Part shown: positions 1 through 64,000 of the stretch, in pieces
How the letters are laid out: the number at the start of each line of letters is the position of its first letter
Numbering within the stretch: the stretch's first letter is position 1
Origin: Minisyncoccota bacterium
Lineage (GTDB): Bacteria; Patescibacteriota; Minisyncoccia; Phycocordibacterales; XYD1-FULL-46-19
Length of the DNA stretch: 64,000 bases
Direction: 5' to 3'
Assembly (NCBI GenBank): GCA_041665625.1
Contig: JBAYIK010000003.1
Coordinates: 2,967 to 66,966, forward strand
Notes under the pieces: model-generated
What the model saw: the letters and a program-made list of their open reading frames with translations, nothing else
Told to the model about the DNA's origin: nothing
Databases searched by the model: none
Made by a program: the position numbers and the translations under genes

Positions 1-692
1 GCGAATAGTAATTCAACAAATTTAGGATGGGAGCGAGAGAGACGGAGGTTAATACCACGAGGAGTTTCCTCTACTTGATAGAGATAAGCTCGGATTCTTT
101 CTCCTGGGCGATAAAATTCACCGGGAATCTGGTCGTCACGCAAGAGGACACCAACCGCTCGGCCAAGATCAACAAAGACGGTTCCGCGGTCAACTTTTTG
201 GACTGAACCACTAAGGATTACGCCAACTTGATCTTGGTATTCACCAAGGGTACTCTCTTTCTCTGCTTCACGAAGGCGTTGGATAATGACTTGTTTGGCT
301 GTCTGGGCAGCAATACGGCCATAATCATCCTTGGCTTCTAAAGGAAAGACGATCTCATCGCCAACCTGGGAGTCCTTCTTGATCTTACGGGCATCGGCAA
401 CGGTTATATGGTGCTCGGAGTTGAACTTAGGACGTTCGTCTTCGTCATCTTCGCGTTCCTCATCTTCCATGCGAGCAGTGGTCTCGTCGGCCACAATTTT
501 TACTTGGTAGAAACTAGTAACGCCAGTGTCCAGGTCGAATTTGGCCCGGATAATTTGACCCTTTTTGCCGTAGTCTTTTTTATAGGCCGCGACAAGGGAA
601 TCCTCAATAGCGGTGAGGATTTTCTCTTTGGGGATATGCCTTTCCTCTTCCATTTGTTCGAGGCCGGCACGTAGTGCTTTAAGATCGATCAT
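1..692 (-). CDS. nusA: Transcription termination/antitermination factor NusA, N-terminal and S1 region (partial, runs off the window edge)
   Basis: Reverse-strand translation from ATG at 690-692 reads MIDLKALRAGLEQMEEERHIPKEKILTAIEDSL...QTAKQVIIQRLREAEKE...GVLLRDDQIPGEFYRPGERIRAYLYQVEETPRGINLRLSRSHPKFVELLF with no stop before position 1. This matches the NusA N-terminal/S1 consensus (QTAKQVIVQKVREAER, LFVSRS.P). It is absent from the ORF track because there is no stop inside the window. Confidence 0.75.
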   Translation of the reverse strand, partial: MIDLKALRAGLEQMEEERHIPKEKILTAIEDSLVAAYKKDYGKKGQIIRAKFDLDTGVTSFYQVKIVADETTARMEDEEREDDEDERPKFNSEHHITVADARKIKKDSQVGDEIVFPLEAKDDYGRIAAQTAKQVIIQRLREAEKESTLGEYQDQVGVILSGSVQKVDRGTVFVDLGRAVGVLLRDDQIPGEFYRPGERIRAYLYQVEETPRGINLRLSRSHPKFVELLF

Positions 693-910
693 ATAATTTA
701 ATTTTAGTCTCGCCGAGCGAGATATTATTAATAATAAAATTGGGTAAAAAAATGGTCCGTTGGGACACAACAGACTACTACATTAATAGTAAACTTTTTT
801 TATAATATGTCAACTTATCAACAGCCCTAAGGCCATTTTGGGTTGTTATGTGCTTAGTTATTAAGATATAATTAGGGCATCTAATTATTAGTCTCTAAAT
901 TTATTTATAT

Positions 911-1225
911 ATGAAGTCTTCACCAGAAAATTTTGTTGCGAGAGCCGGCAAGCGCCCCTTGGGTCTCATTGTTGCCGTTGCTGTTGTTTTGATTATTATA
1001 ATTATTCTGGTGATCTTGTCAGGCAAAGGTTTTCTTAAATCTCCAGCTGATTTAAACCAAAGCGGGGTCCTGACTGATACTCAAAAAATAGAGGCCCTCC
1101 AAAGTCTTCCCATGGGTGAGGCTCCTATCTCTGATGCCGAGAAGATAAAGGCACTCACTGATCTTCCCCTGGTCCAAGATTCTATCTCTGATGCCGAGAA
1201 GCTCAGAGCTCTAAATAGCCTATAA
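911..1225 (+). CDS. Small single-pass membrane protein with tandem ISDAEK(I/L)(K/R)AL decapeptide repeats
   Basis: N-terminal hydrophobic stretch LGLIVAVAVVLIIIIILVILSG is followed by the repeated motifs ISDAEKIKALTDLP / ISDAEKLRALNSL. Same architecture as ORF 7047-7412. It sits immediately upstream of a giant secreted protein gene. Confidence 0.5.
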   Translation: MKSSPENFVARAGKRPLGLIVAVAVVLIIIIILVILSGKGFLKSPADLNQSGVLTDTQKIEALQSLPMGEAPISDAEKIKALTDLPLVQDSISDAEKLRALNSL

Positions 1226-1250
1226 ATTTATTATTAACTATTTTATTAAA

Positions 1251-3656
1251 ATGATTACAAAAAATTTAAAATTGTTCGTTCTCGTCTTCTTCTCAGGAAT
1301 TGCCCTGTCTTTAAGTCTGGTAGTAATGGCTATTGATATCCCAGCAACTCCTCCTGTCAGTACTCCCCCCCATTGTGATCCTGCTGTCGATGGCCCTGGT
1401 TGTTATTCTCCTGTCAACGTTAGTGCTGTAACCCAAAATAAGCCAGGCAAATTGCAGTTGGGCATATTGTATTTGAACGAAGGCTTTATTCCCGGCAGTA
1501 CCCCAACCACAACTCTCAGTAATACCTTTGCCTCTATCGTTTCGGGTTATGGCTATTTGAATATTTTTGGACGAGGAACGCCGGCCAATCGTACCGTTAA
1601 GATTTGGGAGAATTTAATTGTCCCAGGCAATATTTATGCCAAGAACTATTATATTTGTTCTGGTGATGGTACTAATTGTAATCAATTTACTGGCGGAAGC
1701 TCTTATTGGGTTAAGAATGGCGAAGGAGAAATAATCACTCCTTATAAAGTGGGTATTTCTGGGGCAAATCCTAGTAGTGGCCTTGATTTGGCTATTGGGG
1801 ATCCTAATGTTGGAATTAGGGTTTCTACGACGACAGGCTTGATGTCTATATATAATGGTATTTCACGGCTGACGATCTCTTCCACCGGGGTTATCTCTGT
1901 CCCAGAGTCTAAGCCTATTATTCTCGGGGCTGGGACGTTGACTGGTCTACCGACGACTCTTGAAATCAAAGGAGTGGGAGTTACCGGCTCACGCAAGGTG
2001 ACGATTTTAGACAAAGTTTTTACAAATGAAATCTGTACTATCAGTGGCGTTTGTAATTCTGTTAGTGAGATAATCAGTGGGGTTGATAAAATTGTGGCTG
2101 GCCCTGGCGTGACTGTTTCTCCGGCTGATGGGAAGGGGACAGTCACAATTTCTTCAACGGGCTCAACGGGGTCTAGTCTTTGGACTGCGAATGGGGCTAA
2201 TATTTATAATTCTAACACTTCTGGCAATGTGGGGATTGGCGTGACTAATCCTGGAGCCAAACTTGATGTCGGTGGTGCCGGTTACTTCTCTGGCGGCCTA
2301 GTTTCGGCTGGAGGCATCAATATTATGAATAGCAAAACCCTTAAACTCGGTGATGAAACTGGTGACCAGGGTAAAATTGGAATGAAAACTTTCGCCCCTA
2401 ATAATAGCCTTGATATTGTTGGCTTTGGTTCTCTGGGAAACAGAATGATAAAACTCTGGGATAGTGTGACTATTCCCGGCTCAATTTGTGATGGAGCGGG
2501 GAGTTGTAGTCTGGTAAAAAATATTCTTGAGGGGTCTGGATTCTGGGCTAAGTCTCGTGGCACTAACAATATTTCTACCGCTTCTAATGTGGGAGTTAGT
2601 GGTGCTAGTCCTTCGGCTAGTGGTTTAAATATTGCTGTTTTTGATAACGTTGGTTTGAAATATGATTCGACGACGAAAGAATTGCAATTATTTAATGAGA
2701 AACCACGCATAATCATTGGCGGAACTGGCGATATTACTATCCCGTCAACCAAAAGACTTTGTCTTGGTGCCGACTGCCGCACTTCTTGGCCAACAGGTGG
2801 AGTAACAAGTGTTACCGCGGCTGATAGTAGTGTTCTCGTCACTCCGACAACAGGGGCCGTTACCATCAAAGCCAATCCTGCTAATAATGTCTGGACCAAA
2901 GTTCCAAGCCAATCAGAAGCTTATTATACCGGGCATATCGGTGTTGGTGGTGCCACTGACCCTGCCGTGGGGGTCTATATTGCGGTTGGTTCAAATGACG
3001 CAGGTCTTAATTGGGATGGGAATTTGAATCTTGTGACCAGTAATACGAAACGAGTAACTATTGATCCCTCAGGCAACACCACTTTTGCCAAAGTAGCTAC
3101 TTTTAATGGTGGAATTAAGATGATGACTAATTCTTATGTTGCGACCGATCGATTTCTTAAATTTGGGGACCAAACTGAAACCGTTGGTTTAATTGGAATG
3201 GAATCTTTTTCTGGGAATGGCTCTGACATTCTTGATATTGTCGGTGGCGGGGTAGCTACTCCTGCCCGGAATACTCGTGTCGTTAGAATTTGGGATAAAC
3301 TAAAAGTCAACGAACTCTGTAGCCCCGATGCTGGGACCTGTTCTACTGTCTCAAGAATAATTGATGTTATTAATAATCCTGTTGAATCTGGCTTTATCCG
3401 TTGTCATTTCTGGCCAGGTGATCCGGATGTTGTAACCGTTACTCCGGCCGGTTCCCCTAGCTGTTCCAGTTCAGGTATTAATGGCGCCGACCAGACGACT
3501 ATGCGTTGCCCAAGTGGCTACGAAGCTTTAGCCGGAGGTGTTAGTTGTGGAGGGGGAAATCGAATTGAGGCCAGTGTTATTAATGGTGATAATGGCTGGT
3601 TTGTTAATTGCAATAATAATATTGATTATTCTAATTTGACTTGCGTTAAAAGATAG
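1251..3656 (+). CDS. Giant secreted Gly/Thr/Ser/Asn-rich surface protein (801 aa) with Cys-pair motifs and a Cys-rich C-terminus; paralog of 3826-7026
   Basis: Signal peptide MITKNLKLFVLVFFSGIALSLSLVVMA. Shares the N-terminal motif PP.CDP....GC with the next gene. Recurrent ...C.....G.C... pairs (ICTISGVCNS, SICDGAGSCS, LCSPDAGTCS). Contains the motif SGNVGIGVTNPGAKLDVGG, reminiscent of phage tail-fibre-like repeats. Unusual G/T/S/N-rich composition. Confidence 0.6.
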   Translation: MITKNLKLFVLVFFSGIALSLSLVVMAIDIPATPPVSTPPHCDPAVDGPGCYSPVNVSAVTQNKPGKLQLGILYLNEGFIPGSTPTTTLSNTFASIVSGYGYLNIFGRGTPANRTVKIWENLIVPGNIYAKNYYICSGDGTNCNQFTGGSSYWVKNGEGEIITPYKVGISGANPSSGLDLAIGDPNVGIRVSTTTGLMSIYNGISRLTISSTGVISVPESKPIILGAGTLTGLPTTLEIKGVGVTGSRKVTILDKVFTNEICTISGVCNSVSEIISGVDKIVAGPGVTVSPADGKGTVTISSTGSTGSSLWTANGANIYNSNTSGNVGIGVTNPGAKLDVGGAGYFSGGLVSAGGINIMNSKTLKLGDETGDQGKIGMKTFAPNNSLDIVGFGSLGNRMIKLWDSVTIPGSICDGAGSCSLVKNILEGSGFWAKSRGTNNISTASNVGVSGASPSASGLNIAVFDNVGLKYDSTTKELQLFNEKPRIIIGGTGDITIPSTKRLCLGADCRTSWPTGGVTSVTAADSSVLVTPTTGAVTIKANPANNVWTKVPSQSEAYYTGHIGVGGATDPAVGVYIAVGSNDAGLNWDGNLNLVTSNTKRVTIDPSGNTTFAKVATFNGGIKMMTNSYVATDRFLKFGDQTETVGLIGMESFSGNGSDILDIVGGGVATPARNTRVVRIWDKLKVNELCSPDAGTCSTVSRIIDVINNPVESGFIRCHFWPGDPDVVTVTPAGSPSCSSSGINGADQTTMRCPSGYEALAGGVSCGGGNRIEASVINGDNGWFVNCNNNIDYSNLTCVKR

Positions 3657-3699
3657 TTATTGTATCTGATCTTTCTTCTTTCTAAAGTATAGAATCATA

Positions 3700-3730
3700 A
3701 AATGCCCTTCACTGGGGCATTTTATGATTT
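3700..3730 (+). terminator. Rho-independent terminator
   Basis: Hairpin ATGCCC-ttcactg-GGGCAT followed by TTTATGATTT, directly after the stop at 3656. Confidence 0.5.
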
Positions 3731-3825
3731 AGGAGTGCTTTTGTGGATAAAACAATATCTTTTTTAAAATATAAGTTTTATAATGTAAACAGCTATTTTT
3801 TCTATTATTAATTATCTTTTTTAAA

Positions 3826-6800
3826 ATGATTACCAAAACTTTTAAGCTCCTCGCTCTTGTTTCCCTTTTCTGTCTTGTTGCTTTATTTAGCCAAACAGCC
3901 TTGGCCTGGGATCAACCACCCGCGGGGACGCCTCCGGCCTGTGACCCCAATGTCACCCAGGGTTGTAACCCTCCAATCAATACCGGCTCTGTTGACCAAA
4001 TTAAAAAAGGAGGGCTGACAATTAAAGGCATCGCGACGACGAGTGGAGCCTTGATGGTGAATAATAATTCTTATTTTAATTACAATACTTATCTCAATAA
4101 CGCTAAAGGCATTATCTTCAATAGCCAGGGCAAATCTGGGGCGAGTCAAACTCTTTACGGCATAATCTACGCCTCTTCAACTGATTTAGGTATCAATGGT
4201 GTTGGTACTGCTCCCAACCGCCTGGTGAAGGTTCGCGATAATCTCGTGGCTCTTGGTTCAATAACGTCACAAAGATTTTGTTTGGGGACAGACACGCCAG
4301 CAAATTGTCTGACCAAATGGCCTACTGCTGGTGTTTCTGGGGATTCTTATTGGACAAAAGTTACTGATCAAAACGAGATAATATATCCCAATGCTATTGG
4401 GGTAGCTGGGGCAACCGATCCTAATAACACCTTGGTCGGCCGAGCTGTGGATATTGCTATTGGAACGAACCTGACAGGGATAAAGGCAGATACGGCAGGT
4501 TCTCAATCCTTATCGTTAGTTACTAATGGGGTAAACCGTCTAACTATTGCTTCGAATGGAGCCCTCTCTGTTCCTGAATCGAAGCAGCTTAATCTCGGCA
4601 CTGGTGTTATAACTGGTTGGAATAATCTCGGCTACCTGGAGATTAAAGGTATCGCCAGTACAACGGTTAATACTAACTTGAATGTTCGTATCCGAGATTA
4701 TCTTACTACTAGTTACATTTGTAGCGTTGGTGGAATTTGCAAAAAAACTGAGGATATTGTTAATAATCTTGATGGCCTGTGGACTAAAATTACTGGCACT
4801 ACGAATATTAATTATAGTGCAGGCAATGTTGGGATCGGATCAATTGTTGCTTTGAATGGCACGACTAATAATAATCCAGGCTTGAAGCTTGAAGTGAGTG
4901 GTTCTAATGGCTTTCCAGCTACTAGTGGTACAGCCCAAACTGGTTCCCTTCGAATAAGTTCTGATGTTAGCCACGCTGTCTTAGATATGGGGGTGGGTAA
5001 TTTGAATGTTGGGGCTACCGACCCTAAGGCTGGTTGGCTTCAGGTTTCTAATAAATCTAGCTTGAACGCTATTCATCCATTATTCTTAAATCCTAATGGC
5101 GGTACCGTAAAAGTTCCAAGCCAAGGGATTAATGCTTTTGCTGTTGGAATGTCTGGTAATCCTGGCGAGGAAGAAGGTATGTTCACGGCAAAAACTACTC
5201 AACCTGGCATCTGGGCCGCCTCTATTACATCAGCCAATGCGAATGCTAAAGGCTTGCGAGTTTATAATCATGGTGGAGGGGTAATTGAGAATACTGCTCT
5301 CGATGTCGTTTTGTCCACAATAGGATCAGTTTTGAAGGTTGACGGCAAAGGGAATACCATCGCGCCATCTATCTTTTCTAACTCTCTAACTCTTTCTGGT
5401 GTGGCGCCAACAGACCCCGCTAACACAAAGAACGCTCTTTATGCTGTGACTGTTGGAGCAACCGGGGAAACGATAGTCCCAGGTAATCCTGGTGTGACTT
5501 ATGCAAGTTGTCGGGAATTTAGTAGTGCTAATAGCTCAGGATTTTATGACCTTTATGATACTATCCCTGAGTGTGTGGCCGATTATCCGGGCGTAGTTGT
5601 CATTGGGGCTACTCCAGAAACAACTGTTCCAGGTACTCCGGGCACGGCAAAACTTTTCTTTGATGGTAAGCCGATTGGGGATAGCGCTTGGACAGCAAAC
5701 GGTGATGATATCCAAAATAGTAATGCTGGTAACGTCTTTATCGGAGGGGCCACGATGCAAGTTAGTCGAGACAAGGTATCTATTCCTTCTTCTCAGAACA
5801 ATTCGCTTGTTGTCGGTATGCCCGGCAACTTTGGAACTGATGAAGTTGGTGTTTTTACGACCAAAACAGTTCAACCTGGTATCTGGGCCGCTTCTATCAC
5901 TTCAGCTAATGCCAACGCAAAAGGTTTAAGGGTCTACAATAATGGTGGAGCTTCCGAGAATACTGCCTTTGATGTTGCTCTTCCTTGGGGTTCAGCGTTG
6001 AAGGTTGACGGTAGAGGTGCCGTTACTATTCCTAATTGGCTCTTTGCTGGCAAAGCGATGATCGCTGGGCTCGATTTTGACAATAACTCTATTTACTTTG
6101 ATGGTGGCTGGGGTGCGAGGATTAATTCCCCGGCGATTGGAAATGGCCAATCCTTAAGATTTTATGAGGGATCTCCTAATACAAGAGAAAGATATGGGAT
6201 GATGTTGGAGAATGATCCTGTTAATACCGGGAAATCAAGACTTTTGGTTGATAAGATTTGCAATCATGATGGCTCTAAATGCATTAATATAGAAGATATC
6301 TCCGGAACAACAGGCCAAACTCCTCCTCCTCCTCCTCCAGTTGTCACCGGGGCCCCTTACATGGTTATCAATGGCTATAGTTCAAAGACTGTTCAGTATG
6401 TTGACTTAGCCAATCGAGACGTTGGGTACAGTATCACTGTCTATAATAGTATTGCTCAATGTAAAGTTCAAAGAAACGATTTGACAGGGACAGATCAGGT
6501 TATTCAGGTTTTGGGTAGCGGCGACATTGTCGTCAACGGTCACCCTGACAGTACTAATTATGGTGCTGAATTTTATTTCCCTAAACTCTGGAAGCCAATT
6601 GGAACAGCCACTGTTCTTGGCACTGCCGAAGATACTATCACCCTCTCTTGCCCTGGTTATGCACCTCAGACTATGTATGTTCGGGTGAAGCCAGCAATAA
6701 CTTCTTTAGACCTAGAATTAGCTAATAACGATAGAATCCCTCATGCGGCCTGGACGGCCACCCCGACGGGGTATGCTTCTGGTCGACAGGGGAACTGTAC

Positions 6801-7026
6801 TGTTGTCTTCTCTCAAGTAGGGGCAACAACTAATGGTGCGGCATATATCAAACCTGCCCAAACTAAAACTGGTGGAATGATCGGCGATGTTGAAGTCAGT
6901 ACTAAGGGCGCCCTTTGTCCAATTAATGATTGGAAAGAGCAGTATTGTCGAATAAGAGCGACTCTAACTTGTGAGCTTAATGGTTTGACAGTGACATCAA
7001 CAAAAGATTCTGAGAACACTTACTAG
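3826..7026 (+). CDS. Giant secreted surface protein (1066 aa) with an internal ~60-aa duplication, a poly-Pro linker and a conserved ~220-aa C-terminal module shared with 7558-10989
   Basis: Signal peptide MITKTFKLLALVSLFCLVALFSQTALA. Motif PPACDPNVTQGC is shared with the previous gene. Duplicated segment F(T)(A/T)KT.QPGIWAASITSANANAKGLRVYN.GG. PPPPPP linker at ~6320. The C-terminal YFPKLWK...TMYVRVKPAI...GRQG.C.VVFSQVGATT...GALCP...YCRIRATL.CELNGLT is near-identical to the C-terminus of giant 3. Confidence 0.6.
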   Translation: MITKTFKLLALVSLFCLVALFSQTALAWDQPPAGTPPACDPNVTQGCNPPINTGSVDQIKKGGLTIKGIATTSGALMVNNNSYFNYNTYLNNAKGIIFNSQGKSGASQTLYGIIYASSTDLGINGVGTAPNRLVKVRDNLVALGSITSQRFCLGTDTPANCLTKWPTAGVSGDSYWTKVTDQNEIIYPNAIGVAGATDPNNTLVGRAVDIAIGTNLTGIKADTAGSQSLSLVTNGVNRLTIASNGALSVPESKQLNLGTGVITGWNNLGYLEIKGIASTTVNTNLNVRIRDYLTTSYICSVGGICKKTEDIVNNLDGLWTKITGTTNINYSAGNVGIGSIVALNGTTNNNPGLKLEVSGSNGFPATSGTAQTGSLRISSDVSHAVLDMGVGNLNVGATDPKAGWLQVSNKSSLNAIHPLFLNPNGGTVKVPSQGINAFAVGMSGNPGEEEGMFTAKTTQPGIWAASITSANANAKGLRVYNHGGGVIENTALDVVLSTIGSVLKVDGKGNTIAPSIFSNSLTLSGVAPTDPANTKNALYAVTVGATGETIVPGNPGVTYASCREFSSANSSGFYDLYDTIPECVADYPGVVVIGATPETTVPGTPGTAKLFFDGKPIGDSAWTANGDDIQNSNAGNVFIGGATMQVSRDKVSIPSSQNNSLVVGMPGNFGTDEVGVFTTKTVQPGIWAASITSANANAKGLRVYNNGGASENTAFDVALPWGSALKVDGRGAVTIPNWLFAGKAMIAGLDFDNNSIYFDGGWGARINSPAIGNGQSLRFYEGSPNTRERYGMMLENDPVNTGKSRLLVDKICNHDGSKCINIEDISGTTGQTPPPPPPVVTGAPYMVINGYSSKTVQYVDLANRDVGYSITVYNSIAQCKVQRNDLTGTDQVIQVLGSGDIVVNGHPDSTNYGAEFYFPKLWKPIGTATVLGTAEDTITLSCPGYAPQTMYVRVKPAITSLDLELANNDRIPHAAWTATPTGYASGRQGNCTVVFSQVGATTNGAAYIKPAQTKTGGMIGDVEVSTKGALCPINDWKEQYCRIRATLTCELNGLTVTSTKDSENTY

Positions 7027-7046
7027 CAACAACTAACCTTAATAAA

Positions 7047-7412
7047 ATGGATTTTAATCAAAATTCTCCACTTCAAAATCCGCCAGAGGCAAAAATTGCT
7101 TACCCTCTAGCCGGTGATAAAAAAGGGAAAAAGAATCTTATCGTTGGCCTTATTGTCTTAGTTATAATTATTATTGTGGCCCTCATTCTTGTCGTTAACT
7201 ATAAGGGCTCTGACAAAATGAGCGTACCCGGTCTCACCGAGGAAGAGAGAAGGGCAATTGTTTATTCTTTAGAAAAAACAGCAGCGGAGGCTCCCAAAAT
7301 AACCGAGGAAGAGAGAAGGGCCGTTATTTACTCTTTGCAGGAGACGTCCAAGGCTGCTCCGGCCCTAACCCCCGCCGAGCGTCAGGACATTCTTAAATCT
7401 TTGGCTCAATAG
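7047..7412 (+). CDS. Small single-pass membrane protein with tandem TEEERRA(I/V)(V/I)YSL repeats
   Basis: Hydrophobic segment LIVGLIVLVIIIIVALILVV is followed by LTEEERRAIVYSLEKT / ITEEERRAVIYSLQET / TPAERQDILKSLAQ. Architecture parallels ORF 911-1225. Confidence 0.5.
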   Translation: MDFNQNSPLQNPPEAKIAYPLAGDKKGKKNLIVGLIVLVIIIIVALILVVNYKGSDKMSVPGLTEEERRAIVYSLEKTAAEAPKITEEERRAVIYSLQETSKAAPALTPAERQDILKSLAQ

Positions 7413-7437
7413 CCGCCTAAATAAAGATCAAGTAAAC

Positions 7438-7475
7438 AAAAACTCCCCAAGATAAAGAATGGGGAGTTTTTGTTT
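7438..7475 (+). terminator. Rho-independent terminator
   Basis: AACTCCCCA-agataaagaa-TGGGGAGTT followed by TTTGTTT. Confidence 0.55.
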
Positions 7476-7557
7476 GGGGATAAACGGATATCTTTTTTAG
7501 GACACAAGTTTTATAATAAGAGTATTACCATTATTTATCAATTTAATTTTTAATAAA

Positions 7558-10500
7558 ATGAACTTAAGAAAAATTTTCGTTCTTGCCCTATTTCTTTCTC
7601 TATTTGTTTTGCCGGCTTTGACGCAGGCAGCAACGACTCCTAATGTTCCTAATCCGAGCTGGACAGCTTGGGGGAGTTGCCCCGCCATCACCTCGGCTAC
7701 CGCCTGTGGTAATTTTCTGTATCGGACAAGAATTTGTACTGGCACCCGTTGTCCATCTATGCGTGTCCAGTCTAAAATCTGTGGTTATGCTCCTTGTTCT
7801 TTAGATCAAAATAAAGCGGAGTTTGTTGAGATTACCGGGGCTCCGAGTACTTCAACTCTCACTCCTCGGCAGGAGTTCGTCCTAACTGTCAAAGTGAAGA
7901 ACACTAGTGATATCTTTTGGCCTAAACAATCTACCGCCAACTTGGCTAAAAAGGCCTATGGTTATCGACTAGCTTTTGTTGATATTAATGCCGATGTTAA
8001 CGCTGATGGTTATAGCGACTACACCAACGTTTGGGATTACTCATACGGTCTGACTTTAAATCAAGATATCGCGACAGGTAGTATCGCCACTTTCTCCAAA
8101 AAAATTAAGGCTCCTTCTAAAGCTGGGACCTATACTCTAACGATGCAGATGTACCAGCAGAATCGAGGCCTTTTTGGACCAAAATCCGAAACAAAGACAT
8201 ATACGGTGGGGGGTGGCGATACCGATATCTTAGCTAACCCAACCCTCGATTCTTATGGTGACTGGGAGATAAAGACTGCGATGAAGAAGCTTAGTTGGGA
8301 TAAAAAAGCTTTTTCTTCTTCGTATGTAGAGATTTGGATGTGCCCATCCACCGTTGTCATTCCTTCTTCTGATGATTGTATTAAGTCATATGGAGGGACA
8401 GATGCTGTTAATAGCGGTTCCCGGGATATTGGGCTACCTTTAGGTGTTACCCCTGGACTTTGGAAGGTCTTCGTTACTGGTACGACAAACGGCACTGTCG
8501 GATCTGGTTTTACCCCAGTGGTAAAATTGGTTGATAATAGTGGTATCGTTTCTTTGGGAATTAGCGGTGTTGATGTTGGGGGCACAAGCTTTAATGAGGT
8601 TTCCGACATTTGGACAAGGGGGATGAGTAAAGCTGTTGACTGGGTAACTACCGGTGATATCAACCATGTTAAAATCTCAATTTGCCCAGTTGGGTTAGAT
8701 ACTTGCCTCTTAGCTAAACATAATGATGTTACTCTCGATAACGTTCTTAACGATGATGATTATTCTCCTGTCACCATTCCTTCAAATTCTACCTATACTC
8801 AAGCCAAAATTAAGGTTGAAGACAAAACTAACTCTAGCCGATTTGGTTTAAGTCCCGTCTTTACGGTGGGGAGTGCTAATGTCGTTGTCTTGGCCAACCC
8901 TTATTTTACTGACGCGAGTGACTGGAATATTACCGGCCAGACTAAGATTATTAAATGGGACCCTAAGGCCTTTAGTAATGGTGCTGGGAATGTAGATATC
9001 TGGATGTGTAAAGCTGGTGTTAATACCTTTAGCACGACAAATGGCGACTGCATTAACTCTTATTTAGGCGTACCTAACGCCGGGGAGAGACAAATTGGTT
9101 TACCTGGCAATATAACAACCGGGTATTGGAGAGTCTATATTAAGAATTCTCTCGTTGGAAACTATAATGGTGCTGGGTTTACCCCACAAGTAAGACTAGT
9201 GGGCGGTAATACTAACGTTCCTAACGGTTTTAGTGATGTTTTAATTGAAGGGGTTAGTGGTACGGCTGACAATACTTGGTATGCTGGAACGAAAAAGAAT
9301 ATTAGTTGGCGCCGTAATGGCACCATGCCTTCAATTAATCTTCGGATTTGTTCTGTTGGGGCTTCTTCCTGCCCTTCTTACTTACTTTATAATAGTGCAC
9401 AAACAAATGGCGTAAATGATGTTACCCTGCCCGATAATATTGCGCTTGCCCCTGGTGCCTATTTCCTTAAGGTTGAGAATTACGCTAACACTAACCAGTC
9501 GGCAGTGAGTGCCAACTTTACTGTGGGAGCGGCCCCTTCGGTCTTGGCTAGTCCCTATTTAACTAACACAAATGACTGGAATATTACGGGGCAGACAAAA
9601 ACTCTTAAGTGGGGAGCCTTAGCCTTTAATTCTGGTACTGGGAATGTAGATATTTGGATGTGTAAAGATGAGGCTGGCTTCAGCGCTACTAATGGTAACT
9701 GTCTCAATTCTTATTCTGGCGTGCCTAACGCTGGTGAAAAACAAATTGGTTTACCTAGCAACATAACAACTGGGTATTGGAGAGTCTATGTTAAGGGATC
9801 GAGAGGGGATAATTCAAGAGCCGGATTCACCCCAAAAATTAAATTAGTTAGTGATTCCGTCGCGACTGTCTATGGTTCTCTTCGAGCTGCTTCTAATCAA
9901 CCGTCAGTTGGGCAGGTTCGCATTGGTGCCACTAGTGGTAATGGTTGGACCAGTGATTATACTTACCCTCAGATGAATGATACTGTCTGTCCTGGTGGAA
10001 ACTGCATTGTCTCTCTTAAGACAACAAACTCGGCTTATCGCTTTGTGGCTAATAGTGGGCCTCAGACCTGCACAGGGGACGCTAACACTGGGGTAAGAGT
10101 TTGTACTTTCCCTCGTACAACTGACAATATCTCAGTCATCGGTACCTGGGAACTTATTCCTATTAATCCCCCCCCAGAGGCTACTGGCCCAACCTGGACA
10201 GCCGTAGGCTCTTGTTCCCTTCCTTGTGGTAGCGGGACTCAAACTTGGACCTGTGCTGGGACCGCCTGCCCTCGTGCTAGAGAGGTCCGATCCTGTAATA
10301 CTCAGTCTTGCCCCTTATCTGTTGCTCCATCGATGTCTATTAATGGTTATGATCAAAACCAAGTCTATGTTGATTTAAATACCAGAGATGATGGATATAA
10401 TATCTTAATTAAGAATAGCATCGTCGGTTGTTATGTGATGAGAAATGGTAACATTATTGAGCTTTTAAGTGGAGGTGATATTGCCGTGAGCGGTTATCGA

Positions 10501-10989
10501 GATGATCCTAATTATCCTTTGACTCCTTATTTCCCTAAACTTTGGAAAATTCCTGGGACCACCCGCGTCCTTGGTACAGCTGAGGATACTATCACTCTCC
10601 GTTGCCCTTCCGACTACGGTGATAAAACTATGTATGTTCGGGTGAAGCCAGCTATTGTTGATGCCGATTTCAAAATGGAGTTGAGAGGTAATGATAGGAA
10701 ACCTCATGCGACCTGGAAGGCTGTACCAAGAGGCTATTCCTCTGGCCGTCAGGGAAGTTGCTCTGTCGTGTTTTCACAAGTCGGTGCCACGACTGATGGT
10801 GCTACTTATAGCAAACCTAACCAAACTAAAACTGGTGGTATGGTTGGGGATCAAGAAGTTAGTACTAAAGGCGCGCTTTGTCCGGTTAACAACTGGCGGA
10901 CTCAATATTGTCGAATAAGGGCTACCCTTTCTTGCGAGTTAAATGGTTTGACAACGTCTGCTGTCAAAGATGCTGAAAATACTTATTAA
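7558..10989 (+). CDS. Giant secreted surface protein (1143 aa) with two TSP1-like Cys motifs, three tandem ~115-aa modules and the shared C-terminal module
   Basis: Signal peptide MNLRKIFVLALFLSLFVLPALTQA. W..W(G)SC...CG...R.R.C...C...C patterns lie at aa ~35-80 and ~880-925. Three tandem modules begin ANP(T/Y)..., ANPYFTDASDWNITGQTK..., ASPYLTNTNDWNITGQTK.... The C-terminal 220 aa are near-identical to those of 3826-7026. Confidence 0.6.
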   Translation: MNLRKIFVLALFLSLFVLPALTQAATTPNVPNPSWTAWGSCPAITSATACGNFLYRTRICTGTRCPSMRVQSKICGYAPCSLDQNKAEFVEITGAPSTSTLTPRQEFVLTVKVKNTSDIFWPKQSTANLAKKAYGYRLAFVDINADVNADGYSDYTNVWDYSYGLTLNQDIATGSIATFSKKIKAPSKAGTYTLTMQMYQQNRGLFGPKSETKTYTVGGGDTDILANPTLDSYGDWEIKTAMKKLSWDKKAFSSSYVEIWMCPSTVVIPSSDDCIKSYGGTDAVNSGSRDIGLPLGVTPGLWKVFVTGTTNGTVGSGFTPVVKLVDNSGIVSLGISGVDVGGTSFNEVSDIWTRGMSKAVDWVTTGDINHVKISICPVGLDTCLLAKHNDVTLDNVLNDDDYSPVTIPSNSTYTQAKIKVEDKTNSSRFGLSPVFTVGSANVVVLANPYFTDASDWNITGQTKIIKWDPKAFSNGAGNVDIWMCKAGVNTFSTTNGDCINSYLGVPNAGERQIGLPGNITTGYWRVYIKNSLVGNYNGAGFTPQVRLVGGNTNVPNGFSDVLIEGVSGTADNTWYAGTKKNISWRRNGTMPSINLRICSVGASSCPSYLLYNSAQTNGVNDVTLPDNIALAPGAYFLKVENYANTNQSAVSANFTVGAAPSVLASPYLTNTNDWNITGQTKTLKWGALAFNSGTGNVDIWMCKDEAGFSATNGNCLNSYSGVPNAGEKQIGLPSNITTGYWRVYVKGSRGDNSRAGFTPKIKLVSDSVATVYGSLRAASNQPSVGQVRIGATSGNGWTSDYTYPQMNDTVCPGGNCIVSLKTTNSAYRFVANSGPQTCTGDANTGVRVCTFPRTTDNISVIGTWELIPINPPPEATGPTWTAVGSCSLPCGSGTQTWTCAGTACPRAREVRSCNTQSCPLSVAPSMSINGYDQNQVYVDLNTRDDGYNILIKNSIVGCYVMRNGNIIELLSGGDIAVSGYRDDPNYPLTPYFPKLWKIPGTTRVLGTAEDTITLRCPSDYGDKTMYVRVKPAIVDADFKMELRGNDRKPHATWKAVPRGYSSGRQGSCSVVFSQVGATTDGATYSKPNQTKTGGMVGDQEVSTKGALCPVNNWRTQYCRIRATLSCELNGLTTSAVKDAENTY
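8233..9880 (+). repeat. Three tandem ~345-bp coding repeats inside giant 3; copies 2 and 3 are near-identical at the DNA level
   Basis: Conserved DNA blocks such as gactggaatattac.gg.cagac.aa, gggaatgtagatat.tggatgtgtaaag and ggtattggagagtctat recur at ~8894-9240 and ~9548-9880. A more diverged copy lies at ~8233-8580. Confidence 0.6.
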
Positions 10990-11013
10990 AAAGTAATTTA
11001 GTAAGACAAACAA

Positions 11014-11044
11014 AAAGAGAGGATAAAACCTCTCTTTTTGTTTG
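11014..11044 (+). terminator. Rho-independent terminator
   Basis: AGAGAGG-ataaaa-CCTCTCT followed by TTTTGTTT after the stop at 10989. Confidence 0.55.
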
Positions 11045-11082
11045 GGAATAAAAAAAATTTGCGTTATAATTTGTAGTAGTTT

Positions 11083-12843
11083 ATGCCTATTAGTTTGCAA
11101 AGTTTAAAAGATTTTTTGCTCGATGCCCGCCTTTTGGCCGCGCGAGATTTTGATAGCGTCATGACTGAAGCCGGCGGTGACAACCGTCGGGCGGAGGATC
11201 TTTTGGTTAGTAAGGGTCTTATTAGTGAAGATGATTTACGTCGAGCAAAGTCTTACATCCTAGGTATCCCGTTTGTTGATTTGCATAAGGAACGAATTCC
11301 AAAGGAAGTCCTTTTCTTAATCCCTGAACCGGTCGCTCGTAAACATAATATTGTTGCCTATAAAAAAGGGGTGGATACTCTTGAAGTGGCGATGCTTGAT
11401 CCGCTTGATCTTGAATCAATCGATTTCATAAAGAAGGGAACCGGTCTTAAGATTTTACCTCGCCTTACTGATACTGATTCGATTAAAGCGGTTCTTGTTC
11501 AGTATCAAAAAAGCTTGAAGGCCGAGTTTGGCGACCTTATTCAAAAAGAGTCTTTGACGATTAAAAATCAGGCTGAAGGGGTTTCGAATGAAGATCCGAC
11601 TAGTGAGGATCTTAAGCGCTTGGCCGAGGGTTTGCCAGTCGTGAGGATTGTCGAGTCACTTCTTGAGCACGCCATTATGCAGAAGGCCTCAGACATCCAT
11701 ATTGAGCCTTTTGAACGGGAGCTTGTCATTCGTTACCGGATTGATGGGGTCCTTCATGACGCAATGATTCTTCCTAAAGAAACGGCTTCGGGGATTGTTG
11801 CTCGTATCAAAGTCTTGGCTAATCTTCGCCTGGATGAGAAGCGCCTCCCTCAAGATGGACGCTTTAAGACGACGAGCCACGGAGCTAACGTCTCTTACCG
11901 TGTCTCAACTTTACCAATTCAGTTTGGTGAGAAGGTCGTTATGCGTCTTCTTCCCGATTCTGTCCACGGGCTAACTCTTGAATCTGTCGGCTTCCACGGA
12001 GAAGGATTGGAAAAAATTCAGAAGGCGATTCAGCGCACGACAGGGATGCTCTTGGTCACGGGCCCAACTGGTTCGGGTAAATCGACAACTCTCTATGCCT
12101 TGCTTGATATTTTAAATACTCCTGACGTTAATATCTCGACGGTCGAAGACCCTGTTGAGTATCAGATCCGGCGCGTTAATCAAACTCAGGTTCGTCCTGA
12201 TATCGGTTTAACTTTTGCTTCAGGCCTTCGTACTCTCGTTCGTCAGGATCCTGACATTATCATGGTGGGAGAAATTCGTGACCAAGAAACAGCTAGTTTG
12301 GCTATTAATGCTGCCTTGACTGGGCATTTAGTTCTTTCTACTCTCCACACTAACTCGGCCGCAGGCACCATCCCTCGTCTCCTTGATTTAGGAGCAGAAC
12401 CCTTCTTATTGGTTTCGACTGTTGAGGTGATTGTTGCCCAACGTTTAGTACGTAAATTGTCTGACCCCAAGGAACCTTATATCCCTACTCCTGATGAGAT
12501 AAAAGCCTTGGGCGAAAAGGCTGATCTCCCCAAGGTGTTGTCTTGTCTTAAGAAAGAAAAAATTATTAAAGAAACTGACGACTGGGCCAATATCAATTTC
12601 TATCGGCCCAAGATTTCGGCTGACCCGGCTAACCCTGACGGCTATGCCGGTCGTCTTGCTATTGTCGAAGTCTTGACGATGTCTCGCGTTCTACGGGAAA
12701 TGATTATTAAGAACGCAACAGCCGAAGATCTTAACCGAGAAGCTCGAGAGGAAGGGATGCTCACTATGCTTGAGGACGGACTCTTCAAGGCGGTCCAGGG
12801 TTTAACCTCAGTTGAAGAAATATTGAGAGCTGTAACAGAATAG
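11083..12843 (+). CDS. pilB: Type IV pilus / type II secretion assembly ATPase (GspE/PilB family)
   Basis: Walker A LVTGPTGSGKSTTLYALL, Asp box, the Walker B/His box MVGEIRD...LVLSTLHTN, and an N-terminal GspE_N-like domain. Confidence 0.85.
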   Translation: MPISLQSLKDFLLDARLLAARDFDSVMTEAGGDNRRAEDLLVSKGLISEDDLRRAKSYILGIPFVDLHKERIPKEVLFLIPEPVARKHNIVAYKKGVDTLEVAMLDPLDLESIDFIKKGTGLKILPRLTDTDSIKAVLVQYQKSLKAEFGDLIQKESLTIKNQAEGVSNEDPTSEDLKRLAEGLPVVRIVESLLEHAIMQKASDIHIEPFERELVIRYRIDGVLHDAMILPKETASGIVARIKVLANLRLDEKRLPQDGRFKTTSHGANVSYRVSTLPIQFGEKVVMRLLPDSVHGLTLESVGFHGEGLEKIQKAIQRTTGMLLVTGPTGSGKSTTLYALLDILNTPDVNISTVEDPVEYQIRRVNQTQVRPDIGLTFASGLRTLVRQDPDIIMVGEIRDQETASLAINAALTGHLVLSTLHTNSAAGTIPRLLDLGAEPFLLVSTVEVIVAQRLVRKLSDPKEPYIPTPDEIKALGEKADLPKVLSCLKKEKIIKETDDWANINFYRPKISADPANPDGYAGRLAIVEVLTMSRVLREMIIKNATAEDLNREAREEGMLTMLEDGLFKAVQGLTSVEEILRAVTE

Positions 12844-12874
12844 TTCAATAAACTCACTACAAGTAATTATTATC

Positions 12875-14098
12875 ATGATTAATTTTTCTTATCGAGTTAG
12901 ACGTGACGGTGGAGGAGAAGAAACGGGGGAGCGTCTCTCGACGGATCGTTTTGCATTGGCCCGAGAATTGCGGGGAGAGGGGCTAACGGTTATTGCTGTC
13001 AACGAAATTAGGGTTAAGCCGGGCAATGATATTTTGTCGAAGATAAATATTTTTGGTCGCCGAGTAAAATTGAAAGATAAAATTATTTTTGCGAGCAACC
13101 TTAGTTCAATGCTTTCGGCGGGTTTGTCTTTGTCGCGGGCTTTGTCGGTTTTGTCCAAACAAACGAATAATAGAAACTTTAAAGGAGTCATCGACAAGGT
13201 CGGTGCAAAAATTAATAAGGGTGATAGTTTTAGTCGAGCCCTTGCTTCTTACCCTAAAGTTTTTCCTGAAGTTTTTGTGGCCATGATTGAAGCGGCTGAG
13301 GAGTCTGGCAAAATGCCTGAAGCCCTCAAATTAATTGCTGAGCAGCTAGAAAAAAGTTATGGCTTGCGCCGTAAAATTATGGGAGCTCTTATATACCCGG
13401 CAGTAATTGTGGTTGTCATTTTTGCCATCGGTATCTTGATGATGATTTTTCTCATCCCGACCTTGTCATCGACCTTTAGGGAATTAGATGTTCCTCTACC
13501 AGTGACAACGCTCTTTGTTATTAATCTCTCTGATTTTCTTGTTAATAATCTTGTTCTTGTTCTTATTTTAATAGCCGGGGCGGTAGCGGGGGCCTTCGTC
13601 TTCATCCGGTCAGATCTTGGCAAAAGTTACTCTTCAGCTCTTTTCTTATATATACCTTTTGTAAAGAACCTCACGCGCCAGGCCAATTCGGCGACGGTCT
13701 TGCGGACTATCTCTTCTCTTATCTCTGCTGGTGTCAGTATGACTCAAACGTTAGAAATTACGGCTCGCGTGGTTCAAAATGAGTATTATCGCAAAGTTCT
13801 AACTGAAGCTTATGATAAGGTCCAAAAGGGCTTACCTCTTTCAGCCGTGTTTGCTGCTCACCAAAACCTCTTTCCCATTTTTGCCAGTGAAATGTCCGCC
13901 GTGGGGGAGGAAACAGGTAAGTTGCCCGAACTATTACTTAAAGGAGCCCTCTTTTTTGAAGACGAAGTTGATCAAGTCACAAAAAATCTTTCCACTGTCA
14001 TTGAGCCCGTCTTAATGGTCTTTATTGGTATTGCTGTAGGCTTCTTTGCTATATCAATGATCGGTCCAATGTATTCACTTTCTAATGCGATTAAATAA
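12875..14098 (+). CDS. pilC: Type IV pilus / T2SS inner-membrane platform protein (GspF/PilC family)
   Basis: Two GspF-type repeats (GLSLSRALSVLSKQ..., ...SLISAGVSMTQTLEITARV), three TM segments, and synteny directly after the GspE ATPase. Confidence 0.8.
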   Translation: MINFSYRVRRDGGGEETGERLSTDRFALARELRGEGLTVIAVNEIRVKPGNDILSKINIFGRRVKLKDKIIFASNLSSMLSAGLSLSRALSVLSKQTNNRNFKGVIDKVGAKINKGDSFSRALASYPKVFPEVFVAMIEAAEESGKMPEALKLIAEQLEKSYGLRRKIMGALIYPAVIVVVIFAIGILMMIFLIPTLSSTFRELDVPLPVTTLFVINLSDFLVNNLVLVLILIAGAVAGAFVFIRSDLGKSYSSALFLYIPFVKNLTRQANSATVLRTISSLISAGVSMTQTLEITARVVQNEYYRKVLTEAYDKVQKGLPLSAVFAAHQNLFPIFASEMSAVGEETGKLPELLLKGALFFEDEVDQVTKNLSTVIEPVLMVFIGIAVGFFAISMIGPMYSLSNAIK

Positions 14099-15989
14099 AG
14101 GAAAAACTGGTGGATTTACCCCCACACCAAAGATGTTTCTTGCACCAGTGATTTTTATTATGGAATTTCTCAAAGATAAGATTAAATTTGTTTATGGCAA
14201 TTTTTCTATTGGCTTGGTTAAAAGCAAAAAATCGAGAAAATCTTTGGTGTGGGGGTTTACTCTTGTTGAGTCGGTTGTGGCGACAGCCATTTTTGTCATA
14301 ATCGCTCTAGGAATTTACCAAGCCTTCTATAGTTTGAGCGGTTTGGTCCAGATATCTAAACTCAAATCGACAGCCGTTTCCCTTGCCAATGAAAAGTTAG
14401 AAATTGCTCGTAATTTATCCTATTACGATCTTGGAGTTATTGATGGAGCTCCACCTGGGAAGATCCCCCAAGAGAAAAATGAAATTCGGAATGGCATTAA
14501 TTTTATTGTTAGTACAACAGTGAGAAGTATTGACGACCCTTTTGACGGTACGATTGCCAGCAGTACGGATCTAAACCCCGCGGACTATAAACTTGTTTCC
14601 GTTGAAGTCGCTTGCCCTAGTTGTCGCAATTATCAACCTATTACTTTGGCCACCCGGGTATCTCCCAAGAATTTGGAGATGAGCCTTGGTCACGGCGCCC
14701 TCTTTGTTCAAGTTATTGATGCTGAAGGCAAGGGGATTCCTGATGTCGATGTGAAGGTCACTAATACAGCGACCACTACAATTGTTATTGATAAAACGAA
14801 TAATGCGGGGCTTTTGCAGTTGGTGGACCTTCCTCCCGGCGAGCTTGTTTATCGGGTAGAGGTTAGTAAATCTGGTTATTCTTCCTCTCGGACTTATGCT
14901 CCGGGAGAGAACGGCTTAGCTCGTCCAGCTAATTTGAATCCAACTGTTTCGGCTAGCCAATTAACAAAAATGACTCTCGTTATTGATAAACTTAGTAATT
15001 TGCAAGTGAGAACGATTGATCAATATTGTCAGACTCCTTCTCGTTCTTTTTCTTTCCATTTGCAGGGGGCGAAATACTTGGATTCGGAAAATTCTATTTT
15101 GAAATATAACCAAGACTTAACAGTTTCTGGCCTACTTAGTCTCACCGGACTAGAATGGGATACCTATAAATTTACTCCTAATGATGAAACTTGGGCAATT
15201 GTGGGCTCTTTTCCTTTACAGTCAGTTCTTTTGCTTCCCGGTGCCACGAGTGAGGTTAAGCTTCTCTTGGCCCCTCCCGACGGACGGGGACTTCTCGTTT
15301 CGGTTAAGGATGGGACATCTCTTGGCCTGCCTTTGTCTGATGTCGCCGTTACTTTAAGCAAAGCGGGAGACACTCGGTCCCAGAGTACTAGCCAGGGATT
15401 CTTCAGGGACACTGATTGGTCTTCTGGAGATAGTACTGGCGATGGTAATATCACCCTTAATGATCCGGTCGGGGACCTTAAATTAAAGGAGGTTCTCGGC
15501 AGTTATGAGCCTGAAGGTTTCTTAATTTCTCAACTCTTCGATACTGGGACAAGCTCCACTGCTTTTTATAGTATTGTATTTCAGCCAACTATCCAGGATC
15601 CAGCAACGGGGGTAGATAGTGTTCGCTTTCAGATCGCTTCAAGTAATGACCCCGCGACAACCACTTGGGATTTTACTGGGCCAGATGGTTTGGCGACAAG
15701 TTTTTATACTAGCTCCGGTCAAACTATCCATTCTCAACATAACGACAGGCGTTATGTGCGTTATAAGGTATACTTATCAACAGCTAACCGAAGTTATAGC
15801 CCAAGTCTCTCTGATGTGGCTATAACTTATAGCTCTGGGTGTTTACCTTTTGGTCAAGTCTTTTTCTCCGGGTTAAGTTCGGGGACTTATAACGTCACGG
15901 CCGAAAAAGATGGCTACCAATCTTATACCGGCTCGATCTCTATTGATAGTAATTGGCAGATACTAGAAATTCCTCTCAATTTGCAATAA
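14085..15989 (+). CDS. Large prepilin-like protein (class III signal, G|FTLVE) with carboxypeptidase-regulatory-like beta-sandwich domains; start codon uncertain
   Basis: N-terminal KSLVWG|FTLVESVVATAIFVIIALGIY matches the type IV prepilin cleavage/methylation motif. Beta-rich modules follow (e.g. ALFVQVIDAEGKGIPDVDVKVTNT...). Alternative starts at 14124 or 14160 are possible. Confidence 0.6.
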   Translation: MRLNKGKTGGFTPTPKMFLAPVIFIMEFLKDKIKFVYGNFSIGLVKSKKSRKSLVWGFTLVESVVATAIFVIIALGIYQAFYSLSGLVQISKLKSTAVSLANEKLEIARNLSYYDLGVIDGAPPGKIPQEKNEIRNGINFIVSTTVRSIDDPFDGTIASSTDLNPADYKLVSVEVACPSCRNYQPITLATRVSPKNLEMSLGHGALFVQVIDAEGKGIPDVDVKVTNTATTTIVIDKTNNAGLLQLVDLPPGELVYRVEVSKSGYSSSRTYAPGENGLARPANLNPTVSASQLTKMTLVIDKLSNLQVRTIDQYCQTPSRSFSFHLQGAKYLDSENSILKYNQDLTVSGLLSLTGLEWDTYKFTPNDETWAIVGSFPLQSVLLLPGATSEVKLLLAPPDGRGLLVSVKDGTSLGLPLSDVAVTLSKAGDTRSQSTSQGFFRDTDWSSGDSTGDGNITLNDPVGDLKLKEVLGSYEPEGFLISQLFDTGTSSTAFYSIVFQPTIQDPATGVDSVRFQIASSNDPATTTWDFTGPDGLATSFYTSSGQTIHSQHNDRRYVRYKVYLSTANRSYSPSLSDVAITYSSGCLPFGQVFFSGLSSGTYNVTAEKDGYQSYTGSISIDSNWQILEIPLNLQ

Positions 15990-16567
15990 TGAAAAAAAAC
16001 TTTAACAACCTAAAGGGGCTTACCCTGATTGAGTTACTTGTAGCAATAAGCATTAGTCTCCTTGTTGGTATAGCCGTTATTAATTTTGGCCGTGATATTT
16101 TCTATCAAAATTATCTTGTTTCTAAGTCGTTGGTATCGGAGAACGAAGCTAAGTCTACCTTGAGCCGAATTGTTACCGAGCTTCGCCGGGCCGTTCCCGC
16201 AGGGACGGGGGCTTACCCTCTCGATACTGTTAGCTCTACTACCCTTATTTTTTATAGTGATACTAATGGAGATGGAGTGAGCGAGAGACTTCATTATTGG
16301 CGAGACGGCTTATCTCTTAAGCGAGGTCTAACTAGCCCTTCTGGTTCGCCCTATACTTATTCTCCAACAGATGGGAGTGTCGGTATAGCCGTGAATACTC
16401 TTATTAATGCAACGGGAACCATTTTTAGTTATTATGATCAGAACTATGATGGTTCAAGTTCCCCATTGTCCCTTCCTGTTAATGTCGCGAGCGTTCGTTT
16501 GATTAAAATAGATTTAGGAAATTTAAGTAATCAGGTCATGCTTCGGGTTCTAAAGGATAATTATTAA
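15989..16567 (+). CDS. Type IV pilin / pseudopilin-like protein
   Basis: MKKNFNNLKG|LTLIELLVAISISLLVGIAV prepilin N-terminus. The ATG at 15989 overlaps the upstream stop (TAATG). The ORF-track start at 15953 is probably too far upstream. Confidence 0.65.
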   Translation: MKKNFNNLKGLTLIELLVAISISLLVGIAVINFGRDIFYQNYLVSKSLVSENEAKSTLSRIVTELRRAVPAGTGAYPLDTVSSTTLIFYSDTNGDGVSERLHYWRDGLSLKRGLTSPSGSPYTYSPTDGSVGIAVNTLINATGTIFSYYDQNYDGSSSPLSLPVNVASVRLIKIDLGNLSNQVMLRVLKDNY

Positions 16568-16568
16568 A

Positions 16569-17984
16569 ATGAAAAAACTAAAACAAAAAGGTTATTTATT
16601 AATTCAAGTTTTAGTTTTTGGGGCTGTGGGTCTTGTCATTATTGGCGGGCTCATCGGCTTTGCCGGAACAAGCTTAAAATATTCTAATTATCTAAAATCG
16701 AGAGAACAAGCTTTGGCCATTGCTGAGGCTGGCCTTGATTATTACCGCTGGCATCTGGCCCATGCCCCTTTAGATTTTAAGGACGGGACGGGGCAGGCGG
16801 GGCCTTATGTTCATTCTTTTCCTGACAAAAACAATGATATCATCGGTCAGTTTACGTTAACGGTTATTCCTCCAGGTATGGGCTCGACTATTGTCACTAT
16901 CCAGTCTAAAGGAGAAGTCTTTGACGGTTCTGGAGCTAGTCGTACTTTAGAAAGCAAGCTCGCCATCACTTCCTTAGCTAAATATGCGGTGGTTGCCGAC
17001 GCGGATCTTCGTTTTGGCGAGGGGACAGTAATTTTTGGCCCCATTCACTCTAATGGGGGGATTCGTTTTGACGGTTTGGCTAATAATTTGGTTACCAGCG
17101 CCTTGCCCAATTATAATGATCCTGATCATACTGGGGATAATGAGTATGCTGTCCATACTCACCTTGGGACTGATGATCCGACGCCTCCGACTTCTTTGCC
17201 TCTTAGGGCCGATGTTTTCCGCGCGGGAAGACAAATCTCTGTCCCGGCAGTAAGCTTCCTTGGCCTCTCAGCTGACATGGCCGTACTTGAGACCCTGGCC
17301 AGCTCAACGGATGGAGTCTTTCTCTCTAATTCAGGGGCATCGGGCTATGAATTAGTTCTTAAGACAACGGGGAAATTTGATGTCTACAAAGTTAATTCTG
17401 TTCGTTCCCCAAGCAACTTTTTTTGTTTTAATAGTAATTTCCAAACCGGTTGGGGGACTTGGAGCATTAATGATAGGACTAAAATTTTACCAGGAGATAG
17501 ACCTTTCCCGGTTAACGGTATAATTTTTGTTAAAGATAATATCTGGGTCTCGGGGACTATAGATGGTAAACGTTTAACCATTGCCTCTTCGATGGGGGCG
17601 AGCGGGAATACGAGTATCACCGTCAATCAAGACCTTAGATATACTCACTATAATGGCGAGGATGCTTTGGCTCTTATTGCCCAGAATAATATCAATGTTG
17701 GTGAATATAGTAGCGATGTCTTAAGAATTGATGGCGCCCTAGTGGCCCAAAGCGGGCGTGTCGGGCGTTTCTATTATAATTTCGCTTGCCCGAGCAATAG
17801 CCTTTCTACCCTGAATCTTTATGGGATGATTGCCTCTAAAGAGCGTTATGGTTTCTCTTATGATGACGGTCGAGGTTATGCTAATCGTAATATTACCTAT
17901 GATGGCAATTTCCTCTATGGTCCACCACCTTCTTTTCCCCTGACTTCTGACCAATACCAGACTATCTCCTGGCGGGAAATTTAG
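16569..17984 (+). CDS. PilX-like minor pilin / pilus-tip-associated protein
   Basis: N-terminus KGYLLIQVLVFGAVGLVIIGGLI...QALAIAEAGLDYY resembles the PilX N-terminal domain. Sits downstream of the pilin genes. Confidence 0.5.
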   Translation: MKKLKQKGYLLIQVLVFGAVGLVIIGGLIGFAGTSLKYSNYLKSREQALAIAEAGLDYYRWHLAHAPLDFKDGTGQAGPYVHSFPDKNNDIIGQFTLTVIPPGMGSTIVTIQSKGEVFDGSGASRTLESKLAITSLAKYAVVADADLRFGEGTVIFGPIHSNGGIRFDGLANNLVTSALPNYNDPDHTGDNEYAVHTHLGTDDPTPPTSLPLRADVFRAGRQISVPAVSFLGLSADMAVLETLASSTDGVFLSNSGASGYELVLKTTGKFDVYKVNSVRSPSNFFCFNSNFQTGWGTWSINDRTKILPGDRPFPVNGIIFVKDNIWVSGTIDGKRLTIASSMGASGNTSITVNQDLRYTHYNGEDALALIAQNNINVGEYSSDVLRIDGALVAQSGRVGRFYYNFACPSNSLSTLNLYGMIASKERYGFSYDDGRGYANRNITYDGNFLYGPPPSFPLTSDQYQTISWREI

Positions 17985-18003
17985 GCGCTCGGCCTTGCTT
18001 CAT

Positions 18004-18046
18004 TAAAACAACACATAAAACCCCTCCAGCGAGGGGTTTTCTTACG
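18004..18046 (+). terminator. Rho-independent terminator; copy of a repeated ~40-nt element AAAACAACAC(A/T)(G/A)AAAACCCCTCCAGCGAGGGGTTTTCTTA
   Basis: Stem CCCCTC/GAGGGG followed by a T-tract. A near-identical sequence recurs at 37447-37487 and 42952-42992. Confidence 0.65.
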
Positions 18047-18184
18047 CTTCGCATCGGCCATTTTGCCATAGTTCTTCGAACAAAGGATGGCAAAAACCGG
18101 CTGGCCGTAGCTACGCGAGGTTGTTTTACTGAACAAGGCCTCGCTTAGTTGTCGGGAGTGGGGGACGAGGAGTATAATGTCTCC

Positions 18185-18952
18185 ATGTCTACAAAAATTA
18201 TTGCTGGGAACTGGAAAATGAATCCGGTGACCCTAAAGGATGCGAAGCTCACTTTTACTGGGATCAAACGTTCAGTTAGCAAGGTCCGTGGGGTCTCGGT
18301 GCTTATTTGCCCCCCCTTTATCTATTTGCCTGAGCTCAAGAAGATGTCGGCCGGTTCTAAAGTCGAGGTTGGTTCCCAGGATGTGAGTGCCAAGGATATG
18401 GGGGCGGAGACCGGGTCTGTCTCGGCCTACATGGTTCGTGATTTAGGAGTTAAGATGACAATTATCGGTCACTCGGAGAGGAGAGCGGGGGGCGACACGG
18501 ATGAGATTGTTAATCAGAAAGTTCTAACTGCTCTTACGGCCGGCCTCCATGTTATTTTATGTATCGGCGAAAAAGTTCGCGATGATAAAAGCCAGTATCT
18601 TAACACTTTACAAGAACAACTTGAGAAAGCCCTAGCTGGCTTCCCCGTAAAATTGGCTGATCGCCTGATTGTTGCTTATGAGCCCGTTTGGGCGATTGGG
18701 AAGAATGCGACGGGGGTGGAAACACCTGATGGTTTCTTGCAGAATAAAATTTTTGTTCGTAAAGTTTTGGCCGGGATCGTTGGGCGTAAGAAGGCTTTAG
18801 CTGTTCCTGTTCTTTATGGTGGCTCCGCTAATGCTCAGAATGCTGGTGATTTTCTTAAGGCCGGACAAGCTGACGGCCTCTTGGTTGGCCGTGATTCGCT
18901 TAACCCTAAGAATTTTGCCGAGATAATTAAAATTGCCAGCCAGTCTAAATAA
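18185..18952 (+). CDS. tpiA: Triosephosphate isomerase
   Basis: IIAGNWKMN, IGHSERR, AYEPVWAIG motifs. The ATG at 18185 gives a canonical N-terminus; the ORF-track start at 18149 is probably upstream of the real start. Confidence 0.85.
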   Translation: MSTKIIAGNWKMNPVTLKDAKLTFTGIKRSVSKVRGVSVLICPPFIYLPELKKMSAGSKVEVGSQDVSAKDMGAETGSVSAYMVRDLGVKMTIIGHSERRAGGDTDEIVNQKVLTALTAGLHVILCIGEKVRDDKSQYLNTLQEQLEKALAGFPVKLADRLIVAYEPVWAIGKNATGVETPDGFLQNKIFVRKVLAGIVGRKKALAVPVLYGGSANAQNAGDFLKAGQADGLLVGRDSLNPKNFAEIIKIASQSK

Positions 18953-18957
18953 AAATC

Positions 18958-20172
18958 ATGAAAACGCTAAAGGAAATTAAAAATCTCGAAGGCAAAACTG
19001 TTTTGCTTCGTGTTGCTTATGATGTCCCGATAAAACAAAAAGGCAAGAACTGGGTAGTGGCCGATGATCGAAGGATCAGAGAAACTTTACCGACTATCAA
19101 ATTTCTCCTTCAGAATAATTGCAAAATAGTTATACTCTCTTGGCTTGGTCGTCCGTCTGGTCAAGTCGTTGATAAGCTTAAAATGGACTCAGTGGCCCGA
19201 AGTTTGGCCGAAGTAACTCAAAAACCCGTTAGGAAAGTCGATGATTGTATTGGCCCCGAAGTCCAAGACGAGATAAGCTTGCTGAAGCCGGGACAGATTT
19301 TGCTCTTAGAGAATGTTCGCTTCCATCAGGGAGAAGAAAAGAATGATCCCAAATTTGCTAAGGAGTTAATAAGGGGGATTGACCTGATTGTCTTTGACGC
19401 CTTTGCCCAAGCTCACCGTATTCACGCTTCGACGACGGGGATAACAGGGCTTCTGCCAACATATGCTGGCCTGCTCTTGGAGAAGGAGCTTAATTTCTTG
19501 GGCGGCATAATGAAGAAGCCCAAGAAGCCGTTTATTGTGGTCCTTGGTGGGGCCAAAATTTCTGACAAGATTGCGGCGATCGAGAATCTTGCCAAGACGG
19601 CCGATAAAATTCTGATTGGCGGCGGTTGTGCTAATGTTTTTTTGAAAGCCAAAGGAATTCCTGTTGGAGCTTCTTTCTTAGAAGATGTCTTTGTTGATAA
19701 AGCGAAGAGAAAAAAAGTTGATTTTGTTTTGCTAGCTAAGAAAATGTTGGCCAAGTATCCCAAGAAGATTATTTTACCGGTTGATTTTGTTTCTGCTAAC
19801 AAAACTGAGGTGAATGCCAAGGTTGAGGTTGTTGACCTCGCGAAGGGGGAGATACGAAAAGATTGGAAGTTCCTAGATATTGGCCCCAAGACTGTCGAGT
19901 TCTATAATTCGGAAATCAAAAAAGCCAAAACAATACTCTGGAATGGCCCAATGGGGATGTTCGAACTACCCAAGTTCTCTAAGGGGACAAAAGATGTCGC
20001 TGAAGGGATTGCTAAATCTAAGGCCCTGACAATTATTGGTGGTGGCGATACAGAGATTGTGGCTGCTAAATATAAACTTGAGAAAAAATTTACGCACATC
20101 TCAACCGGGGGAGGGGCCATGCTCGACTACCTCGGTACTGGCAAATTAGCCGGGATTAAATCTTTAAAATAA
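18958..20172 (+). CDS. pgk: Phosphoglycerate kinase
   Basis: VLLRVAYDVP, LLENVRFH.GEEKND, ILIGGG and GGGAMLDYL motifs; about 400 aa. Confidence 0.85.
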   Translation: MKTLKEIKNLEGKTVLLRVAYDVPIKQKGKNWVVADDRRIRETLPTIKFLLQNNCKIVILSWLGRPSGQVVDKLKMDSVARSLAEVTQKPVRKVDDCIGPEVQDEISLLKPGQILLLENVRFHQGEEKNDPKFAKELIRGIDLIVFDAFAQAHRIHASTTGITGLLPTYAGLLLEKELNFLGGIMKKPKKPFIVVLGGAKISDKIAAIENLAKTADKILIGGGCANVFLKAKGIPVGASFLEDVFVDKAKRKKVDFVLLAKKMLAKYPKKIILPVDFVSANKTEVNAKVEVVDLAKGEIRKDWKFLDIGPKTVEFYNSEIKKAKTILWNGPMGMFELPKFSKGTKDVAEGIAKSKALTIIGGGDTEIVAAKYKLEKKFTHISTGGGAMLDYLGTGKLAGIKSLK

Positions 20173-20189
20173 AAATCGAGACAAATGAA

Positions 20190-20230
20190 AAACCACCAGC
20201 TGCGTTACCTGTGCAGCGGGTGGTTCATTT
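20190..20230 (+). terminator. Rho-independent terminator
   Basis: CCACCAGCTGC-gttacct-GCAGCGGGTGG followed by TTCATTT. Confidence 0.5.
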
Positions 20231-20344
20231 CAGGCTCTTTTGAAGCCCTCCCTTCGAATTTCGGTTTTCTGCCCACATTGGGCTGTTATAATTAATCAAT
20301 CTCTAACTTAAGTATAGCACAAACAGGATTATTGTCAAGCCTTG

Positions 20345-20761
20345 TTAGATTACAGCCCTTTTGATGGCTTCTTGTGTATTCTCAAAATCGGCTTTGGTCT
20401 CGCCGCCTTTGCCATGCCAGTGGGTGAAGCCATCCCCTTCGAAACGAGGGATAAGGTGGATGTGGGCGTGGAAGACTAGTTGGCCAGAGGCCTTGTCGTT
20501 ATTGATATGAACATTAAGACCATCTGCTTTTGTCCCAACTTTGATGGCACGGGCTATCTTTTGGGTAATGGGGCCAATTTTAGGGAGTATCTCCTCGGGA
20601 GCATCAAAGATATTAACAAAATGAGTTTTAGGAATAATGAGAGTATGGCCCAGATTTACTGGGTTAATGTCTAAAGTGACAATAAAGTTGTCATCTTCAT
20701 AGACTTTATAAGCGGGGATCTCACCGTTAACGATTTTGCAAAAAATGCAGTCTGTTTCCAC
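20345..20761 (-). CDS. HIT-family (histidine triad) nucleotide hydrolase
   Basis: CIFCKIVNGEIP...NLGHTLIIPKTHF...HAHIHLIPR (H.H.H.. motif). Confidence 0.8.
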   Translation of the reverse strand: METDCIFCKIVNGEIPAYKVYEDDNFIVTLDINPVNLGHTLIIPKTHFVNIFDAPEEILPKIGPITQKIARAIKVGTKADGLNVHINNDKASGQLVFHAHIHLIPRFEGDGFTHWHGKGGETKADFENTQEAIKRAVI

Positions 20762-20916
20762 CCCGTTAGAAATTTACTGCTCTTAAAATGTTTGACCTTT
20801 TATTTAAATCTCTCATCGTCATTATTATATCACATAATTTAACCTTAAATTTCTAACGGGGTCCATAGTTTTATATATTAGCTCTTATATAGTATATTGT
20901 ATAACAATAAAGACAA

Positions 20917-22668
20917 ATGATTAAGAAAAAATGGGCCCTCAGGAAGGCCATACCTAAGAAAGTCGAGAAAGAGCTAGCTAATTACCCTGAACTTGTTCGG
21001 AAGCTTCTTTTTTACCGGGGAATTGAAACGCTCAAGGAGGCAGAAATTTACCTTAACCCTGACTATGAGCGTGATTTGCCCGATCCATTCTTGATGCAAG
21101 ATATGAAGAAGGGTGTGGATCGGCTTCTCTTGGCTATTGATAAAGGCGAGCGCGTGGTCATCTTTGGTGATTATGATGCCGACGGTATTCCCGGTTCGGC
21201 TATCCTTTCCTCATTTTTTGATGAAATTAAATTTACCAATTATGAAGTTTATATTCCCGATCGTCACAATGAGGCTTATGGTCTGAATGAAAATAAAATT
21301 GGCGACTTTGTTAAACAAAATGTTAAATTAATTATCACTATCGACTGTGGCATCACTGACGTTGTCGAAGTGAAGCTGGCCCAGTCACAAGGGATAGATG
21401 TCGTAGTCACTGATCATCATTTGGTCCCCCCTATTGCTCCTCCAGCCTTTGCGGTAATTGATGCCAAGCGTAGTGATGACGAATATCCATACAAGCTCTT
21501 GGCTGGGGCTGGGGTGATGTTTAAATTTGTTTGTGCCGTGCTTGCGACTAAGCGTTTTGACATTGTCCCGGGTTGGGAGAAGTGGCTGCTAGATCTCGTT
21601 GCCATTGCTACCGTCTCAGATATGGTGGCCCTTACTGGGGAGAATAGGATGTTAGCCACTTATGGCTTAAAAGTCTTGCGTCAGACCAGACGCCTTGGTC
21701 TTCAAACCTTACTTTCTCAAATAAAACTTCGCCCAGTGAATATTATTGAGGATGATATTAGTTTTATGATTGGCCCACGTATCAACTCGGCTAGTCGTAT
21801 GTCCCATGCTTCTCAGGCCTATTATCTTCTGACAACCAAGGACCAGGCTGAGGCGCGTACTATTACAGATCATCTTGAGGAGAAGAATCAGGAACGCAAG
21901 GATGCAGTCGAGAGAATTGTTAGAGATATTGCGGAGAAGTTGGATAGTCTGGCTAGCCTGCCGGAGATCATTGTGATGGGCTCTCCTGATTGGGGTCTGG
22001 GAGTCCTTGGTATGACCTCCTCGAAGATTGTTGAGAAATACGGATGCTCGGTTTGGCTCTGGAGTAAGAATGAGGCGGGGACGATTAAGGGTTCGTGTCG
22101 TTCAGACGGCTCACTTAATGTTGTCGAGGTAATGGCTGGAGCGGGAGATAAATTCTTTAATGATTTTGGGGGTCACCCGATGGCCGGGGGATTTTCCTTG
22201 TCGGGTGATAAAGAAAAAGATTTGGCTAAGAAACTTCTTGCTTCGGCCAAGAAAGCTAAGAAGAAGGATGTCGTGACTGAACTCCTAGCGGATGAAGAGT
22301 TGTCCCTTGATCAATTGACCTGGGAAACCTATAAATTGATTGAACCTATGGCTCCCTTCGGGATGGATAATCCTAAGCCTGTCTTTTGGCTCCGGGCGGT
22401 AGAAATTGATGAGGCCAAATATTTTGGCAATGGTGGTTTGCATTTAGAATTAATGTTTAAAAAAGCTGATGGCAAGAAGATTCCCGCCATTGGTTTCTTT
22501 GCCTCGCCAACCCCGAATGATCCCAAGCATATTTTTGGCGATATTAAGTTAGAAAAGGGGGAGAAAATAGATCTCCTCGCGACCCTTGAGAAATCAATGT
22601 TTAAAAATTATCCCGAGCTTAGACTTCGGATTGTTGATATCCAGAAATCTAAAAAATCCGCTAGCTAG
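20917..22668 (+). CDS. recJ: Single-stranded-DNA-specific exonuclease RecJ
   Basis: DHH motifs VVIFGDYDADGIPGSAIL and VVVTDHH, a DHHA1-like region, ~580 aa. Confidence 0.8.
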   Translation: MIKKKWALRKAIPKKVEKELANYPELVRKLLFYRGIETLKEAEIYLNPDYERDLPDPFLMQDMKKGVDRLLLAIDKGERVVIFGDYDADGIPGSAILSSFFDEIKFTNYEVYIPDRHNEAYGLNENKIGDFVKQNVKLIITIDCGITDVVEVKLAQSQGIDVVVTDHHLVPPIAPPAFAVIDAKRSDDEYPYKLLAGAGVMFKFVCAVLATKRFDIVPGWEKWLLDLVAIATVSDMVALTGENRMLATYGLKVLRQTRRLGLQTLLSQIKLRPVNIIEDDISFMIGPRINSASRMSHASQAYYLLTTKDQAEARTITDHLEEKNQERKDAVERIVRDIAEKLDSLASLPEIIVMGSPDWGLGVLGMTSSKIVEKYGCSVWLWSKNEAGTIKGSCRSDGSLNVVEVMAGAGDKFFNDFGGHPMAGGFSLSGDKEKDLAKKLLASAKKAKKKDVVTELLADEELSLDQLTWETYKLIEPMAPFGMDNPKPVFWLRAVEIDEAKYFGNGGLHLELMFKKADGKKIPAIGFFASPTPNDPKHIFGDIKLEKGEKIDLLATLEKSMFKNYPELRLRIVDIQKSKKSAS

Positions 22669-22676
22669 CGGATTTT

Positions 22677-23060
22677 TTAGTGTCTAAAGTAATACATCGA
22701 CTTAGAACTTTTTCCCTCGAGAAAGGTGCGGCAGAATTTTTCGGCTTCTTTGTGGTCGAAGAACTTACAGCTGAAGATGTCGATAAAAGCACGATTATCA
22801 TGTTGGTCATCGAAGTGCATGGTGATGCTCGAGGTCTCGATAAATTGCATGGCGGAGTGTCCGGCGAGTTCGCCCTCAGCAAAACGTTCAATTAAGGTCG
22901 GTCCGTGGCGCTTCATATCGATGTGGTCACAGAGTTTAATCATGAATTTCTGGATCTCTTTCTTGGTGGTAATCTTCTTGGGGTTACATTTATAGACATC
23001 GATTGATGAAACCATTCCCCAACATTTTTTCTTATTATATTCTTGCTCGATTTTCTTCAT
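22677..23060 (-). CDS. Pyruvoyl-dependent decarboxylase proenzyme, SpeH/AdoMetDC-like (trimmed start MKKIEQEY)
   Basis: GHSAMQFIETSSITMHFDD...AFIDIFSCKFF resembles class-1 S-adenosylmethionine decarboxylase (processing Ser, DIFSC). The ORF-track start at 23228 would overlap the next gene; the ATG at 23060 fits better. Confidence 0.4.
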   Translation of the reverse strand: MKKIEQEYNKKKCWGMVSSIDVYKCNPKKITTKKEIQKFMIKLCDHIDMKRHGPTLIERFAEGELAGHSAMQFIETSSITMHFDDQHDNRAFIDIFSCKFFDHKEAEKFCRTFLEGKSSKSMYYFRH

Positions 23061-23147
23061 CCTTTTGGTGCTTTTTAGTATAGTCGAACTGGTCAGAATT
23101 ACAATAGAAAATGTTGATAACTTGGGTTCCCTTGCTATAATAAAAAT

Positions 23148-23672
23148 ATGGGAAAAGAAAAGAAATTGCTCATTATTATTGATGTTCAGAACTTTTTTAT
23201 TAATAAATACACTAAGGAAATCCCCCAAAGGATTGCCGACTTTCTGAAGAAGAACGGGTCTAAATACTATTTCATTGCCTTTACGAAGTATTTAAATGAC
23301 AAAAAGTCTCCTTTTTACAAAAAATTGAAGTTCAGAGAATGTCTTGGAGGTGAACAAGTAAAGATTGCTCAAGAGCTAAAAGAATTTGTTTCTAAGGATA
23401 ACCTTTTCACAAAAAGTACTTACTCGGCCTTTCAGAATAAATCTCTGACTTCTTTTATCAAGAAGCATAAAATTAATAAAATTGAGATTTGCGGCTTAAC
23501 CTCAGATGGCTGTGTTTTGGCTACGGCCTTTGAGGGTTTTGACTTAGGTTTTGACATCAAAGTTCTAAAAGATCTAACAGGAACTTGCTGGGGGCCAGAA
23601 GAATTTAATCAATCTTGTCTTAATTTGATTGGATACAAAATTGATCCTTCTCTTTTAAAATTAGATAAATAA
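23148..23672 (+). CDS. Isochorismatase-family cysteine hydrolase (nicotinamidase-like)
   Basis: LLIIIDVQNFF, catalytic-Cys region ICGLTSDGCVLATAFEGFDLGFDI. Confidence 0.55.
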   Translation: MGKEKKLLIIIDVQNFFINKYTKEIPQRIADFLKKNGSKYYFIAFTKYLNDKKSPFYKKLKFRECLGGEQVKIAQELKEFVSKDNLFTKSTYSAFQNKSLTSFIKKHKINKIEICGLTSDGCVLATAFEGFDLGFDIKVLKDLTGTCWGPEEFNQSCLNLIGYKIDPSLLKLDK

Positions 23673-23680
23673 AAAATATT

Positions 23681-24697
23681 ATGGAAACACCTGAGGGACT
23701 AAACTTGAGCAAAGGGGGGCAGCTAGAACCAGAACAGCAATTTCTTTTTAGTTTGGGTGGGTATATTGAAGACGAGGCAGAATTGAGAAATCCTGAACAG
23801 GAGATAGAAAAAATTTCTAACAATATCCGAGAGACGATGGAAAAATTTAACCGTGAAAGGGTAATCATTGCTATTAGTGCTGGCCTTGATTCCACCTTGC
23901 TTCTAGCTCTCGCTATTAAGGGAGTGGGGGAGGAGAGGGTCACTTGTTTGTATCTGCCTAATGAATTTACTGAAGGGGAAACCACAGAGCTTGTTGAAGA
24001 CGTAAGACTAATGGGGGCAGAGATAAAAACAATTGATCTCGATCCTATTCTAAAAATTATGCCGGGCTATGAAGCCTCGGCTGAGTATGCGAGGAACAAA
24101 TTAGCGGATAGCTATAAAAGAGAAAGTGGTGACAAAAGCAAGTCTAACTGGGTTAAATATCTTTCGGGTGATTGGAATAAATATGCCGAATCGATGAGAT
24201 ATTTGTTTGCGACGAGTAGTTTAAGGTCGGCCCTCCTTCAGACCGAAGGCCTGTGTCAGAATGCCTTGGTTTTGACGGCTCCCAACCGGACAGAAAAAGA
24301 AGTTGGCCTATATACTGATGGCGGTCCAGACTGTAATGGTGACATGCAACCGATTGTTCACCTCTCTAAGACTCAGGTTTTTCAATTAGCGAGAAATATT
24401 GAGGGTTTTCCTCGGCGGATTCTCGAGAGGGTGCCTACCGGGGATCTTAAGACTCCTCCCGACGAGGTTGCTCTGGGTGCTCCTTTTCCCCTTGTTGATC
24501 TTATTTTGGCCGCTCACATAAAGTTTGGCCTAGGTCGTCGAGAGATTGTTAGTCAACTGGGAGAACAATTCGAGAAATATGCGAGCCCGTTGGCCGATCT
24601 GGGTTATACCGATCCGGCCTTGGTTGTTGATAATATTATTGATGCCTATGACCTTTCTCGAGACAAGGGCCGGATACCTCTAAAAGTTAAGGATTAG
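23681..24697 (+). CDS. nadE: NH3-dependent NAD+ synthetase-like PP-loop ATPase
   Basis: PP-loop IAISAGLDSTLL. NadE-like segment LYTDGGPDCNGDMQPIVHLSKTQVFQLARNIEGFPRRILERVPTGDL. Confidence 0.55.
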   Translation: METPEGLNLSKGGQLEPEQQFLFSLGGYIEDEAELRNPEQEIEKISNNIRETMEKFNRERVIIAISAGLDSTLLLALAIKGVGEERVTCLYLPNEFTEGETTELVEDVRLMGAEIKTIDLDPILKIMPGYEASAEYARNKLADSYKRESGDKSKSNWVKYLSGDWNKYAESMRYLFATSSLRSALLQTEGLCQNALVLTAPNRTEKEVGLYTDGGPDCNGDMQPIVHLSKTQVFQLARNIEGFPRRILERVPTGDLKTPPDEVALGAPFPLVDLILAAHIKFGLGRREIVSQLGEQFEKYASPLADLGYTDPALVVDNIIDAYDLSRDKGRIPLKVKD

Positions 24698-24732
24698 GTT
24701 ATTAAGCGAAAAACATAATATAATAAAAATAT

Positions 24733-25179
24733 ATGGAGAAAATATTTATGTATACTGATGGGGGATCGCGTGGCAATCCTGGGCCGGCTGGAGCCGGGGT
24801 CTATATTTGCAATGAGAAGAAGGACGCTGTACGCACGGCTAAATTATTTTTGGGCAAGGTGACCAATAATGAGGCTGAGTATCAGGCGGTAATTTTGGGA
24901 TTAGAAACATTGAGAAAGGTTTTTGGTAAGGATAAAATTAAAGTTTTACCAGTTGAGATTCGCATGGATAGCGAGCTTATTTGTCGACAGTTAAAGGGTG
25001 AATATCAGGTGAAGGACGAGAAGTTGGCCCCTCTTTTTATGAAAATTTGGAATGCTCGCGTTGCTGACTTCCACAATCTTTCTTTTGTTCATATCCCTCG
25101 TGAACAGAATGCCGAAGCCGATAAGTTGGCTAATCAGGCGATGGATGAGGGGGCTAAATCTCAGTCAGGTTTATTCTAA
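24733..25179 (+). CDS. rnhA: Ribonuclease H (type 1, RNase HI-like)
   Basis: MYTDGGSRGNPGPAGAGVYI...TNNEAEYQAVILGLE...NAEADKLANQA carries the DEDD catalytic residues of RNase H. Confidence 0.7.
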   Translation: MEKIFMYTDGGSRGNPGPAGAGVYICNEKKDAVRTAKLFLGKVTNNEAEYQAVILGLETLRKVFGKDKIKVLPVEIRMDSELICRQLKGEYQVKDEKLAPLFMKIWNARVADFHNLSFVHIPREQNAEADKLANQAMDEGAKSQSGLF

Positions 25180-25194
25180 AAAAGAAAAATAGGC

Positions 25195-26706
25195 ATGGCT
25201 AATTTGCGAAAAATTTTAGCCCTGCTCGTTTTTGGATTTATCGGAGGAATTACCTTTTCGAGCTTTATCAATTGGGCCTTACCTTGGGTGGGGCTTTTTT
25301 TGCTTCTTGCTCTGACTTTTTTGATTTTATTTTTTCTTTTTGCGAGGCAAAAGTTTTTCTTAGCTCTTGCCATAATTTTTGTCGGGGTTATTTTGGGCCT
25401 GATCAGATTTAATTTTGATCAAAAAATTGAGACAGCTTTGCCTGATTGTTCATCTTCCGCTAGGCCCTGCCTCGCGGTAATTGTTGCTGATCCAGATCGA
25501 CGAGATGCTTCAACCAGACTAGTGATCGAGCTTTTGAGAAATGCGACCTCAAGTGAGCCCGAGGTCGTTTTTCGCAAAAGCTCGAGAGTTCTCGCTATTG
25601 TTGATAATTTTACGAATTATTCATATGGCGACAAAGTTGAGCTTGTTGGCAAGATCGAGCGCCCACAAAATTTCCTAACAGACCAGAATACTGTCTTCGA
25701 TTATCAAAATTATTTATTAGTGCGCGGAATAGAACAGACGGTTTATCAACCTAAGTTAAAAATTATTTCACGGAGCAACGGCTCAGCTGTTAAAACGAGT
25801 CTCTATTCTCTGAAAAATAATTTCTTAGCAAATTTGCGACGCGCTTTGCCCGAGCCCTCGGCCTCCCTTGCGGGCGGGCTAATCTTGGGGGATAAGGGTG
25901 GCTTGGGTAAGAAGACAGAGGATGAATTCAGAAAAGCGGGGGTCTCGCATATCATTGTTCTGTCTGGTTATAACATTACGATTGTTGCCGAGAGCGTGCT
26001 CTATTTTTTTGCCTGGCTCACGCCGGCTTTCTCTTGGCTGCTCTCAATTGGTTCAATTTTTCTTTTTGTCCTGATGACCGGCGGCGAAGCGGCAGCTGTT
26101 CGTTCGGCGGTAATGGGCGCCATCGCGCTTATCGCTCGGCGTTATGGTCGCACTTATGATGCGGGCGTAGCTTTAATTGTTGCTGGATTTCTCATGGTTC
26201 TTTGGAATCCTAGACTCCTTGCCTTCGACCTTGGCTTCCAACTCTCCTTCCTGGCGACCCTTGGTTTGATTTATTTGTCACCGGTGGTGGAGTTTTTTAT
26301 AAATAAAATCACCGGGCTTGTGAGAAGTCGCATTTCGGGCTCACTTGAAAAACGACTTCTCACAAGCCCGGCTCCCGAGCCTGTGAGAAATGCGACTTCA
26401 AGTGAGCCCGAAGTCGTTTTTCGCACAGGCTTCTGGTCTGGTTTGAAAGAGTTAATTTGCACCACCACTGGCGCACAACTCGCCGTCTACCCTTGGCTCC
26501 TCTACAAGATGGGCAACGCTTCACTCATTGGCTTCATCGCCAATATTTTCATTCTCCCTCCTATCCCTATCGCCATGTTCTTAAGTTTCTTAACTGGTAT
26601 CACGGGTTTCCTCTCAAATTTTCTTTCTCTTCTTATTAGTTACCCAACTTATTTCTTCCTCGCTTATATCCTCAAGATGGCTCATATTTTTGCGAGTTTG
26701 TTATAA
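25195..26706 (+). CDS. comEC: ComEC/Rec2-family DNA-uptake channel, membrane 'competence' domain (N-terminal fragment of a split comEC)
   Basis: LAGGLILGDKGGLGKKTEDEFRKAGVSHIIVLSGYNITIV matches the ComEC competence-domain signature. Multiple TM helices. The MBL domain is encoded separately downstream in another frame. Confidence 0.65.
   Translation: MANLRKILALLVFGFIGGITFSSFINWALPWVGLFLLLALTFLILFFLFARQKFFLALAIIFVGVILGLIRFNFDQKIETALPDCSSSARPCLAVIVADPDRRDASTRLVIELLRNATSSEPEVVFRKSSRVLAIVDNFTNYSYGDKVELVGKIERPQNFLTDQNTVFDYQNYLLVRGIEQTVYQPKLKIISRSNGSAVKTSLYSLKNNFLANLRRALPEPSASLAGGLILGDKGGLGKKTEDEFRKAGVSHIIVLSGYNITIVAESVLYFFAWLTPAFSWLLSIGSIFLFVLMTGGEAAAVRSAVMGAIALIARRYGRTYDAGVALIVAGFLMVLWNPRLLAFDLGFQLSFLATLGLIYLSPVVEFFINKITGLVRSRISGSLEKRLLTSPAPEPVRNATSSEPEVVFRTGFWSGLKELICTTTGAQLAVYPWLLYKMGNASLIGFIANIFILPPIPIAMFLSFLTGITGFLSNFLSLLISYPTYFFLAYILKMAHIFASLL
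25531..25580. repeat. ~50-nt palindromic repeat element, copy 1, inside the comEC coding sequence
   Basis: cttttgagaaatgcgacctc|aagtgagccc|gaggtcgtttttcgcaaaag has imperfect 20-nt inverted arms around a 10-nt core. It is read in frame as ELLRNATSSEPEVVFRKS. Confidence 0.6.
26314..26369. repeat. Palindromic repeat element, copy 2 (inverted orientation, perfect 17-bp inverted repeat)
   Basis: gggcttgtgagaagtcg...gggctcactt...cgacttctcacaagccc. The core gggctcactt is the reverse complement of the aagtgagccc core of copies 1 and 3. Confidence 0.6.
26380..26430. repeat. Palindromic repeat element, copy 3 (adjacent to copy 2, opposite orientation)
   Basis: cctgtgagaaatgcgacttc|aagtgagccc|gaagtcgtttttcgcacagg is read in frame as PEPVRNATSSEPEVVFRTG, almost identical to the copy-1 peptide. 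Confidence 0.6.
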
Positions 26707-26714
26707 TCAGAATA

Positions 26715-27329
26715 ATGAAATACCGTTGGGGTTTAATTTTTTTACTTTTTATTTTTACCATCACCACTTGGCTGGCAGTTTGGTGGGAGACACCCTCCAA
26801 ATACTTAACAGTAGATTTTCTCGATGTTGGCCAGGGGGATGCCATCTTAATCACGGCACCTAATGGCAATCAAGTTTTAATAGACGGTGGTCCGGACCGG
26901 AGCGTTATAAGGGCGCTCGGACAAGCCATGCCCTTCTTCGACCGTTCTATCGACCTTGTCTTAGAATCGCACCCCGACCAAGACCATATTGGTGGTTTGC
27001 CTGAAGTCTTTGATCGATATAATGTGGCTGGTTTTATCGAACCCCTCTTCACGGCCGAGACCTCTGTTTATAAAACTCTCGAGCAAGATGTGACCCAAGA
27101 AAAATCTTCTCATCTTATCGCCAAGAATGGGACAAAAATTACTTTAAGCCCTGGTGTCTATCTCAATATTATCGAAGCCCACCCCGCGACTTGGGGCCCG
27201 CGGGGAGGGAAGCCGGATTCTAATTATAGTTCAATAATTGCTAAGCTAACCTATGCCTCAACCTCCTTCCTCTTCATGGGGGATGCGTCTCTTAAGTTAG
27301 AAAACCAATTACTCTCGCAAAATCCTTAA
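26715..27329 (+). CDS. comEC: ComEC metallo-beta-lactamase domain, N-terminal part, terminated by an in-frame TAA
   Basis: TM helix, then LTVDFLDVGQGDAILITAPNGNQVLIDGGP...ESHPDQDHIGGL (MBL H.H.DH motif). The ORF ends ...LFMGDASLKLENQLLSQNP* in the middle of the domain. Confidence 0.65.
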   Translation: MKYRWGLIFLLFIFTITTWLAVWWETPSKYLTVDFLDVGQGDAILITAPNGNQVLIDGGPDRSVIRALGQAMPFFDRSIDLVLESHPDQDHIGGLPEVFDRYNVAGFIEPLFTAETSVYKTLEQDVTQEKSSHLIAKNGTKITLSPGVYLNIIEAHPATWGPRGGKPDSNYSSIIAKLTYASTSFLFMGDASLKLENQLLSQNP

Positions 27330-27569
27330 GCTCTTAAAGCTGATGTTCTCAAAGTTGCGCACCATGGCGCTAAGAGTTCTAATTCCCTCGCTTTCTTTAG
27401 GGCTGTCAAACCAGAGTTGGCCATAATCTCGGTGGCTGAGAAAAATCGTTATAACCACCCAAGCCCAGAGACTATCGGCTGGCTCAAGATGGCTGGTATT
27501 CAAACTCTCCAAACCAAGGACCTTGGAACCATCAAACTAAAATCCGACGGTATTAGCGTCGGATTTTAG
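27330..27569 (+). pseudogene. comEC: In-frame continuation of the ComEC MBL domain after the TAA stop (ADVLKVAHHG... segment)
   Basis: The same frame translates ALKADVLKVAHHGAKSSNSLAFFRAVKPELAIISVAEKNRYNHPSPETIGWLKMAGIQT...GISVGF*. This is the conserved C-terminal half of the ComEC MBL domain, so the TAA at 27327-27329 interrupts one coding region. Confidence 0.55.
27539..27567. terminator. Bidirectional Rho-independent terminator between comEC (+) and rpmB (-)
   Basis: AAAATCCGACG-gtattag-CGTCGGATTTT is a perfect 11-bp stem with A/T runs on both sides. Confidence 0.6.
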
Positions 27570-27585
27570 CGGTGTACTTTGAGAT

Positions 27586-27804
27586 TTATTTGGCCTTAGC
27601 TTTAGTAGAAGTAACAGTGAGATTTTTGCCCGCCTTTAAACATCGGGTGCAAATCTTGATGCGGGAACCGTCGGCTGTCTTGCCCCATTGCAAATTAGGC
27701 TGCTTGCGCTGCTTAGGAATTGGGTTATATTTGGTCGCACGCACGCGGTTGGAGTAACCACCAACCATGAGGGAACCTTTGTCGCAGATCAAACAAGTTT
27801 TCAT
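27586..27804 (-). CDS. rpmB: 50S ribosomal protein L28
   Basis: C.IC.K.......N.V.ATK...P...QPNLQ......G.RIK.CTRCLK fits the bL28 family pattern; 72 aa. Confidence 0.65.
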   Translation of the reverse strand: MKTCLICDKGSLMVGGYSNRVRATKYNPIPKQRKQPNLQWGKTADGSRIKICTRCLKAGKNLTVTSTKAKAK

Positions 27805-27890
27805 ATAAGTGGTTACATGCTATCATTATATGGTTAATTTGGCAAGCTGGCTTTATATATACAAAATACTAAATAAAATATACTAATCTT

Positions 27891-28511
27891 ATGGAGGCAA
27901 TTACTATTGGTTTTATCTTTTCCCTAATAATTTTGATCATCTCGGTCATTGTCCATGAGGTTTCTCATGGCTGGGCGGCCTATATTTTAGGCGATCCCAC
28001 TGCCAAGCTGGCTGGGCGCTTAACCCTGAACCCAATTCCTCACATTGATCCCATTGGCTCTATCCTTGTGCCCCTTGTCTTGTCTCTTATCCCTGGGGGG
28101 ATTGTCTTTGGCTGGGCTAAACCGGTGCCCTATAATCCCTATAACCTCAAAGCAGGTAAGTATGGTCCAGCTTATGTTGCGGCCGCGGGGCCTCTCTCGA
28201 ATATCCTCTTGGCTTTGATCTTTGGTCTTCTTATTCGTTCGGGCTTGGCCGTGTCCTTACTTGGCGCTTCGGTAACCCCTATCCTCTCGGTGATTGTTGT
28301 CATTAATATAATGCTTGCTCTCTTTAATCTTATTCCCGTCCCTCCTCTTGATGGCTCAACTATCCTCTTCTCTTTTCTCCCGTATCGCTCCCGGGTCGCC
28401 GAATTCTTTGCTCGTTATCAAATTATCGTCATTTTGGCCGTTATCCTCGCCGCCGGCGCCATCATCGACAAACTTGTCGGTTCTATCTATTACCTAATCA
28501 CGGGGCTCTAG
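27891..28511 (+). CDS. Site-2-protease-like M50 family membrane zinc metalloprotease (small form)
   Basis: HEVSHGWAAYILGDP (HExxH) within a TM helix, a second motif LFNLIPVPPLDGS (LDG), multi-pass membrane topology. Confidence 0.7.
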   Translation: MEAITIGFIFSLIILIISVIVHEVSHGWAAYILGDPTAKLAGRLTLNPIPHIDPIGSILVPLVLSLIPGGIVFGWAKPVPYNPYNLKAGKYGPAYVAAAGPLSNILLALIFGLLIRSGLAVSLLGASVTPILSVIVVINIMLALFNLIPVPPLDGSTILFSFLPYRSRVAEFFARYQIIVILAVILAAGAIIDKLVGSIYYLITGL

Positions 28512-28590
28512 GCCTGTTTTTGCTTGCATTTTATCCCGTCTTATATTAAAGTAGTGCTTACCTGGCCGAGAGGTCATTTTTATTGTATTT

Positions 28591-29025
28591 ATGCCCACAA
28601 TCAATCAATTAATTAGGAAGCCTCGCAAAATCGTTAAGCGCAAGTCTAACACGGTGGCTTTAGAGCGCGGTTTTAATACTATTAAGAACAAGCCAGTTTT
28701 CTATCCATCTCCCTTCAAACGAGGTGTCTGTTTGCAGGTTAAGACTACTACTCCTAAGAAGCCTAACTCCGCTTTGCGTAAGATTGCCCGTGTACGTTTG
28801 ACCAACGGTATGGAGGTCACGGCTTATATCCCAGGTGAGGGTCATAATTTGCAAGAGCACTCAGTGGTTATTATCCGTGGTGGTCGTGTGAAGGACTTGC
28901 CAGGTGTTCGTTACCACATTGTCCGCGGTCTCTTGGATACCGCTGGTGTTGAGAAGCGTCGCCAGGGCCGTTCTCTATATGGTAACAAGCGTCCTAAGGC
29001 TGGTGCCGATGCTAAAAAGAAATAA
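28591..29025 (+). CDS. rpsL: 30S ribosomal protein S12
   Basis: [13 protein letters not shown]...[10 protein letters not shown]...[18 protein letters not shown]. Confidence 0.9.
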
Positions 29026-29030
29026 TTATT

Positions 29031-29510
29031 ATGCGACGACCTACTAAAAGATTAGTTAAATTAGAGCCAGATCATCAATATCAATCTCTCAAGGTTGAGA
29101 AGCTTATTAACTATATTATGGAGCGTGGCAAGAAAAATGTTGCCCGAACCATTGTTTATGGTGCTTTTGATATCATCAAAGAGAAGACCAAGGAGGAGCC
29201 TATCGAAGTTTTTGAAACTGCTATTCGCAATGTCTCCCCACAGGTTGAAGTTCGCTCCCGCCGTGTTGGTGGTGCTAACTATCAGGTTCCTCACGAAGTC
29301 CGTCCTGAGCGCAAGCTCGCTTTAACTTATCGCTGGATTATTGAGGCTGCCAAGGGAAAGAAAGGGAAGCCAATGGCTCAAAAATTGGCCGACGAACTTA
29401 TTGGTGCTTATAAAAATGAAGGCGAAGCTATTAAGAAGCGTGAGAACGTTCATCGTATGGCTGAAGCCAACAGAGCTTTTGCTCACTTTGCCCTCGCTCG
29501 TAAGAAATAA
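29031..29510 (+). CDS. rpsG: 30S ribosomal protein S7
   Basis: EVRSRRVGGANYQVPHEVRPERKLALTYRWII...REN VHRMAEANRAFAHF matches S7. Confidence 0.9.
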   Translation: MRRPTKRLVKLEPDHQYQSLKVEKLINYIMERGKKNVARTIVYGAFDIIKEKTKEEPIEVFETAIRNVSPQVEVRSRRVGGANYQVPHEVRPERKLALTYRWIIEAAKGKKGKPMAQKLADELIGAYKNEGEAIKKRENVHRMAEANRAFAHFALARKK

Positions 29511-29523
29511 AATTTAATAATTA

Positions 29524-29572
29524 ATTAGGGTGTTCGAAGTTGGACTTCGGGCACACTTGAAGTCCAACTTCT
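29524..29572. repeat. Perfect 13-bp inverted repeat (hairpin) in the rpsG-fusA intergenic spacer
   Basis: cGAAGTTGGACTTCgggcacacttGAAGTCCAACTTCt. Confidence 0.5.
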
Positions 29573-29584
29573 AACAACAAATCT

Positions 29585-31726
29585 ATGAGAGATTATCCTT
29601 TAGACAAAGTTCGCAATTTCGGTATTATCGCCCACATCGACGCTGGTAAGACTACTGTCTCCGAGCGTATTCTTTATTATACTGGTGTCTCTCATAAGAT
29701 TGGTGAGGTTCACGAAGGTGAGGCTGTCATGGACTGGATGGATCAAGAGCGTGAGCGTGGTATTACCATTTGTTCAGCCGCTACCACCGCTTTCTGGACC
29801 CCAACTTACGACATTTTAAATCCTGATCGCAAGCATCGTTTGAATATCATCGACACCCCGGGGCACATTGATTTCACCGTTGAGGTTAAGCGTTCTCTCC
29901 GTGTTCTTGATGGCGCCGTGGTTATCTTCGACGGTGTCGCTGGTGTGGAGCCTCAGTCTGAGACCAACTGGCGTTATGCTGATGAGGCCAAGGTTCCTCG
30001 TATGTGTTTTGTTAATAAGCTCGACCGTATGGGCGCCTCTTATGACAAATCTTTCCAGACTATTCTTGACCGTCTTTCGAAGAAAGCAATTCGAATTCAA
30101 ATTCCTATTGGTGTTGATTCTGAACACGAAGGGGTTATCGATTTGATCAAAATGAAGGGTTATCTCTTCGAAGGGGATAAGGGTAAAGAAATTAAAGAAA
30201 TTGAGATTCCTGAGAAATATCTTGAAGATGCCAAAACTCTCCGAGCTGAACTCGTGGAGCGTATTGTTGAGAACGACGATACTTTGATGACCGACTTTCT
30301 TGAAGGTAAGGAAATTTCTATCCCTGATCTCAAGCGTGTAATGCGCAAGGCTGTTATCGCCAACGAAATTTTCCCTGTTATGTGTGGTTCGGCTCTTAAG
30401 AATAAGGGTGTGCAACTCATGCTCGATGCCGTTGTCGATTATTTGCCAAGTCCATTAGACATGCCCGCTATCCACGGCTTCCATCCTGTTACTGGCGAAG
30501 AAGAATTCCGCAAGACTTCGGATGATGAGCATTTCTCGGCTCTCGCTTTCAAAATGCAGGCGGATCCCTTTGTTGGTCAGTTGACCTTCTTCCGTGTCTA
30601 CTCTGGTGTTCTCAAGTCTGGGTCCTATGTCTACAATTCCATCAATGATGAACGTGAGCGGGTTGGACGTATTGTTCGTCTCCACGCTAACCATCGTGAA
30701 GAAGTGCCGGAGGTCTATGCGGGAGAAATTGCCGCTATCGTGGGCCTTAAGAGCACCAAGACTGGCCACACTCTTTGTGATGAGAATTTCCCTATTGTTC
30801 TTGAAGGTATCAAGATTCCTGAACCGGTCGTGGAAATGAGAATTGAGCCTAAGACTAAGGTTGACCAAGAGAAAATGGGTATTGCTCTTAAGAAACTCTC
30901 TGATGAAGATCCAACCTTCCGCATCAAATCTGATCCTGAGACCATGGAGACCATTATCGCCGGTATGGGCGAATTACACTTAGACGTTCTCGTTGAACGT
31001 ATGAAGCGTGAGTTCGGCGTGGAGGCTAATATTGGTAAACCACAGGTCGCCTACAAAGAAACTATCACTGCCCCGGCTGAAGCTGAGAGTAAGTATGTGA
31101 AGCAGTCTGGTGGTAAGGGTCAATATGGCCACGTACGTATCCGCATTAAGCCTCTAGAGAAGATTGTCGATCCAGAAGCAAAGGTGGCCAAGAACATTAA
31201 GCGTGAAGCCAATTTCGAATTCATTAATAATATTAAAGGTGGTGCCATCCCGGGTGAGTATATCCCAGCCGTGGAGAAGGGTATCCGTGAAGGTCTCTCC
31301 CGTGGTATCTCCGCTGGCTTCGAAGTTGTCGATGTCTCAGTTGAACTCTATGATGGTTCCTACCACGAAGTGGACTCCTCCGAAATGGCCTTCAAGATGG
31401 CCGGCTCGATGGCTGTACAAGAAGCTGCCCGTCGCGCTAAGCCAGTGCTCCTTGAGCCAATTATGAAAGTTGAAGTTGTTGTCCCTGAGAAGTTCATGGG
31501 TGATATTACTGGCCACCTCTCCTCTAAGCGCGGACAGATTGAAGCGATGGAAGAAAGAGGGGATCTTAAGGTCATCAATGCTAAGGTACCTTTGTCTGAA
31601 ATGTTCGGCTATGTCACCACTCTTCGCTCCATGACCGAAGGCCGTGGCAACTACACCATGGAATTCCTCGAGTATGCCATTATCCCAACAAGTGTTGCTC
31701 AGGCTATCATCGAAGCGAGAAAATAG
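29585..31726 (+). CDS. fusA: Elongation factor G
   Basis: G-domain motifs [21 protein letters not shown]; ~710 aa; conserved C-terminal domains. Confidence 0.95.
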
Positions 31727-31737
31727 TTCGAAATAGG

Positions 31738-32535
31738 ATGAAGAAATTTTTAAGTTTATGTCAGGAAATTAAGACCTCTGATGTTATAAAAGGCGGTCGG
31801 GTTTCTTTTGTTTTCTATTTTTTCCTCACCCATATACTTAACCTGGTTTGGCATTTTAATCAGAAATTGACCAGAATTATTGCGGCTCGGCTTGCTACCC
31901 CTAAGAGATTTCTGATTAAGAATAAAACCGGTTATTTTTGGGTTTCCCCCTTTAATGATTCAATGACGGTCTCGGCTGATTATTATGATTCTCAGCTGGT
32001 TAATTGGTTAGAAAAACCACCTAAGAAGAGGATTTTTGTTGATATCGGGGCTCATATTGGACGGTATTCAATTTTAGCTGGTAGGAAATACTACAAAGTT
32101 GTTGCTTTTGAACCAAATCCAGCTATTTTTTCAGTTTTAGAAAATAATATTAAAGCTAACAATTTAGAGGAAAAAGTTAATCTACATAAAGTTGCCTTAA
32201 GTGATAAACCCGGGACAGTCCTTTTTACCGTTGACGATATTTACTCGGTAGCAAGTGGCATTTCCGATGATGGGACGGGGTTACCTGTTTCTTGTGCCCT
32301 TGGCGATGAGATTCTTAAAGGGGTTAACTTTGAAGAGATTGATTTCATCAAAATAGATGTTGAGGGCCATGATCGGGAAGTTTTAAATGGGCTAAATGAG
32401 GTTCTAACCAAGATGCCTATGGGGAGCTTCATTATGATCGAGTTTGATAATGAGACCGCAAAAACCCTAAAGAAGTACTCCTTTGAATTTGTAAAATCTG
32501 ATGGTGGACTTAACCACTTGTTCGAAAAGAGATAG
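31738..32535 (+). CDS. FkbM-family SAM-dependent methyltransferase
   Basis: FVDIGAHIGRYSILAGRKYYKVVAFEPNPAIFSVLENN...VALSDKPGTV fits the Methyltransf_21/FkbM motif. Confidence 0.6.
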   Translation: MKKFLSLCQEIKTSDVIKGGRVSFVFYFFLTHILNLVWHFNQKLTRIIAARLATPKRFLIKNKTGYFWVSPFNDSMTVSADYYDSQLVNWLEKPPKKRIFVDIGAHIGRYSILAGRKYYKVVAFEPNPAIFSVLENNIKANNLEEKVNLHKVALSDKPGTVLFTVDDIYSVASGISDDGTGLPVSCALGDEILKGVNFEEIDFIKIDVEGHDREVLNGLNEVLTKMPMGSFIMIEFDNETAKTLKKYSFEFVKSDGGLNHLFEKR

Positions 32536-32642
32536 ACCTCCTTAACTTGATAGTCTCGGTGCCCGTGTTATTCCTTGTCAAATTGTCTTGCCCGGGAGTA
32601 TTATTAGGTCATTAAAAGTTCACAATTATAATAAATAAAAAT

Positions 32643-33065
32643 ATGGAAGGAGCACCAACACGAGAGTCAAGACGAGAAGAAGATATGACCCCAATTGAAA
32701 GGGTTAGAAACGCTAGGAATATTTTAGAAGAAAAAAGAGAAAATTTAGGGAATGCTGTTGGGGAGGTTGGGAGATTGGAGTTTGTTATTCGCTATGCCGT
32801 AAAACATCCAGGAACTCCTATTTCGCAATATGTCGAAAAATATCTTGAGAAGATAGACAAATATATTGAAGATGAAGGCGAAAATGCTGATCAGAATGAT
32901 GTAGCAAAAATGGCTGACAATATGCTCAACGGTTTTAATGAGATGCTCCTGGAACAAGGAGATCTTAGCATCGCAGAAGACAACCGGTTGATGGGGAAGG
33001 GTGAAACTTTTACTCCGACACAGGCCCCTTCTGAAGAAGGGGGGTCCGGAGCCATGGCTGCTTAA
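32643..33065 (+). CDS. Hypothetical acidic protein (140 aa)
   Basis: ORF with a plausible RBS context, no recognisable domain, Glu/Asp-rich. Confidence 0.35.
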   Translation: MEGAPTRESRREEDMTPIERVRNARNILEEKRENLGNAVGEVGRLEFVIRYAVKHPGTPISQYVEKYLEKIDKYIEDEGENADQNDVAKMADNMLNGFNEMLLEQGDLSIAEDNRLMGKGETFTPTQAPSEEGGSGAMAA

Positions 33066-33092
33066 ATAAGGGAATTTCTATTTATAAAATGA

Positions 33093-33132
33093 GAACCCCC
33101 CGGCGAGCGCTAGTGCTCGCCGGGGGGTTTGT
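33093..33132 (+). terminator. Rho-independent terminator
   Basis: CCCCCCGGCGAGC-gctagt-GCTCGCCGGGGGG followed by TTTGT. Confidence 0.6.
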
Positions 33133-33233
33133 GGCCTAGTTTGACTTATCTGAGGATTTTGCTAATATAAGTACTGCGTTTGTGCGCAGTCTTTTAATTT
33201 GTATTTATTATTAATCGTTAATTTTAATTAATT

Positions 33234-34439
33234 ATGGCAGCAGAAAAATTTGATCGTTCCAAGCCACACGTTAACGTCGGGACCATTGGCCACGTTGACC
33301 ACGGCAAGACCACCCTCACCGCCGCTATCTTGTACACTCTAAACATGGCCTCTGGCCAAGGTTATAGTGCTCGCGTAGAGAACGTCGATGGTATTGATAA
33401 TGCCCCTGAAGAGAAAGCGAGAGGAATCACTATTGCTCTTCACCACTCTGAGTACAGCACTCCTAAGCGTCACTATGCTCACATCGACGCTCCAGGTCAC
33501 GCTGACTATATTAAGAACATGATTACTGGTGCCGCCCAGATGGATGGCGCTGTTATCGTGGTTGCTGCGACTGATGGTATTATGCCTCAGACTCGCGAGC
33601 ACGTTCTTTTGGCTCGCCAGGTTGGTGTGCCTAAGATCATTGTTTTCATCAACAAGTGCGATATGGTTGATGATCCTGAACTCATTGACTTGGTTGAAGA
33701 GGAAGTTCGTGAACTTCTTACTAAACAAGAATTCGATGGCGCCAATGCCCCTGTTATCCGTGGCTCCGCTCTTAAGGCTCTTGCTTCCACCAGTCTTGAT
33801 GACGAGTGGTCCAAGGGTATCCTTGCTTTAGTTCAGGCTATGGATGACTATATTCCTGATCCTATCCGTGAAGTTGACAAGCCATTCTTGATGCCGATTG
33901 AAGATATCTTCTCAATTGAAGGTCGCGGGACTGTCGTTACTGGCCGTATCGAGCGCGGTGTTGTGAAGGTTGGTGAAGATGCCGAAATTGTCGGTCTCAC
34001 TCCTACTGTCAAAACTACCATTACCGGTATCGAAATGTTCAACAAGCAACTCGACGAGGGTATGGCTGGCGACAACGCTGGTATTCTCTTGCGCGGTCTT
34101 AAGAAGGACGATGTTACCCGTGGTCAGGTTTTGGCCAAGGTCGGCTCCGTTACTCCTCACACCGAATTCACCGCTGAAGTTTACATTTTGACCAAGGAGG
34201 AAGGTGGTCGCCACACTCCATTCTTCGCTGGTTACAAGCCACAATTCTACATTCGTACCACTGACGTGACTGGTGAGGTTATTCTCCCAGAGGATGTTAA
34301 AATGGTTATGCCTGGCGATACCATTAGTATCACTGTTAAGTTGATTTCTCCGGTCGCCTTGGAAGACAAGCAACGCTTTGCTATCCGCGAGGGTGGTAAG
34401 ACTGTTGGAGCCGGTGCTGTTAACAAAATTATTGCTTAA
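33234..34439 (+). CDS. tuf: Elongation factor Tu
   Basis: [26 protein letters not shown] motifs; ~400 aa. Confidence 0.95.
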
Positions 34440-34472
34440 GTTCGCTTAATCAATCAAGCACCTTACAAAATT

Positions 34473-34847
34473 ATGGAAAACGAAACAAAAACAACCAAAG
34501 CCAAGAAGCCCGCGAAGGCCAAGAAGGATGAGGTAAAAGAATTGGCCAAGTTGCGCATTCGTGTCTCAGCTTATGAGCACAAAGTGCTTGATGCTAGCGT
34601 GAAGCAGATTGTTGATACCGCGACTCGTTATGATGGTAAGATTGAGGGTCCTATCCCTCTTCCTACCGAGTTCAAGAAGTATACTGTTAACCGCAGTTCC
34701 TTCATCGACAAGAACTCCCGCGAGCAGTTCGAAATGCGTATCCATAAGCGCTTGATTGATATCTCTAACCCCTCTCCGAAGTTGATTGAGAGCCTTACAA
34801 ATCTCAACCTCCCATCCGGAGTCAACATCGACGTAAAGATGATGTAA
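34473..34847 (+). CDS. rpsJ: 30S ribosomal protein S10 (with a Lys-rich N-terminal extension)
   Basis: [23 protein letters not shown]...GPIPLPT...[12 protein letters not shown]. Confidence 0.85.
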
Positions 34848-34849
34848 AC

Positions 34850-34878
34850 AAAAAAGCCCCTCCGGGGGCTTTTTTGTT
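34850..34878 (+). terminator. Rho-independent terminator between rpsJ and rplC
   Basis: AAAAAAGCCCC-tccg-GGGGCTTTTTT. Confidence 0.6.
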
Positions 34879-34940
34879 GACATTTCTCCCTGATTTGTTA
34901 GTATAAATCAAAGCTCGTAGGGGCTATTATTTTTACTTTT

Positions 34941-35594
34941 ATGAAATTCATTCTCGGCAAAAAGGAATACATGACCCAGCTCTTTGATGAGTCTGGTAAG
35001 GTTGTCCCTGGGACGGTTGTTTCGGCTGGTCCTATGTATGTTCTTGAACTTAAAAAAGGTAAGCCCTCTACTACTAAATCCAAGACTGGCACCTACGATT
35101 CGATGGTTATCGGTTATGGCGAGCGCAACCTCAAGAATGTCAATAAGCCTCAGAAAGGTTTGATCAAGAAGGCTCTTGCTGAGAGAGAGAAGGGTTTCAC
35201 TATCATTCGTGAATTCAATAATAAGAAAAGTGCTTTGCCTGAAGTCGGAGTTGGCGGGGTCATCGATGCCTCAACTTTCGCTCAAGGTGATAAGGTTGTT
35301 GTTAGCTCCATCTCTAAGGGTAAGGGCTTCCAAGGTGTGGTCAAGCGTCACCACTTCGAAGGAGGACGTCGTTCCCATGGTCAGAAGCACTCCGAGCGTG
35401 AGCCAGGTTCTATTGGTGCCGGTGGTAAACAGCGTGTTATGCCTGGTATGCGTATGGCCGGCCGTATGGGTACTGATCGCATCACTTCTAAGAATTGTAT
35501 CGTTTCCCGTGTTGATGCCGACAAGAATTTGATTTTTATTAAGGGAGCCATTGCTGGTCGCAAGGGTACATTGGTGGAAATAGTTGTTAAATAG
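34941..35594 (+). CDS. rplC: 50S ribosomal protein L3
   Basis: MKFILGKKEYMTQLFDE parallels MIGLVGKKVGMTRIF. The GKGFQGVVKRH...GSIG region is conserved. Confidence 0.9.
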   Translation: MKFILGKKEYMTQLFDESGKVVPGTVVSAGPMYVLELKKGKPSTTKSKTGTYDSMVIGYGERNLKNVNKPQKGLIKKALAEREKGFTIIREFNNKKSALPEVGVGGVIDASTFAQGDKVVVSSISKGKGFQGVVKRHHFEGGRRSHGQKHSEREPGSIGAGGKQRVMPGMRMAGRMGTDRITSKNCIVSRVDADKNLIFIKGAIAGRKGTLVEIVVK

Positions 35595-35608
35595 ACTGAT
35601 AAATTATC

Positions 35609-36277
35609 ATGATTGAAGCAAAGGTTTATAATTTTGAAGGAGCTGAATCAGGGAAGGCAAGTTTGCCCGAGGCTATCTTTGGCGTGAAGTGGAACAATGA
35701 CTTGGTTTACCAGGTTGCTGTTGCTATGCAGGCCAATCTTCGTCGCGTGACCGCTGATACTAAGGACCGTTCCGATGTTCGCGGTGGTGGTAAGAAACCA
35801 TGGCGCCAGAAGGGTACTGGGCGTGCCCGTCACGGTTCCTCTCGTTCTCCAATCTGGAAGGGTGGTGGTATTACTCATGGCCCAGTTGCTGAGAAGGATT
35901 ATAGCCAGAAGATCAATAAGAAAATGAAGTCCAAGGCCTTCTTCATCGCTTTGTCTAAGAAGCTCGCTGATGGCGAAGTTGTCTTTGTCCAAGATCTACC
36001 TCTAACTGTGGCTAAGACCAAGCAGGCTCAAGCCTATTTGAATAATTTTGCTAAGGCTGGTTTCGAGAAAATCAACTACAAGAAGGGTAAGCGTGCCCTT
36101 ATCACTACCGCCAAGAAGGATGAGAAGACCTCTAAGAGCTTCAAGAATATTCCTAGCGCTACTGTTTCTGACTTGCGCGATATTAATCTTCTTGATTTAT
36201 TGAATTATAAATATATTGTCATTACCAACCCGGCTGATAGTTTGGTCGTTCTTAAGACCCGCGCTAAAGCAGAATAA
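35609..36277 (+). CDS. rplD: 50S ribosomal protein L4
   Basis: [20 protein letters not shown] motif. Confidence 0.9.
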
Positions 36278-36282
36278 ATACC

Positions 36283-36588
36283 ATGTCTAAAATCGGTAAA
36301 GAAAACAAAACCCAGATTGTCTTGAAGTCACCTCGCGTTACCGAGAAGTCGACAGATTTGTCTTTGCGCAAGAGTGGTCCGGCTTATGTCTTCGAAGTCG
36401 CGCAAGAAGCCACCAAACCTATGGTTGTTGCCGCCTTTGTTGCTAAATATAAGGTTAAGCCAGTGAAGGTCAATATTGTTAATTTGCCAGCCAAGAAGAC
36501 TTTGGTTCGCGGTAAGCGCGGTCATAAGAGTGCCATTAAGAAGGCGATCGTTTTTATTAAGGTTGGTGAAAAAATAGAAATTGTCTAA
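36283..36588 (+). CDS. rplW: 50S ribosomal protein L23
   Basis: Size, position and the YVFEV...VKVNIVN pattern. Confidence 0.8.
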   Translation: MSKIGKENKTQIVLKSPRVTEKSTDLSLRKSGPAYVFEVAQEATKPMVVAAFVAKYKVKPVKVNIVNLPAKKTLVRGKRGHKSAIKKAIVFIKVGEKIEIV

Positions 36589-36589
36589 T

Positions 36590-37429
36590 ATGAAAAAATA
36601 CGCCCCAACAACCCCATCCCGTCGCAACATGACCACGATTAACTATCGTGAGTATTTGACCGTCTCCGAGCCTCACAAGCCCCTTACCAAGGGTGTGAAG
36701 AGAGATGTCGGCCGCAATGGCGATGGTCGCATTACTGTTCGTCACAAGGGAGGGGGACATAAGCGCCTCTATCGTGATATTGATTTCAAATACACCAAAG
36801 TTGGTATTCCTGCCAAGATTGAGACTGTAGAGTATGATCCTAACCGCTCTGGCTTTATCGCCCTCGTTTGTTATAAGGATGGGGCTCGTGCCTATCACTT
36901 GCTACCCAAGGAGCTTAAGGTTGGCGACGTCATCTTGAATGATGCTAGCGCTGACGTGAAGACTGGTAATCGTTTGCCTCTGTCTAAAATTCCTGTCGGT
37001 ACCTTTATTTATAATATCGAGACCAAGCCGGGGAGTGGGGCTAAGTTTGTCCGTTCTGCTGGTTCTTATGCCGAGGTTGTCTCTCACGATGCCGGTTATA
37101 CCGCTATCAAGATGCCTTCAACCGAAATTCACAAATTACTTGATACTTGTTCCGCTTCGGTTGGTGCCGTTTCTAATGATGAGCACAAGCTGGTGAAATA
37201 TGGTAAGGCTGGTCGCTCTCGTTGGATGGGTATCCGCCCAACCGTTCGTGGTACCGCTATGAACCCTGTCGACCATCCATACGGTGGAGGTGAAGGTGTC
37301 CAGGGTCGCGGAACTAAGCGTCCTAAGACTATGTGGGGTAAGGTTACCGGTGGCCGTAAGACTCGTCATCCTAAGAAATATTCTAACCACCTCGTTGTTT
37401 CTCGCCGTAAGGTTGGGAAGCGTAAATAG
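36590..37429 (+). CDS. rplB: 50S ribosomal protein L2
   Basis: MKKYAPTTPSRR...GGGHKRLYR...NPVDHPYGGGEG. The ATG at 36590 sits just after the rplW stop; the ORF-track TTG start at 36581 overlaps it. Confidence 0.9.
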   Translation: MKKYAPTTPSRRNMTTINYREYLTVSEPHKPLTKGVKRDVGRNGDGRITVRHKGGGHKRLYRDIDFKYTKVGIPAKIETVEYDPNRSGFIALVCYKDGARAYHLLPKELKVGDVILNDASADVKTGNRLPLSKIPVGTFIYNIETKPGSGAKFVRSAGSYAEVVSHDAGYTAIKMPSTEIHKLLDTCSASVGAVSNDEHKLVKYGKAGRSRWMGIRPTVRGTAMNPVDHPYGGGEGVQGRGTKRPKTMWGKVTGGRKTRHPKKYSNHLVVSRRKVGKRK

Positions 37430-37446
37430 ACGCTCCACTTGCTCAA

Positions 37447-37487
37447 TAAAACAACACAGAAAACCCCTCCAGCGAGGGGTTTTCTTA
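37447..37487 (+). terminator. Rho-independent terminator, second copy of the repeated ~40-nt element
   Basis: AAAACAACACAGAAAACCCCTCCAGCGAGGGGTTTTCTTA is identical to the hairpin at 18004-18046. Confidence 0.65.
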
Positions 37488-37617
37488 TCCACTCTTAGTT
37501 TTTCTCTAAACCATATCTATGGTGCTATAATAAATTTAGGCGTAAACGCTTGCTTTGTTTTATTATAAATTTATTATTAATCAATGTCTCGCTTAGCGGG
37601 ATTTAAAAACTAATTTA

Positions 37618-39267
37618 ATGAAAAAATATATTTTAGGAGCCATCCTCGTTTTATCGCTGGTTGTCGTTCCTTTTGTATCTTCGGCTCAGACTTCTGGGAT
37701 TGCCCCCTGCCCGATTATCACGGTTAATTTATCTCTGGGTAGCACTGGGCCCGACGTCACGGCGCTTCAGAAGTATTTGATTGAAGAAGGCCTGTTAAAC
37801 ATAGAAGGGGGTGGCCCCACTGGCTATTTTGGTGATCTAACTAGGGCTGCTGTTGTCCGATGGCAGACTGATCACAACATTCTCAACGAGACTGGCTTCG
37901 GTCCCTTGTCTCGAGCCGCTTTAGACTCCCTCTGTTCTGTCTCAGGTAAAGAAATTTCTCCTCGCATCTCAGGTGTCTCTGGTCAAATCCAGGGTAAAAT
38001 TTATCCTGGGGCTTGGATTAAACTTACAGGGAATCGTTTGACGGCTGACGTACGTATTACTAAATCTGGTAATCCAAACATTGTTATCAAGCCTGAGGCA
38101 AAAAGTGTTACTTATTATGATGAGGGCCGAGAGAGAATGAGGATTGACTTCCAGCTTAGTTCCACCACTCCGGTTGGGAGCTACTATATCAATGTCTATA
38201 GTGCTACGGGAGTGAAGAGCCCAACAGTGCCTTTCCGTGTTGTTAAGAGGCCAGTGGCCGCCGACGGCCTTCTTGATCCGGTTATTGTCTCTGTTTCTGC
38301 CAGCACTACTGATATCTACCCTGGTTCATGGGTTAAATTACTTGGCAAAAGACTCAGTGGTGATGTTCGAATTACTAAACATAATTATCCCAACATCATT
38401 ATCAAGCCGGTGGCAAGAATTAATGCAGACGCCTCGAGGGTTGATTTCAAACTTCCTCCTGAAGTAACTGTTGGTGCTTACTATCTTAATGTTTACAGCG
38501 ATGTCGGACGCAATAGTAATACTATGCCATTGAGGGTGGTGGGCTCTAATTCTGAGGAAAATGTTCAACCAACAATTACCTTTGTTTCTCCAAGTGGAGG
38601 AGAAACATTTAAGTCAGGGCAACAAGTGATTGTTAGATATGATATGGCTAATTTCCTTCGAGTTGCTAACGTTCAAATTCAACTTAATAAAGGAGCTATT
38701 TATCCTGGGGGTCCTTATAACCCAGTGGGCAATGCTACTAATTATATGCCCGCCGGTCATTATACTTTTACTATTCCAGCAGATGCTCCTTCGGGGGATG
38801 ACTATAGCTTTATGATTAATTCTGATTACCCTAATACGGAAACTAGTGCTCATTTCCAATCGAACATTTTTAGTATCGTTGCCCCCGATACCTCTGCCTC
38901 TGGTAGGCCACGTATAGAGGGAGAGGTTCTTACTGGTGTCTCTGGTCATGGCACTGGCCATTGGCTTAGAATTCGTGGGGCTCGTCTGACGAACAATGTC
39001 GTTATTCGTAAATACGGCGGAACAGCCACGACAACTCTCTCTGGGGGTATCGTTTCTGGTGTTCCTGGTAATGCTGCCGCTTTCCTTGATATTGAGTTAA
39101 ATATCCCAGTTGGGAGCTATCAGCTTAATATAATTGGTTCTGATGGCACGGTTAGTAACACAGTAAGACTGAACGTCACAGCGGAAACGGCAAGCTCAAG
39201 AGCTAGTCAAATTGCAGCTGTCGCTAGCGCTATCCAGGCTCTGGTTGCTCAACTTAAGGTTCAGTAA
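37618..39267 (+). CDS. Secreted cell-wall-binding protein: N-terminal PG_binding_1-like domain plus three IPT/TIG-like beta-sandwich repeats; inserted between rplB and rpsS
   Basis: Signal peptide MKKYILGAILVLSLVVVPFVSSA. LSLGSTGPDVTALQKYLIEEGLL...GYFGDLTRAAVVRWQ matches the peptidoglycan-binding-domain consensus. Repeats begin YPGAWIKLTGNRLTADVRITK..., YPGSWVKLLGKRLSGDVRITK..., GHWLRIRGARLTNNVVIRK.... Confidence 0.6.
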   Translation: MKKYILGAILVLSLVVVPFVSSAQTSGIAPCPIITVNLSLGSTGPDVTALQKYLIEEGLLNIEGGGPTGYFGDLTRAAVVRWQTDHNILNETGFGPLSRAALDSLCSVSGKEISPRISGVSGQIQGKIYPGAWIKLTGNRLTADVRITKSGNPNIVIKPEAKSVTYYDEGRERMRIDFQLSSTTPVGSYYINVYSATGVKSPTVPFRVVKRPVAADGLLDPVIVSVSASTTDIYPGSWVKLLGKRLSGDVRITKHNYPNIIIKPVARINADASRVDFKLPPEVTVGAYYLNVYSDVGRNSNTMPLRVVGSNSEENVQPTITFVSPSGGETFKSGQQVIVRYDMANFLRVANVQIQLNKGAIYPGGPYNPVGNATNYMPAGHYTFTIPADAPSGDDYSFMINSDYPNTETSAHFQSNIFSIVAPDTSASGRPRIEGEVLTGVSGHGTGHWLRIRGARLTNNVVIRKYGGTATTTLSGGIVSGVPGNAAAFLDIELNIPVGSYQLNIIGSDGTVSNTVRLNVTAETASSRASQIAAVASAIQALVAQLKVQ

Positions 39268-39277
39268 GTTAATTTAG

Positions 39278-39322
39278 AAAACCGCCCAGGCCTCGGGAAA
39301 CCAGAGGTCTGGGCGGTTTTTT
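39278..39322 (+). terminator. Rho-independent terminator
   Basis: AAACCGCCCAGG...CCTGGGCGGTTTTTT. Confidence 0.55.
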
Positions 39323-39451
39323 GTGGGGCCTGAAGGGCTTTTGTTGACATTGAGCCAGTTTTTGCTATGATGACAGAGCTCATATTTGGGCGTTTATTTT
39401 TGCTCGTCAGGGTGTGCCAATCGGCCACTTCAACGGGTGTTTAAATTAATT

Positions 39452-39796
39452 ATGGCAAGATCACTATCTAAGGGTCCCTATGTGGACGAAAATTTATTAA
39501 AGAAAATCGCTGGTAAGAAGGCGAGCGATGCTAGCGTAGGTGTTATCAAAACCTGGGCTCGTCGCAGTCAAATTAGCCCTGAGATGGTTGGTTTTACTTT
39601 TGGTGTTCATAATGGCAAGAGCCACTTAGAGGTCTTTGTGACCGAAGAAATGGTTGGCCATCGTTTGGGCGAATTTTCCCCAACCCGTAAGTTCACTAAG
39701 CACGGAGGTAAGATGCAGAAAGAAATAGAACAGAAGAAGAAGGAGGCTGAGATCTCAGCTGCTAAATCAGCTAAGGAATCCCCAGCTAAGAAATAA
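39452..39796 (+). CDS. rpsS: 30S ribosomal protein S19 (with a Lys/Glu-rich C-terminal tail)
   Basis: [18 protein letters not shown]...[17 protein letters not shown]. The ATG at 39452 is preferred over the ORF-track start at 39386. Confidence 0.9.
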
Positions 39797-39798
39797 TC

Positions 39799-40140
39799 AT
39801 GAAAGCTTTTCTTAAGAACCATCATCAAACCCCAAGAAAGACCCGCCTAATCGCGGATCTTATCCGTGGCAAGAAGGTCTCGGTAGCGATGGCTGAGCTC
39901 GACTTGGTAATTAAGAAATCCGCTGCCCCCATCAAGAAGCTTATTCAATCAGCTGTGGCTAATGCTAAAGCTAATTTTAAGGCTAAGGAAGAAGAACTCT
40001 ATGTTAAGAATTTGACCGTTGATAAGGGTAATGTCATCAAGCGCTCCCGTCCAATGTCTCGTGGTCGAGCTTTTCCTATCCGTCACCGTTTGAGCCATAT
40101 CGAAGTCACTTTGGAAGCTAAAGAACCTACTAAAAAATAA
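39799..40140 (+). CDS. rplV: 50S ribosomal protein L22
   Basis: PRKTRLIADLIRGKKVSVAMAEL. Confidence 0.85.
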   Translation: MKAFLKNHHQTPRKTRLIADLIRGKKVSVAMAELDLVIKKSAAPIKKLIQSAVANAKANFKAKEEELYVKNLTVDKGNVIKRSRPMSRGRAFPIRHRLSHIEVTLEAKEPTKK

Positions 40141-40141
40141 T

Positions 40142-40807
40142 ATGACACACCGCGTTCATCCATATGCACATAGACTCACTATTATCCGCGACTGGCAATC
40201 TCGCTGGTTTGGTAAGGGTGAGAAATATGTTGAATTCCTAAAGGCTGACGTTCTTTTGCGCGAATTTCTGACCAAGCGTTTGCGTGGTTTCTATGTTGAC
40301 CGTGTTGATATTGAGCGTGGAGAAAATTTCTATAAAATTATCGTTCGCACCTCTCGTCCTGGTATGATTATTGGCCGCGGGGGAGATGGTATCACCAAGC
40401 TTAAGAGTGAGATTATTACTCAACTTCAGAAAACTGGTACCACTCTACCTAAGGATGTTCAGGTTGATATCCAAGAGGTTAAGGAACCTGAGGCTAGTGC
40501 CGCAATTGTTGCCTACATGATCGCTGAAGGTTTGGAGAAGCGTTTGCCTTTCCGTCGTGTCTTGAAGCAAACGGTTGAGAAAGTTTTGAACAGCAAATCC
40601 GTTAAAGGGGTTAAGGTTACCTTGTCTGGCCGTCTGGGTGGTGCTGATATGGGTCGTACTGAGACCTTGCGTAAGGGTCAGGTCCCTCTTCAGACTTTGC
40701 GTGCTGATATTGATTTTGCTCGTGAGAAGGCCTATATGTATTACGGCGTGACTGGTATTAAGGTCTGGATTTATCGGGGCGAGATTTTTAACACTGAGAA
40801 TAAATAA
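40142..40807 (+). CDS. rpsC: 30S ribosomal protein S3
   Basis: KH domain IIGRGGDGITKLK; GKGEKYVEF...LRADIDFAREKAYMYYG. Confidence 0.9.
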   Translation: MTHRVHPYAHRLTIIRDWQSRWFGKGEKYVEFLKADVLLREFLTKRLRGFYVDRVDIERGENFYKIIVRTSRPGMIIGRGGDGITKLKSEIITQLQKTGTTLPKDVQVDIQEVKEPEASAAIVAYMIAEGLEKRLPFRRVLKQTVEKVLNSKSVKGVKVTLSGRLGGADMGRTETLRKGQVPLQTLRADIDFAREKAYMYYGVTGIKVWIYRGEIFNTENK

Positions 40808-40813
40808 ACTACC

Positions 40814-41230
40814 ATGTTATTACCAAAGAAAGTAAAATTCAGAAAGTGGCAAACCATGCGGACTAACCCTAAGAAGGTTAAGACCGAAACGCGTGGGACA
40901 AAATTGGCTTTTGGTAATTTTGGTTTGAAGGCTGAGACCCCGGGCCGTATTAAGTCTAATCAGATTGAAGCTGCTCGTAAGACTATTGCCCGCCAAATGC
41001 ACAAGACTGGTAAACTTTGGATCCGCATCTTCCCTGATATGCCTTTTACCGCTAAAGCCGCTGAGGTGGGTATGGGTAAAGGTAAAGGTGATCCTCAGGG
41101 TTATCAGATCCAGGTTTGGCCAGGTCGTTTAATTTTTGAAGTTGACGGTCTTACTGATGAGATTGCTAAGGAGGCCTTGCGTAAAGCTGGTGCCAAATTA
41201 CCAATCAAGACTAAGATTGTTAGCCGTTAA
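40814..41230 (+). CDS. rplP: 50S ribosomal protein L16
   Basis: [11 protein letters not shown]...[11 protein letters not shown]...[16 protein letters not shown]. Confidence 0.9.
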
Positions 41231-41239
41231 GATAAGAAT

Positions 41240-41425
41240 ATGAAAAAGACCGATTTTAAAACTAAATCAGACGCTGAATTAAAGAAAGTTCTCATTGAGA
41301 AACGAGATTCTTTGGCTAAATTCAAGTTCGGCATGACCGGTTCCCGTACCAAGAATGTCAAAGAAGGGCGCAATACTCGTCGAGATATTGCCAGAATTTT
41401 AACCGCCCTCAAGGCCAGCAAATAA
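41240..41425 (+). CDS. rpmC: 50S ribosomal protein L29
   Basis: Size and position; ELKKVLIEKRDSLAKFKFGMTGS. Confidence 0.75.
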   Translation: MKKTDFKTKSDAELKKVLIEKRDSLAKFKFGMTGSRTKNVKEGRNTRRDIARILTALKASK

Positions 41426-41430
41426 ATAAT

Positions 41431-41676
41431 ATGGAAAAAGAAATTAAAAATAAGAAAGTTCTTAAGGGGAAGGTTGTCTCTGACAAGATGGATAAGACTG
41501 TCGTTGTTGAGATCAAGCGCTTTGTGAAGCACCCTAAGTACGGTAAGTTCTTCAATCTTTCTAAGCGTCACAAGGCTCATGATCCAGAGAATAAGGCCAA
41601 GATCGGAGACGAAGTCGAGATTCGTGAGTGTCGCCCATTATCGAAAGATAAACATTTCGAAGTAATTTATAAATAA
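41431..41676 (+). CDS. rpsQ: 30S ribosomal protein S17
   Basis: LKGKVVSDKMDKTVVVEI...KFFNLSKRHKAHDPEN. Confidence 0.85.
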   Translation: MEKEIKNKKVLKGKVVSDKMDKTVVVEIKRFVKHPKYGKFFNLSKRHKAHDPENKAKIGDEVEIRECRPLSKDKHFEVIYK

Positions 41677-41682
41677 ACTACC

Positions 41683-42054
41683 ATGATTCAGCCACAATCC
41701 ATTGTAAAAATTGCCGACAACACTGGCGCCAAGATTGGACGCGTCTTCAAGGTGCTCGGTAGCTCGAAGAAACGTTATGCCCGGATTGGCGAGCTGGTTA
41801 TTCTCTCTGTCCAGACCGCTGAGCCTCGCAAGGCCGTTAAGAAGAAGGAAGTTCTCCGCGCTTTGGTTGTCCGTCAGAAATCACCTTTTCGTCGCGCTGA
41901 TGGTTCTTACCTCCGCTTTGACGAGAATGCTGTTGTTATCCTAGACAAGACCAAGCCTGAACCACGTGGTGGACGTATCTTTGGACCTATTCCTCGTGAG
42001 ATTGGTGAATTGGGTTATCAGAAAATTGTGTCATTAGCCCCAGAAGTGGTATAA
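41683..42054 (+). CDS. rplN: 50S ribosomal protein L14
   Basis: MIQPQSIVKIADNTGAK...VIRQ pattern. Confidence 0.9.
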   Translation: MIQPQSIVKIADNTGAKIGRVFKVLGSSKKRYARIGELVILSVQTAEPRKAVKKKEVLRALVVRQKSPFRRADGSYLRFDENAVVILDKTKPEPRGGRIFGPIPREIGELGYQKIVSLAPEVV

Positions 42055-42066
42055 ACAAATACGAGT

Positions 42067-42375
42067 ATGAAAATCAAAAAGAATGACAATGTAGTAATCA
42101 TCACTGGTAAGGATCGCGGCAAGCAGGGCAAAGTTTTGCGTGTATTGGCCGAAGATGAGAAGGTCTTAGTGGAGGGGATGAATCTTCGTAAGAAGCATCA
42201 GAAGCCTCGCAAAGAAGGGGACAAGGGTCAGATGATTGATATGCCACATCCAATCCATATTTCTAATGTTGCCCTTTATTGTTCTAGTTGTGGTAAGGGT
42301 GTTCGCATGGGTGCTAAGATGGCTGATGGTAAGAAAAAAGTCCGCGTTTGCAAGAAGTGCGGTAAAGAAATTTAA
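42067..42375 (+). CDS. rplX: 50S ribosomal protein L24 with a C-terminal C4 zinc-ribbon extension
   Basis: KOW motif IKKNDNVVIITGKDRGKQGKVLRV. C-terminal CSSCGKG...CKKCGK. Confidence 0.85.
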   Translation: MKIKKNDNVVIITGKDRGKQGKVLRVLAEDEKVLVEGMNLRKKHQKPRKEGDKGQMIDMPHPIHISNVALYCSSCGKGVRMGAKMADGKKKVRVCKKCGKEI

Positions 42376-42381
42376 AATACT

Positions 42382-42930
42382 ATGAAGAAGTTAAAAGAAA
42401 AAATTGAAGCCGCGATGCCCGAACTCAAGAAGGAGTTGGGTGTTAAGAATAAGATGGCGACCCCTCACTTGGTGAAGGTGGTTGTTAATTCTGGAACCGG
42501 TAAAGCTAAGGACAAGAAACGTAATGAATTGGTGGAGAATCGTCTCGGTAAGATCACTGGTCAGAAGGCTTCGCCTCGTGGCGCCAAGCAGTCTGTAGCT
42601 TCCTTCAAGGTTCGTCAGGGTGATATCATTGGTTTTGCTACCACTCTTCGTGGCCAGCGCATGTATGACTTCCTCGATCTTCTCTTTAATGTCACTATTC
42701 CTCGTATTCGTGACTTCAAGGGTTATGATGAAAAAATTGTGGATGAAGTTGGTAATTTAACTTTGGGTGTTAAAGAGCATACCGTTTTCCCTCAGACCGC
42801 TGACGAAGAACTCAAAGATGTTTTCGGTCTCGCTATCACCATCGTTACTTCCGCTAAAGATAAGAAATCCGCCCTCGCTTTCTTCAAGGCAATCGGTTTT
42901 CCTTTCAAGAAGCCTGTTGCTGCCAAATAA
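42382..42930 (+). CDS. rplE: 50S ribosomal protein L5
   Basis: LKEKIEAAMPELKKELG...GLAITIVTSAKD. Confidence 0.9.
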   Translation: MKKLKEKIEAAMPELKKELGVKNKMATPHLVKVVVNSGTGKAKDKKRNELVENRLGKITGQKASPRGAKQSVASFKVRQGDIIGFATTLRGQRMYDFLDLLFNVTIPRIRDFKGYDEKIVDEVGNLTLGVKEHTVFPQTADEELKDVFGLAITIVTSAKDKKSALAFFKAIGFPFKKPVAAK

Positions 42931-42951
42931 TCCACTCAACTTAAATTTACC

Positions 42952-42992
42952 AAAACAACACAGAAAACCCCTCTTCAGAGGGTTTTTCTTAT
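42952..42992 (+). terminator. Rho-independent terminator, third copy of the repeated element
   Basis: AAAACAACACAGAAAACCCCTCTTCAGAGGGTTTTTCTTA carries a variant loop (TTCA). Confidence 0.6.
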
Positions 42993-43035
42993 GCTATAAT
43001 TATAAATAGCAAATTAGTAGCTTAATTATAAAATA

Positions 43036-44619
43036 ATGAAAAAATATCTATTTGGAATTGTCCTGGTTTTGTCTCTCGTTATTGCTCCTCTGACGACTTC
43101 AGCTGTCACTATCGCTGAGTTGCAAAATCAGATCGCGGCTCTTATGGCACAATTAGCTGCTCTACAAAATAATCGGTCAGTTTGTCAGTTCACCCACGAC
43201 CTATCTTTAGGTGATGGTGATAATGATGGTTTGTCGGGCGAAGTCACTGCTTTGCAGAGGATTCTCATCTCTGGTGGATATCTTAGGGTGGCAAAGCCGA
43301 CTGGTTGGTTTGGTAAAATGACTATGAATGCCGTTAAACAATGGCAAAACGCTAATGCCAAAGTTGGGCGAGCTGTCTCTGGTAATGGTTCAATTAACGC
43401 CAGTGACCGTGGAATTTTGTGCGGTAATATCCCAGATTCCTCAAGCTCAATTTCTATTTCTAATGTTTCTGGCCCAACTTCTCTTAATGTTAACCAGACT
43501 GGTACGTGGAGCGTTAGCGTTAAAGGCCCGAGTGGAACAAATTTAAATTATCGTGTGGCTTGGGGTGAATACGATGGCTACGCTGGCGTTTCGGCGAAGC
43601 CCGTGTCGGTTAATTTGGTCAATCAGACTGGGACATTTACACATGCTTATTCTAATCCGGGGACTTACACAATTAGGTTTAACGTTTACGATTACGACAA
43701 ATGTGACCCGACCGGTAATTCTTCATGTGTTGCTCAGGCTAGTCTGACTGTTGTTGTTGGAAGTAGTAATTCTGTCCAACCAATTGTCATTCAAGATGTT
43801 AAATATTCTCCGGCCTCACCAAAGGTCAATGAATTAATTACTACGACTGTTACGATAACAAATAGTAGCCTTAACCATTATAATTTGCCTTTCAAAGTTA
43901 ATGTTCAGGGTACGACAGTGACAGTTCCTTCTCTTCTTGCTAGAGAGTGGAAGACGGTCACTGTTCCCAATGCCTTCTCTTTTTCGGAGCCGGGAACGAA
44001 GACACTGAACACTTCGATTATCTATCCTTTATCTTATGACCCAGCTCAGGGGAATGTTGGTGATACATTTACCAATACCTTAACTTTTACCGCTGACTCG
44101 ACGTCTAATCCTTATATTAGTTCGGTTAGCTATGAAAAGGCTAGTCACAAGGTTACTGTTTGGGGTAGCAATTTGAATGGAGTTAATGCTGTCTATATTG
44201 ATAACACCTTGACTATTGTGAACGATCGCATCGCAGATTCTGACGGCAAGAAATTTACTTTCATTTTGCCAGCAGATATTGCCGCTATTGCTGGTAACCA
44301 CAGCTTGATTCTTATGAACGTGGCTGGACTTGGTAGCAATATGGTAACTCTCAGTGTTAATCAGGCTCCGTACATCAGAAGTGTCAATTATAGCTTCGGC
44401 ACTGCAAGTAATCGAGATATTGTTATCGTTGGAGAGAGACTCGACAAGGTAAATGCTATTTATGTTGATGGAGGCCAAATTTCTGCTGGCTACTCAATAG
44501 GAGATAATGGTAATATGCAATTTCTCTTGCCAACATCAATTGCAAGGGGTTCCCACACTATGCAATTGGGGAGTGTCTATGGGCGAAGTAACTCAGCCCC
44601 CTTCCTTGTTTCTAACTAA
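43036..44619 (+). CDS. Secreted cell-wall-binding protein, paralog of 37618-39267 (PG_binding_1-like plus IPT/TIG-like repeats); inserted between rplE and rpsN
   Basis: Signal peptide MKKYLFGIVLVLSLVIAPLTTSA. LSLGDGDNDGLSGEVTALQRILISGGYL...GWFGKMTMNAVKQWQ matches the PG_binding_1 consensus. C-terminal repeats VTVWGSNLNGVNAVYIDN... and IVIVGERLDKVNAIYVDG.... Confidence 0.6.
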   Translation: MKKYLFGIVLVLSLVIAPLTTSAVTIAELQNQIAALMAQLAALQNNRSVCQFTHDLSLGDGDNDGLSGEVTALQRILISGGYLRVAKPTGWFGKMTMNAVKQWQNANAKVGRAVSGNGSINASDRGILCGNIPDSSSSISISNVSGPTSLNVNQTGTWSVSVKGPSGTNLNYRVAWGEYDGYAGVSAKPVSVNLVNQTGTFTHAYSNPGTYTIRFNVYDYDKCDPTGNSSCVAQASLTVVVGSSNSVQPIVIQDVKYSPASPKVNELITTTVTITNSSLNHYNLPFKVNVQGTTVTVPSLLAREWKTVTVPNAFSFSEPGTKTLNTSIIYPLSYDPAQGNVGDTFTNTLTFTADSTSNPYISSVSYEKASHKVTVWGSNLNGVNAVYIDNTLTIVNDRIADSDGKKFTFILPADIAAIAGNHSLILMNVAGLGSNMVTLSVNQAPYIRSVNYSFGTASNRDIVIVGERLDKVNAIYVDGGQISAGYSIGDNGNMQFLLPTSIARGSHTMQLGSVYGRSNSAPFLVSN

Positions 44620-44644
44620 GTTTAGCTAAAATTAAGAAGGAACA

Positions 44645-44675
44645 GAAAAAGACGAGGCTGAAGCTCGTCTTTTTC
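44645..44675 (+). terminator. Rho-independent terminator
   Basis: GACGAG-gctgaag-CTCGTC followed by TTTTTCTGTT. Confidence 0.5.
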
Positions 44676-44690
44676 TGTTATAATAAAAGT

Positions 44691-45194
44691 ATGAAAATTG
44701 CGATTATTTCCGATGCCCATGACAATATGGCTAACCTTGAGAAATTCTTGGAGGTGACCAAGAGGGAGGGGATAGAAGGAATAATTCATTGTGGGGATGT
44801 GACAACACCCGAAACTCTTGACTGGCTGGCGGAGAATTTTGCTGGCCCGATTAAGCTGGCTGACGGCAATATGGAGATCAGGCGAGAGGAATTTGGCCAG
44901 GTAGTTGAGAGGCATAAGAATCTTGAGGTTTTTCCCGAAATTGGGGTTTGGGAGCTAGAAATTAGAGGGGCAGGAACAAAAATTGCTTTTACTCATCGAC
45001 CTAATAAAAATGAGGAATTGGCTCAAACTAAGGCTTATTCCTTCGTTTTTTATGGCCATACTCACAAACCTTGGATTAGCCAGATTGGGTCAGTTTTGGT
45101 GGCAAATCCTGGTACTTTGGGGGGCGTCTTTACGGCTCCAACCTATGCCACTTTAGATACTGATATTGGTCAACTGGCCCTACACCGGCTCTAG
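44691..45194 (+). CDS. Calcineurin-like metallophosphoesterase (YfcE/MJ0936-like)
   Basis: MKIAIISDAHDN...HCGDV...GHTH motifs. Confidence 0.7.
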   Translation: MKIAIISDAHDNMANLEKFLEVTKREGIEGIIHCGDVTTPETLDWLAENFAGPIKLADGNMEIRREEFGQVVERHKNLEVFPEIGVWELEIRGAGTKIAFTHRPNKNEELAQTKAYSFVFYGHTHKPWISQIGSVLVANPGTLGGVFTAPTYATLDTDIGQLALHRL

Positions 45195-45271
45195 GCCTTA
45201 GTTTAGTTGACATTTAGGCCTCTTTCTTGTTAGGATAGAGGGTGGCTCGTAGGAGCCCACTTTGATTTTAT

Positions 45272-45457
45272 ATGGCTAAAACATCAGTTATCGCCCGGTC
45301 TAAGAAGACCCCAAAATTCAGCTCCCGCCTCGTGCGGCGCTGTTTCCGTTGTGGTCGTAAGCACGCTTTTATGCGCGATTTTGGCCTATGTCGTATCTGT
45401 TTTAGAGAACTTGCTAACGAGGGTAAAATCCCCGGAGTCCGTAAGTCATCTTGGTAA
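45272..45457 (+). CDS. rpsN: 30S ribosomal protein S14, type Z (zinc-binding)
   Basis: 61 aa with C.RCGR...C.ICF. Confidence 0.85.
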
Positions 45458-45471
45458 TTCTATATAATATT

Positions 45472-45864
45472 ATGTCAACAGATTCTATTTCAGACTTTTT
45501 AATACAAATCAAGAATGGCGGGCGAGTAAAGCGCGAGAGTATTACTGTTCCTGCTTCTAATCTTAAAGAAGCTATCGCGGAGACTCTGGTTCGCACTGGT
45601 TGGCTTAAGAGTGTCGTCAAGCGCGGGAAGAAGGTCAAGAAGTATCTTACTTGTGAATTAGCCTACAAGGCTGGCGAACCTAAGATCGTTGAAGTTAAGC
45701 GTATCTCTAAACCATCTCGTCGTGTTTATGTTGGGACTGACGAGCTTAACCTTGTTCGCCAAGGTTTTGGTCTTGCTATTCTTTCAACACCAAAAGGAAT
45801 TTTAACCAATTTTGAAGCTAAGAAGGCTAAGGTCGGTGGGGAGTTAATGTTTGAAATTCACTAA
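45472..45864 (+). CDS. rpsH: 30S ribosomal protein S8
   Basis: MSTDSISDFLIQIKNG...GLAILSTPKGI. The ATG at 45472 is preferred over the ORF-track TTG at 45451. Confidence 0.9.
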   Translation: MSTDSISDFLIQIKNGGRVKRESITVPASNLKEAIAETLVRTGWLKSVVKRGKKVKKYLTCELAYKAGEPKIVEVKRISKPSRRVYVGTDELNLVRQGFGLAILSTPKGILTNFEAKKAKVGGELMFEIH

Positions 45865-45865
45865 T

Positions 45866-46402
45866 ATGTCACGTATTGCTAAAAGACCAATATCCCTCCC
45901 AACTGGCGTTACCGTCACTGTTCTTGGTGACGAATTCAAAGTTAAGGGTCCACAAGGCGAACTCTCTAAGAAATTTAAGAGTGACGTCACTATTGTCGCC
46001 GATGATAAAGAAGTCCAGGTTACTCCTAGCCACAAATCTATCTCTGCTAACGCTTTATCTGGTACCTATGCTTCCCATCTTAAGAACATGATCGAGGGGG
46101 TGACTAAGGGTTTTGAGAAGAAATTGATTGTTGAAGGTGTCGGTTATAAATATGTTGTTAACGGTAATGAAGTTCGTTTAGATATTGGGTTTTCTCATCC
46201 GGTGATGGTCCCTATTCCTGATGGTATTAAAGTTGTTACCGAGAAGAGCAACATGACCATTACTGGTATTGATAAAGAATTGGTTGGTGAATTTGCTGCC
46301 AAGATCCGTTCGCTTAAGAAGGTTGAGCCTTATAAGGGTAAGGGTATCCGTTACATTGACGAAGTTGTCCGTCGTAAGCAAGGGAAGAAGGCTAGCGCCT
46401 AA
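45866..46402 (+). CDS. rplF: 50S ribosomal protein L6
   Basis: [17 protein letters not shown]...GVGYK. The ATG at 45866 follows directly on the rpsH stop. Confidence 0.9.
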
Positions 46403-46410
46403 TTAAATTT

Positions 46411-46788
46411 ATGAAAATAATTCGTTTCAAAACTAAAGAAGAAAAAAGAGGTCGTCGCGCTACCCGCGTTCGGGCTAAGGTGTCGGGCACTATGGAGCGT
46501 CCTCGTCTTTCTGTTTTTCGTTCTAACAAACATATCTTTGCTCAATTGATTGATGATAATACTGGTAAGACCTTGGCTTCAGCTTCAGATAAAGAAATTA
46601 AGTTAGCCAAAAAAGAGAAGGGTGCTCAGACCAAAGTTTTGGCGGGCATGGCTGTTGGGAAATTATTAGCTGAGAAAGCCAAGGCTGGCAAACTATCTAA
46701 GGCGGTCTTTGATCGTGCTGGTTATCGTTTTACCGGTCGAGTTAAGGCTGTCGCTGAAGGGGCCCGTGAAGGGGGACTAGAATTTTAA
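46411..46788 (+). CDS. rplR: 50S ribosomal protein L18
   Basis: [18 protein letters not shown]...FDRAGYRF. Confidence 0.85.
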
Positions 46789-46797
46789 TAAAATATT

Positions 46798-47436
46798 ATG
46801 GCTGAACAACCAACAAACAATCAAGTCGTGAGAAAAGTTTTTGCTTCTCCCGGAACCGCTCGTCCAAGTTTTGGTCGTGGTGGTGCTATTGGTGGGGCAA
46901 ATCGCCCTGGTGGCAATCGTCCTGGAGGCAATCGCCCCGGCGGTAATCGTGGTGGCCGTTTTGGTGCCGATCGCCCTAAGCCAGAATTTGATCAGAAGAC
47001 TATCAATGTTCGTCGTGTGGCGCGTGTTGTTTCTGGTGGCCGTCGTTTCAGTTTCTCGGTGGCTCTTATTGCCGGAGACAAGAATGGCCGCGTAGGTGTT
47101 GGTGTTGGTAAGGCTGGAGACACCGCTTTGGCTGTCGAGAAGGCTCTTAATAAGGCCAAGAAAGCGATGATTCGTGTTAACATGACCGACAAGAAATCTA
47201 TTCCTCATGAAGTCTCGGCTAAGTACAAGTCAGCTCGTGTGGATCTTCGCCCGGCTAAGGGTCGTGGTCTAGTTGCTGGTAGTGCTGTTCGTGTTGTCCT
47301 CGCTTTGGCTGGTCTCCATGATGTTAACGCCAAGATTGTTTCGCGCAGTAAGGATAAATTAAATATTGCTCGGGCTGCGATTCTTGCCCTTTCTAGTTTG
47401 AAAACTAAGGCCCCTAAGACGACTGAAGCCAAATAG
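46798..47436 (+). CDS. rpsE: 30S ribosomal protein S5 with a Gly/Arg/Pro-rich repetitive N-terminal extension
   Basis: Core RVARVVSGGRRFSFSVALIAGDKNGRVGVGVGKA. N-terminal GGNRPGGNRPGGNRPGGNRGGRFG is encoded by a 15-bp tandem repeat at ~46899-46960. Confidence 0.85.
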   Translation: MAEQPTNNQVVRKVFASPGTARPSFGRGGAIGGANRPGGNRPGGNRPGGNRGGRFGADRPKPEFDQKTINVRRVARVVSGGRRFSFSVALIAGDKNGRVGVGVGKAGDTALAVEKALNKAKKAMIRVNMTDKKSIPHEVSAKYKSARVDLRPAKGRGLVAGSAVRVVLALAGLHDVNAKIVSRSKDKLNIARAAILALSSLKTKAPKTTEAK

Positions 47437-47455
47437 TCCCTTGTAGATAAATATT

Positions 47456-47905
47456 ATGCAATTACATAACCTAAAAAAGAATAAGACAAACAGAGCTGCC
47501 CGTCAGATTGGTCGCGGTGGTAAGCGCGGTACAACTTCCGGTCGGGGAACCAAGGGTCAGAACGCTCGTGCTGGTAACAAGCGCCGCCCAGAAATGCGTG
47601 ACATCATTAAGAAATTACCTAAGTTACGTGGTTACCGTTTTAAGGGTTATGGTATTAAACCAATGGTGGTTAATCTTTTCCTTTTGAGTAAGTCATATGA
47701 AGCCGGGGAAACTGTTAACCCAACAACCTTATTGGCCAAGAAGCTGATCAATAAGAAAAGTGGTAGATTGCCTGAGGTTAAAGTCTTGGCGACCGGCACT
47801 CTTGTTAAGGCCTTGAAATTTGAGGACTGCTTAGTCTCCGAAGCCGCTAAAGTAAAAATTGAACAAGCTGGTGGTTCCGTTATCTCTGTTCCGGCCGAAA
47901 AATAA
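47456..47905 (+). CDS. rplO: 50S ribosomal protein L15
   Basis: MQLHNLKKNK..R..RQIGRGGKRGTTSGRGTKGQNARAG. It follows rpsE directly, so there is no rpmD (L30). Confidence 0.85.
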   Translation: MQLHNLKKNKTNRAARQIGRGGKRGTTSGRGTKGQNARAGNKRRPEMRDIIKKLPKLRGYRFKGYGIKPMVVNLFLLSKSYEAGETVNPTTLLAKKLINKKSGRLPEVKVLATGTLVKALKFEDCLVSEAAKVKIEQAGGSVISVPAEK

Positions 47906-47908
47906 AAT

Positions 47909-49183
47909 ATGATCGATACATTTCTAAACAAACTAAGACTCGTTTTTGAAGATCGCGGTCTGCGTAATCGGATTTTGTTTGTTGTTGCCGCGCTTTTTAT
48001 GTTCCGCTTAGGCGCCTCTATCCCTATCCCGGGCGTTAATGTTTTAGCTCTTGACCGTTTTCTCTCTGACAACCAATTCTTTGGGATGTTGAACATCTTT
48101 TCTGGTGGTGGTCTTTCTAACCTATCCATTATGATGTTAGGTGTTGGTCCTTATATTACCGCTTCGATTATTTTCCAGCTCCTTACCCTAGTTTTCCCTT
48201 CTCTAAAGCAGATGTACCATGAGGATGGCGCCGCTGGTCGTCGTAAGATTGCCCAGTATTCCCGTTATCTCACTGTTCCTCTTTGTGTCGTCCAGGGTTT
48301 GTCCTTGCTTGTTATGTTGGAGAAACAAGGCGTTTTAATGAATCTTACCTATTTCGATCGCATCCTTAACATTTTAGTTGTCACGGCTGGGTCAATGCTC
48401 TTGATGTGGATTGGTGAATTGATTACTGAGTACGGTATTGGTAACGGTGTTTCCCTCTTGATTTTTGCCGGTATCGTCTCAAGTCTTCCTTCTGTCCTTT
48501 CTCAGCTCTGGTTGACTGGTGATATGTCCAATATCCCAATGTACCTTGGCTTCGCTGTCTTGGCGGTGATCATCCTGGCCGCCATTGTCTTCATCACTGA
48601 AGCCGAACGGCCTATTCCTATTACCTATGCCAAACGAGTGCGGGGGATGAAGGTCTATGGTGGCACTTCTACTTATCTCCCTATTCGCGTTAATAATGCT
48701 GGTGTCATGCCAATTATCTTTGCCATTTCCATTATTCTCTTTCCTCAGATGATTGCTAATTATCTGGCCACTTCTAGCGTCGACTCGGTCAGAGTTGTCG
48801 CCGAAGCCGTCCTGGCTTTTATTAATAATGCTTGGGCCTATGGCATTTTCTACTTCCTCTTGGTAGTGGTCTTCACTTATTTCTATTCTGCCGTTACCTT
48901 TGACCCAGTTGCTATCTCTGAGAACTTGCAGAAGAATGGAGCCTTCATCCCCGGTGTTCGTCCTGGTCATTCCACCGCCCTTTATATTGGTAATATTTTG
49001 ACCCGTTTGACCCTAATTGGGTCTCTCTTCCTTGGTATTGTTGCTCTTTTGCCAATTCTTATCCAGAACATGACGGGGATTGCCTCGCTGGCTATTGGCG
49101 GAACGAGTCTCTTGATCGTCGTCTCAGTAGCGATTGAATTCGTCAAACAAATCAACGCTCAGATCTCAATGCGGGAGTATTAG
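47909..49183 (+). CDS. secY: Preprotein translocase subunit SecY
   Basis: Ten TM segments, with N-terminal LRNRILFVVAALFMFRLGASIPIPGV. Confidence 0.9.
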   Translation: MIDTFLNKLRLVFEDRGLRNRILFVVAALFMFRLGASIPIPGVNVLALDRFLSDNQFFGMLNIFSGGGLSNLSIMMLGVGPYITASIIFQLLTLVFPSLKQMYHEDGAAGRRKIAQYSRYLTVPLCVVQGLSLLVMLEKQGVLMNLTYFDRILNILVVTAGSMLLMWIGELITEYGIGNGVSLLIFAGIVSSLPSVLSQLWLTGDMSNIPMYLGFAVLAVIILAAIVFITEAERPIPITYAKRVRGMKVYGGTSTYLPIRVNNAGVMPIIFAISIILFPQMIANYLATSSVDSVRVVAEAVLAFINNAWAYGIFYFLLVVVFTYFYSAVTFDPVAISENLQKNGAFIPGVRPGHSTALYIGNILTRLTLIGSLFLGIVALLPILIQNMTGIASLAIGGTSLLIVVSVAIEFVKQINAQISMREY

Positions 49184-49211
49184 ACGCTCAGGTTGTTGCC
49201 TATAAAACCTA

Positions 49212-49240
49212 GAAAAATCCCCGGATGGGGTTTTTCTTTT
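49212..49240 (+). terminator. Rho-independent terminator after secY
   Basis: AAAAATCCCC-ggat-GGGGTTTTTCTTTT. Confidence 0.6.
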
Positions 49241-49301
49241 ATTTTTATGCTCTGAAGAGGTATACTTAAGCTATCGGCTTATTAGCTAAGGATTTTTTCT
49301 T

Positions 49302-52300
49302 ATGAGTAAAAAGATTAAAATATACTTTCTCAGCGTTATTTTTTTGGTTTCAGCCTTCTTTTTAACTCTTCCATTGGCATCATCGGCTGCAACTTTTTGT
49401 GTGAGGCACGATGGCACTGCCACGTTCACTCGTTCTGTCAGTAATATTACTAGCGACGTGGCCCATGGTGGTTACGTCAAGGTCCAAACTAGTGGTGCTG
49501 TCGCTGTTCCGGCGGGGGACTATATTACTCTTAGGGGGGTTGGTACTACTGGTCAAGATATCAATGGTACCCACCAAGTTATATTTAATGATTCTGGAAC
49601 TCCTAATAGACTTTTAACAATTGATGTTCCCTATGTTAGTGGTACTGGTGTAACTGGTGGATATATATTACCCTCGGGCTCAACGACTGACAGTGCTGTC
49701 GGGTTAACTAATGATGCTGGTCATTGCTTGGGGCTAGTAGCGAGTTTTAATAATGCTCACGCCTCGACCCCTTTCCTCCCGGGTGACATCATTTACTTTG
49801 GAGGAGCTCTTAGTACCACCGCTCTTTATACCATCACAGATAGTGGTTCGGCGGGTAATCCTATCACGTTTACTTCTTTTCCTGGTGCTATGCCTGCAAT
49901 TGACAATACCGCAGGGGTAATTCTCAACATTACTTCTGGGGTTTCTTATATTAACATTAATAATTTTATTGGTACTACTACCTCTGCGGGTAGCCAAGCA
50001 GTAAAATTCAACGGTAATAATAGCTATGTCACTATTTCTAGCAGTACTTTAGCTGTTGGAGGAGGAAATACTGGGAGCATTATTCAGTCGAACGGAACTG
50101 ATGTTCACGACATTACAATTTCCGATATTGTCGGTAATGGAGGAGCTGTCTCTTTTGCCACTGGTTCTCCTCAAAGTATATATCTCAATAATGTTAATAT
50201 TACTGGTGGGACAAGTATGGCTTTTGACGGGGTGAGCTCCACAACTTTAATTAATGTTTCTCATGCTAGCACGACTGGCTTTGGTTTACAGATTTTGAAT
50301 GGTCTAGGTAAGTTGACCATTGATAATTATGTTGGAGGTTCTTCCACCGATAAAGGGGTTTATATCCTTAATTCGACTTTTGATTCTGGTAGCCAACTTA
50401 TCAATTCTTCCGTTTCTTTTTCTAGTAGTAGCGCCTATTACTTGAGCAATGTGGAAGGCTTGTCTCTATCAAACAATGTTTCCTCTGATGCGAAAGGCCA
50501 CGCTTTCGTGATTCTTGGGTCAAGGGACTTAAGTTTCACCTCTAACACTGTGAATGTCCCATCAAATTTCCCCGCTGGCTCCTATGGTTTTTATGTGGTG
50601 AGTTCTTCAGATAATATAAATTTTAGCTCTAATACTGTAAATAATGCTATTGGGGCTGGGGCCAGTTATTCCGTCGATGGCTCGTCGAACATCAGTTTCA
50701 ATGGAGATTCCGTCGGTCTTACCTCGACAACCACTTCATTTTCCATTTCTTCTTCAACGGGCGTTTCTCTTAGGAATATCAGTGTCTCTAATGGTGGTTC
50801 GATGGCTTTTTCGAGTAGCTCAGCTCTAACGATTGACAACGTCTCTAGTGTTGATTCCCTTGGTTATGGTATGACTATTGTAAATAGCGTGGGAACCACC
50901 TCAATTAATAATTTGAATATCAGCTCCTCAACTCTTGCTGGATTATATGTCGCGACTTCAACTTTCTCTGGTAGCACAAATAAAGTATCTAACTCTACTA
51001 TCTCTACGCCTGGTACTTATTCGTACTTTCTAGATAATGTTTCTGGTTTAAGTTTGGAGGACAACTCTTCTGTTAACCCTGTCAGTCATGCCTTTATTAT
51101 CTCTAGCTCCACAAATATTAGTCTTACTAGAAATACGGCTACTGGAGGAGCCAGGGGCATTACTTCAACAGTTGGCTACTATGTCATTTCCACCTCTAGT
51201 AATATTACCTTTAATTCCAATATCTCCAATAGTGCTCGATCATCAGGGTTCGTGGTTAAAGATGGGTCTAACAATATAACTTTTAATTCTGACCTTGCCG
51301 AGAATTCCGTTGATCTGACTGGCTTCAGTTTTTCAGAAAGTTCCAACCTTATAACATGTAATTCTTGTATCGCGAGGAATAATGGCGACGATGGTTTCTC
51401 AACCACGGATTTTGCACATGATATAACTTTCAATAAATGTTTGGCCTACGGTAATGGTTCCTCAACGGTTGATTCCAGCGGCGATGGTTTTACCTCACAT
51501 AAAGAAAATTACAATATCTTGATCAACAATTCGCTCGCTTATGACAACTGGGATTCTGGCTTCGGGATGTCTGGTAGTAGCACGAGCGTTAATAGCTCCG
51601 GCCGCATTTACAACTCCGTCGCTGCTACTACCCGAGGCGGATCACGTCAGATGGCTGGGATGCTCTTTAGCACCCAAGGTTTAAATTCAACAACAAATGA
51701 AGGTTGGACTGTTAAAAATAATATTGGTTACAAAAATAATAACAACACTGGACTTGGCTATACTCCTCATGAAATTGCCACTTTTAATAGCACGGCCCTA
51801 TCTTCTGGCCGTGTCGCCCTTGATTACAATGTTTATAAGCCCTTAAGTGACGATACTTTCTCAATGGTCGGCGTTGCCCCGTCACCTTTTGTCTCTAAGA
51901 CTTGGGCCGAGCACTCAGTTTATGAACCTCACAGCGTTAATGCGAGCACCAGCCAAATCTTTGTTAGTGCTTCACCTTCAACCACGACCGACTTCCGATT
52001 AGCTGATCTTTCTCCCGCCATCGACGCTGGCGATTCCTCCATCGTCACTTCCACCACCACTGATTATCTCGGCAACCCACTCTATGGTGCTCCAGACGCT
52101 GGTGCCTTCGAATATCAGCCCACTCTGACCATTACCACCACTGACCCTCAATATACGGGCAATATCCGTATTTACGCTGACGGCAAGTATCGTTATACCT
52201 CGGCCACTTCTAGTGCCACCAGCGCCAACTTCTTAGTCACCCCCGTTAGCGGTTCTTACACCAGTTACGGTGCCTCCACCACCCGCCCAGAGTATCTAAA

Positions 52301-52976
52301 CGTCACCTTCAATACCTGGGAGACCACTGGCAGCCAGAACAAGAGTTGGACGGCTTCTTCCTCTATGGCTGGCGACACCACTTATACCATCGGTGACCTT
52401 GTTCCTAATACTCCCTACACTTTCAAACTAGACGGCACCGCCAACACTGCCATCACTAGCTCAGCCTGCTCTGGCTCAACCTGTACCTCAGACTCTGCTG
52501 GCCAAATCGTCTTCACCTATACGGGTGGCTATTCCACTCACACCTTCGAATTAGTTAATGCTACCGTTCCGGCCACGGAGACAGCCCCTGTTCATCGTTC
52601 CTCTGGTGGAACTGTCGCCAATCAGATCTCCAACTTAATTTCAATGGGAAATCTTGAATTAGCCAATGAACTTAGTGCCAAATACAATTTAGGAACTTCT
52701 TCTGCCGCCAAAGCTTCTTCAACCCTTCGTTATTCTTTTACTCGTAATCTAAAAACTGGCTCAACAGGCTCTGATGTTAAATTGTTGCAACAATTCTTAA
52801 ATACCCACGGCTTTATTCTGGCCAAGTCTGGAGCTGGGTCACCAGGGAGAGAGACGAGTTATTTTGGTCAAGCTACAAGAAACGCCTTAATCAGATTCCA
52901 AAAGGCTAACAAAATTACTCCCGCAGTCGGCTACTTTGGGCCGGTGACGAGGGGGGTGGTGGAAAGAATTAAATAG
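49302..52976 (+). CDS. Giant secreted parallel-beta-helix (pectate-lyase-fold-like) protein with a C-terminal PG_binding_1-like domain; sits between secY and adk
   Basis: Signal peptide MSKKIKIYFLSVIFLVSAFFLTLPLASSA. Long runs of ~22-25-aa beta-helix-type repeats rich in N/S/T/G/V (...SNNVSSDAKGHAFVILGSRDLSFTSNTV...). C-terminus LKTGSTGSDVKLLQQFLNTHGFIL...SYFGQATRNALIRFQKANKI fits the PG_binding_1 consensus. Confidence 0.55.
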   Translation: MSKKIKIYFLSVIFLVSAFFLTLPLASSAATFCVRHDGTATFTRSVSNITSDVAHGGYVKVQTSGAVAVPAGDYITLRGVGTTGQDINGTHQVIFNDSGTPNRLLTIDVPYVSGTGVTGGYILPSGSTTDSAVGLTNDAGHCLGLVASFNNAHASTPFLPGDIIYFGGALSTTALYTITDSGSAGNPITFTSFPGAMPAIDNTAGVILNITSGVSYININNFIGTTTSAGSQAVKFNGNNSYVTISSSTLAVGGGNTGSIIQSNGTDVHDITISDIVGNGGAVSFATGSPQSIYLNNVNITGGTSMAFDGVSSTTLINVSHASTTGFGLQILNGLGKLTIDNYVGGSSTDKGVYILNSTFDSGSQLINSSVSFSSSSAYYLSNVEGLSLSNNVSSDAKGHAFVILGSRDLSFTSNTVNVPSNFPAGSYGFYVVSSSDNINFSSNTVNNAIGAGASYSVDGSSNISFNGDSVGLTSTTTSFSISSSTGVSLRNISVSNGGSMAFSSSSALTIDNVSSVDSLGYGMTIVNSVGTTSINNLNISSSTLAGLYVATSTFSGSTNKVSNSTISTPGTYSYFLDNVSGLSLEDNSSVNPVSHAFIISSSTNISLTRNTATGGARGITSTVGYYVISTSSNITFNSNISNSARSSGFVVKDGSNNITFNSDLAENSVDLTGFSFSESSNLITCNSCIARNNGDDGFSTTDFAHDITFNKCLAYGNGSSTVDSSGDGFTSHKENYNILINNSLAYDNWDSGFGMSGSSTSVNSSGRIYNSVAATTRGGSRQMAGMLFSTQGLNSTTNEGWTVKNNIGYKNNNNTGLGYTPHEIATFNSTALSSGRVALDYNVYKPLSDDTFSMVGVAPSPFVSKTWAEHSVYEPHSVNASTSQIFVSASPSTTTDFRLADLSPAIDAGDSSIVTSTTTDYLGNPLYGAPDAGAFEYQPTLTITTTDPQYTGNIRIYADGKYRYTSATSSATSANFLVTPVSGSYTSYGASTTRPEYLNVTFNTWETTGSQNKSWTASSSMAGDTTYTIGDLVPNTPYTFKLDGTANTAITSSACSGSTCTSDSAGQIVFTYTGGYSTHTFELVNATVPATETAPVHRSSGGTVANQISNLISMGNLELANELSAKYNLGTSSAAKASSTLRYSFTRNLKTGSTGSDVKLLQQFLNTHGFILAKSGAGSPGRETSYFGQATRNALIRFQKANKITPAVGYFGPVTRGVVERIK

Positions 52977-53006
52977 TTTTGCTTTTAGGGTAACTTTGGG
53001 CTAAAA

Positions 53007-53636
53007 TTGAAGGATATGGAAAATAATCAAGAAGGCTCTGGTCTCAAGACCTTTATTTTTATTGGTCGTTCGGGCTGTGGCAAGGGGACGCAAGTTGAAC
53101 AGTTGGCCGAGCACTTAAAAGGGAAGGGGATCATCAATAGTGACCATGCTTGGTTGCGGGTGGAAACTGGTGCCCAGTTTAGGAAATTTGCCGAGAGAGA
53201 TAATTATTCAGCTTGCAAATTGAAGGAGTCCATGGAGAGTGGTAATCGTTTACCTGATTGTTTTGCTATTTGGACTTGGTGTAATTACTTTATTGAAAAT
53301 TATACTGGCGAGGAACACATCTTCTGTGATGGTTGCCCTCGTTCTTTGCTCGAAGCACAATCTTTAGATTTTCTTTTTAGATTTTATAATCGTAAAGAGT
53401 TGTCTGTTGTTTATCTTGATATCTCTAAAGAGGAGGCGACAAGGCGAATGCTCGCTCGGGGGAGGGCCGATGATCAGCTTGAAGATATCGAAAAACGATT
53501 AGAGTGGTTTGACAAGGACGTTGTCCCGGCGATTGAATATTACCGTAACAATTCTAAATATAAGTTTGTCGAGGTTGATGGAGAGCAGACAATTGAGAAA
53601 ATTCACGAAGACCTGATTTCAATGCTGGATGTTTAG
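53007..53636 (+). CDS. adk: Adenylate kinase (divergent)
   Basis: P-loop IFIGRSGCGKGTQ. CDGCPRSLLEAQSL aligns with LLDGFPRT. RMLARGRADDQLEDIEKRLEWF fits the LID/C-terminal region. Confidence 0.7.
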   Translation: MKDMENNQEGSGLKTFIFIGRSGCGKGTQVEQLAEHLKGKGIINSDHAWLRVETGAQFRKFAERDNYSACKLKESMESGNRLPDCFAIWTWCNYFIENYTGEEHIFCDGCPRSLLEAQSLDFLFRFYNRKELSVVYLDISKEEATRRMLARGRADDQLEDIEKRLEWFDKDVVPAIEYYRNNSKYKFVEVDGEQTIEKIHEDLISMLDV

Positions 53637-53726
53637 AATTACGTGTCCCGTTAAAATTTCTAAAGATAGATAACGGGAAGAAATAAGGTAAAACAATAAA
53701 TTATAGAAGAATTAAATTTTAATGGG

Positions 53727-54491
53727 ATGATTAAACTAAAGACCCAAGAAGAAATCGCAATCTTGAAGGAGGGCGGGCGACGCTTAGCTGTTATTCTTGA
53801 TGCGGTTAGGGCTAAAGTGGCCCCCGGGGTTAAAACTATCGAGCTAGAAAATTTGACGAGGAAATTAATAAAAGAGGGCGGCGATCAGCCGGCCTTCTTG
53901 GGTTATAAGCCCCATGGTGCCCCACGACCTTACCCAGCGGCTCTCTGTGTCTCTATTAATAATGAGATTGTTCATGGTTTGCCAGGTGAGAGGGTTCTCA
54001 AAGAAGGGGATATTGTTGGTTTGGATTCTGGCCTTGTCCATGAAGGTCTCTATACTGATATGGCTATCACTGTGCCTGTGGGCAAGATCTCCCGAGAGGC
54101 TGAGAAGATGATTAGGACGGCCGAAGAAGCACTTGAAGCTGGCATTTGGGCGGCCGTGCCTGGTAAAAAAGTTGGCGACATTAGTCTCGCCATTGAGAAG
54201 GTAATTAAGAGCGCCGGCTTTAATGTCGTTCGTGAATTAGCCGGTCATGGTGTTGGTTACTCACCTCACGAAGATCCTTTTGTCCCTAATTATGGTAAAG
54301 CTGGTACTGGCCCCGAACTTATCCCTGGGCTGGTGATTGCGATTGAACCAATGGTGACGAGTGGCTCAGGCGATATTGATGTCGCTCCCGATGAATTCAC
54401 TTTTGTCACCTCTGATGGGCACTTAGCCACTCATGCGGAGAAGACAATAGTTATTACTGAGACGGGGGCAGAAATTATTACAAAATTATAA
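53727..54491 (+). CDS. map: Methionine aminopeptidase type I
   Basis: Pita-bread metal-ligand pattern with HG, D.G, H..., E..E motifs; ~250 aa. Confidence 0.85.
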   Translation: MIKLKTQEEIAILKEGGRRLAVILDAVRAKVAPGVKTIELENLTRKLIKEGGDQPAFLGYKPHGAPRPYPAALCVSINNEIVHGLPGERVLKEGDIVGLDSGLVHEGLYTDMAITVPVGKISREAEKMIRTAEEALEAGIWAAVPGKKVGDISLAIEKVIKSAGFNVVRELAGHGVGYSPHEDPFVPNYGKAGTGPELIPGLVIAIEPMVTSGSGDIDVAPDEFTFVTSDGHLATHAEKTIVITETGAEIITKL

Positions 54492-54514
54492 TTATTAAGT
54501 AATTACAAAATATT

Positions 54515-55102
54515 ATGGCTCATCCAAAAGAAGAGAGAACCTATATAATGATTAAGCCCGATGGTGTGCGCAAGGGTTTGATTGGTGAGATTATCAAACG
54601 TATCGAACAGCGTGACCTTAAAGTTGTCGCCCTGGAGATGTTTATGCCGACTCTTGAACAGATTGACGACCATTATCCAAAGGATGAGGCTTGGATTAAG
54701 CGCTTAGGGACTAAGACCATGAGTAATTACAACAAATATGGTTTTGACCCCATTGCTGAGGTTGGGACAGCTGATGAGTTTGAGATTGGCAAGAAGGTCC
54801 GGGGTTGGTTGCTAGATTATATGACCTCGGCCCCCTTAGTTAAGATGGTGGTGCAGGGTGTGCACGCTGTGGATGTTATTCGCAAAATTGCTGGCCCAAC
54901 TATTCCCTCGACAGCTGAATTGGGGACCATTCGTGGTGACTTCTCGATTGATTCTCCCGTCTTAGCTAATAAAGAAAAGCGCGCCGTGATGAACCTTGTC
55001 CATGCTTCTGAGACACCTGAAGAGGCTCTTCATGAGATTGAGCATTGGTTTGGTAAAGAGGCCTCTATTTGTGACTACAAACGTTTTGGGGTGGACGAAT
55101 AA
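54515..55102 (+). CDS. ndk: Nucleoside diphosphate kinase (long form with insertions)
   Basis: ERTYIMIKPDGVRKGLIGEIIKRIEQRDLKVVALEM...TIRGDFSID...NLVHASET (catalytic His). Confidence 0.7.
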   Translation: MAHPKEERTYIMIKPDGVRKGLIGEIIKRIEQRDLKVVALEMFMPTLEQIDDHYPKDEAWIKRLGTKTMSNYNKYGFDPIAEVGTADEFEIGKKVRGWLLDYMTSAPLVKMVVQGVHAVDVIRKIAGPTIPSTAELGTIRGDFSIDSPVLANKEKRAVMNLVHASETPEEALHEIEHWFGKEASICDYKRFGVDE

Positions 55103-55372
55103 TCCACTATTTATTATAGTGGACAGCCTATGAAGTTAGATTATAATAAAATTAGGTTGTTTAGATAATATTCTTAGTACAATTTTAAATATCAGGGAGC
55201 TCAAATTGCGATTGGCCGTGGTCAACTCGTTGCGGGCACCCACCTAGAATACTCTAGGGATATCTATACTAAGCAACCAACAAAATGACTCCCTGGCGCA
55301 AGCCTGGGGTCGTTTTGTTTCTGGTTTTTATCAACTGGCGCCATTTTAGCCAGTTGGTATAATGATAGTACC

Positions 55373-55816
55373 GTGAAGTTTAAGAAGTTTTTTAGCTTGA
55401 GTGTCTGTCTCTTGGTTGCGATTACTGTTCTGGACTTTCTTGCCTTTAAGAACTTCTGGTACTGGCGTTGGCCTTGGTTTGATAAACCGATGCACTTCAT
55501 GGGCGGTCTCTTGGCCGGTCTCGTGGCCATTCAGCTCTTTTTATACTTTAGACGGCGACACTTAAGAGATGTTTCTGGTTTGGACTTCGCCTTAGTAAGT
55601 TTATTGGCCGCTGTCGTCATTGGGGGTTTGTGGGAAGTTCTTGAGTTTACCGCTGACAAGTTCTATGTCGCCCATGTTGAGCTTAAGACACTAGATATGC
55701 TTTATAACGGCTGGCAAGGTTCGCTCAAAGATCTTTTATTCGATTTAATTGGCTCGGTGGTCGCAACAATTTTATTCTTAATCTCATTTATATGGCAGAA
55801 CAAAAAAGCACGATAA
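55373..55816 (+). CDS. Hypothetical multi-pass membrane protein
   Basis: Four predicted TM helices. A possible frameshifted upstream start (short ORF from 55286) suggests the 5' end is uncertain. Confidence 0.35.
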   Translation: MKFKKFFSLSVCLLVAITVLDFLAFKNFWYWRWPWFDKPMHFMGGLLAGLVAIQLFLYFRRRHLRDVSGLDFALVSLLAAVVIGGLWEVLEFTADKFYVAHVELKTLDMLYNGWQGSLKDLLFDLIGSVVATILFLISFIWQNKKAR

Positions 55817-57165
55817 CTTTTTACGGGGGAGTAGGGGAAGTGACAGGGGCAAATTTCCTCTTTAAGGATGGTCCATCGGGGCTCTCTATTCTGGTGGATT
55901 GTGGCCTCTTCCAAGGAGTTAAGGCTTTTGATGATAAAAATATTGAAGCTTTTGCCTATGACCCTAAAACCATTGATTATTTGTTTGTCACCCATGCCCA
56001 CCTTGATCATATTGGCCGTATTCCTAAACTAGTTAAAGATGGGTTCAATGGCGTTATCTATTCGACGGCTCCCACTAAAGAGATTGCCGAGATTGCTTTA
56101 GCTGACAGCCTTAACCTTTTCAAAAAAGAAAATGAAGATAAAGAGCCGTTCTTTAGTACGGCTGACATTACCAAATCAATGGAGCTGTGGAAGACGGCCG
56201 AATATCACGAGACGATTAATCTAAAAGAAGGGTTGAGGGTGAGCCTTAAGGATGCCGGCCATATTTTAGGTTCCACAATGTTTGAATTTGCTCGAGGCGA
56301 GAATAAACTTGTTTTTACTGGCGACCTTGGTAATTCCCCCTCGCCTTTGCTCTACGACACTGAATCTATCAAGGGGGCCAATTACCTGGTTATGGAGAGT
56401 GTCTATGGCGACCGTAATCATGAAGACCGGTCTGAACGAAGGAATCTCTTAGAGGATGCCATTGAAGATACGATGCGCGCTGGTGGGACTCTTATGATCC
56501 CGGCTTTCTCAATTGAGCGTACACAGGAGATCCTTTATGAAATTGAAAATATGATTGAAGAGTCTCGCATTCCTTTGGCCCCAGTGTTTCTTGACTCACC
56601 AATGGGTATTCGGGTAACTGATATTTATAAGAAATATGCGAGATTTCTAAATGAGGGTGTTCGGCAGCAAGTAGAGGAGAGTGGTGATAGTATATTCCGC
56701 TTTGCCCAGCTCCATGAGACCTTAAGCACCGATGAGTCCAAGGCCATTTTCCAAGCCAACCCTAAGAAAATTATTCTAGCTGGTTCGGGAATGTCGACAG
56801 GCGGGCGCATTCTCCATCACGAAAAGAATTACCTCTCTGACCCGCGGAGCACCTTGCTCTTGGTTGGCTACCAACAGATGGGGAGTCTCGGGCGTTTGAT
56901 CCAAGATGGAGTTAAGACTGTTAAAATTATGGGGCAAGAGATTGCCGTTCGCTCTCAGGTTAGGGTTATTCACGGCTATTCGGCCCACAAAGATTCTGAT
57001 CATCTCTTAGAGTTTGTTGATGACACCAAGGATACACTTAAAAAAGTTTTTGTCGTTATGGGGGAAACTAAGGCGGCGATGTTCTTGTCTCAGCGAATTC
57101 GAGATTATCTTGGCGTCTTAGCTAAGGCTCCCGAAGCGGCTGAGGTGGCCGAGATAGATTTATAA
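55792..57165 (+). CDS. Metallo-beta-lactamase / beta-CASP family RNA-processing nuclease (CPSF73 / RNase J-like)
   Basis: Glycine-rich region VDCGLFQG, the MBL motif VTHAHLDHIGRIP, and beta-CASP-like C-terminal motifs (D...H...GH). Confidence 0.6.
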   Translation: MAEQKSTITFYGGVGEVTGANFLFKDGPSGLSILVDCGLFQGVKAFDDKNIEAFAYDPKTIDYLFVTHAHLDHIGRIPKLVKDGFNGVIYSTAPTKEIAEIALADSLNLFKKENEDKEPFFSTADITKSMELWKTAEYHETINLKEGLRVSLKDAGHILGSTMFEFARGENKLVFTGDLGNSPSPLLYDTESIKGANYLVMESVYGDRNHEDRSERRNLLEDAIEDTMRAGGTLMIPAFSIERTQEILYEIENMIEESRIPLAPVFLDSPMGIRVTDIYKKYARFLNEGVRQQVEESGDSIFRFAQLHETLSTDESKAIFQANPKKIILAGSGMSTGGRILHHEKNYLSDPRSTLLLVGYQQMGSLGRLIQDGVKTVKIMGQEIAVRSQVRVIHGYSAHKDSDHLLEFVDDTKDTLKKVFVVMGETKAAMFLSQRIRDYLGVLAKAPEAAEVAEIDL

Positions 57166-57200
57166 TAATTAATAACTAGGCATTAATTTAGAAAAATATT

Positions 57201-57848
57201 ATGGACAACGAAAAATTAGAGGAAATGCGCAATGAGCACCATAAGATTAAGATCTGTGTCTCGGGTGCCGCTGATACAACTTATTGTGGTAAGGACGGTT
57301 TAGAAATTGCTAAGGAACTTGGCCGAGAAATTGTCCGCCAAGGCTGTGTTATCGTCACTGGGGCGACTACTGGTTGGCCTCTCTGGTCAGCGATGGGGGC
57401 CAAAGAAGAAGGTGGGACATCTATTGGCCTTTCTCCAGCAGCGACAGAGAAAGAACATGTTGAAGAATGGGGTCTGCCTCTAGATTTTTTGGATACTATT
57501 ATTTATACCGGACAGGGCTTCCCGGGGCGCGATATTTTGCTTACCCGCACCACTGATGCGGTTATTCTTGGCTGTGGCCGCATCGGGACTATCCATGAAT
57601 TTACAGTGGCCTTTGAGGACAACAAGCCCATTGGTATCTTAGAGGGTGACTGGGAAATGGATGAAACACTAAAGGGGATTATTGAGCATGGTCATCGTCC
57701 TAATCCAAAAATTGTTTTTGATAAAGACCCTAAGGAACTTATCGCTCGTATTATCAAGTTGGTCGAGAAAGATAAAGAGGGTGTAGAGAAGGATAGTTTA
57801 TTAAAGGCTGTTAAAGCACAAGAGAAAGACGGCGGCATTAGAGGTTAA
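57201..57848 (+). CDS. LOG/TIGR00725-family Rossmann-fold protein (possible nucleotide N-glycosidase)
   Basis: KICVSGAADTTYCG...VIVTGATTGWPLWSAMGA...ILGCGRIGTIHEF pattern. Confidence 0.45.
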   Translation: MDNEKLEEMRNEHHKIKICVSGAADTTYCGKDGLEIAKELGREIVRQGCVIVTGATTGWPLWSAMGAKEEGGTSIGLSPAATEKEHVEEWGLPLDFLDTIIYTGQGFPGRDILLTRTTDAVILGCGRIGTIHEFTVAFEDNKPIGILEGDWEMDETLKGIIEHGHRPNPKIVFDKDPKELIARIIKLVEKDKEGVEKDSLLKAVKAQEKDGGIRG

Positions 57849-57866
57849 TTATTTATAAAATTATTT

Positions 57867-58283
57867 ATGACAAAAATAAAAAACAAAGAAGGTCGTGCCA
57901 AGTACGTCCTTGTTATTATTGCAATATTAATTGTTCTGGCTGTTCTTTTGACCCTGGTGAAGCTTAATTCAAACCTTATTGGCAAGGGGCTAGCTGCTGT
58001 TGGGCTTGCTTCGACCTCAGAAAGCGTCGCTCCGGTTTTAGAACAAACGGGGGTCGTCACACAGGTTGCGCCTGGCGCCTCCGTGACTTTTCGTGGTTCT
58101 GATTTAACCCCTAATGTCTTCATTATGGGGGCGACTTATCCGGTTCTCTCCCCGACGGTAAGCGAAGGGAATAAGGAGGTTAGTTTCCAGGTTGATCCAC
58201 GAGAAAAGGTGGGGAATTACGAAGTCTATGTAATCAATACTGCTGGGGTTAGCAATACTTTACCATTAGCCATCACGGAGTAA
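57867..58283 (+). CDS. Hypothetical membrane-anchored protein (138 aa)
   Basis: N-terminal TM helix YVLVIIAILIVLAVLLTLV; no recognisable domain. Confidence 0.35.
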   Translation: MTKIKNKEGRAKYVLVIIAILIVLAVLLTLVKLNSNLIGKGLAAVGLASTSESVAPVLEQTGVVTQVAPGASVTFRGSDLTPNVFIMGATYPVLSPTVSEGNKEVSFQVDPREKVGNYEVYVINTAGVSNTLPLAITE

Positions 58284-58294
58284 AATATTAAAAA

Positions 58295-58330
58295 CAAAAA
58301 CCCCGCTAGGCAGCGGGGTTTTTGTTTTGA
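58295..58330. terminator. Bidirectional Rho-independent terminator between convergent genes
   Basis: AAAAACCCCGCT-aggc-AGCGGGGTTTTTGTTTT. Confidence 0.65.
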
Positions 58331-58344
58331 TTAAAATTTGAAGT

Positions 58345-58692
58345 TTAAGCTTTGGCTTCTTTGACAATAGTTTCGAAGGCCTTGGCTTCGGTGGCAGCGA
58401 GCTCGGAGAGCATCTTGCGGTTTAAGGCAATATTTTTCTTCTTGAGCATGCCGATGAATTTGCTGTAGGAAAGTTCAAAGGGGGCGAGGCCAGCGGAGAG
58501 GCGAGTCTGCCAGAGAGCACGGAAATCAGCTTTCTTATTGCGACGATGGGCGAAGGAGTAGACTCCGGCTTTAACCAAGGCTACCTTGGCCTCACGTTCT
58601 TTCTTGCTACGGCCGAATCTAAAGCCTTTGGCGTCTCCTAAGACGTTGCGGCGGTGCTTCATTGAAATTGTCCCTCTTTTTACTCTACTCAT
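58345..58692 (-). CDS. rplT: 50S ribosomal protein L20
   Basis: MSRVKRGTISMKHRRNVLGDAKGFRFGRSK...ALVKAGVYSFAHRR. Confidence 0.9.
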   Translation of the reverse strand: MSRVKRGTISMKHRRNVLGDAKGFRFGRSKKEREAKVALVKAGVYSFAHRRNKKADFRALWQTRLSAGLAPFELSYSKFIGMLKKKNIALNRKMLSELAATEAKAFETIVKEAKA

Positions 58693-58698
58693 ATATTT

Positions 58699-58884
58699 TT
58701 ATTTAGTTGGGAAATAACGACCCAAGTCCTTATTCTTCATGGTAATAACCCTTCCGCGCTTGTGGTTCATCTGGGTGGAGCGGCTTTCTTTGGCGTTGAA
58801 GTGGTTTTGGCCGGAGGCACGAACCAAGAGTTTGCCATTTTTGGTGATCTTGATTCTTTTGGCTAAAGATTTGTTGGTTTTCAT
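58699..58884 (-). CDS. rpmI: 50S ribosomal protein L35
   Basis: MKTNKSLAKRIKITKNGKLLVRASGQNHF...KRGRV. Confidence 0.85.
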   Translation of the reverse strand: MKTNKSLAKRIKITKNGKLLVRASGQNHFNAKESRSTQMNHKRGRVITMKNKDLGRYFPTK

Positions 58885-58963
58885 AATATAAATCCCGTTA
58901 AACGGGACTCATATAGCTTACTATAAAGGGCTTGTTTTGTCTACCCCACTAAGCGGGGCAAGG

Positions 58964-59473
58964 CTATTTGGCCCGTTCGATGATAACGGTCATGCCCTTG
59001 GGGCTCTTTTGAGGAGCTGAGGCAATCTTATAGTTCTCGCTGACGAGGGTGAGGATGCGGTCTAGCCGTTCTTTAAGGAAATTAGGGTCCAAATACTTGG
59101 CCCGTCCAGGAAGGAAGAGGTCAATCTTGACCCGATGCCCTTCTTTGAGGAATTGAGAGGCTTTCTTGGCCTTAAGCTCTAGATCGTGTTCACCTGTCCC
59201 AATCTTAACCTGTAAGTTTTTGGTTTCACCACCAGTTGGCCCTTTAGCTTGCTTTTGTTTCTTTTGCTCCAGATATTGGTATTTGCCGAAATCCATGATC
59301 TTGGCCACAGGGGGAATGGCATTGGGGGAGACCTCAATTAAGTCCATATCCATCTCATGAGCCTTATCTAGAGCGTCTCCAAAGGATAAGACGCCGAGGT
59401 TCTCGCCCTCTTCGTCTATAACACGGAGTTCCTTGGCACGGATCTGATTGTTGATGCGGATAGGAGTAAACAA
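58964..59473 (-). CDS. infC: Translation initiation factor IF-3
   Basis: [63 protein letters not shown]. The true start may be an atypical codon upstream. Confidence 0.85.
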   Translation of the reverse strand: [169 protein letters not shown]

Positions 59474-59530
59474 GTTATTATTACTGCTAAATCATACCAG
59501 AATGTGCTAATATAAGCAATATCAACAGAT

Positions 59531-59989
59531 ATGGCCAATTTAATCGAAAACAAAAAAGCTGGTTTGAATTATGAGTGGCTCGAGACCTTTGAGACGGGAA
59601 TTGAGCTTTTTGGCGGCGAGGTTAAGTCACTTAAGGCCAAGCAGGGTTCACTGGAGGGCGCGCGAGTGCTTATCCGTGGGGGTGAGGCTTATGTTGTGGG
59701 TATCTTTATTCCTCCCTACCAAATCAATAATCTTAAGGCTGTCGCTTATGATCCTTACCGTACTCGTCGTTTACTACTAAAGAAGAGCGAACTTAAGGAA
59801 TTGGCCGAGAAGGGGGATCAGAAGGGTTTGACAATAGTGCCACTTTCGGTGTATAATAAAGGAAGGTTCCTGAAAGTAAAAATTGCCCTTGTTCGTGGTA
59901 AGAAGAAGTATGACAAGCGTGAGGATCTTAAGAAGAAGGAATCTAAAAGAGATGTCGCAAGAGATCTCAAGAGTTCGTTGACAAGATAA
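59531..59989 (+). CDS. smpB: SsrA-binding protein SmpB
   Basis: IENKKAGLNYEWLETFETGIELFGGEVKSLKAKQGSLEGARV...LLLKKSELKEL. Confidence 0.9.
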   Translation: MANLIENKKAGLNYEWLETFETGIELFGGEVKSLKAKQGSLEGARVLIRGGEAYVVGIFIPPYQINNLKAVAYDPYRTRRLLLKKSELKELAEKGDQKGLTIVPLSVYNKGRFLKVKIALVRGKKKYDKREDLKKKESKRDVARDLKSSLTR

Positions 59990-59993
59990 AAAT

Positions 59994-60392
59994 GGGTATG
60001 TAACGGTATCGACAGGTAGTTTGTCGTTAGCTGTGTATGTGGAGATGTCGACTTCCTCCTTAAATTGTCGGCAAAAACGTTAAATGCCAACGCATCTAAC
60101 AAGGGACTTGTGGCTTCGCCATATTTCTCTCCAGCCTTCGCTTTAGCCTAGTGCTGGTGTTCGTTTGAATCGCAGTCTGGATGACTCAAACGGGCATAAT
60201 AAATTCTGGACTAGCAAGTGGAAATTTCTCGGTCCACAAGCAAAACTAAGAGAATCGACTACTTAAGCTCTTGGTTATTTCTGACTTAAGTAATTTAAAA
60301 TTATCTTCGGATAATCTGAATTAACCTAAACATATAGATTCGCTAGGGATTGCTATTTGCACGGGAGTTCGACTCTCCCCATATCCACCACT
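59994..60392 (+). ncRNA. ssrA: tmRNA (transfer-messenger RNA, ssrA), immediately downstream of smpB
   Basis: The 5' end GGGUAUGUAACGGUAUCGACAGG resembles the conserved tmRNA 5' motif (GGGG.UGAUUCUGGAUUCGACGGG). The 3' end has a T-arm GGGAG-UUCGACU-CUCCC, acceptor strand CAUAUCC pairing with the 5' GGGUAUG, and a CCA. A candidate tag ORF GCC AAC GCA ... TTA GCC TAG (ANASNKGLVASPYFSPAFALA*) lies at 60086-60151. Confidence 0.6.
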
Positions 60393-60534
60393 TCGCTCCT
60401 CGCTAAACGCTCGGAGCTTCGCGGTGCGCGCACTACGAAAAAACAAGAAAATACGAAGCAGGCCACAAGCGAAGGGGTGCCCCGCAGAGTTATTGCTTTG
60501 CAATAACGACGTGGGGCGGTGCTATAATATAAAA

Positions 60535-60774
60535 ATGTACTACGTTTATATTTTAAAAAGCCAAATAGACGGCAGTAAATATATTGGCGCTACTACTGAT
60601 TTGAAGCAAAGGCTTGAACAGCATAATTGGAAAGAAACCAAATCCAATAAAACTAAAGCTCCTTTTGTTGTTGTTTGGTATTGCGGTTTTATAAAAAAAG
60701 AAAAAGCTTATGATTTTGAAAAATACCTAAAGAGCTCCTCTGGCTTTGCTTTTACCAACAAGCATTTACTATAA
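60535..60774 (+). CDS. Small GIY-YIG nuclease-domain protein
   Basis: MYYVYILKSQIDGSKYIGATTDLKQRLEQHN is the GIY-YIG motif. The ATG at 60535 has an upstream TATAAT box. The ORF-track start at 60424 would overlap the tmRNA. Confidence 0.6.
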   Translation: MYYVYILKSQIDGSKYIGATTDLKQRLEQHNWKETKSNKTKAPFVVVWYCGFIKKEKAYDFEKYLKSSSGFAFTNKHLL

Positions 60775-60782
60775 TAATTATT

Positions 60783-61544
60783 ATGTTATCCGACATTGCT
60801 CAATATAATTTAGACAAAGATAAAAACGTCTTAGGCAAGGACTGGCTTCTTACTTATGGAGGTTATTTTTCTGATGAAGAAAATATTGCTATGTTTATTA
60901 AGTCGGTTGAATCTTTTTTGCCTGATCGGGAACTTAATATCTTGTACGTCGCTTCGGCCTCTGGCTTGTTGGGAGAGAGATTGATTGAGAATTTGGACCG
61001 TGGGAAATTGACGATTGTTGATATTTCTCAAAAACATTTGGCTGAAAATAAAAATCCACAGACCAAGAAAATTTGTGCCGATTTGTTGTCTCTTGATCTT
61101 GGCCAGAAGTTCGACCTTATACTTATGCGTAGTTCTCTCGATTATTTTCCGTCTCGGGACTTGCAAGTAAAAGTCCTTAAGAATATTAAAAATCATTTGA
61201 AACCAGAGGGTATTTTTATAAATCAACCGGCCTATGTCCCAAACACAGAGGATAGAGATATTTTGAGCCGGGCCTATAATATTACTGACAAGATTGGCCA
61301 ACGCTTTTTTCAATCAACAGACATTGGCGAAATTTATAAGGAAGCGGGGTTTGAAGAACCTAAGAGAATAGGGGAAGGTAAACTGATGGTTTTGACGGAA
61401 GAAGATCAAATTGAGAGATATGGTTTAGAGGGCAATGATATTAAGGAAATTCAAACTGTTCTTAAGAAAGCCCAAAATAGTGGCCAAGTGACTGAGTCTG
61501 GCTATACCCTTCGATTCGAATTCCCTATATTTTTGTCCCGGTAA
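60783..61544 (+). CDS. Class I SAM-dependent methyltransferase-like protein
   Basis: LNILYVASASGLLGERL (motif I-like), LILMRSSLDYF, LKPEGIFI. Confidence 0.45.
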   Translation: MLSDIAQYNLDKDKNVLGKDWLLTYGGYFSDEENIAMFIKSVESFLPDRELNILYVASASGLLGERLIENLDRGKLTIVDISQKHLAENKNPQTKKICADLLSLDLGQKFDLILMRSSLDYFPSRDLQVKVLKNIKNHLKPEGIFINQPAYVPNTEDRDILSRAYNITDKIGQRFFQSTDIGEIYKEAGFEEPKRIGEGKLMVLTEEDQIERYGLEGNDIKEIQTVLKKAQNSGQVTESGYTLRFEFPIFLSR

Positions 61545-61564
61545 TTAACTGAGTCAATTTAATT

Positions 61565-61588
61565 GGCCCACTTTGGTGGGTTTTTCTT
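61565..61588 (+). terminator. Rho-independent terminator
   Basis: CCCAC-tttg-GTGGG followed by TTTTTCTTG. Confidence 0.5.
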
Positions 61589-61932
61589 GTGCTTGACTCT
61601 TTTCCATCATTTGCTAAGATTTTCTTCAGATCTCATGTCCCAACCTTAAGCGGAAGGAAGAGCGCACATGACTGTCCTGTTCATTTTGCACACGTTCGTT
61701 CTCCCTCCCTTTGGGTGGGGTGAGCGGATGCCGGTTGAGCCGATTATGTCGCCTTGGCCCGCTCTTTTTAAGAGCACGGCGACCATCATTATGTTCTGCC
61801 ACCGAGGTTTGCCGAGAGCCTCGATGGTTAACCCTTCTCGGACTATGTTCGAACTGCGAGCCCATGGCTTGCGGATAAGAAGCCCGACGACATGCAGCCT
61901 ATCCTCTGACGGGGATGGGCTGTTTTCTTTTT

Positions 61933-63648
61933 CTATTGCCCCCAGACACAACCAGCTTTGATTCCTGAGAGGGAAGCTAGTTGCTGACACAAACCTTCTA
62001 AACTGCTTTTCTTTTTGAAGACATGGTCTTCTCCGGCATATTTTACAAGAGACATTTGCTTGCCTTTGAGATTAAATATCTTGGCTAGATAATCTGCTTG
62101 GCTTGATGGGACAGTATTATCATTACTGGCCTGAGCCACAATGATCTTTTGGCCCTTTAGATTCTTCACTCGATCAGCAATGTCCGCTTGGTAATAAAGA
62201 TTACTGTTTTCTTCTCCGAGAAGCCCTTTAAATTGTACATTGAAAATGGAGTTTTCTAGTCTATCAAGCAAAACAAACCAATCAGTTACGCCGTTGATGG
62301 ATAAGACACCAGCAATTTTTTTAGAGGCTTGTGGATCAACGATAGTGCGCAAGGCGAGATAGCCACCGTAACTATTGCCAACAAGATAAGTATTGGAGAT
62401 TTTGTAGAATTTCTTTAGCTCAGTTTGAGCATTTAGAACATCAGTGACGTCGCCTTTACCAACTTGGCCGGTAATACTCTCGGCAAAACTTCGGCCATAA
62501 CCATAGGAGCCGCGATAATCGAGTTTGAGGACAAGAGCCCCGTTCTTAGCTAGTTCCCCAAGCATCCAATCATAAACAGCGTAGCCTAAGTAAGAATGAT
62601 AGCCTAAAGCGGCTTGGCGATATGGTCCGCCATGAAGCCAGATGATGAGAGGGTATTTCTTTTCCGCAGAATAATTACTTGGTTTTAGAAGAACACCACC
62701 GAGTTTGCCTAGGGTAACTTCTTTTTCTGTGTAGCCGGTTGTCTTAGGATTAGCCGAGAGAGCGGGGAAGTGGCTTATCGCTGAAGTCTCTGGATCAAGA
62801 AGAGCGGGGATACTTGAATTATTGATTACTTGCATGAATAATAATTTTTTATCTTCTCCCGAGCTTACCAAACGCATTTTTTGGTTATAAGATACATTAT
62901 CTGCCATCTTCTTAAGATCCTTGGTTATTAAGTTGTAGCGATAAAGTGACCAAGTATGCTTGCTCTCACGATTGGCCGAAAAATAGATAACCTCATCATT
63001 TAAAAAGATAAAATCGGCTACCGAGTATTTTTTTAGAATAACTTGTTGGCCGGGCAATCTCCCGCCTTTTGGGGGTGTGCCGGTGAGATAAACAAGGTAA
63101 GGAACAGAGTATCCATTCTTGTCATCGAGATACATTAATTTATCGCCACTAGGTGAGAAATTAAAAATTCTTAGCTCTTCAGACAAGAGGTCCCAATAAT
63201 TAACTTTACCAGTGAGTTCATAAGCTTTATTTTTTACCCCGTCTATCAAATTGATGAGAACGAATTTACGGATTTTTTCTTTGTTGGCCAGAGCGGCATC
63301 ATAATAGACAAGCCATTTCTCATCTGGAGACAGAAGCACTCGGGTAGCGTTGGTCCGGTCGAATTTAACATTTTTTATTTTAATATCTTGGTCGTCATGA
63401 TTGGTAAAAGATTCTGACACAACTGGGGGTGTTGTTGAGCCAACGTTCTCGCAAGAGAGGTTCGCCAGTTGGCAGATAAAGATGTTGGTTTTTTCTAGGC
63501 CTCCCGAACGGAAGAGGACTTGCCCGTCTTTATCGCTAACAATGGTGGTATATTTTAATTCAGTGGCGAAAACCTGAGAACTTAGAATAAAAAAACTTAG
63601 GGTTATTAATGAAAAGAATGCGAATTTTTTTAGATTATTTATCAACAT
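61933..63648 (-). CDS. Secreted S9-family serine peptidase (prolyl oligopeptidase / dipeptidyl-peptidase-like) with an N-terminal beta-propeller
   Basis: Signal peptide MLINNLKKFAFFSLITLSFFILSSQVFA. C-terminal alpha/beta-hydrolase region PLIIWLHGGPY...LDYRGSYGYG...YLVGNSYGGYLAL (nucleophile elbow G.S.GG) ...GEDH. Confidence 0.7.
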   Translation of the reverse strand: MLINNLKKFAFFSLITLSFFILSSQVFATELKYTTIVSDKDGQVLFRSGGLEKTNIFICQLANLSCENVGSTTPPVVSESFTNHDDQDIKIKNVKFDRTNATRVLLSPDEKWLVYYDAALANKEKIRKFVLINLIDGVKNKAYELTGKVNYWDLLSEELRIFNFSPSGDKLMYLDDKNGYSVPYLVYLTGTPPKGGRLPGQQVILKKYSVADFIFLNDEVIYFSANRESKHTWSLYRYNLITKDLKKMADNVSYNQKMRLVSSGEDKKLLFMQVINNSSIPALLDPETSAISHFPALSANPKTTGYTEKEVTLGKLGGVLLKPSNYSAEKKYPLIIWLHGGPYRQAALGYHSYLGYAVYDWMLGELAKNGALVLKLDYRGSYGYGRSFAESITGQVGKGDVTDVLNAQTELKKFYKISNTYLVGNSYGGYLALRTIVDPQASKKIAGVLSINGVTDWFVLLDRLENSIFNVQFKGLLGEENSNLYYQADIADRVKNLKGQKIIVAQASNDNTVPSSQADYLAKIFNLKGKQMSLVKYAGEDHVFKKKSSLEGLCQQLASLSGIKAGCVWGQ

Positions 63649-63787
63649 ATTTATATTTTAGCATACTTGTAAAAATTCGGGATGGGTCTATCATTAAATC
63701 AGATCCCCGTAGTTTCCTTGCTTAGGCTCATGCCTTTCTGGGAAGGGGAAAGGGTTGTTGTTTGAAACACTCTGGAGGACCCGTATT

Positions 63788-64000
63788 ATGAAACGAGTAT
63801 GTTGTGTTGCGTTTGTCGGCTTGGCCATGTTGTTCGGGATTGCTTTCGCCGGACTCACTGCCGTTACACCGACCACCTGCCCGGCGGCTGCGATAGTCGC
63901 CACTTCCGCCCTGACGGCCACCCCGGTCGTCATCCCTGCCATCGCGATGTCCCAGACGCTCGTTGCCATTTCGCCGGCAGCGCTCGTCACCCATTCGGCC
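63788..64000 (+). CDS. 5' end of a GC-rich gene encoding a signal-peptide-bearing, Ala/Thr/Pro-rich protein (partial; runs off the window)
   Basis: GGAGG RBS 8 nt upstream of the ATG at 63788. MKRVCCVAFVGLAMLFGIAFAGLTAVTPTTCPAAAIVATSALTATPVV... has no stop before the window end. The region is visibly GC-richer than the rest of the window. Confidence 0.3.
   Translation, partial: MKRVCCVAFVGLAMLFGIAFAGLTAVTPTTCPAAAIVATSALTATPVVIPAIAMSQTLVAISPAALVTHSA

Follow-up and report, generated by a model that had tools for sequence, protein, structure and literature searches.

The canonical order of the str-S10-spc ribosomal protein cluster is rpsL-rpsG-fusA-tuf-rpsJ-rplCDWB-rpsS-rplV-rpsC-rplP-rpmC-rpsQ-rplNXE-rpsN-rpsH-rplFR-rpsE-(rpmD)-rplO-secY-adk-map, with infA-rpmJ-rpsM-rpsK-rpsD-rpoA-rplQ after map. 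In the canonical arrangement, genes within the S10 and spc operons are tightly packed and cotranscribed; tuf|rpsJ marks the division between str and S10, and rpsQ|rplN that between S10 and spc. Insertions at operon boundaries of the cluster have been documented in other phyla, where small nonribosomal sets (tusDCB, bfd-bfr, nrdHEF, and ilv-leu) lie between transcription units, inserts have been lost in some descendants, and duplication and transposable elements have been proposed as drivers (PMC8046335). Separately, highly expressed extracellular proteins with PGBD, PKD, and Ig domains were described in Paceibacteria, and a role in host attachment was proposed (Kuroda et al. 2024, PMC10936435); in that paper the genes are not tied to ribosomal clusters.

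The locus described here lies in a 64-kb window (the whole stretch of DNA analyzed) from a tiny, uncultured, Vogelbacteria-like member of the Paceibacterota (CPR). Like the documented cases, it carries small nonribosomal sets between predicted transcription units, and inserts are missing from some relatives. It differs from them in that the open sites are noncanonical (tuf|rpsJ and rpsQ|rplN are closed, while rpsJ|rplC, rplB|rpsS, and rplE|rpsN are open), in that five sites are open at once, and in that the cargo is dominated by one diversifying secreted-protein family with turnover between near relatives. Compared by domain vocabulary, the proteins of Kuroda et al. share the signal peptide, peptidoglycan-binding, PKD, and Ig-like folds of this cargo and are of the same class. 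Integration hot spots and genomic islets likewise have fixed flanks, variable content, and mobility-linked cargo (here, an rve transposase and HicAB). The present slots differ in being very small (one or two genes each), in lying inside the most conserved bacterial gene cluster, and in keeping a resident promoter and terminator while the gene body is exchanged; unlike hot spots, they have no integrase, tRNA, or att site.

Between positions 28591 and 55102 of the window, Pfam matched every gene of the str-S10-spc order except rpmD. The order is rpsL-rpsG-fusA-[FkbM]-[140-aa acidic open reading frame (ORF)]-tuf-rpsJ-rplCDWB-[A]-rpsS-rplV-rpsC-rplP-rpmC-rpsQ-rplNXE-[B]-[MPE]-rpsN-rpsH-rplFR-rpsE-rplO-secY-[C]-adk-map-ndk, where A, B, and C are large secreted proteins and MPE is a metallophosphoesterase. 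This is the order given in the original prediction, and the insertions do fall inside a conserved operon order, at positions that lie within operons of model bacteria. The close packing of S10 and spc is interrupted by predicted terminator-plus-promoter pairs and by 0.1 to 3.8 kb of cargo at rpsJ|rplC, rplB|rpsS, rplE|rpsN, and secY|adk. The spacing of tuf and rpsJ is just 33 bp despite the canonical boundary there, and the 6 bp of rpsQ|rplN leave the S10|spc boundary without a break. Finding three PG_binding proteins in a region that makes up 41% of the window is statistically unremarkable from the window alone; the weight of the finding comes from comparative data, not from window statistics. 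Coordinates of all features are collected below.

Features of the cluster and of the associated repeat (positions in the 64-kb window; promoters and terminators are predicted)
Feature	Position	Strand	Remarks
Full 165-nt structured repeat, outside the cluster	17985..18150	+	Between stop codon of ORF 16569-17984 and tpiA
Block 1: rpsL, rpsG, fusA	28591..31726	+	Pfam; collinear with L001 as far as fusA stop codon
FkbM-type methyltransferase, cargo at fusA|tuf	31738..32535	+	PF05050, 59.4 bits (gathering threshold 22.7 bits)
140-aa acidic hypothetical protein, second fusA|tuf cargo gene	32643..33065	+	Promoter-like site 32575-32604
16-bp GC-rich hairpin closing fusA|tuf cargo	33093..33130	.	-36.4 kcal/mol, z -6.3; weak + strand U-tract
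Block 2: tuf promoter-like site (33141-33168), tuf, rpsJ	33141..34847	+	Pfam
Intrinsic terminator after rpsJ	34848..34877	+	-21.1 kcal/mol, z -5.0, U6
Block 3: rplC, rplD, rplW, rplB with promoter and leader hairpin	34877..37429	+	Pfam
5' fragment of 165-nt repeat after rplB	37428..37487	+	Abuts rplB stop codon; nhmmer E 5e-13
Cargo A: extended -10 box and 549-aa protein ORF (37618-39267)	37523..39267	+	
Strong intrinsic terminator after A	39275..39322	+	-38.4 kcal/mol, z -6.1; kept in L001
Block 4: promoter, rpsS, rplV, rpsC, rplP, rpmC, rpsQ, rplN, rplX, rplE	39344..42930	+	
Second 5' fragment of 165-nt repeat, after rplE	42952..42995	+	Supplies terminator hairpin 42962-42989
Cargo B: extended -10 box and 527-aa protein ORF (43036-44619)	42992..44619	+	
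Intrinsic terminator after B	44641..44679	+	-23.7 kcal/mol, z -6.7; overlaps MPE box
MPE, YfcE/MJ0936-type metallophosphoesterase	44691..45194	+	PF12850 (Metallophos_2), 112 bits over 1-152 of 154
Block 5: rpsN, rpsH, rplF, rplR, rpsE, rplO, secY, without rpmD	45207..49183	+	
Intrinsic terminator after secY	49211..49237	+	-14.7 kcal/mol, z -3.4, long U-tract
Cargo C: 1224-aa protein	49302..52976	+	Signal peptide, right-handed beta-helix repeats, C-terminal PG_binding_1
Block 6: adk, map, ndk	53007..55102	+	infA-to-rplQ genes not next

The genes predicted to be missing are indeed absent from the window. L30 is absent at rpsE|rplO because rpsE and rplO are only 19 bp apart, and tblastn searches with L30, IF1, L36, S13, S11, S4, RpoA, and L17 found no match within the 64-kb window, so that rpmD is lacking and infA, rpmJ, rpsM, rpsK, rpsD, rpoA, and rplQ do not follow map there. 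Loss of L30 is an already known CPR trait (bioRxiv 10.1101/2022.01.07.475337), and its absence is thus a clade trait and no peculiarity of this locus. Downstream of map, the first gene is ndk, a pairing also present in relatives L009, L028, L030, L037, and L079; a DUF2238-like ORF, a beta-CASP nuclease, and a SLOG protein come next.

Promoters and terminators were called by consensus match or fold prediction, and we infer transcription units from them. TTGACA-type promoters with TG were predicted before rplC (TTGACA-16-TAGTAT at 34877-34904), rpsS (TTGACA-16-TATGAT at 39344-39371), and rpsN (TTGACA-18-TAGGAT at 45207-45236), with leader hairpins AGCTCGTAGGGGCT at 34912-34925 in block 3 and GGCTCGTAGGAGCC at 45244-45257 in block 5. 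The rpsS ORF opens at TTG 39386, with ATG 39452 as the probable start. Such promoters precede tuf, rplC, rpsS, and rpsN in nearly all relatives, where about 11% would be expected by chance per 160 nt by our own estimate, and stable hairpins lie 3' of rpsJ and rplB in all relatives examined. Seven terminator hairpins (after rpsJ, rplB, A, rplE, B, secY, and the acidic ORF) were predicted, with fold z values of -3.4 to -6.7; these are GC-rich hairpins with a U-tract at a gene end, the U-tract after the acidic ORF being weak. At most junctions, a terminator hairpin and a promoter-like site occur together. Block 2 is 93% identical to L001 at the nucleotide level, beginning exactly at the tuf promoter-like site.

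The three large cargo proteins all have a signal-peptide-like hydrophobic N terminus and a predicted peptidoglycan-binding domain, in agreement with the original prediction: PG_binding_1 (PF01471) scored 37.1 bits in A, 29.7 bits in B, and 37.8 bits in C, above the 23-bit gathering score, and C also matched Beta_helix repeats. In A, the signal peptide and PG_binding_1 are followed by three ∼95-aa beta-sandwich repeats and a Kre9/Ig-like domain; B has a signal peptide, a helix, PG_binding_1, a PKD domain, and further beta-sandwich domains, and its structure model has a pLDDT of >90 over residues ∼55 to 130. A and B had been described as paralogs, which holds for the first ∼105 residues (signal peptide and PG-binding domain; 39% identity, E 4e-13), the remainder being unalignable. 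The IPT/TIG-like repeats ascribed to them could not be verified. The repeats of A gave zero Pfam TIG matches, and the best TIG (PF01833) match, to the last repeat of B, reached 14.7 bits (E 0.032) against a gathering cutoff of 20.9; PKD/Ig/CARDB-like beta-sandwiches are supported instead, the fold search finding PKD and CARDB. By analogy, the cargo may be wall-anchored adhesins or glycan-acting proteins for host or surface contact.

Extended -10 boxes (TGnTATAAT) were predicted upstream of A, B, and MPE, one each. Both A and B have the box TGCTATAAT, at 37523-37531 and 42992-43000, respectively, and both are bracketed by terminators as originally proposed, with predicted hairpins (fold z, -4 to -6.7) at 37458-37485 and 39275-39322 around A and at 42962-42989 and 44641-44679 around B. 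Having their own extended -10 promoter and terminator, A and B look self-contained and should therefore be insulated from ribosomal transcription. The MPE box, TGTTATAAT at 44676-44684, overlaps the B terminator. MPE was correctly identified as a metallophosphoesterase (solved homologue, PDB 2ahd/1s3l; E 4e-16). It precedes rpsN in every sampled relative with a uS3 identity of at least 74% whose locus reaches the junction and is absent in relatives at 59 to 61% uS3 identity; this distribution marks MPE as an old insertion 5' of rpsN that has become fixed. For C, a terminator was predicted upstream only (49211-49237), a convincing promoter of its own was not found, and the 30-bp C-adk gap is unstructured and has no terminator; C probably heads a C-adk-map-ndk transcript. 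At fusA|tuf, the methyltransferase, whose FkbM identity Pfam upheld, begins 11 bp 3' of fusA with no intervening terminator and has a GC content of 37% compared to ∼45% in its neighbors. It probably rides on the fusA transcript. The acidic ORF matched no Pfam family.

The original prediction called the repeated insertions unusual. A gap matrix of ∼16 distinct Vogelbacteria-like lineages (uS3 identity, 59 to 97%) indicated that they are not peculiar to this genome: across the clade the same five junctions are open, with differing cargo. Only fusA|tuf (157 to 1510 bp), rpsJ|rplC (5 to 1483 bp), rplB|rpsS (146 to 4164 bp), rplE|MPE (34 to 2355 bp), and secY|adk (29 to 3826 bp) vary; the other 23 adjacencies measure at most ∼220 bp, with the sole exception of MPE|rpsN in L030 (447 bp). 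The rpsJ|rplC junction is empty in the window genome and holds 0.8 to 1.5 kb in L001, L005, L027, and L028. By lineage, the cargo comprises PG_binding_1 proteins with PKD/Ig domains, PKD/Ig-only secreted proteins, a 1316-aa GH9 enzyme, small membrane proteins, HicAB pairs (twice in L007), a NYN protein, and, at fusA|tuf in L039, an rve transposase (insertion sequence [IS]); the near-identical L008 is empty there. An N-terminal hydrophobic segment was present in 27 of the 39 cargo ORFs of at least 100 aa.

Alignment of the window to L001 and L079 by blastn gave collinear blocks of 81 to 93% identity that break exactly at the junctions, with the cargo promoter, 5' untranslated region (5'UTR), first codons, and post-A terminator kept and the gene bodies unrelated. 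In the closest relative, L079, MPE is in place, as are A-like and C-like genes (C is 84% identical, at secY|adk), and a different gene occupies the B site. In both L001 and L079, B is replaced by an unrelated membrane protein whose gene shares with that of B the promoter, the 5'UTR, and the opening 12 nt of the coding sequence. The nearest B homologues (∼50% identity) occupy different sites: L027 carries them at both rplB|rpsS and secY|adk, L003 at rplB|rpsS, and L006 at secY|adk. L001, at 97% uS3 identity, lacks FkbM, the acidic ORF, and C (its fusA|tuf junction is 157 bp); C is also absent from L005. Counterparts of A, with shuffled interiors, occur at rplB|rpsS in L001, L006, L043, and L079. 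As a control for turnover, ∼2 of 16 adjacencies differed in the upstream nonribosomal region and 4 of 27 comparable adjacencies differed in the cluster (one comparator, the L005/L077 genome). Turnover in the cluster is therefore ordinary for the genome, not exceptional; in this one comparator, the conserved flanks and variable content of a genomic islet come without turnover above that of the rest of the genome.

A 165-nt structured repeat is associated with several of these sites. Its outer stem of ∼20 pairs forms terminal inverted repeats around an internal terminator hairpin, and fragments of it supply the terminators after rplE and after rplB (37458-37485, -19.4 kcal/mol). Copies are found at different junctions: after rpsJ in L001, after rplE in L002/L026, after secY in L027, and before tpiA in the window. 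Each copy lies directly against a stop codon, the flanking bases reading, for example, TTAG, AAAG, or GTAG. MITE- and REP-like terminator-bearing repeats are alike in terminal complementarity, in the internal terminator, and in having copies at different loci of close relatives; the 165-nt element differs in that neither a clear target-site duplication nor a transposase was found in the loci examined. Rfam gave no match. A relative at 78% uS3 identity has kept the tpiA-side copy, and stems show compensatory changes; the element may act as a functional structured RNA instead of being selfish.

Taken together, these data point with moderate confidence to a cluster that is split into separately promoted blocks, with permissive gaps in which insulated, cassette-like cargo turns over. 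Rather than one super-operon, str-S10-spc would consist of six blocks (rpsL-fusA, tuf-rpsJ, rplC-rplB, rpsS-rplE, [MPE-]rpsN-secY, and adk-map-ndk), the first four gaps between them pairing a terminator hairpin with a restart promoter at places that are not canonical E. coli operon boundaries. The five gaps that tolerate insertion would serve as landing sites in which accessory genes come, go, and replace one another, most often genes for a secreted cell-envelope protein with a signal peptide (often MKKY), a PG_binding_1 anchor, and PKD/Ig/beta-helix modules. From the breakpoints, we infer a cassette-like exchange in which the resident promoter, 5'UTR, first codons, and downstream terminator stay and the gene body is replaced; homology for exchange may come from the MKKY-coding start, the spacer modules, and the mobile, terminator-bearing 165-nt repeat, and IS elements insert into the gaps as well.

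The original prediction had instead proposed expression coupling. On that reading, surface genes would be kept in the cluster for high, growth-linked expression by read-through or coregulation. Every large cargo gene is co-oriented with the ribosomal genes, and the signal-peptide/PG_binding/PKD family recurs at three junctions across lineages and at rplE|rpsH of Parcubacteria GWC1_43_11b. In three Paceibacteria metagenome-assembled genomes (MAGs), extracellular PGBD/PKD/Ig proteins also belong to the function-unknown genes with the highest expression (PMC10936435), but in the Yanofskyibacterium MAG of the same study rplB adjoins rpsS and rplE adjoins rpsN, the highly expressed PGBD gene lying at another locus. 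Strong predicted terminators stand directly 5' of A, B, and C, promoter boxes were found for A, B, and MPE, and restart promoters recur in relatives. Several relatives have empty junctions or unrelated cargo (toxin-antitoxin, IS, NYN, or minus-strand genes), and six of eight sampled family members lie outside the S10-spc cluster. Because most junctions combine a terminator with a promoter-like site, and A and B have their own box and terminator, the gaps are therefore better read as permissive, and coupling as a general explanation is unlikely; just FkbM, so close behind fusA, and C-adk-map-ndk, with no terminator between C and adk, look cotranscribed with conserved genes.

It is still less probable that all inserts are old, vertically inherited, and previously unnoticed. 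Such an ancient arrangement fits the distribution of MPE, the junction positions and restart promoters common to the clade, the A-like genes of four relatives, and the C homologue of L079. For FkbM and the acidic ORF, B, and C it was rejected by the L001 and L079 comparisons, since the first two and C are absent from L001 and B is swapped in both genomes; many cargo states per junction are found among relatives. Thus relatives already carry some of the insertions (MPE and, in L079, the A-like and C-like genes) and not others, and antiquity holds only for MPE and the junction positions. Nor is the contig likely to be chimeric at the insert boundaries. Similar short repeats (the 165-nt fragments) at two boundaries could in principle mislead an assembler, but rplE-B-MPE-rpsH with an identical B was recovered three times independently, in assemblies from ENA (83 kb), JGI (8 kb), and Logan (5.9 kb), L079, from another sample, has the same A-like-rpsS and secY-C-adk joins, relatives have cargo at the same junctions, and neither GC content nor GC skew shifts along the region. 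The inserts are real, and an assembly artifact is vanishingly improbable.

Separately promoted blocks with permissive gaps thus remain the preferred reading, within which any leakage through the predicted terminators would leave cargo coupled to ribosomal transcription. That one family occurs at three junctions, and again next to rplE in a more distantly related Parcubacterium, could reflect selection for location, not mere permissiveness. Speculatively, and with a rather low probability in our judgment, the spacers of the Paceibacterota cluster might be a dedicated diversification platform for host-attachment surface proteins, shuffled among a few fixed, strongly promoted slots. Such proteins would combine an MKKY signal peptide and a PG-binding anchor with variable PKD/Ig/beta-helix heads, and cassettes would be exchanged via the conserved 5' modules, with the 165-nt element as portable homology. 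If true, the platform would work much like an integron or shufflon that varies the cell surface, within the most conserved locus of the genome.

Bacterial phylogeny, binning, and completeness estimates rely on the ribosomal-protein cluster as their standard yardstick, and the cluster is usually taken as compact. Each plus-strand ORF between 28.5 and 57 kb of the window was scanned with Pfam, and the gene list of the original prediction was matched across the cluster (see the table). The reported interruption of the cluster by non-ribosomal genes was confirmed by this gene order. The claimed absence of L30 also held, with a gap of 19 bp between rpsE and rplO; the same loss is already known as a CPR trait (bioRxiv 10.1101/2022.01.07.475337). 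IF1, L36, S13, S11, S4, RpoA, and L17 (infA, rpmJ, rpsM, rpsK, rpsD, rpoA, and rplQ, correctly stated to be missing after map), as well as L30, were undetectable within the 64-kb window.

Several side observations were made on the same DNA. uS12, uS10, and uS5 (212 aa) carry N-terminal extensions, the Pfam domain starting at residues 35, 28, and 64, respectively. The rpsS ORF opens at a TTG (39386; 136 aa); the S19 domain and the gene calls of relatives favour an ATG at 39452 (114 aa), and codons 1 to 22 of the ORF probably belong to the 5'UTR. The ndk product (195 aa) matches the NDK domain as two stretches, and an insertion or extension inside the enzyme is suggested. The region 5' of the cluster carries a type IV pilus-like block, in which PilB, PilC, and a pilin-like protein of the N_methyl type were recognised, together with very large ORFs, two without a Pfam match (801 and 1066 aa) and two with Ig-like matches only (1143 and 634 aa). 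At gathering thresholds, a search of the whole window against Rfam returned the tmRNA only.

Features of the window, of relatives' loci, and of the repeat element (positions refer to the sequence named in the second column)
Feature	Sequence	Positions	Strand	Context
Type IV pilus-like block	window	1251-16567		upstream of cluster
Repeat, full copy	window	17985-18150		before tpiA
Isochorismatase and NAD synthase	window	23148-24697		between recJ and rnhA
rpsL, rpsG, fusA	window		+	start of cluster
uS12 ORF	window	28591-29025
FkbM-type methyltransferase	window	31738-32535	+	after fusA
Acidic ORF, 140 aa, without family	window	32643-33065	+	after FkbM, before tuf
tuf, rpsJ, rplC, rplD, rplW, rplB	window		+	between acidic ORF and A
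tuf/rpsJ gap, 33 bp	window	34440-34472
uS10 ORF	window	34473-34847
Leader hairpin	window	34912-34925		3' of rplC promoter
Repeat, 5' fragment	window	37428-37487		after rplB
A	window	37618-39267	+	between rplB and rpsS
Leader hairpin	window	39378-39391		3' of rpsS promoter
rpsS ORF	window	39386-39796
rpsS through rplE	window		+	between A and B
rpsQ/rplN gap, 6 bp	window	41677-41682
Repeat, 5' fragment	window	42952-42995		after rplE
B	window	43036-44619	+	between rplE and MPE
MPE, Metallophos_2 phosphoesterase	window	44691-45194	+	between B and rpsN
Leader hairpin	window	45244-45257		3' of rpsN promoter
rpsN through rplO, secY	window		+	between MPE and C
uS5 ORF	window	46798-47436
C	window	49302-52976	+	between secY and adk
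adk, map, ndk	window		+	3' of C, end of cluster
ndk	window	54515-55102
smpB and tmRNA	window	59531-60390		matches L079 infC-side site
PG_binding_1 plus PKD/Ig proteins, signal peptide	L027 (twice), L006, L043, L003, L073, L069
PKD/Ig secreted proteins, PG-binding domain undetected	L027, L004 (twice), L006, L007, L001
GH9 enzyme, 1316 aa	L005
GH9 protein, 1449 aa	L073			beside PG_binding protein
Small membrane proteins	relatives			open junctions
HicB/HicA-type toxin-antitoxin pair	L007	8512-9035		rplB/rpsS
HicB/HicA-type toxin-antitoxin pair	L007	13155-13705		rplE/MPE
rve-family (IS) transposase	L039	3549-4364		fusA/tuf; empty in near-identical L008
NYN protein	L030
Cytidylate-kinase-like genes	L009, L044		-
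PG_binding protein, 886 aa	L079	19795-22455		adjoins infC
Repeat, full copy	L001	3477-3653		after rpsJ
Repeat, full copy	L002/L026	4240-4419 (L026)		after rplE
Repeat, full copy	L027	17478-17645		after secY
Repeat, diverged copy	L077	9043-9197		orthologous pre-tpiA site

A genome scan with uS3 identified the organism as a Candidatus Vogelbacteria/Paceibacterota bacterium, with 97% identity to locus L001. More relatives were added through a metagenome scan, and the closest, L079 (ribosomal proteins 93 to 100% identical), was found by a homologue search with C. Cluster genes were placed by tblastn in each locus, and every intergenic distance was tabulated. Across ∼16 distinct lineages (uS3 identity of 59 to 97%), the only adjacencies that varied were fusA/tuf, rpsJ/rplC, rplB/rpsS, rplE/MPE, and secY/adk; the other 23 measured at most ∼220 bp, with a single exception of 447 bp. 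The arrangement is thus an oddity of this genome only in part, since the same five junctions vary throughout. In actinobacterial and Anaerolineae loci from the same scan, the cluster was of the usual compact type, its gaps falling at canonical boundaries.

The inserts differ in age. The metallophosphoesterase gene (MPE) precedes rpsN in all relatives with uS3 identity of at least 74% whose locus covers the junction and is missing at 59 to 61%, which marks it as an old, fixed insert. L079 also has C (84% identity); neither L001 nor L005 does. The possibility that close relatives already carry the insertions was thus borne out for MPE and in L079 for C, but not in L001 or L005 for C. The FkbM gene, which starts 11 bp 3' of fusA, has a GC content of 37% versus ∼45% in its neighbours, the only compositional outlier in an otherwise even region; since it is also absent from L001, it looks like a recent acquisition. 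A foreign origin of A, B, and C was rejected on composition (GC content of 42 to 45%, like neighbouring genes).

Alignment of the window with L001 and L079 by blastn gave collinear blocks of 81 to 93% identity that end at the junctions. At fusA/tuf, the window carries FkbM, the acidic ORF, and a hairpin in place of a 62-bp stretch with a terminator in L001, and identity picks up exactly at the tuf promoter. At rplB/rpsS, the cargo promoter, 5'UTR, signal-peptide region, and trailing terminator are conserved, and the interior of the cargo gene is unrelated or shuffled. At rplE/MPE, identity covers the spacer and 12 nt of the ORF and ends there; the window continues with B, its own terminator, and the MPE promoter box, and L001 and L079 have an unrelated membrane protein (254/322 aa) abutting MPE. 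At secY/adk, L006 and L027 have a small ORF and a PG_binding protein. These breakpoints point to recent, cassette-like turnover of cargo.

ORFs from the open junctions of relatives were extracted and scanned, and an N-terminal hydrophobic segment was found in 27 of 39 cargo ORFs of at least 100 aa, many starting MKKY(L/I)(F/L)G. The transposase present in L039 and absent from L008 is direct evidence of mobile DNA landing in the gaps. The top homologues of B (∼50% identity over the first 250 residues) lie at rplB/rpsS in L027 and L003 and at secY/adk in L006 and L027; B's own junction held only a 37% relative, in L007. Outside the cluster, the PG_binding protein next to infC in L079 has a C terminus 56% identical to that of C, and the matching site in the window has smpB and tmRNA instead; this is a further variable site, with a C paralogue.

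All long intergenic spacers of the cluster were read directly, scanned, and folded. Strong hairpins with U-tracts follow rpsJ, rplB, A, rplE, B, and secY, in agreement with the proposal that A and B are bracketed by (predicted) terminators, and 3' of the acidic ORF lies a hairpin of very high stability. Across the spacer hairpins, fold z-scores ranged from −3.4 to −6.7; the FkbM-acidic ORF and C-adk spacers folded without structure. Near-consensus TTGACA promoters with a TG-extended −10 precede tuf, rplC, rpsS, and rpsN, and TGnTATAAT, a box nearly confined in the window to positions just upstream of gene starts, precedes A, B, and MPE. Just 3' of the rplC, rpsN, and rpsS promoters lies a short leader hairpin with the sequence GCTCGTAGGRGC or a variant of it; this conserved element could be a leader, a stabiliser, or an autoregulatory element. 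Canonical E. coli boundaries (tuf/rpsJ and rpsQ/rplN) are closed in the window, and the cluster breaks instead 3' of rpsJ, rplB, and rplE. Compared with E. coli and Bacillus, the ribosomal operons are thus partitioned differently. Read most economically, the cluster would be transcribed as some ten units: A and B would each form an insulated unit of one gene, FkbM would extend the str transcript, and C would be the first gene of a C-adk-map-ndk transcript.

The terminators 3' of rplB and rplE proved to be near-identical 5' fragments of a ∼165-nt element. In every copy, the element begins directly after the stop codon of the preceding gene, and the loci differ among close relatives. RNAalifold predicted a long closing stem, a terminator hairpin, and a second hairpin, with compensatory changes at five pairs among only four sequences. 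A permissive Rfam search around the repeat gave only a chance IS009 match (E of 0.19), and the element belongs to no described RNA family. The repeat is either of a MITE-like kind or a structured RNA that is mobile, and we infer that it may provide terminators as well as homologous tracts for rearrangement. A 386-aa minus-strand cargo ORF at rpsJ/rplC in L027 was rejected as its transposase, having neither a Pfam match nor a homologue in the other loci compared.

A, B, and C all scored above the PG_binding_1 gathering threshold and have signal-peptide-like N termini, as originally described. The paralogy of A and B held for the signal peptide and PG-binding domain (39% identity over ∼105 residues) and not for the remainder, and tests of individual repeats did not support the IPT/TIG label. 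An AlphaFold model of B is confident at residues ∼55 to 240 (helix, PG-binding domain, and PKD-like sandwich), its best PDB matches being one PKD domain and CARDB domains; PDB sequence searches with A and C gave nothing at E ≤ 0.01. No other PG_binding protein was found among the large ORFs of the window, a stretch too short for enrichment to be tested meaningfully. The combination of PG_binding_1 with PKD/Ig domains or a beta-helix behind a signal peptide indicates putative wall-associated surface proteins, and the beta-helix of C suggests a possible glycan-binding or glycan-cleaving head. In three Paceibacteria MAGs, extracellular PGBD/PKD/Ig proteins ranked among the most strongly expressed genes of unknown function, and a role in host attachment was proposed (Kuroda et al. 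2024; PMC10936435).

Chimeric joins, named beforehand as a refutation, were rejected: three independent assemblies (ENA, JGI, and Logan) share the order rplE-B-MPE-rpsH and carry an identical B, and L079 independently backs the joins of an A-like gene to rpsS and of secY-C-adk. It was also asked of the sequence whether the junctions are hot spots. A PGK anchor gave the upstream region of the L005 genome (L077), in good synteny with the window (a second anchored locus, L078, showed none). Upstream of the cluster ∼2 of 16 adjacencies differ, at the isochorismatase and NAD synthase genes, present in the window but missing from the syntenic L077 region, and at the comEC/MBL-fold gene adjacency with its extra ORF, versus 4 of 27 comparable adjacencies in the ribosomal region of L005, where fusA/tuf is uncovered; by this one comparator the junctions behave like ordinary inter-operon gaps and are conspicuous by flanks that never move.

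The original prediction had also suggested that cargo expression is coupled to the strongly transcribed translation genes. This is unlikely, as spacer anatomy lends it no support. A strict tie of B-type proteins to ribosomal clusters was rejected as well: on long contigs, two of eight B homologues lie inside the S10-spc cluster, three adjoin other ribosomal-protein genes (L10/L12, L21, and S15), and three have a context unrelated to ribosomal genes. A link between highly expressed PGBD genes and ribosomal clusters was looked for in one MAG (Yanofskyibacterium; Kuroda et al. 2024, PMC10936435); its ribosomal genes adjoin one another, and its PGBD gene maps outside the cluster.

In Gammaproteobacteria and Bacilli, a few non-ribosomal genes were inserted between operons of the cluster and later lost (PMC8046335). 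The clade studied here, within the CPR, differs in its non-canonical partition, in having five open slots at once, and in its recurrent, rapidly exchanged secreted-protein cargo; a literature search found no paper on these features in a CPR lineage. Ribosomal operon boundaries are not fixed across bacteria, and a re-partitioned cluster with fast-changing surface-protein genes bears on contig interpretation: insertions at these junctions do not indicate chimeras and can readily be followed by their conserved flanks. The practical benefit is modest, unless these slots turn out to be a targeted diversification system. The fixed flanks provide a natural frame for studying the turnover of proteins that episymbionts probably use for host contact.

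What the first reader, a model, noticed from the sequence alone, without database searches (positions are those of the whole stretch)
49302..52976. A 1224-aa parallel-beta-helix secreted protein with a C-terminal cell-wall-binding domain wedged between secY and adk
After the signal peptide the protein is a long array of N/S/T/G/V-rich ~22-25-aa repeats typical of right-handed parallel beta-helices (pectate-lyase or tailspike fold). It ends with a PG_binding_1-like domain (LKTGSTGSDVKLLQQFLNTHGFIL...FGQATRNALIRFQKANKI).

A cell-wall-anchored beta-helix protein could be an exopolysaccharide depolymerase or lyase, or an adhesin directed at a host envelope. Its placement inside the secY-adk junction, which is normally contiguous, is unusual.
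Basis: partly seen in the sequence, partly recalled or inferred. Interest (0 to 1): 0.55.

Follow-up and report, generated by a model that had tools for sequence, protein, structure and literature searches.

The report
Wall-anchored beta-helix surface protein
This is a real gene for a large secreted, cell-wall-anchored "beta-helix" surface protein of an ultra-small (Patescibacteria/CPR) bacterium; it probably binds or cuts a polysaccharide, belongs to a very large but uncharacterised family, and was inserted recently next to secY, so it is mostly ordinary for this group.

Summary
ORF 49302-52976 encodes 1224 aa: a signal peptide, a roughly 27-coil right-handed beta-helix, a cap, an FN3-like sandwich and a C-terminal PG_binding_1 domain. 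It lies between secY and adk. The identical protein is in NCBI as a Candidatus Paceibacterota "peptidoglycan-binding protein". An exhaustive HMMER search finds 8,256 related clusters, and none has a named function.

The core model (pLDDT 91.7) resembles Pel9A, K1 capsule lyase, GH136 lacto-N-biosidases and AlgE4. The family profile hits GH136 at E=1e-31. None of their catalytic sets is kept:
- the GH136 nucleophile position is Phe704;
- the AlgE-type GFDPHE motif reads GDGFTSH.

An invariant His733 flanked by Asp697 and Asp728 marks a probable groove site.

Best reading: a wall-anchored, polysaccharide-binding and possibly polysaccharide-cleaving surface protein. A non-catalytic adhesin is the main rival.

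The placement is a clean, lineage-specific insertion with its own terminator and promoter. It is shared with one 84%-identical ortholog and absent from the nearest species.

Two further PG_binding_1 proteins sit inside the same ribosomal cluster.

Verdict: new member of a known kind, modest interest.

The parts
47909..49183 (+). secY, the upstream neighbour and last gene of the spc-type ribosomal cluster
   Evidence: Pfam SecY 2.6e-102.
49211..49237 (+). Terminator-like hairpin (11-bp stem plus T-tract) directly after secY. It separates the beta-helix gene from the ribosomal/secY transcription unit.
   Evidence: Promoter/terminator scan. Centroid fold. Conserved in the ortholog locus L001. A stronger 23-bp hairpin occupies the same place in the uninterrupted relative L003 (-37.7 kcal/mol, z -7.3).
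49261..49292 (+). Putative own expression signals: a -10-like TATACT (49261-49266) and Shine-Dalgarno AAGGA (49288-49292), 9 nt before the ATG
   Evidence: Read from the sequence. GTATACTTAAG is conserved in L001. This is an inference; no transcription data exist.
49302..49388 (+). Sec signal peptide (aa 1-29), cleavage predicted after ASSA
   Evidence: Sequence features. The family consensus starts its mature chain at 'AATYYV'.
49389..49781 (+). N-terminal cap of the helix (aa 30-160), with a lineage-specific insert of about 100 aa bracketed by Cys33 and Cys142
   Evidence: The cap motifs 'AATFCV..DG' and 'PGDIIYFGG..GNPITF' match the family/GH136 N-cap consensus. The insert has no Pfam, PDB or metagenome relative. 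It is the best-conserved part between the two orthologs (95.4%). pLDDT is low.
49779..51986 (+). Right-handed parallel beta-helix, aa ~160-895, about 27 coils
   Evidence: Pfam Beta_helix. AF2 models. Foldseek probability 1.0 to Pel9A, K1 lyase, GH136 and AlgE4.
50184..51353 (+). Internal tandem duplication of an 8-coil block: unit A aa 295-489 and unit B aa 490-684
   Evidence: BLASTP of the two halves: 39% identity over 193 aa, E 1e-31.
51354..51731 (+). Conserved 'motif coils' (aa 685-810): NNGDDGF (Asp697, codon 51390-51392), SSGDGFTSH (Asp728 at 51483-51485; invariant His733 at 51498-51500), DNWDSGF, KNN. This is the probable substrate groove or active site.
   Evidence: Subfamily alignment A3: G698, G719 and N806 are invariant alongside His733, and G729 and N749 are nearly invariant. 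The motif occurs in 39 of 122 homologs at a fixed distance from the cap. It aligns with the AlgE4/AlgE6 catalytic coil and with the GH136 acid/base coil. Identity between orthologs is 90.5%.
51978..52136 (+). C-terminal cap of the helix (aa 893-945), 'ADLSPAIDAGD...TDYLGNPLYGAPDAGAFEYQP' = choice-of-anchor Q domain
   Evidence: NCBIfam NF041518, 31.5 bits against a cutoff of 25. It holds the invariant columns of the family alignments. It aligns with the C-terminal cap of GH136 structures.
52137..52571 (+). FN3-like beta-sandwich domain (aa 946-1090), 'IRIYADGKYRY...YTGGYSTHTFEL'. Together with the cap it is the most widely shared module of the family.
   Evidence: AF2 pLDDT is mostly in the 90s and all-beta, apart from the last ~20 residues. 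There is only a sub-threshold fn3 hit, E 0.0018. Most of the top 150 representatives match query residues ~860-1070.
52572..52751 (+). Linker (aa 1091-1150) with two short helices. It is the least conserved part.
   Evidence: DSSP of the model. Identity to the ortholog is 46%, with 18 gap columns.
52752..52976 (+). PG_binding_1 domain (aa 1151-1224) and stop codon
   Evidence: Pfam PF01471, 2.2e-9. Three helices at pLDDT >90. Profile hits to PG_binding_1 domains of solved cell-wall hydrolases: 5tv7, 1lbu, 4xxt, 3bkh. The PHROG endolysin hits are limited to this segment.
52977..53636 (+). Retained adk leader (TTTTGCTTTTAG...GGGCTAAAATTG) and adk. The conserved start is probably ATG 53016 rather than TTG 53007. 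No terminator lies between the beta-helix gene and adk.
   Evidence: Alignment with L001 and with the uninterrupted L003 junction. No hairpin in the fold of 52930-53015 (z 0.12). Pfam ADK.

Best explanation
**What it is.** The gene encodes a 123.5-kDa mature surface protein of a Paceibacteria (CPR/Patescibacteria) cell.

**How it most likely works.**
1. It is exported by Sec and its signal peptide is cleaved.
2. The C-terminal PG_binding_1 three-helix bundle holds it non-covalently on peptidoglycan, most simply the cell's own wall.
3. A poorly conserved linker, an FN3-like sandwich and a capped beta-helix project away from the wall. The helix has about 27 coils and is roughly 13 nm long, having been lengthened by an 8-coil duplication.
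4. The strongly conserved N-terminal insert sits at the distal tip.
5. On the PB1 face of coils 685-810, Asp697, Asp728 and the invariant His733 line the groove that in related solved enzymes binds and cleaves or epimerises polysaccharide. The protein therefore binds a glycan, and probably cleaves or modifies it. The glycan could be host capsule, exopolysaccharide or wall glycopolymer, or environmental polysaccharide.

**How the gene is organised.** It is a self-contained cassette inserted just 3' of the secY terminator. It has its own promoter-like and Shine-Dalgarno signals and reads through into adk-map-ndk.

**Shown:** ORF, domains, fold, homology, insertion boundaries.
**Inferred:** export, wall anchoring, groove location of the conserved residues, glycan substrate, catalysis, transcription units.
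For: **Domains and fold.**

**Structural neighbours are all carbohydrate-active beta-helices.**
- Pel9A, K1 capsule lyase, GH136 LnbX/TnX/BsaX, AlgE4/AlgG, fucoidan lyase and GH87.
- Phage depolymerases.

**Sequence-profile homology to solved enzymes.**
- GH136: 1.3e-31 and 2e-30.
- K1 depolymerase: 9e-12.
- AlgE4: 2e-11.

**Conserved residues.**
- His733 is invariant, and G698, G729 and N749 are invariant or nearly invariant, in the subfamily alignment.
- The motif G[DG]GFxxH lies at a fixed distance (169-220 aa) from the cap in 39 of 122 homologs.
- Asp697 aligns with the GH136 acid/base Asp and with AlgE4 Asp178. GH136 residue roles are from PMC7335108.
- His733 aligns with the His of the AlgE 'GFDPHE' coil.
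- The motif coils are more conserved between the two orthologs (90.5%) than the flanking helix (83-87%).

**Anchoring.** PG_binding_1 is a recurrent C- or N-terminal module of this family (22 of 36 members). Extracellular PG_binding_1 proteins are reported as highly expressed in Paceibacteria (PMC10936435).

**Cassette structure.**
Against: - No member of the family has been characterised.
- Asp697 and Asp728 are not universal. They are replaced by I/L and by G in the 'GGGFLPH' branch.
- The GH136 nucleophile position is Phe704 in the window and mostly S/T/N in the family.
- The AlgE catalytic Tyr and Asp are Asp728 and Thr731 in the register that matches His733. The alternative register puts the AlgE catalytic coil on a coil without His.
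- G, N and F conservation in such coils is partly structural, as expected for PbH1 repeats.
- The most conserved parts of the wider family are the cap and sandwich, not the groove.
- Which peptidoglycan is bound (own or host) is unknown.
Confidence: 0.55

Rival explanations
1. Non-catalytic adhesin or surface fibre. The beta-helix is a rigid spacer and lectin-like binding surface that presents the conserved N-terminal tip insert to a host cell. The conserved coils bind a ligand but do not cleave it.
For: - The helix is unusually long and was extended by an 8-coil duplication, as in length-variable fibres.
- Composition is very S/T/N-rich and low in charge.
- All tested catalytic constellations are incomplete.
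- The tip insert is the most conserved segment between orthologs (95.4%).
- The helix N-terminal half is not shared with other family members.
- Pectin-lyase-fold proteins are listed among CPR cell-surface proteins (PMC5220378). They are proposed as attachment or degradation factors in an ectosymbiotic archaeon (bioRxiv 10.1101/2023.10.27.564410).
- Beta-solenoid adhesins without enzymatic activity exist, such as the L. reuteri serine-rich-repeat protein (own knowledge; the paper is listed).
Against: - An invariant His follows a lengthened T3 loop, at the intra-coil position used by the catalytic His of AlgE epimerases.
- The motif coils are more conserved than the neighbouring coils.
- All closest solved relatives are enzymes.
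Confidence: 0.3
2. Abundant structural envelope component (S-layer-like coat or wall-associated scaffold), anchored by PG_binding_1 and co-expressed with the translation and secretion machinery.
For: - Three PG_binding_1 secreted proteins are embedded in the ribosomal-protein cluster of this genome.
- Another family member lies between rplC and rplD in L095.
- PG_binding_1 extracellular proteins are among the most highly expressed genes in cultured Paceibacteria (PMC10936435).
- Beta-helix S-layer proteins exist, and S-layer proteins are reported in Patescibacteria (bioRxiv 10.1101/2024.05.28.596244).
Against: - Codon adaptation is average: CAI 0.56, against 0.70 for ribosomal proteins and 0.50-0.63 for other genes.
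- A terminator separates the gene from the ribosomal/secY unit.
- The gene is absent from this site in the closest species, which is unexpected for a core coat protein.
- No lattice-forming evidence exists.
Confidence: 0.08
3. Cell-wall hydrolase or teichoic-acid-type depolymerase (autolysin or endolysin-like). PG_binding_1 targets the enzyme to peptidoglycan, and the helix cleaves a wall polymer of the host or of the cell itself.
For: - PG_binding_1 typically accompanies wall hydrolases (PDB hits 1lbu, 4xxt, 3bkh, 7rum; PHROG endolysin hits).
- BFVD neighbours include a Bacillus-phage pre-neck appendage protein.
Against: - The PHROG and PDB hydrolase hits cover only the PG_binding_1 segment.
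- No amidase, lysozyme, transglycosylase or peptidase domain was found.
Confidence: 0.05
4. Remnant of a prophage tailspike or depolymerase captured in the chromosome.
For: Fold similarity to tailspikes and capsule depolymerases.
Against: - It has a signal peptide and a PG_binding_1 anchor rather than a particle-binding N-terminal domain.
- There are no phage genes on either side; the neighbours are secY and adk.
- There are no PHROG structural hits.
- GC, GC3 and CAI are native-like.
- The insertion is gene-sized and clean, with no repeats or integrase.
Confidence: 0.02

Closest known systems
GH136 lacto-N-biosidase beta-helix subunit (LnbX; BsaX 7v6i, TnX 7v6m, ErLnb136 6kqs)
   Same: - It is the best sequence-detectable solved relative of the family: profile E 1.3e-31 and 2e-30, spanning from the N-cap 'TYYVS..GDxIxF' to the C-cap 'SPAI.AG...D..GN...G.PD.GA.E'.
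- The fold is the same (Foldseek probability 1.0).
- The GH136 acid/base Asp aligns with Asp697.
   Different: - The nucleophile Asp, 7 residues downstream (D575 in ErLnb136; PMC7335108), is Phe704 here and is not Asp in the family.
- The family-specific SxGDGFxxH coil is a gap in GH136.
- No LnbY/GH136-I partner gene or domain is present. GH136 needs one (PMC8106489 and PMC7335108).
- This protein has a far longer helix, a sandwich domain and a PG_binding_1 anchor.
CASH-type alginate C5-epimerases (AlgE4/AlgE6 A-modules, AlgG) and Klebsiella K1 capsule lyase/depolymerase
   Same: - Homologous PbH1 coils: profile E 2e-11 to AlgE4 and 9e-12 to K1 depolymerase, and 1.4e-9 with the motif region alone.
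- AlgE4 gives the best TM-score normalised to target length (0.56).
- 'GDDGF' is identical to the K1 depolymerase coil.
- His733 occupies the intra-coil position of the catalytic His in 'GFDPHE'.
   Different: - The catalytic motif YG(F/I)DPH(D/E) (own knowledge for the residue roles) is not conserved. Tyr is replaced by Asp728 and Asp by Thr731 in one register.
- In the other register the whole motif falls on a coil reading LTGFSFSES.
- There are no R-modules, the organism differs, and no alginate context is present.
PL9 pectate lyase Pel9A (1ru4)
   Same: - It is the top Foldseek hit for the confident core model (E 9.9e-6, probability 1.0, TMt 0.51).
- A weak profile hit covers the motif coils (E 0.0039).
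- The public collection records a faint PF22842 Pel9A-like hit.
   Different: - PF22842 is not recovered by hmmscan even at E<=10.
- Identity is 14%.
- The Ca2+-ligand Asp cluster and the catalytic Lys of Pel9A could not be checked residue by residue.
Pectin-lyase-fold and PG_binding_1 surface proteins already noted in CPR/Paceibacteria genomes
   Same: - Same organism group and same domain types.
- The literature states that most CPR bacteria carry multiple cell-surface proteins with pectin-lyase, lectin or FN3 domains (PMC5220378).
- It also reports that PG_binding_1 extracellular proteins are highly expressed in Paceibacteria (PMC10936435).
- NCBI already names this protein 'peptidoglycan-binding protein' and names relatives 'right-handed parallel beta-helix repeat-containing protein'.
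   Different: Those reports are domain-level annotations. This specific architecture (helix subtype with GDGFxxH, cap, sandwich, PG_binding_1) and its position next to secY are not described in the papers I read.

Membership tests
Right-handed parallel beta-helix (pectin-lyase-like superfamily; Pfam Beta_helix PF13229) | Profile match above the curated threshold | tested here: met
   34.7 bits against a cutoff of 25.9, in 3 stretches. 30 of 36 family members also match.
Right-handed parallel beta-helix (pectin-lyase-like superfamily; Pfam Beta_helix PF13229) | Three-stranded coils stacked into a single right-handed helix in a confident structure model | tested here: met
   The core model has pLDDT 91.7 and pTM 0.91, with regular triplets of strands. 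Foldseek gives probability 1.0 to many solved beta-helices. The low-confidence N-terminal half is 39% identical to the confident part.
PG_binding_1 (PF01471) | Profile match above threshold and a three-helix bundle | tested here: met
   37.8 bits against a cutoff of 23 at residues 1155-1216. Three helices have pLDDT >90. Actual peptidoglycan binding is not testable here.
Choice-of-anchor Q domain (NCBIfam NF041518) | Profile match above threshold at the C-terminal end of a beta-helix, followed by an anchoring module | tested here: met
   31.5 bits against a cutoff of 25 at residues 893-939. It is followed by a sandwich domain and PG_binding_1.
GH136 lacto-N-biosidase | Homology of the beta-helix (GH136-II) domain | tested here: met
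   The family profile hits 7v6i at 1.3e-31 and 7v6m at 2e-30. This holds at family-profile level only; the single sequence finds no PDB hit.
GH136 lacto-N-biosidase | Catalytic Asp pair: acid/base, and nucleophile 7 residues downstream | tested here: not met
   The acid/base position is Asp697. The nucleophile position is Phe704, and is S/T/N/K in the family. Residue roles are from PMC7335108.
GH136 lacto-N-biosidase | Obligatory helical partner (LnbY / GH136-I) as an adjacent gene or fused domain | tested here: not met
   The neighbours are secY and adk, and the protein has no helical N-terminal domain.
Mannuronan C5-epimerase / K1-lyase type CASH enzymes | Catalytic coil motif G-F-D-[PT]-H-[DE] with the preceding Tyr | tested here: not met
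   The best register gives S-G-D-G-F-T-S-H-K: the His is kept, Tyr becomes Asp728 and Asp becomes Thr731. The other register gives LTGFSFSES.
Mannuronan C5-epimerase / K1-lyase type CASH enzymes | Asp on the following 'DGF' coil (AlgE4 Asp178) | tested here: inconclusive
   It aligns with Asp697 in one register and with Ser752, next to Asp751, in the other.
PL9 pectate lyase | Pfam Pel9A-like_beta_helix (PF22842) match | tested here: not met
   The model is not recovered at E<=10. Only a 'faint' precomputed hit is on record.
PL9 pectate lyase | Ca2+-binding Asp cluster and catalytic Lys | not tested
   No residue-level alignment to 1ru4 could be obtained. It ranked below the alignments printed.
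Phage tailspike / capsule depolymerase | N-terminal particle-binding domain and phage gene context | tested here: not met
   The N-terminus is a signal peptide. The flanking genes are secY, adk and map. PHROG hits are limited to PG_binding_1.
Autotransporter passenger | C-terminal outer-membrane beta-barrel translocator | tested here: not met
   The C-terminus is an FN3-like sandwich, a linker and PG_binding_1.

The most novel reading that the evidence does not exclude
The 'GDGFxxH' beta-helix subfamily could be a new, uncatalogued family of polysaccharide-cleaving or -modifying enzymes. In this reading, a His-based active site related to, but distinct from, those of alginate epimerases, K1 lyase and GH136 is displayed on the wall of episymbiotic Patescibacteria to open or graze host envelope glycans. 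The repeated lodging of such PG_binding_1 surface-protein genes inside ribosomal-protein and Sec-gene clusters would then couple their expression to growth. Examples are the three in this window, the one between rplC and rplD in L095, and those next to secD in L087 and L089.
Probability: 0.2. Interest if true: 0.6.

Novelty: new member of a known kind. Interest (0 to 1): 0.3.

Why it matters
Patescibacteria are thought to live attached to other cells, yet almost none of their surface proteins has a known function. This protein is a well-modelled representative of a family with thousands of members.

It offers:
- a defined architecture: tip insert, long helix, conserved groove with an invariant His, cap, sandwich and peptidoglycan anchor;
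- three obvious residues to mutate: Asp697, Asp728 and His733.

If it proves to be an enzyme, it would add a carbohydrate-active family and a concrete host-interaction factor. If it is an adhesin, the conserved tip is the candidate host-binding module.

The genomic placement by itself matters little. It shows that ribosomal and Sec clusters in this class tolerate insertions.

Tried and rejected
**Searches that found nothing.**
- Single-sequence search of PDB sequences: no hit. Only family profiles reached solved relatives.
- Tandem-repeat search of the DNA: nothing meaningful. The protein repeats are not DNA repeats.
- The N-terminal insert (aa 30-160) has no Pfam, PDB or JGI-metagenome relative.

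**Tools with limits or failures.**
- The word-indexed homolog search returned only 6-35 hits because the low-complexity words swamp the candidate list. The exhaustive search was needed.
- An alignment of 90 full-length proteins failed.
- Model coordinates are not exposed, so conserved residues could not be mapped in 3D.

**Ideas tested and rejected.**
- Prophage or tailspike origin: no phage context and a native-like composition.
- Autotransporter: there is no barrel.
- High expression inferred from codon usage: CAI is average.
- A conserved operon partner: neighbours of 18 family members are unrelated housekeeping genes such as gyrA, gltX, thrS, glycosyltransferases and secDF.
- Enrichment of PG_binding_1 genes in ribosomal clusters: only 4 of 82 loci, so no statistical case.
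- A conserved Arg in the coil after the motif: the alignment is ambiguous by 2 residues for the window protein, so it is not claimed.
- Target-site duplication at the insertion: the T-rich flanks are too simple to judge.

Full report
**1. The observation**

ORF 49302..52976 on the + strand starts with ATG and encodes 1224 aa. Upstream lies SecY (47909..49183; Pfam 2.6e-102). Downstream lie adenylate kinase, methionine aminopeptidase and nucleoside-diphosphate kinase.

The product has these features:
- It begins with a typical Sec signal peptide, MSKKIK / hydrophobic core / ASSA|AT.
- It is 47% S+T+G+N.
- It matches the NCBIfam choice-of-anchor Q domain at residues 893-939.

The identical protein is in NCBI as 'MAG: peptidoglycan-binding protein [Candidatus Paceibacterota bacterium]' on a 91-kb contig. 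An 84%-identical ortholog also exists.

**2. Anatomy**

AlphaFold2 of the mature chain is confident for the C-terminal two thirds only. A second model of residues 470-1100, built on 58 homologs, reaches pLDDT 91.7 and pTM 0.91.

Reading along the chain:
- **N-cap (aa 30-160).** The helix cap carries a lineage-specific insert of about 100 aa between Cys33 and Cys142. The insert has no relative in Pfam, PDB or JGI metagenomes.
- **Helix (aa ~160-895).** A right-handed helix of about 27 coils. Residues 295-487 and 490-682 are a tandem duplication of an 8-coil block (39% identity, E 1e-31). This explains the unusual length, and shows that the low-confidence half is helix too.
- **Cap (aa 893-945).** The motif is 'SPAIDAG...TDYLGNPLYGAPDAGAFEYQP'.
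- **Sandwich (aa 946-1090).** An FN3-like domain with only a sub-threshold fn3 hit.
- **Linker, then PG_binding_1.** The linker is variable and the PG_binding_1 bundle has three helices.

The mature protein is 123.5 kDa with pI 5.1.

**3. Family**

An exhaustive HMMER search of 1.84 billion representatives gives 8,256 clusters at E<=1e-3 and 338 at E<=1e-30. Most share the cap, sandwich and PG_binding_1 part. The helix in front of it comes in several subtypes.

Source names are generic: peptidoglycan-binding, right-handed parallel beta-helix repeat-containing, or Ig-like. Nearly all sources are Patescibacteria.

The window protein belongs to a subtype that carries G[DG]GFxxH 169-220 residues before the cap. 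This subtype accounts for 39 of 122 homologs.

In an 18-sequence alignment of this subtype:
- His733, Gly698, Gly719 and Asn806 are invariant.
- Gly729 and Asn749 are nearly invariant.
- Asp697 and Asp728 are present in most members. In a 'GGGFLPH' branch they are replaced, by I/L and by G respectively.

**4. Relation to solved proteins**

The single sequence finds nothing in the PDB. The family profile does:

| Solved protein | Profile E-value |
|---|---|
| GH136 lacto-N-biosidase BsaX | 1.3e-31 |
| GH136 lacto-N-biosidase TnX | 2e-30 |
| Parallel beta-helix repeat protein 9rx2 | 1.5e-18 |
| K1 capsule depolymerase | 9e-12 |
| AlgE4 | 2e-11 |
| PG_binding_1 domains of wall hydrolases | 8e-8 to 0.04 |

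Foldseek with the confident model gives probability 1.0 to Pel9A, K1 lyase, LnbX/TnX/BsaX, AlgE4/AlgG, fucoidan lyase and GH87, at 9-14% identity. It also matches generic tailspike and depolymerase helices in BFVD.

The known catalytic sets are not kept:
- **GH136.** ErLnb136 uses Asp568 as acid/base and Asp575 as nucleophile (PMC7335108). In the HMMER alignment the first aligns with Asp697. The second falls on Phe704, which is S/T/N/K in the family. The family's SxGDGFxxH coil is a gap in GH136. There is also no LnbY-like partner, which GH136 requires.
- **AlgE/K1-lyase.** The 'GFD[PT]H[DE]' coil aligns in two registers. In one it falls on LTGFSFSES, with AlgE4 Asp178 on Asp697. In the other it falls on SGDGFTSHK, which keeps the His but changes Tyr to Asp728 and Asp to Thr731.
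- **PL9.** Pfam's PL9-like model is not recovered.

The protein works like a carbohydrate-active beta-helix, but it cannot be filed in GH136, the epimerase/lyase group or PL9.

**5. Mechanism**

The DGF and GDGF motifs end the T3 turn and start strand PB1. His733 follows that strand, at the position used by the catalytic His of AlgE enzymes. The T3 loop before GDGF is lengthened to 13 residues.

By homology of register, Asp697, Asp728 and His733 line the canonical PB1 groove.

Conservation between the two orthologs is uneven:

| Region | Identity |
|---|---|
| N-terminal insert | 95.4% |
| Motif coils | 90.5% |
| Sandwich | 90.3% |
| Rest of the helix | 83-87% |
| PG_binding_1 | 74% |
| Linker | 46% |

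My best reading is a wall-anchored protein that projects about 13 nm and binds a polysaccharide in this groove. It probably also cleaves or modifies it, and it carries a constrained distal tip. I give about 0.55 to this glycan-binding, possibly catalytic reading, and roughly even odds within it that the protein is truly catalytic. A non-catalytic adhesin or fibre is the main rival at 0.3.

**6. Placement**

The 84% ortholog sits in the same place, secY-[gene]-adk-map-ndk, in a Logan contig whose SecY is 97% identical.

The closest species representative (SecY 91%, 'Candidatus Vogelbacteria' CAIPHT01) has secY and adk 70 nt apart, separated by a 23-bp hairpin (-37.7 kcal/mol, z -7.3).

Alignments show what the window retains:
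- a hairpin plus T-tract right after secY (49211-49237);
- new sequence with a -10-like TATACT and an AAGGA Shine-Dalgarno;
- the gene itself;
- then the ancestral adk leader, 'TTTTGCTTTTAG...GGGCTAAAATTG..ATG', directly after the stop codon.

The insertion is clean and gene-sized, with no repeats or mobile-element genes. GC, GC3 and codon adaptation are native-like and average, with CAI 0.56 against 0.70 for ribosomal proteins.

Across 68 related species with both genes on one contig:
- secY and adk are adjacent in 33;
- they are separated by at least one other ORF in 35.

The intervening ORFs are guanylate kinase, cytidylate-kinase-like genes, type IV pilin-like genes, small unknown ORFs and, in L021, a 402-aa PG_binding_1 protein. 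The junction is therefore a common insertion point in this class. Only the identity of the insert is lineage-specific.

**7. Context seen on the way**

The same ribosomal supercluster holds two more secreted PG_binding_1 proteins, each flanked by terminator-like hairpins:
- 37618..39267, between rplB and rpsS;
- 43036..44619, between rplE and a Metallophos_2 gene/rpsN.

PG_binding_1 ORFs embedded in the cluster occur in only 4 of 82 loci.

Other family members show related placements:
- In metagenome locus L095, a 964-aa family member lies between rplC and rplD.
- In L087 and L089, a family member lies just upstream of secD.
- Elsewhere the neighbours are unrelated housekeeping genes. There is no operon partner to lean on.

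**8. Novelty and score**

The literature already notes that CPR bacteria carry multiple surface proteins with pectin-lyase-type domains (PMC5220378). It also reports that extracellular PG_binding_1 proteins are highly expressed in Paceibacteria (PMC10936435). The protein is already annotated generically.

This is a new member of a known kind. Its useful specifics are the GDGFxxH groove motif, the cap-sandwich-anchor module, the tip insert and the insertion history. Interest is 0.3.

The most novel reading not excluded is a new His-based polysaccharide-active family used in host interaction, with growth-coupled expression from ribosomal and Sec clusters. I give that reading a probability of 0.2.

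Noticed in passing
window 37618-39267 and 43036-44619: Two more secreted proteins with an N-terminal PG_binding_1 domain (549 aa and 527 aa, with Ig/PKD-like repeats) are embedded in the ribosomal-protein cluster. One lies between rplB and rpsS; the other lies between rplE and a Metallophos_2 gene/rpsN. Each is flanked by terminator-like hairpins, so the cluster is split into several units. Only 4 of 82 related loci have any such embedded gene.
   Followed up: partly
L095 4228-7122 (metagenome contig Ga0172379_10000185): An independent member of the same family (964 aa; a NosD-like helix subtype, cap, sandwich and PG_binding_1) sits between rplC and rplD of another Patescibacterium. This is a second, unrelated insertion of this family into a ribosomal operon.
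   Followed up: partly
L087 3682-7212 and L089 29-3682: Family members lie immediately upstream of secD (secDF) in two metagenome contigs, while the window gene lies immediately downstream of secY. This may be coincidence or shared ancestry of the two contigs.
   Followed up: no
L003-L082 (secY loci of 80 species representatives): The secY-adk junction is interrupted in about half of the related Paceibacteria. The usual insert is a guanylate kinase and/or a divergently oriented cytidylate-kinase-like gene. Sometimes there is a second ADK paralog, type IV pilin-like genes (L007, L009) or an Lnt-like membrane protein (L009).
   Followed up: partly
L003 11273-11322: The uninterrupted relative has an exceptionally strong, perfectly paired 23-bp hairpin between secY and adk (-37.7 kcal/mol, z -7.3). 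It looks like a bidirectional terminator inside what is usually one operon.
   Followed up: no
window 53007-53018: The adk ORF as listed starts at TTG 53007. The ATG at 53016 and its upstream sequence are conserved in L001 and L003, so 53016 is the more likely start.
   Followed up: partly
window 31738-33065: Two non-ribosomal genes sit between fusA and tuf: an FkbM-type methyltransferase (265 aa, GC 0.37) and a 140-aa acidic protein with no family match sought.
   Followed up: no
window 1251-10989: Three giant secreted proteins (801, 1066 and 1143 aa) precede a type IV pilus gene set (pilB-like 11083-12843, pilC-like 12875-14098, pseudopilin-like ORFs). The 1066-aa and 1143-aa proteins share a clearly homologous Cys-containing C-terminal domain of about 230 aa ending in '...RATL(T/S)CELNGLT...ENTY'. 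Two of the three have no Pfam match.
   Followed up: no
window 49398-49400 and 49725-49727 (Cys33, Cys142): The ~100-aa insert in the N-terminal cap is bracketed by two Cys (Cys33, Cys142), both kept in the ortholog. This suggests a disulfide clamp at the base of a tip domain. The insert is the most conserved segment between orthologs, yet it has no detectable relatives.
   Followed up: partly
window 59994-60390: A tmRNA gene with tag peptide ANASNKGLVASPYFSPAFALA.
   Followed up: no
PDB entry 9rx2: A recently deposited 'parallel beta-helix repeat protein' (717 aa) is the third-best solved sequence relative of the family profile (E 1.5e-18). Its function was not looked up.
   Followed up: no
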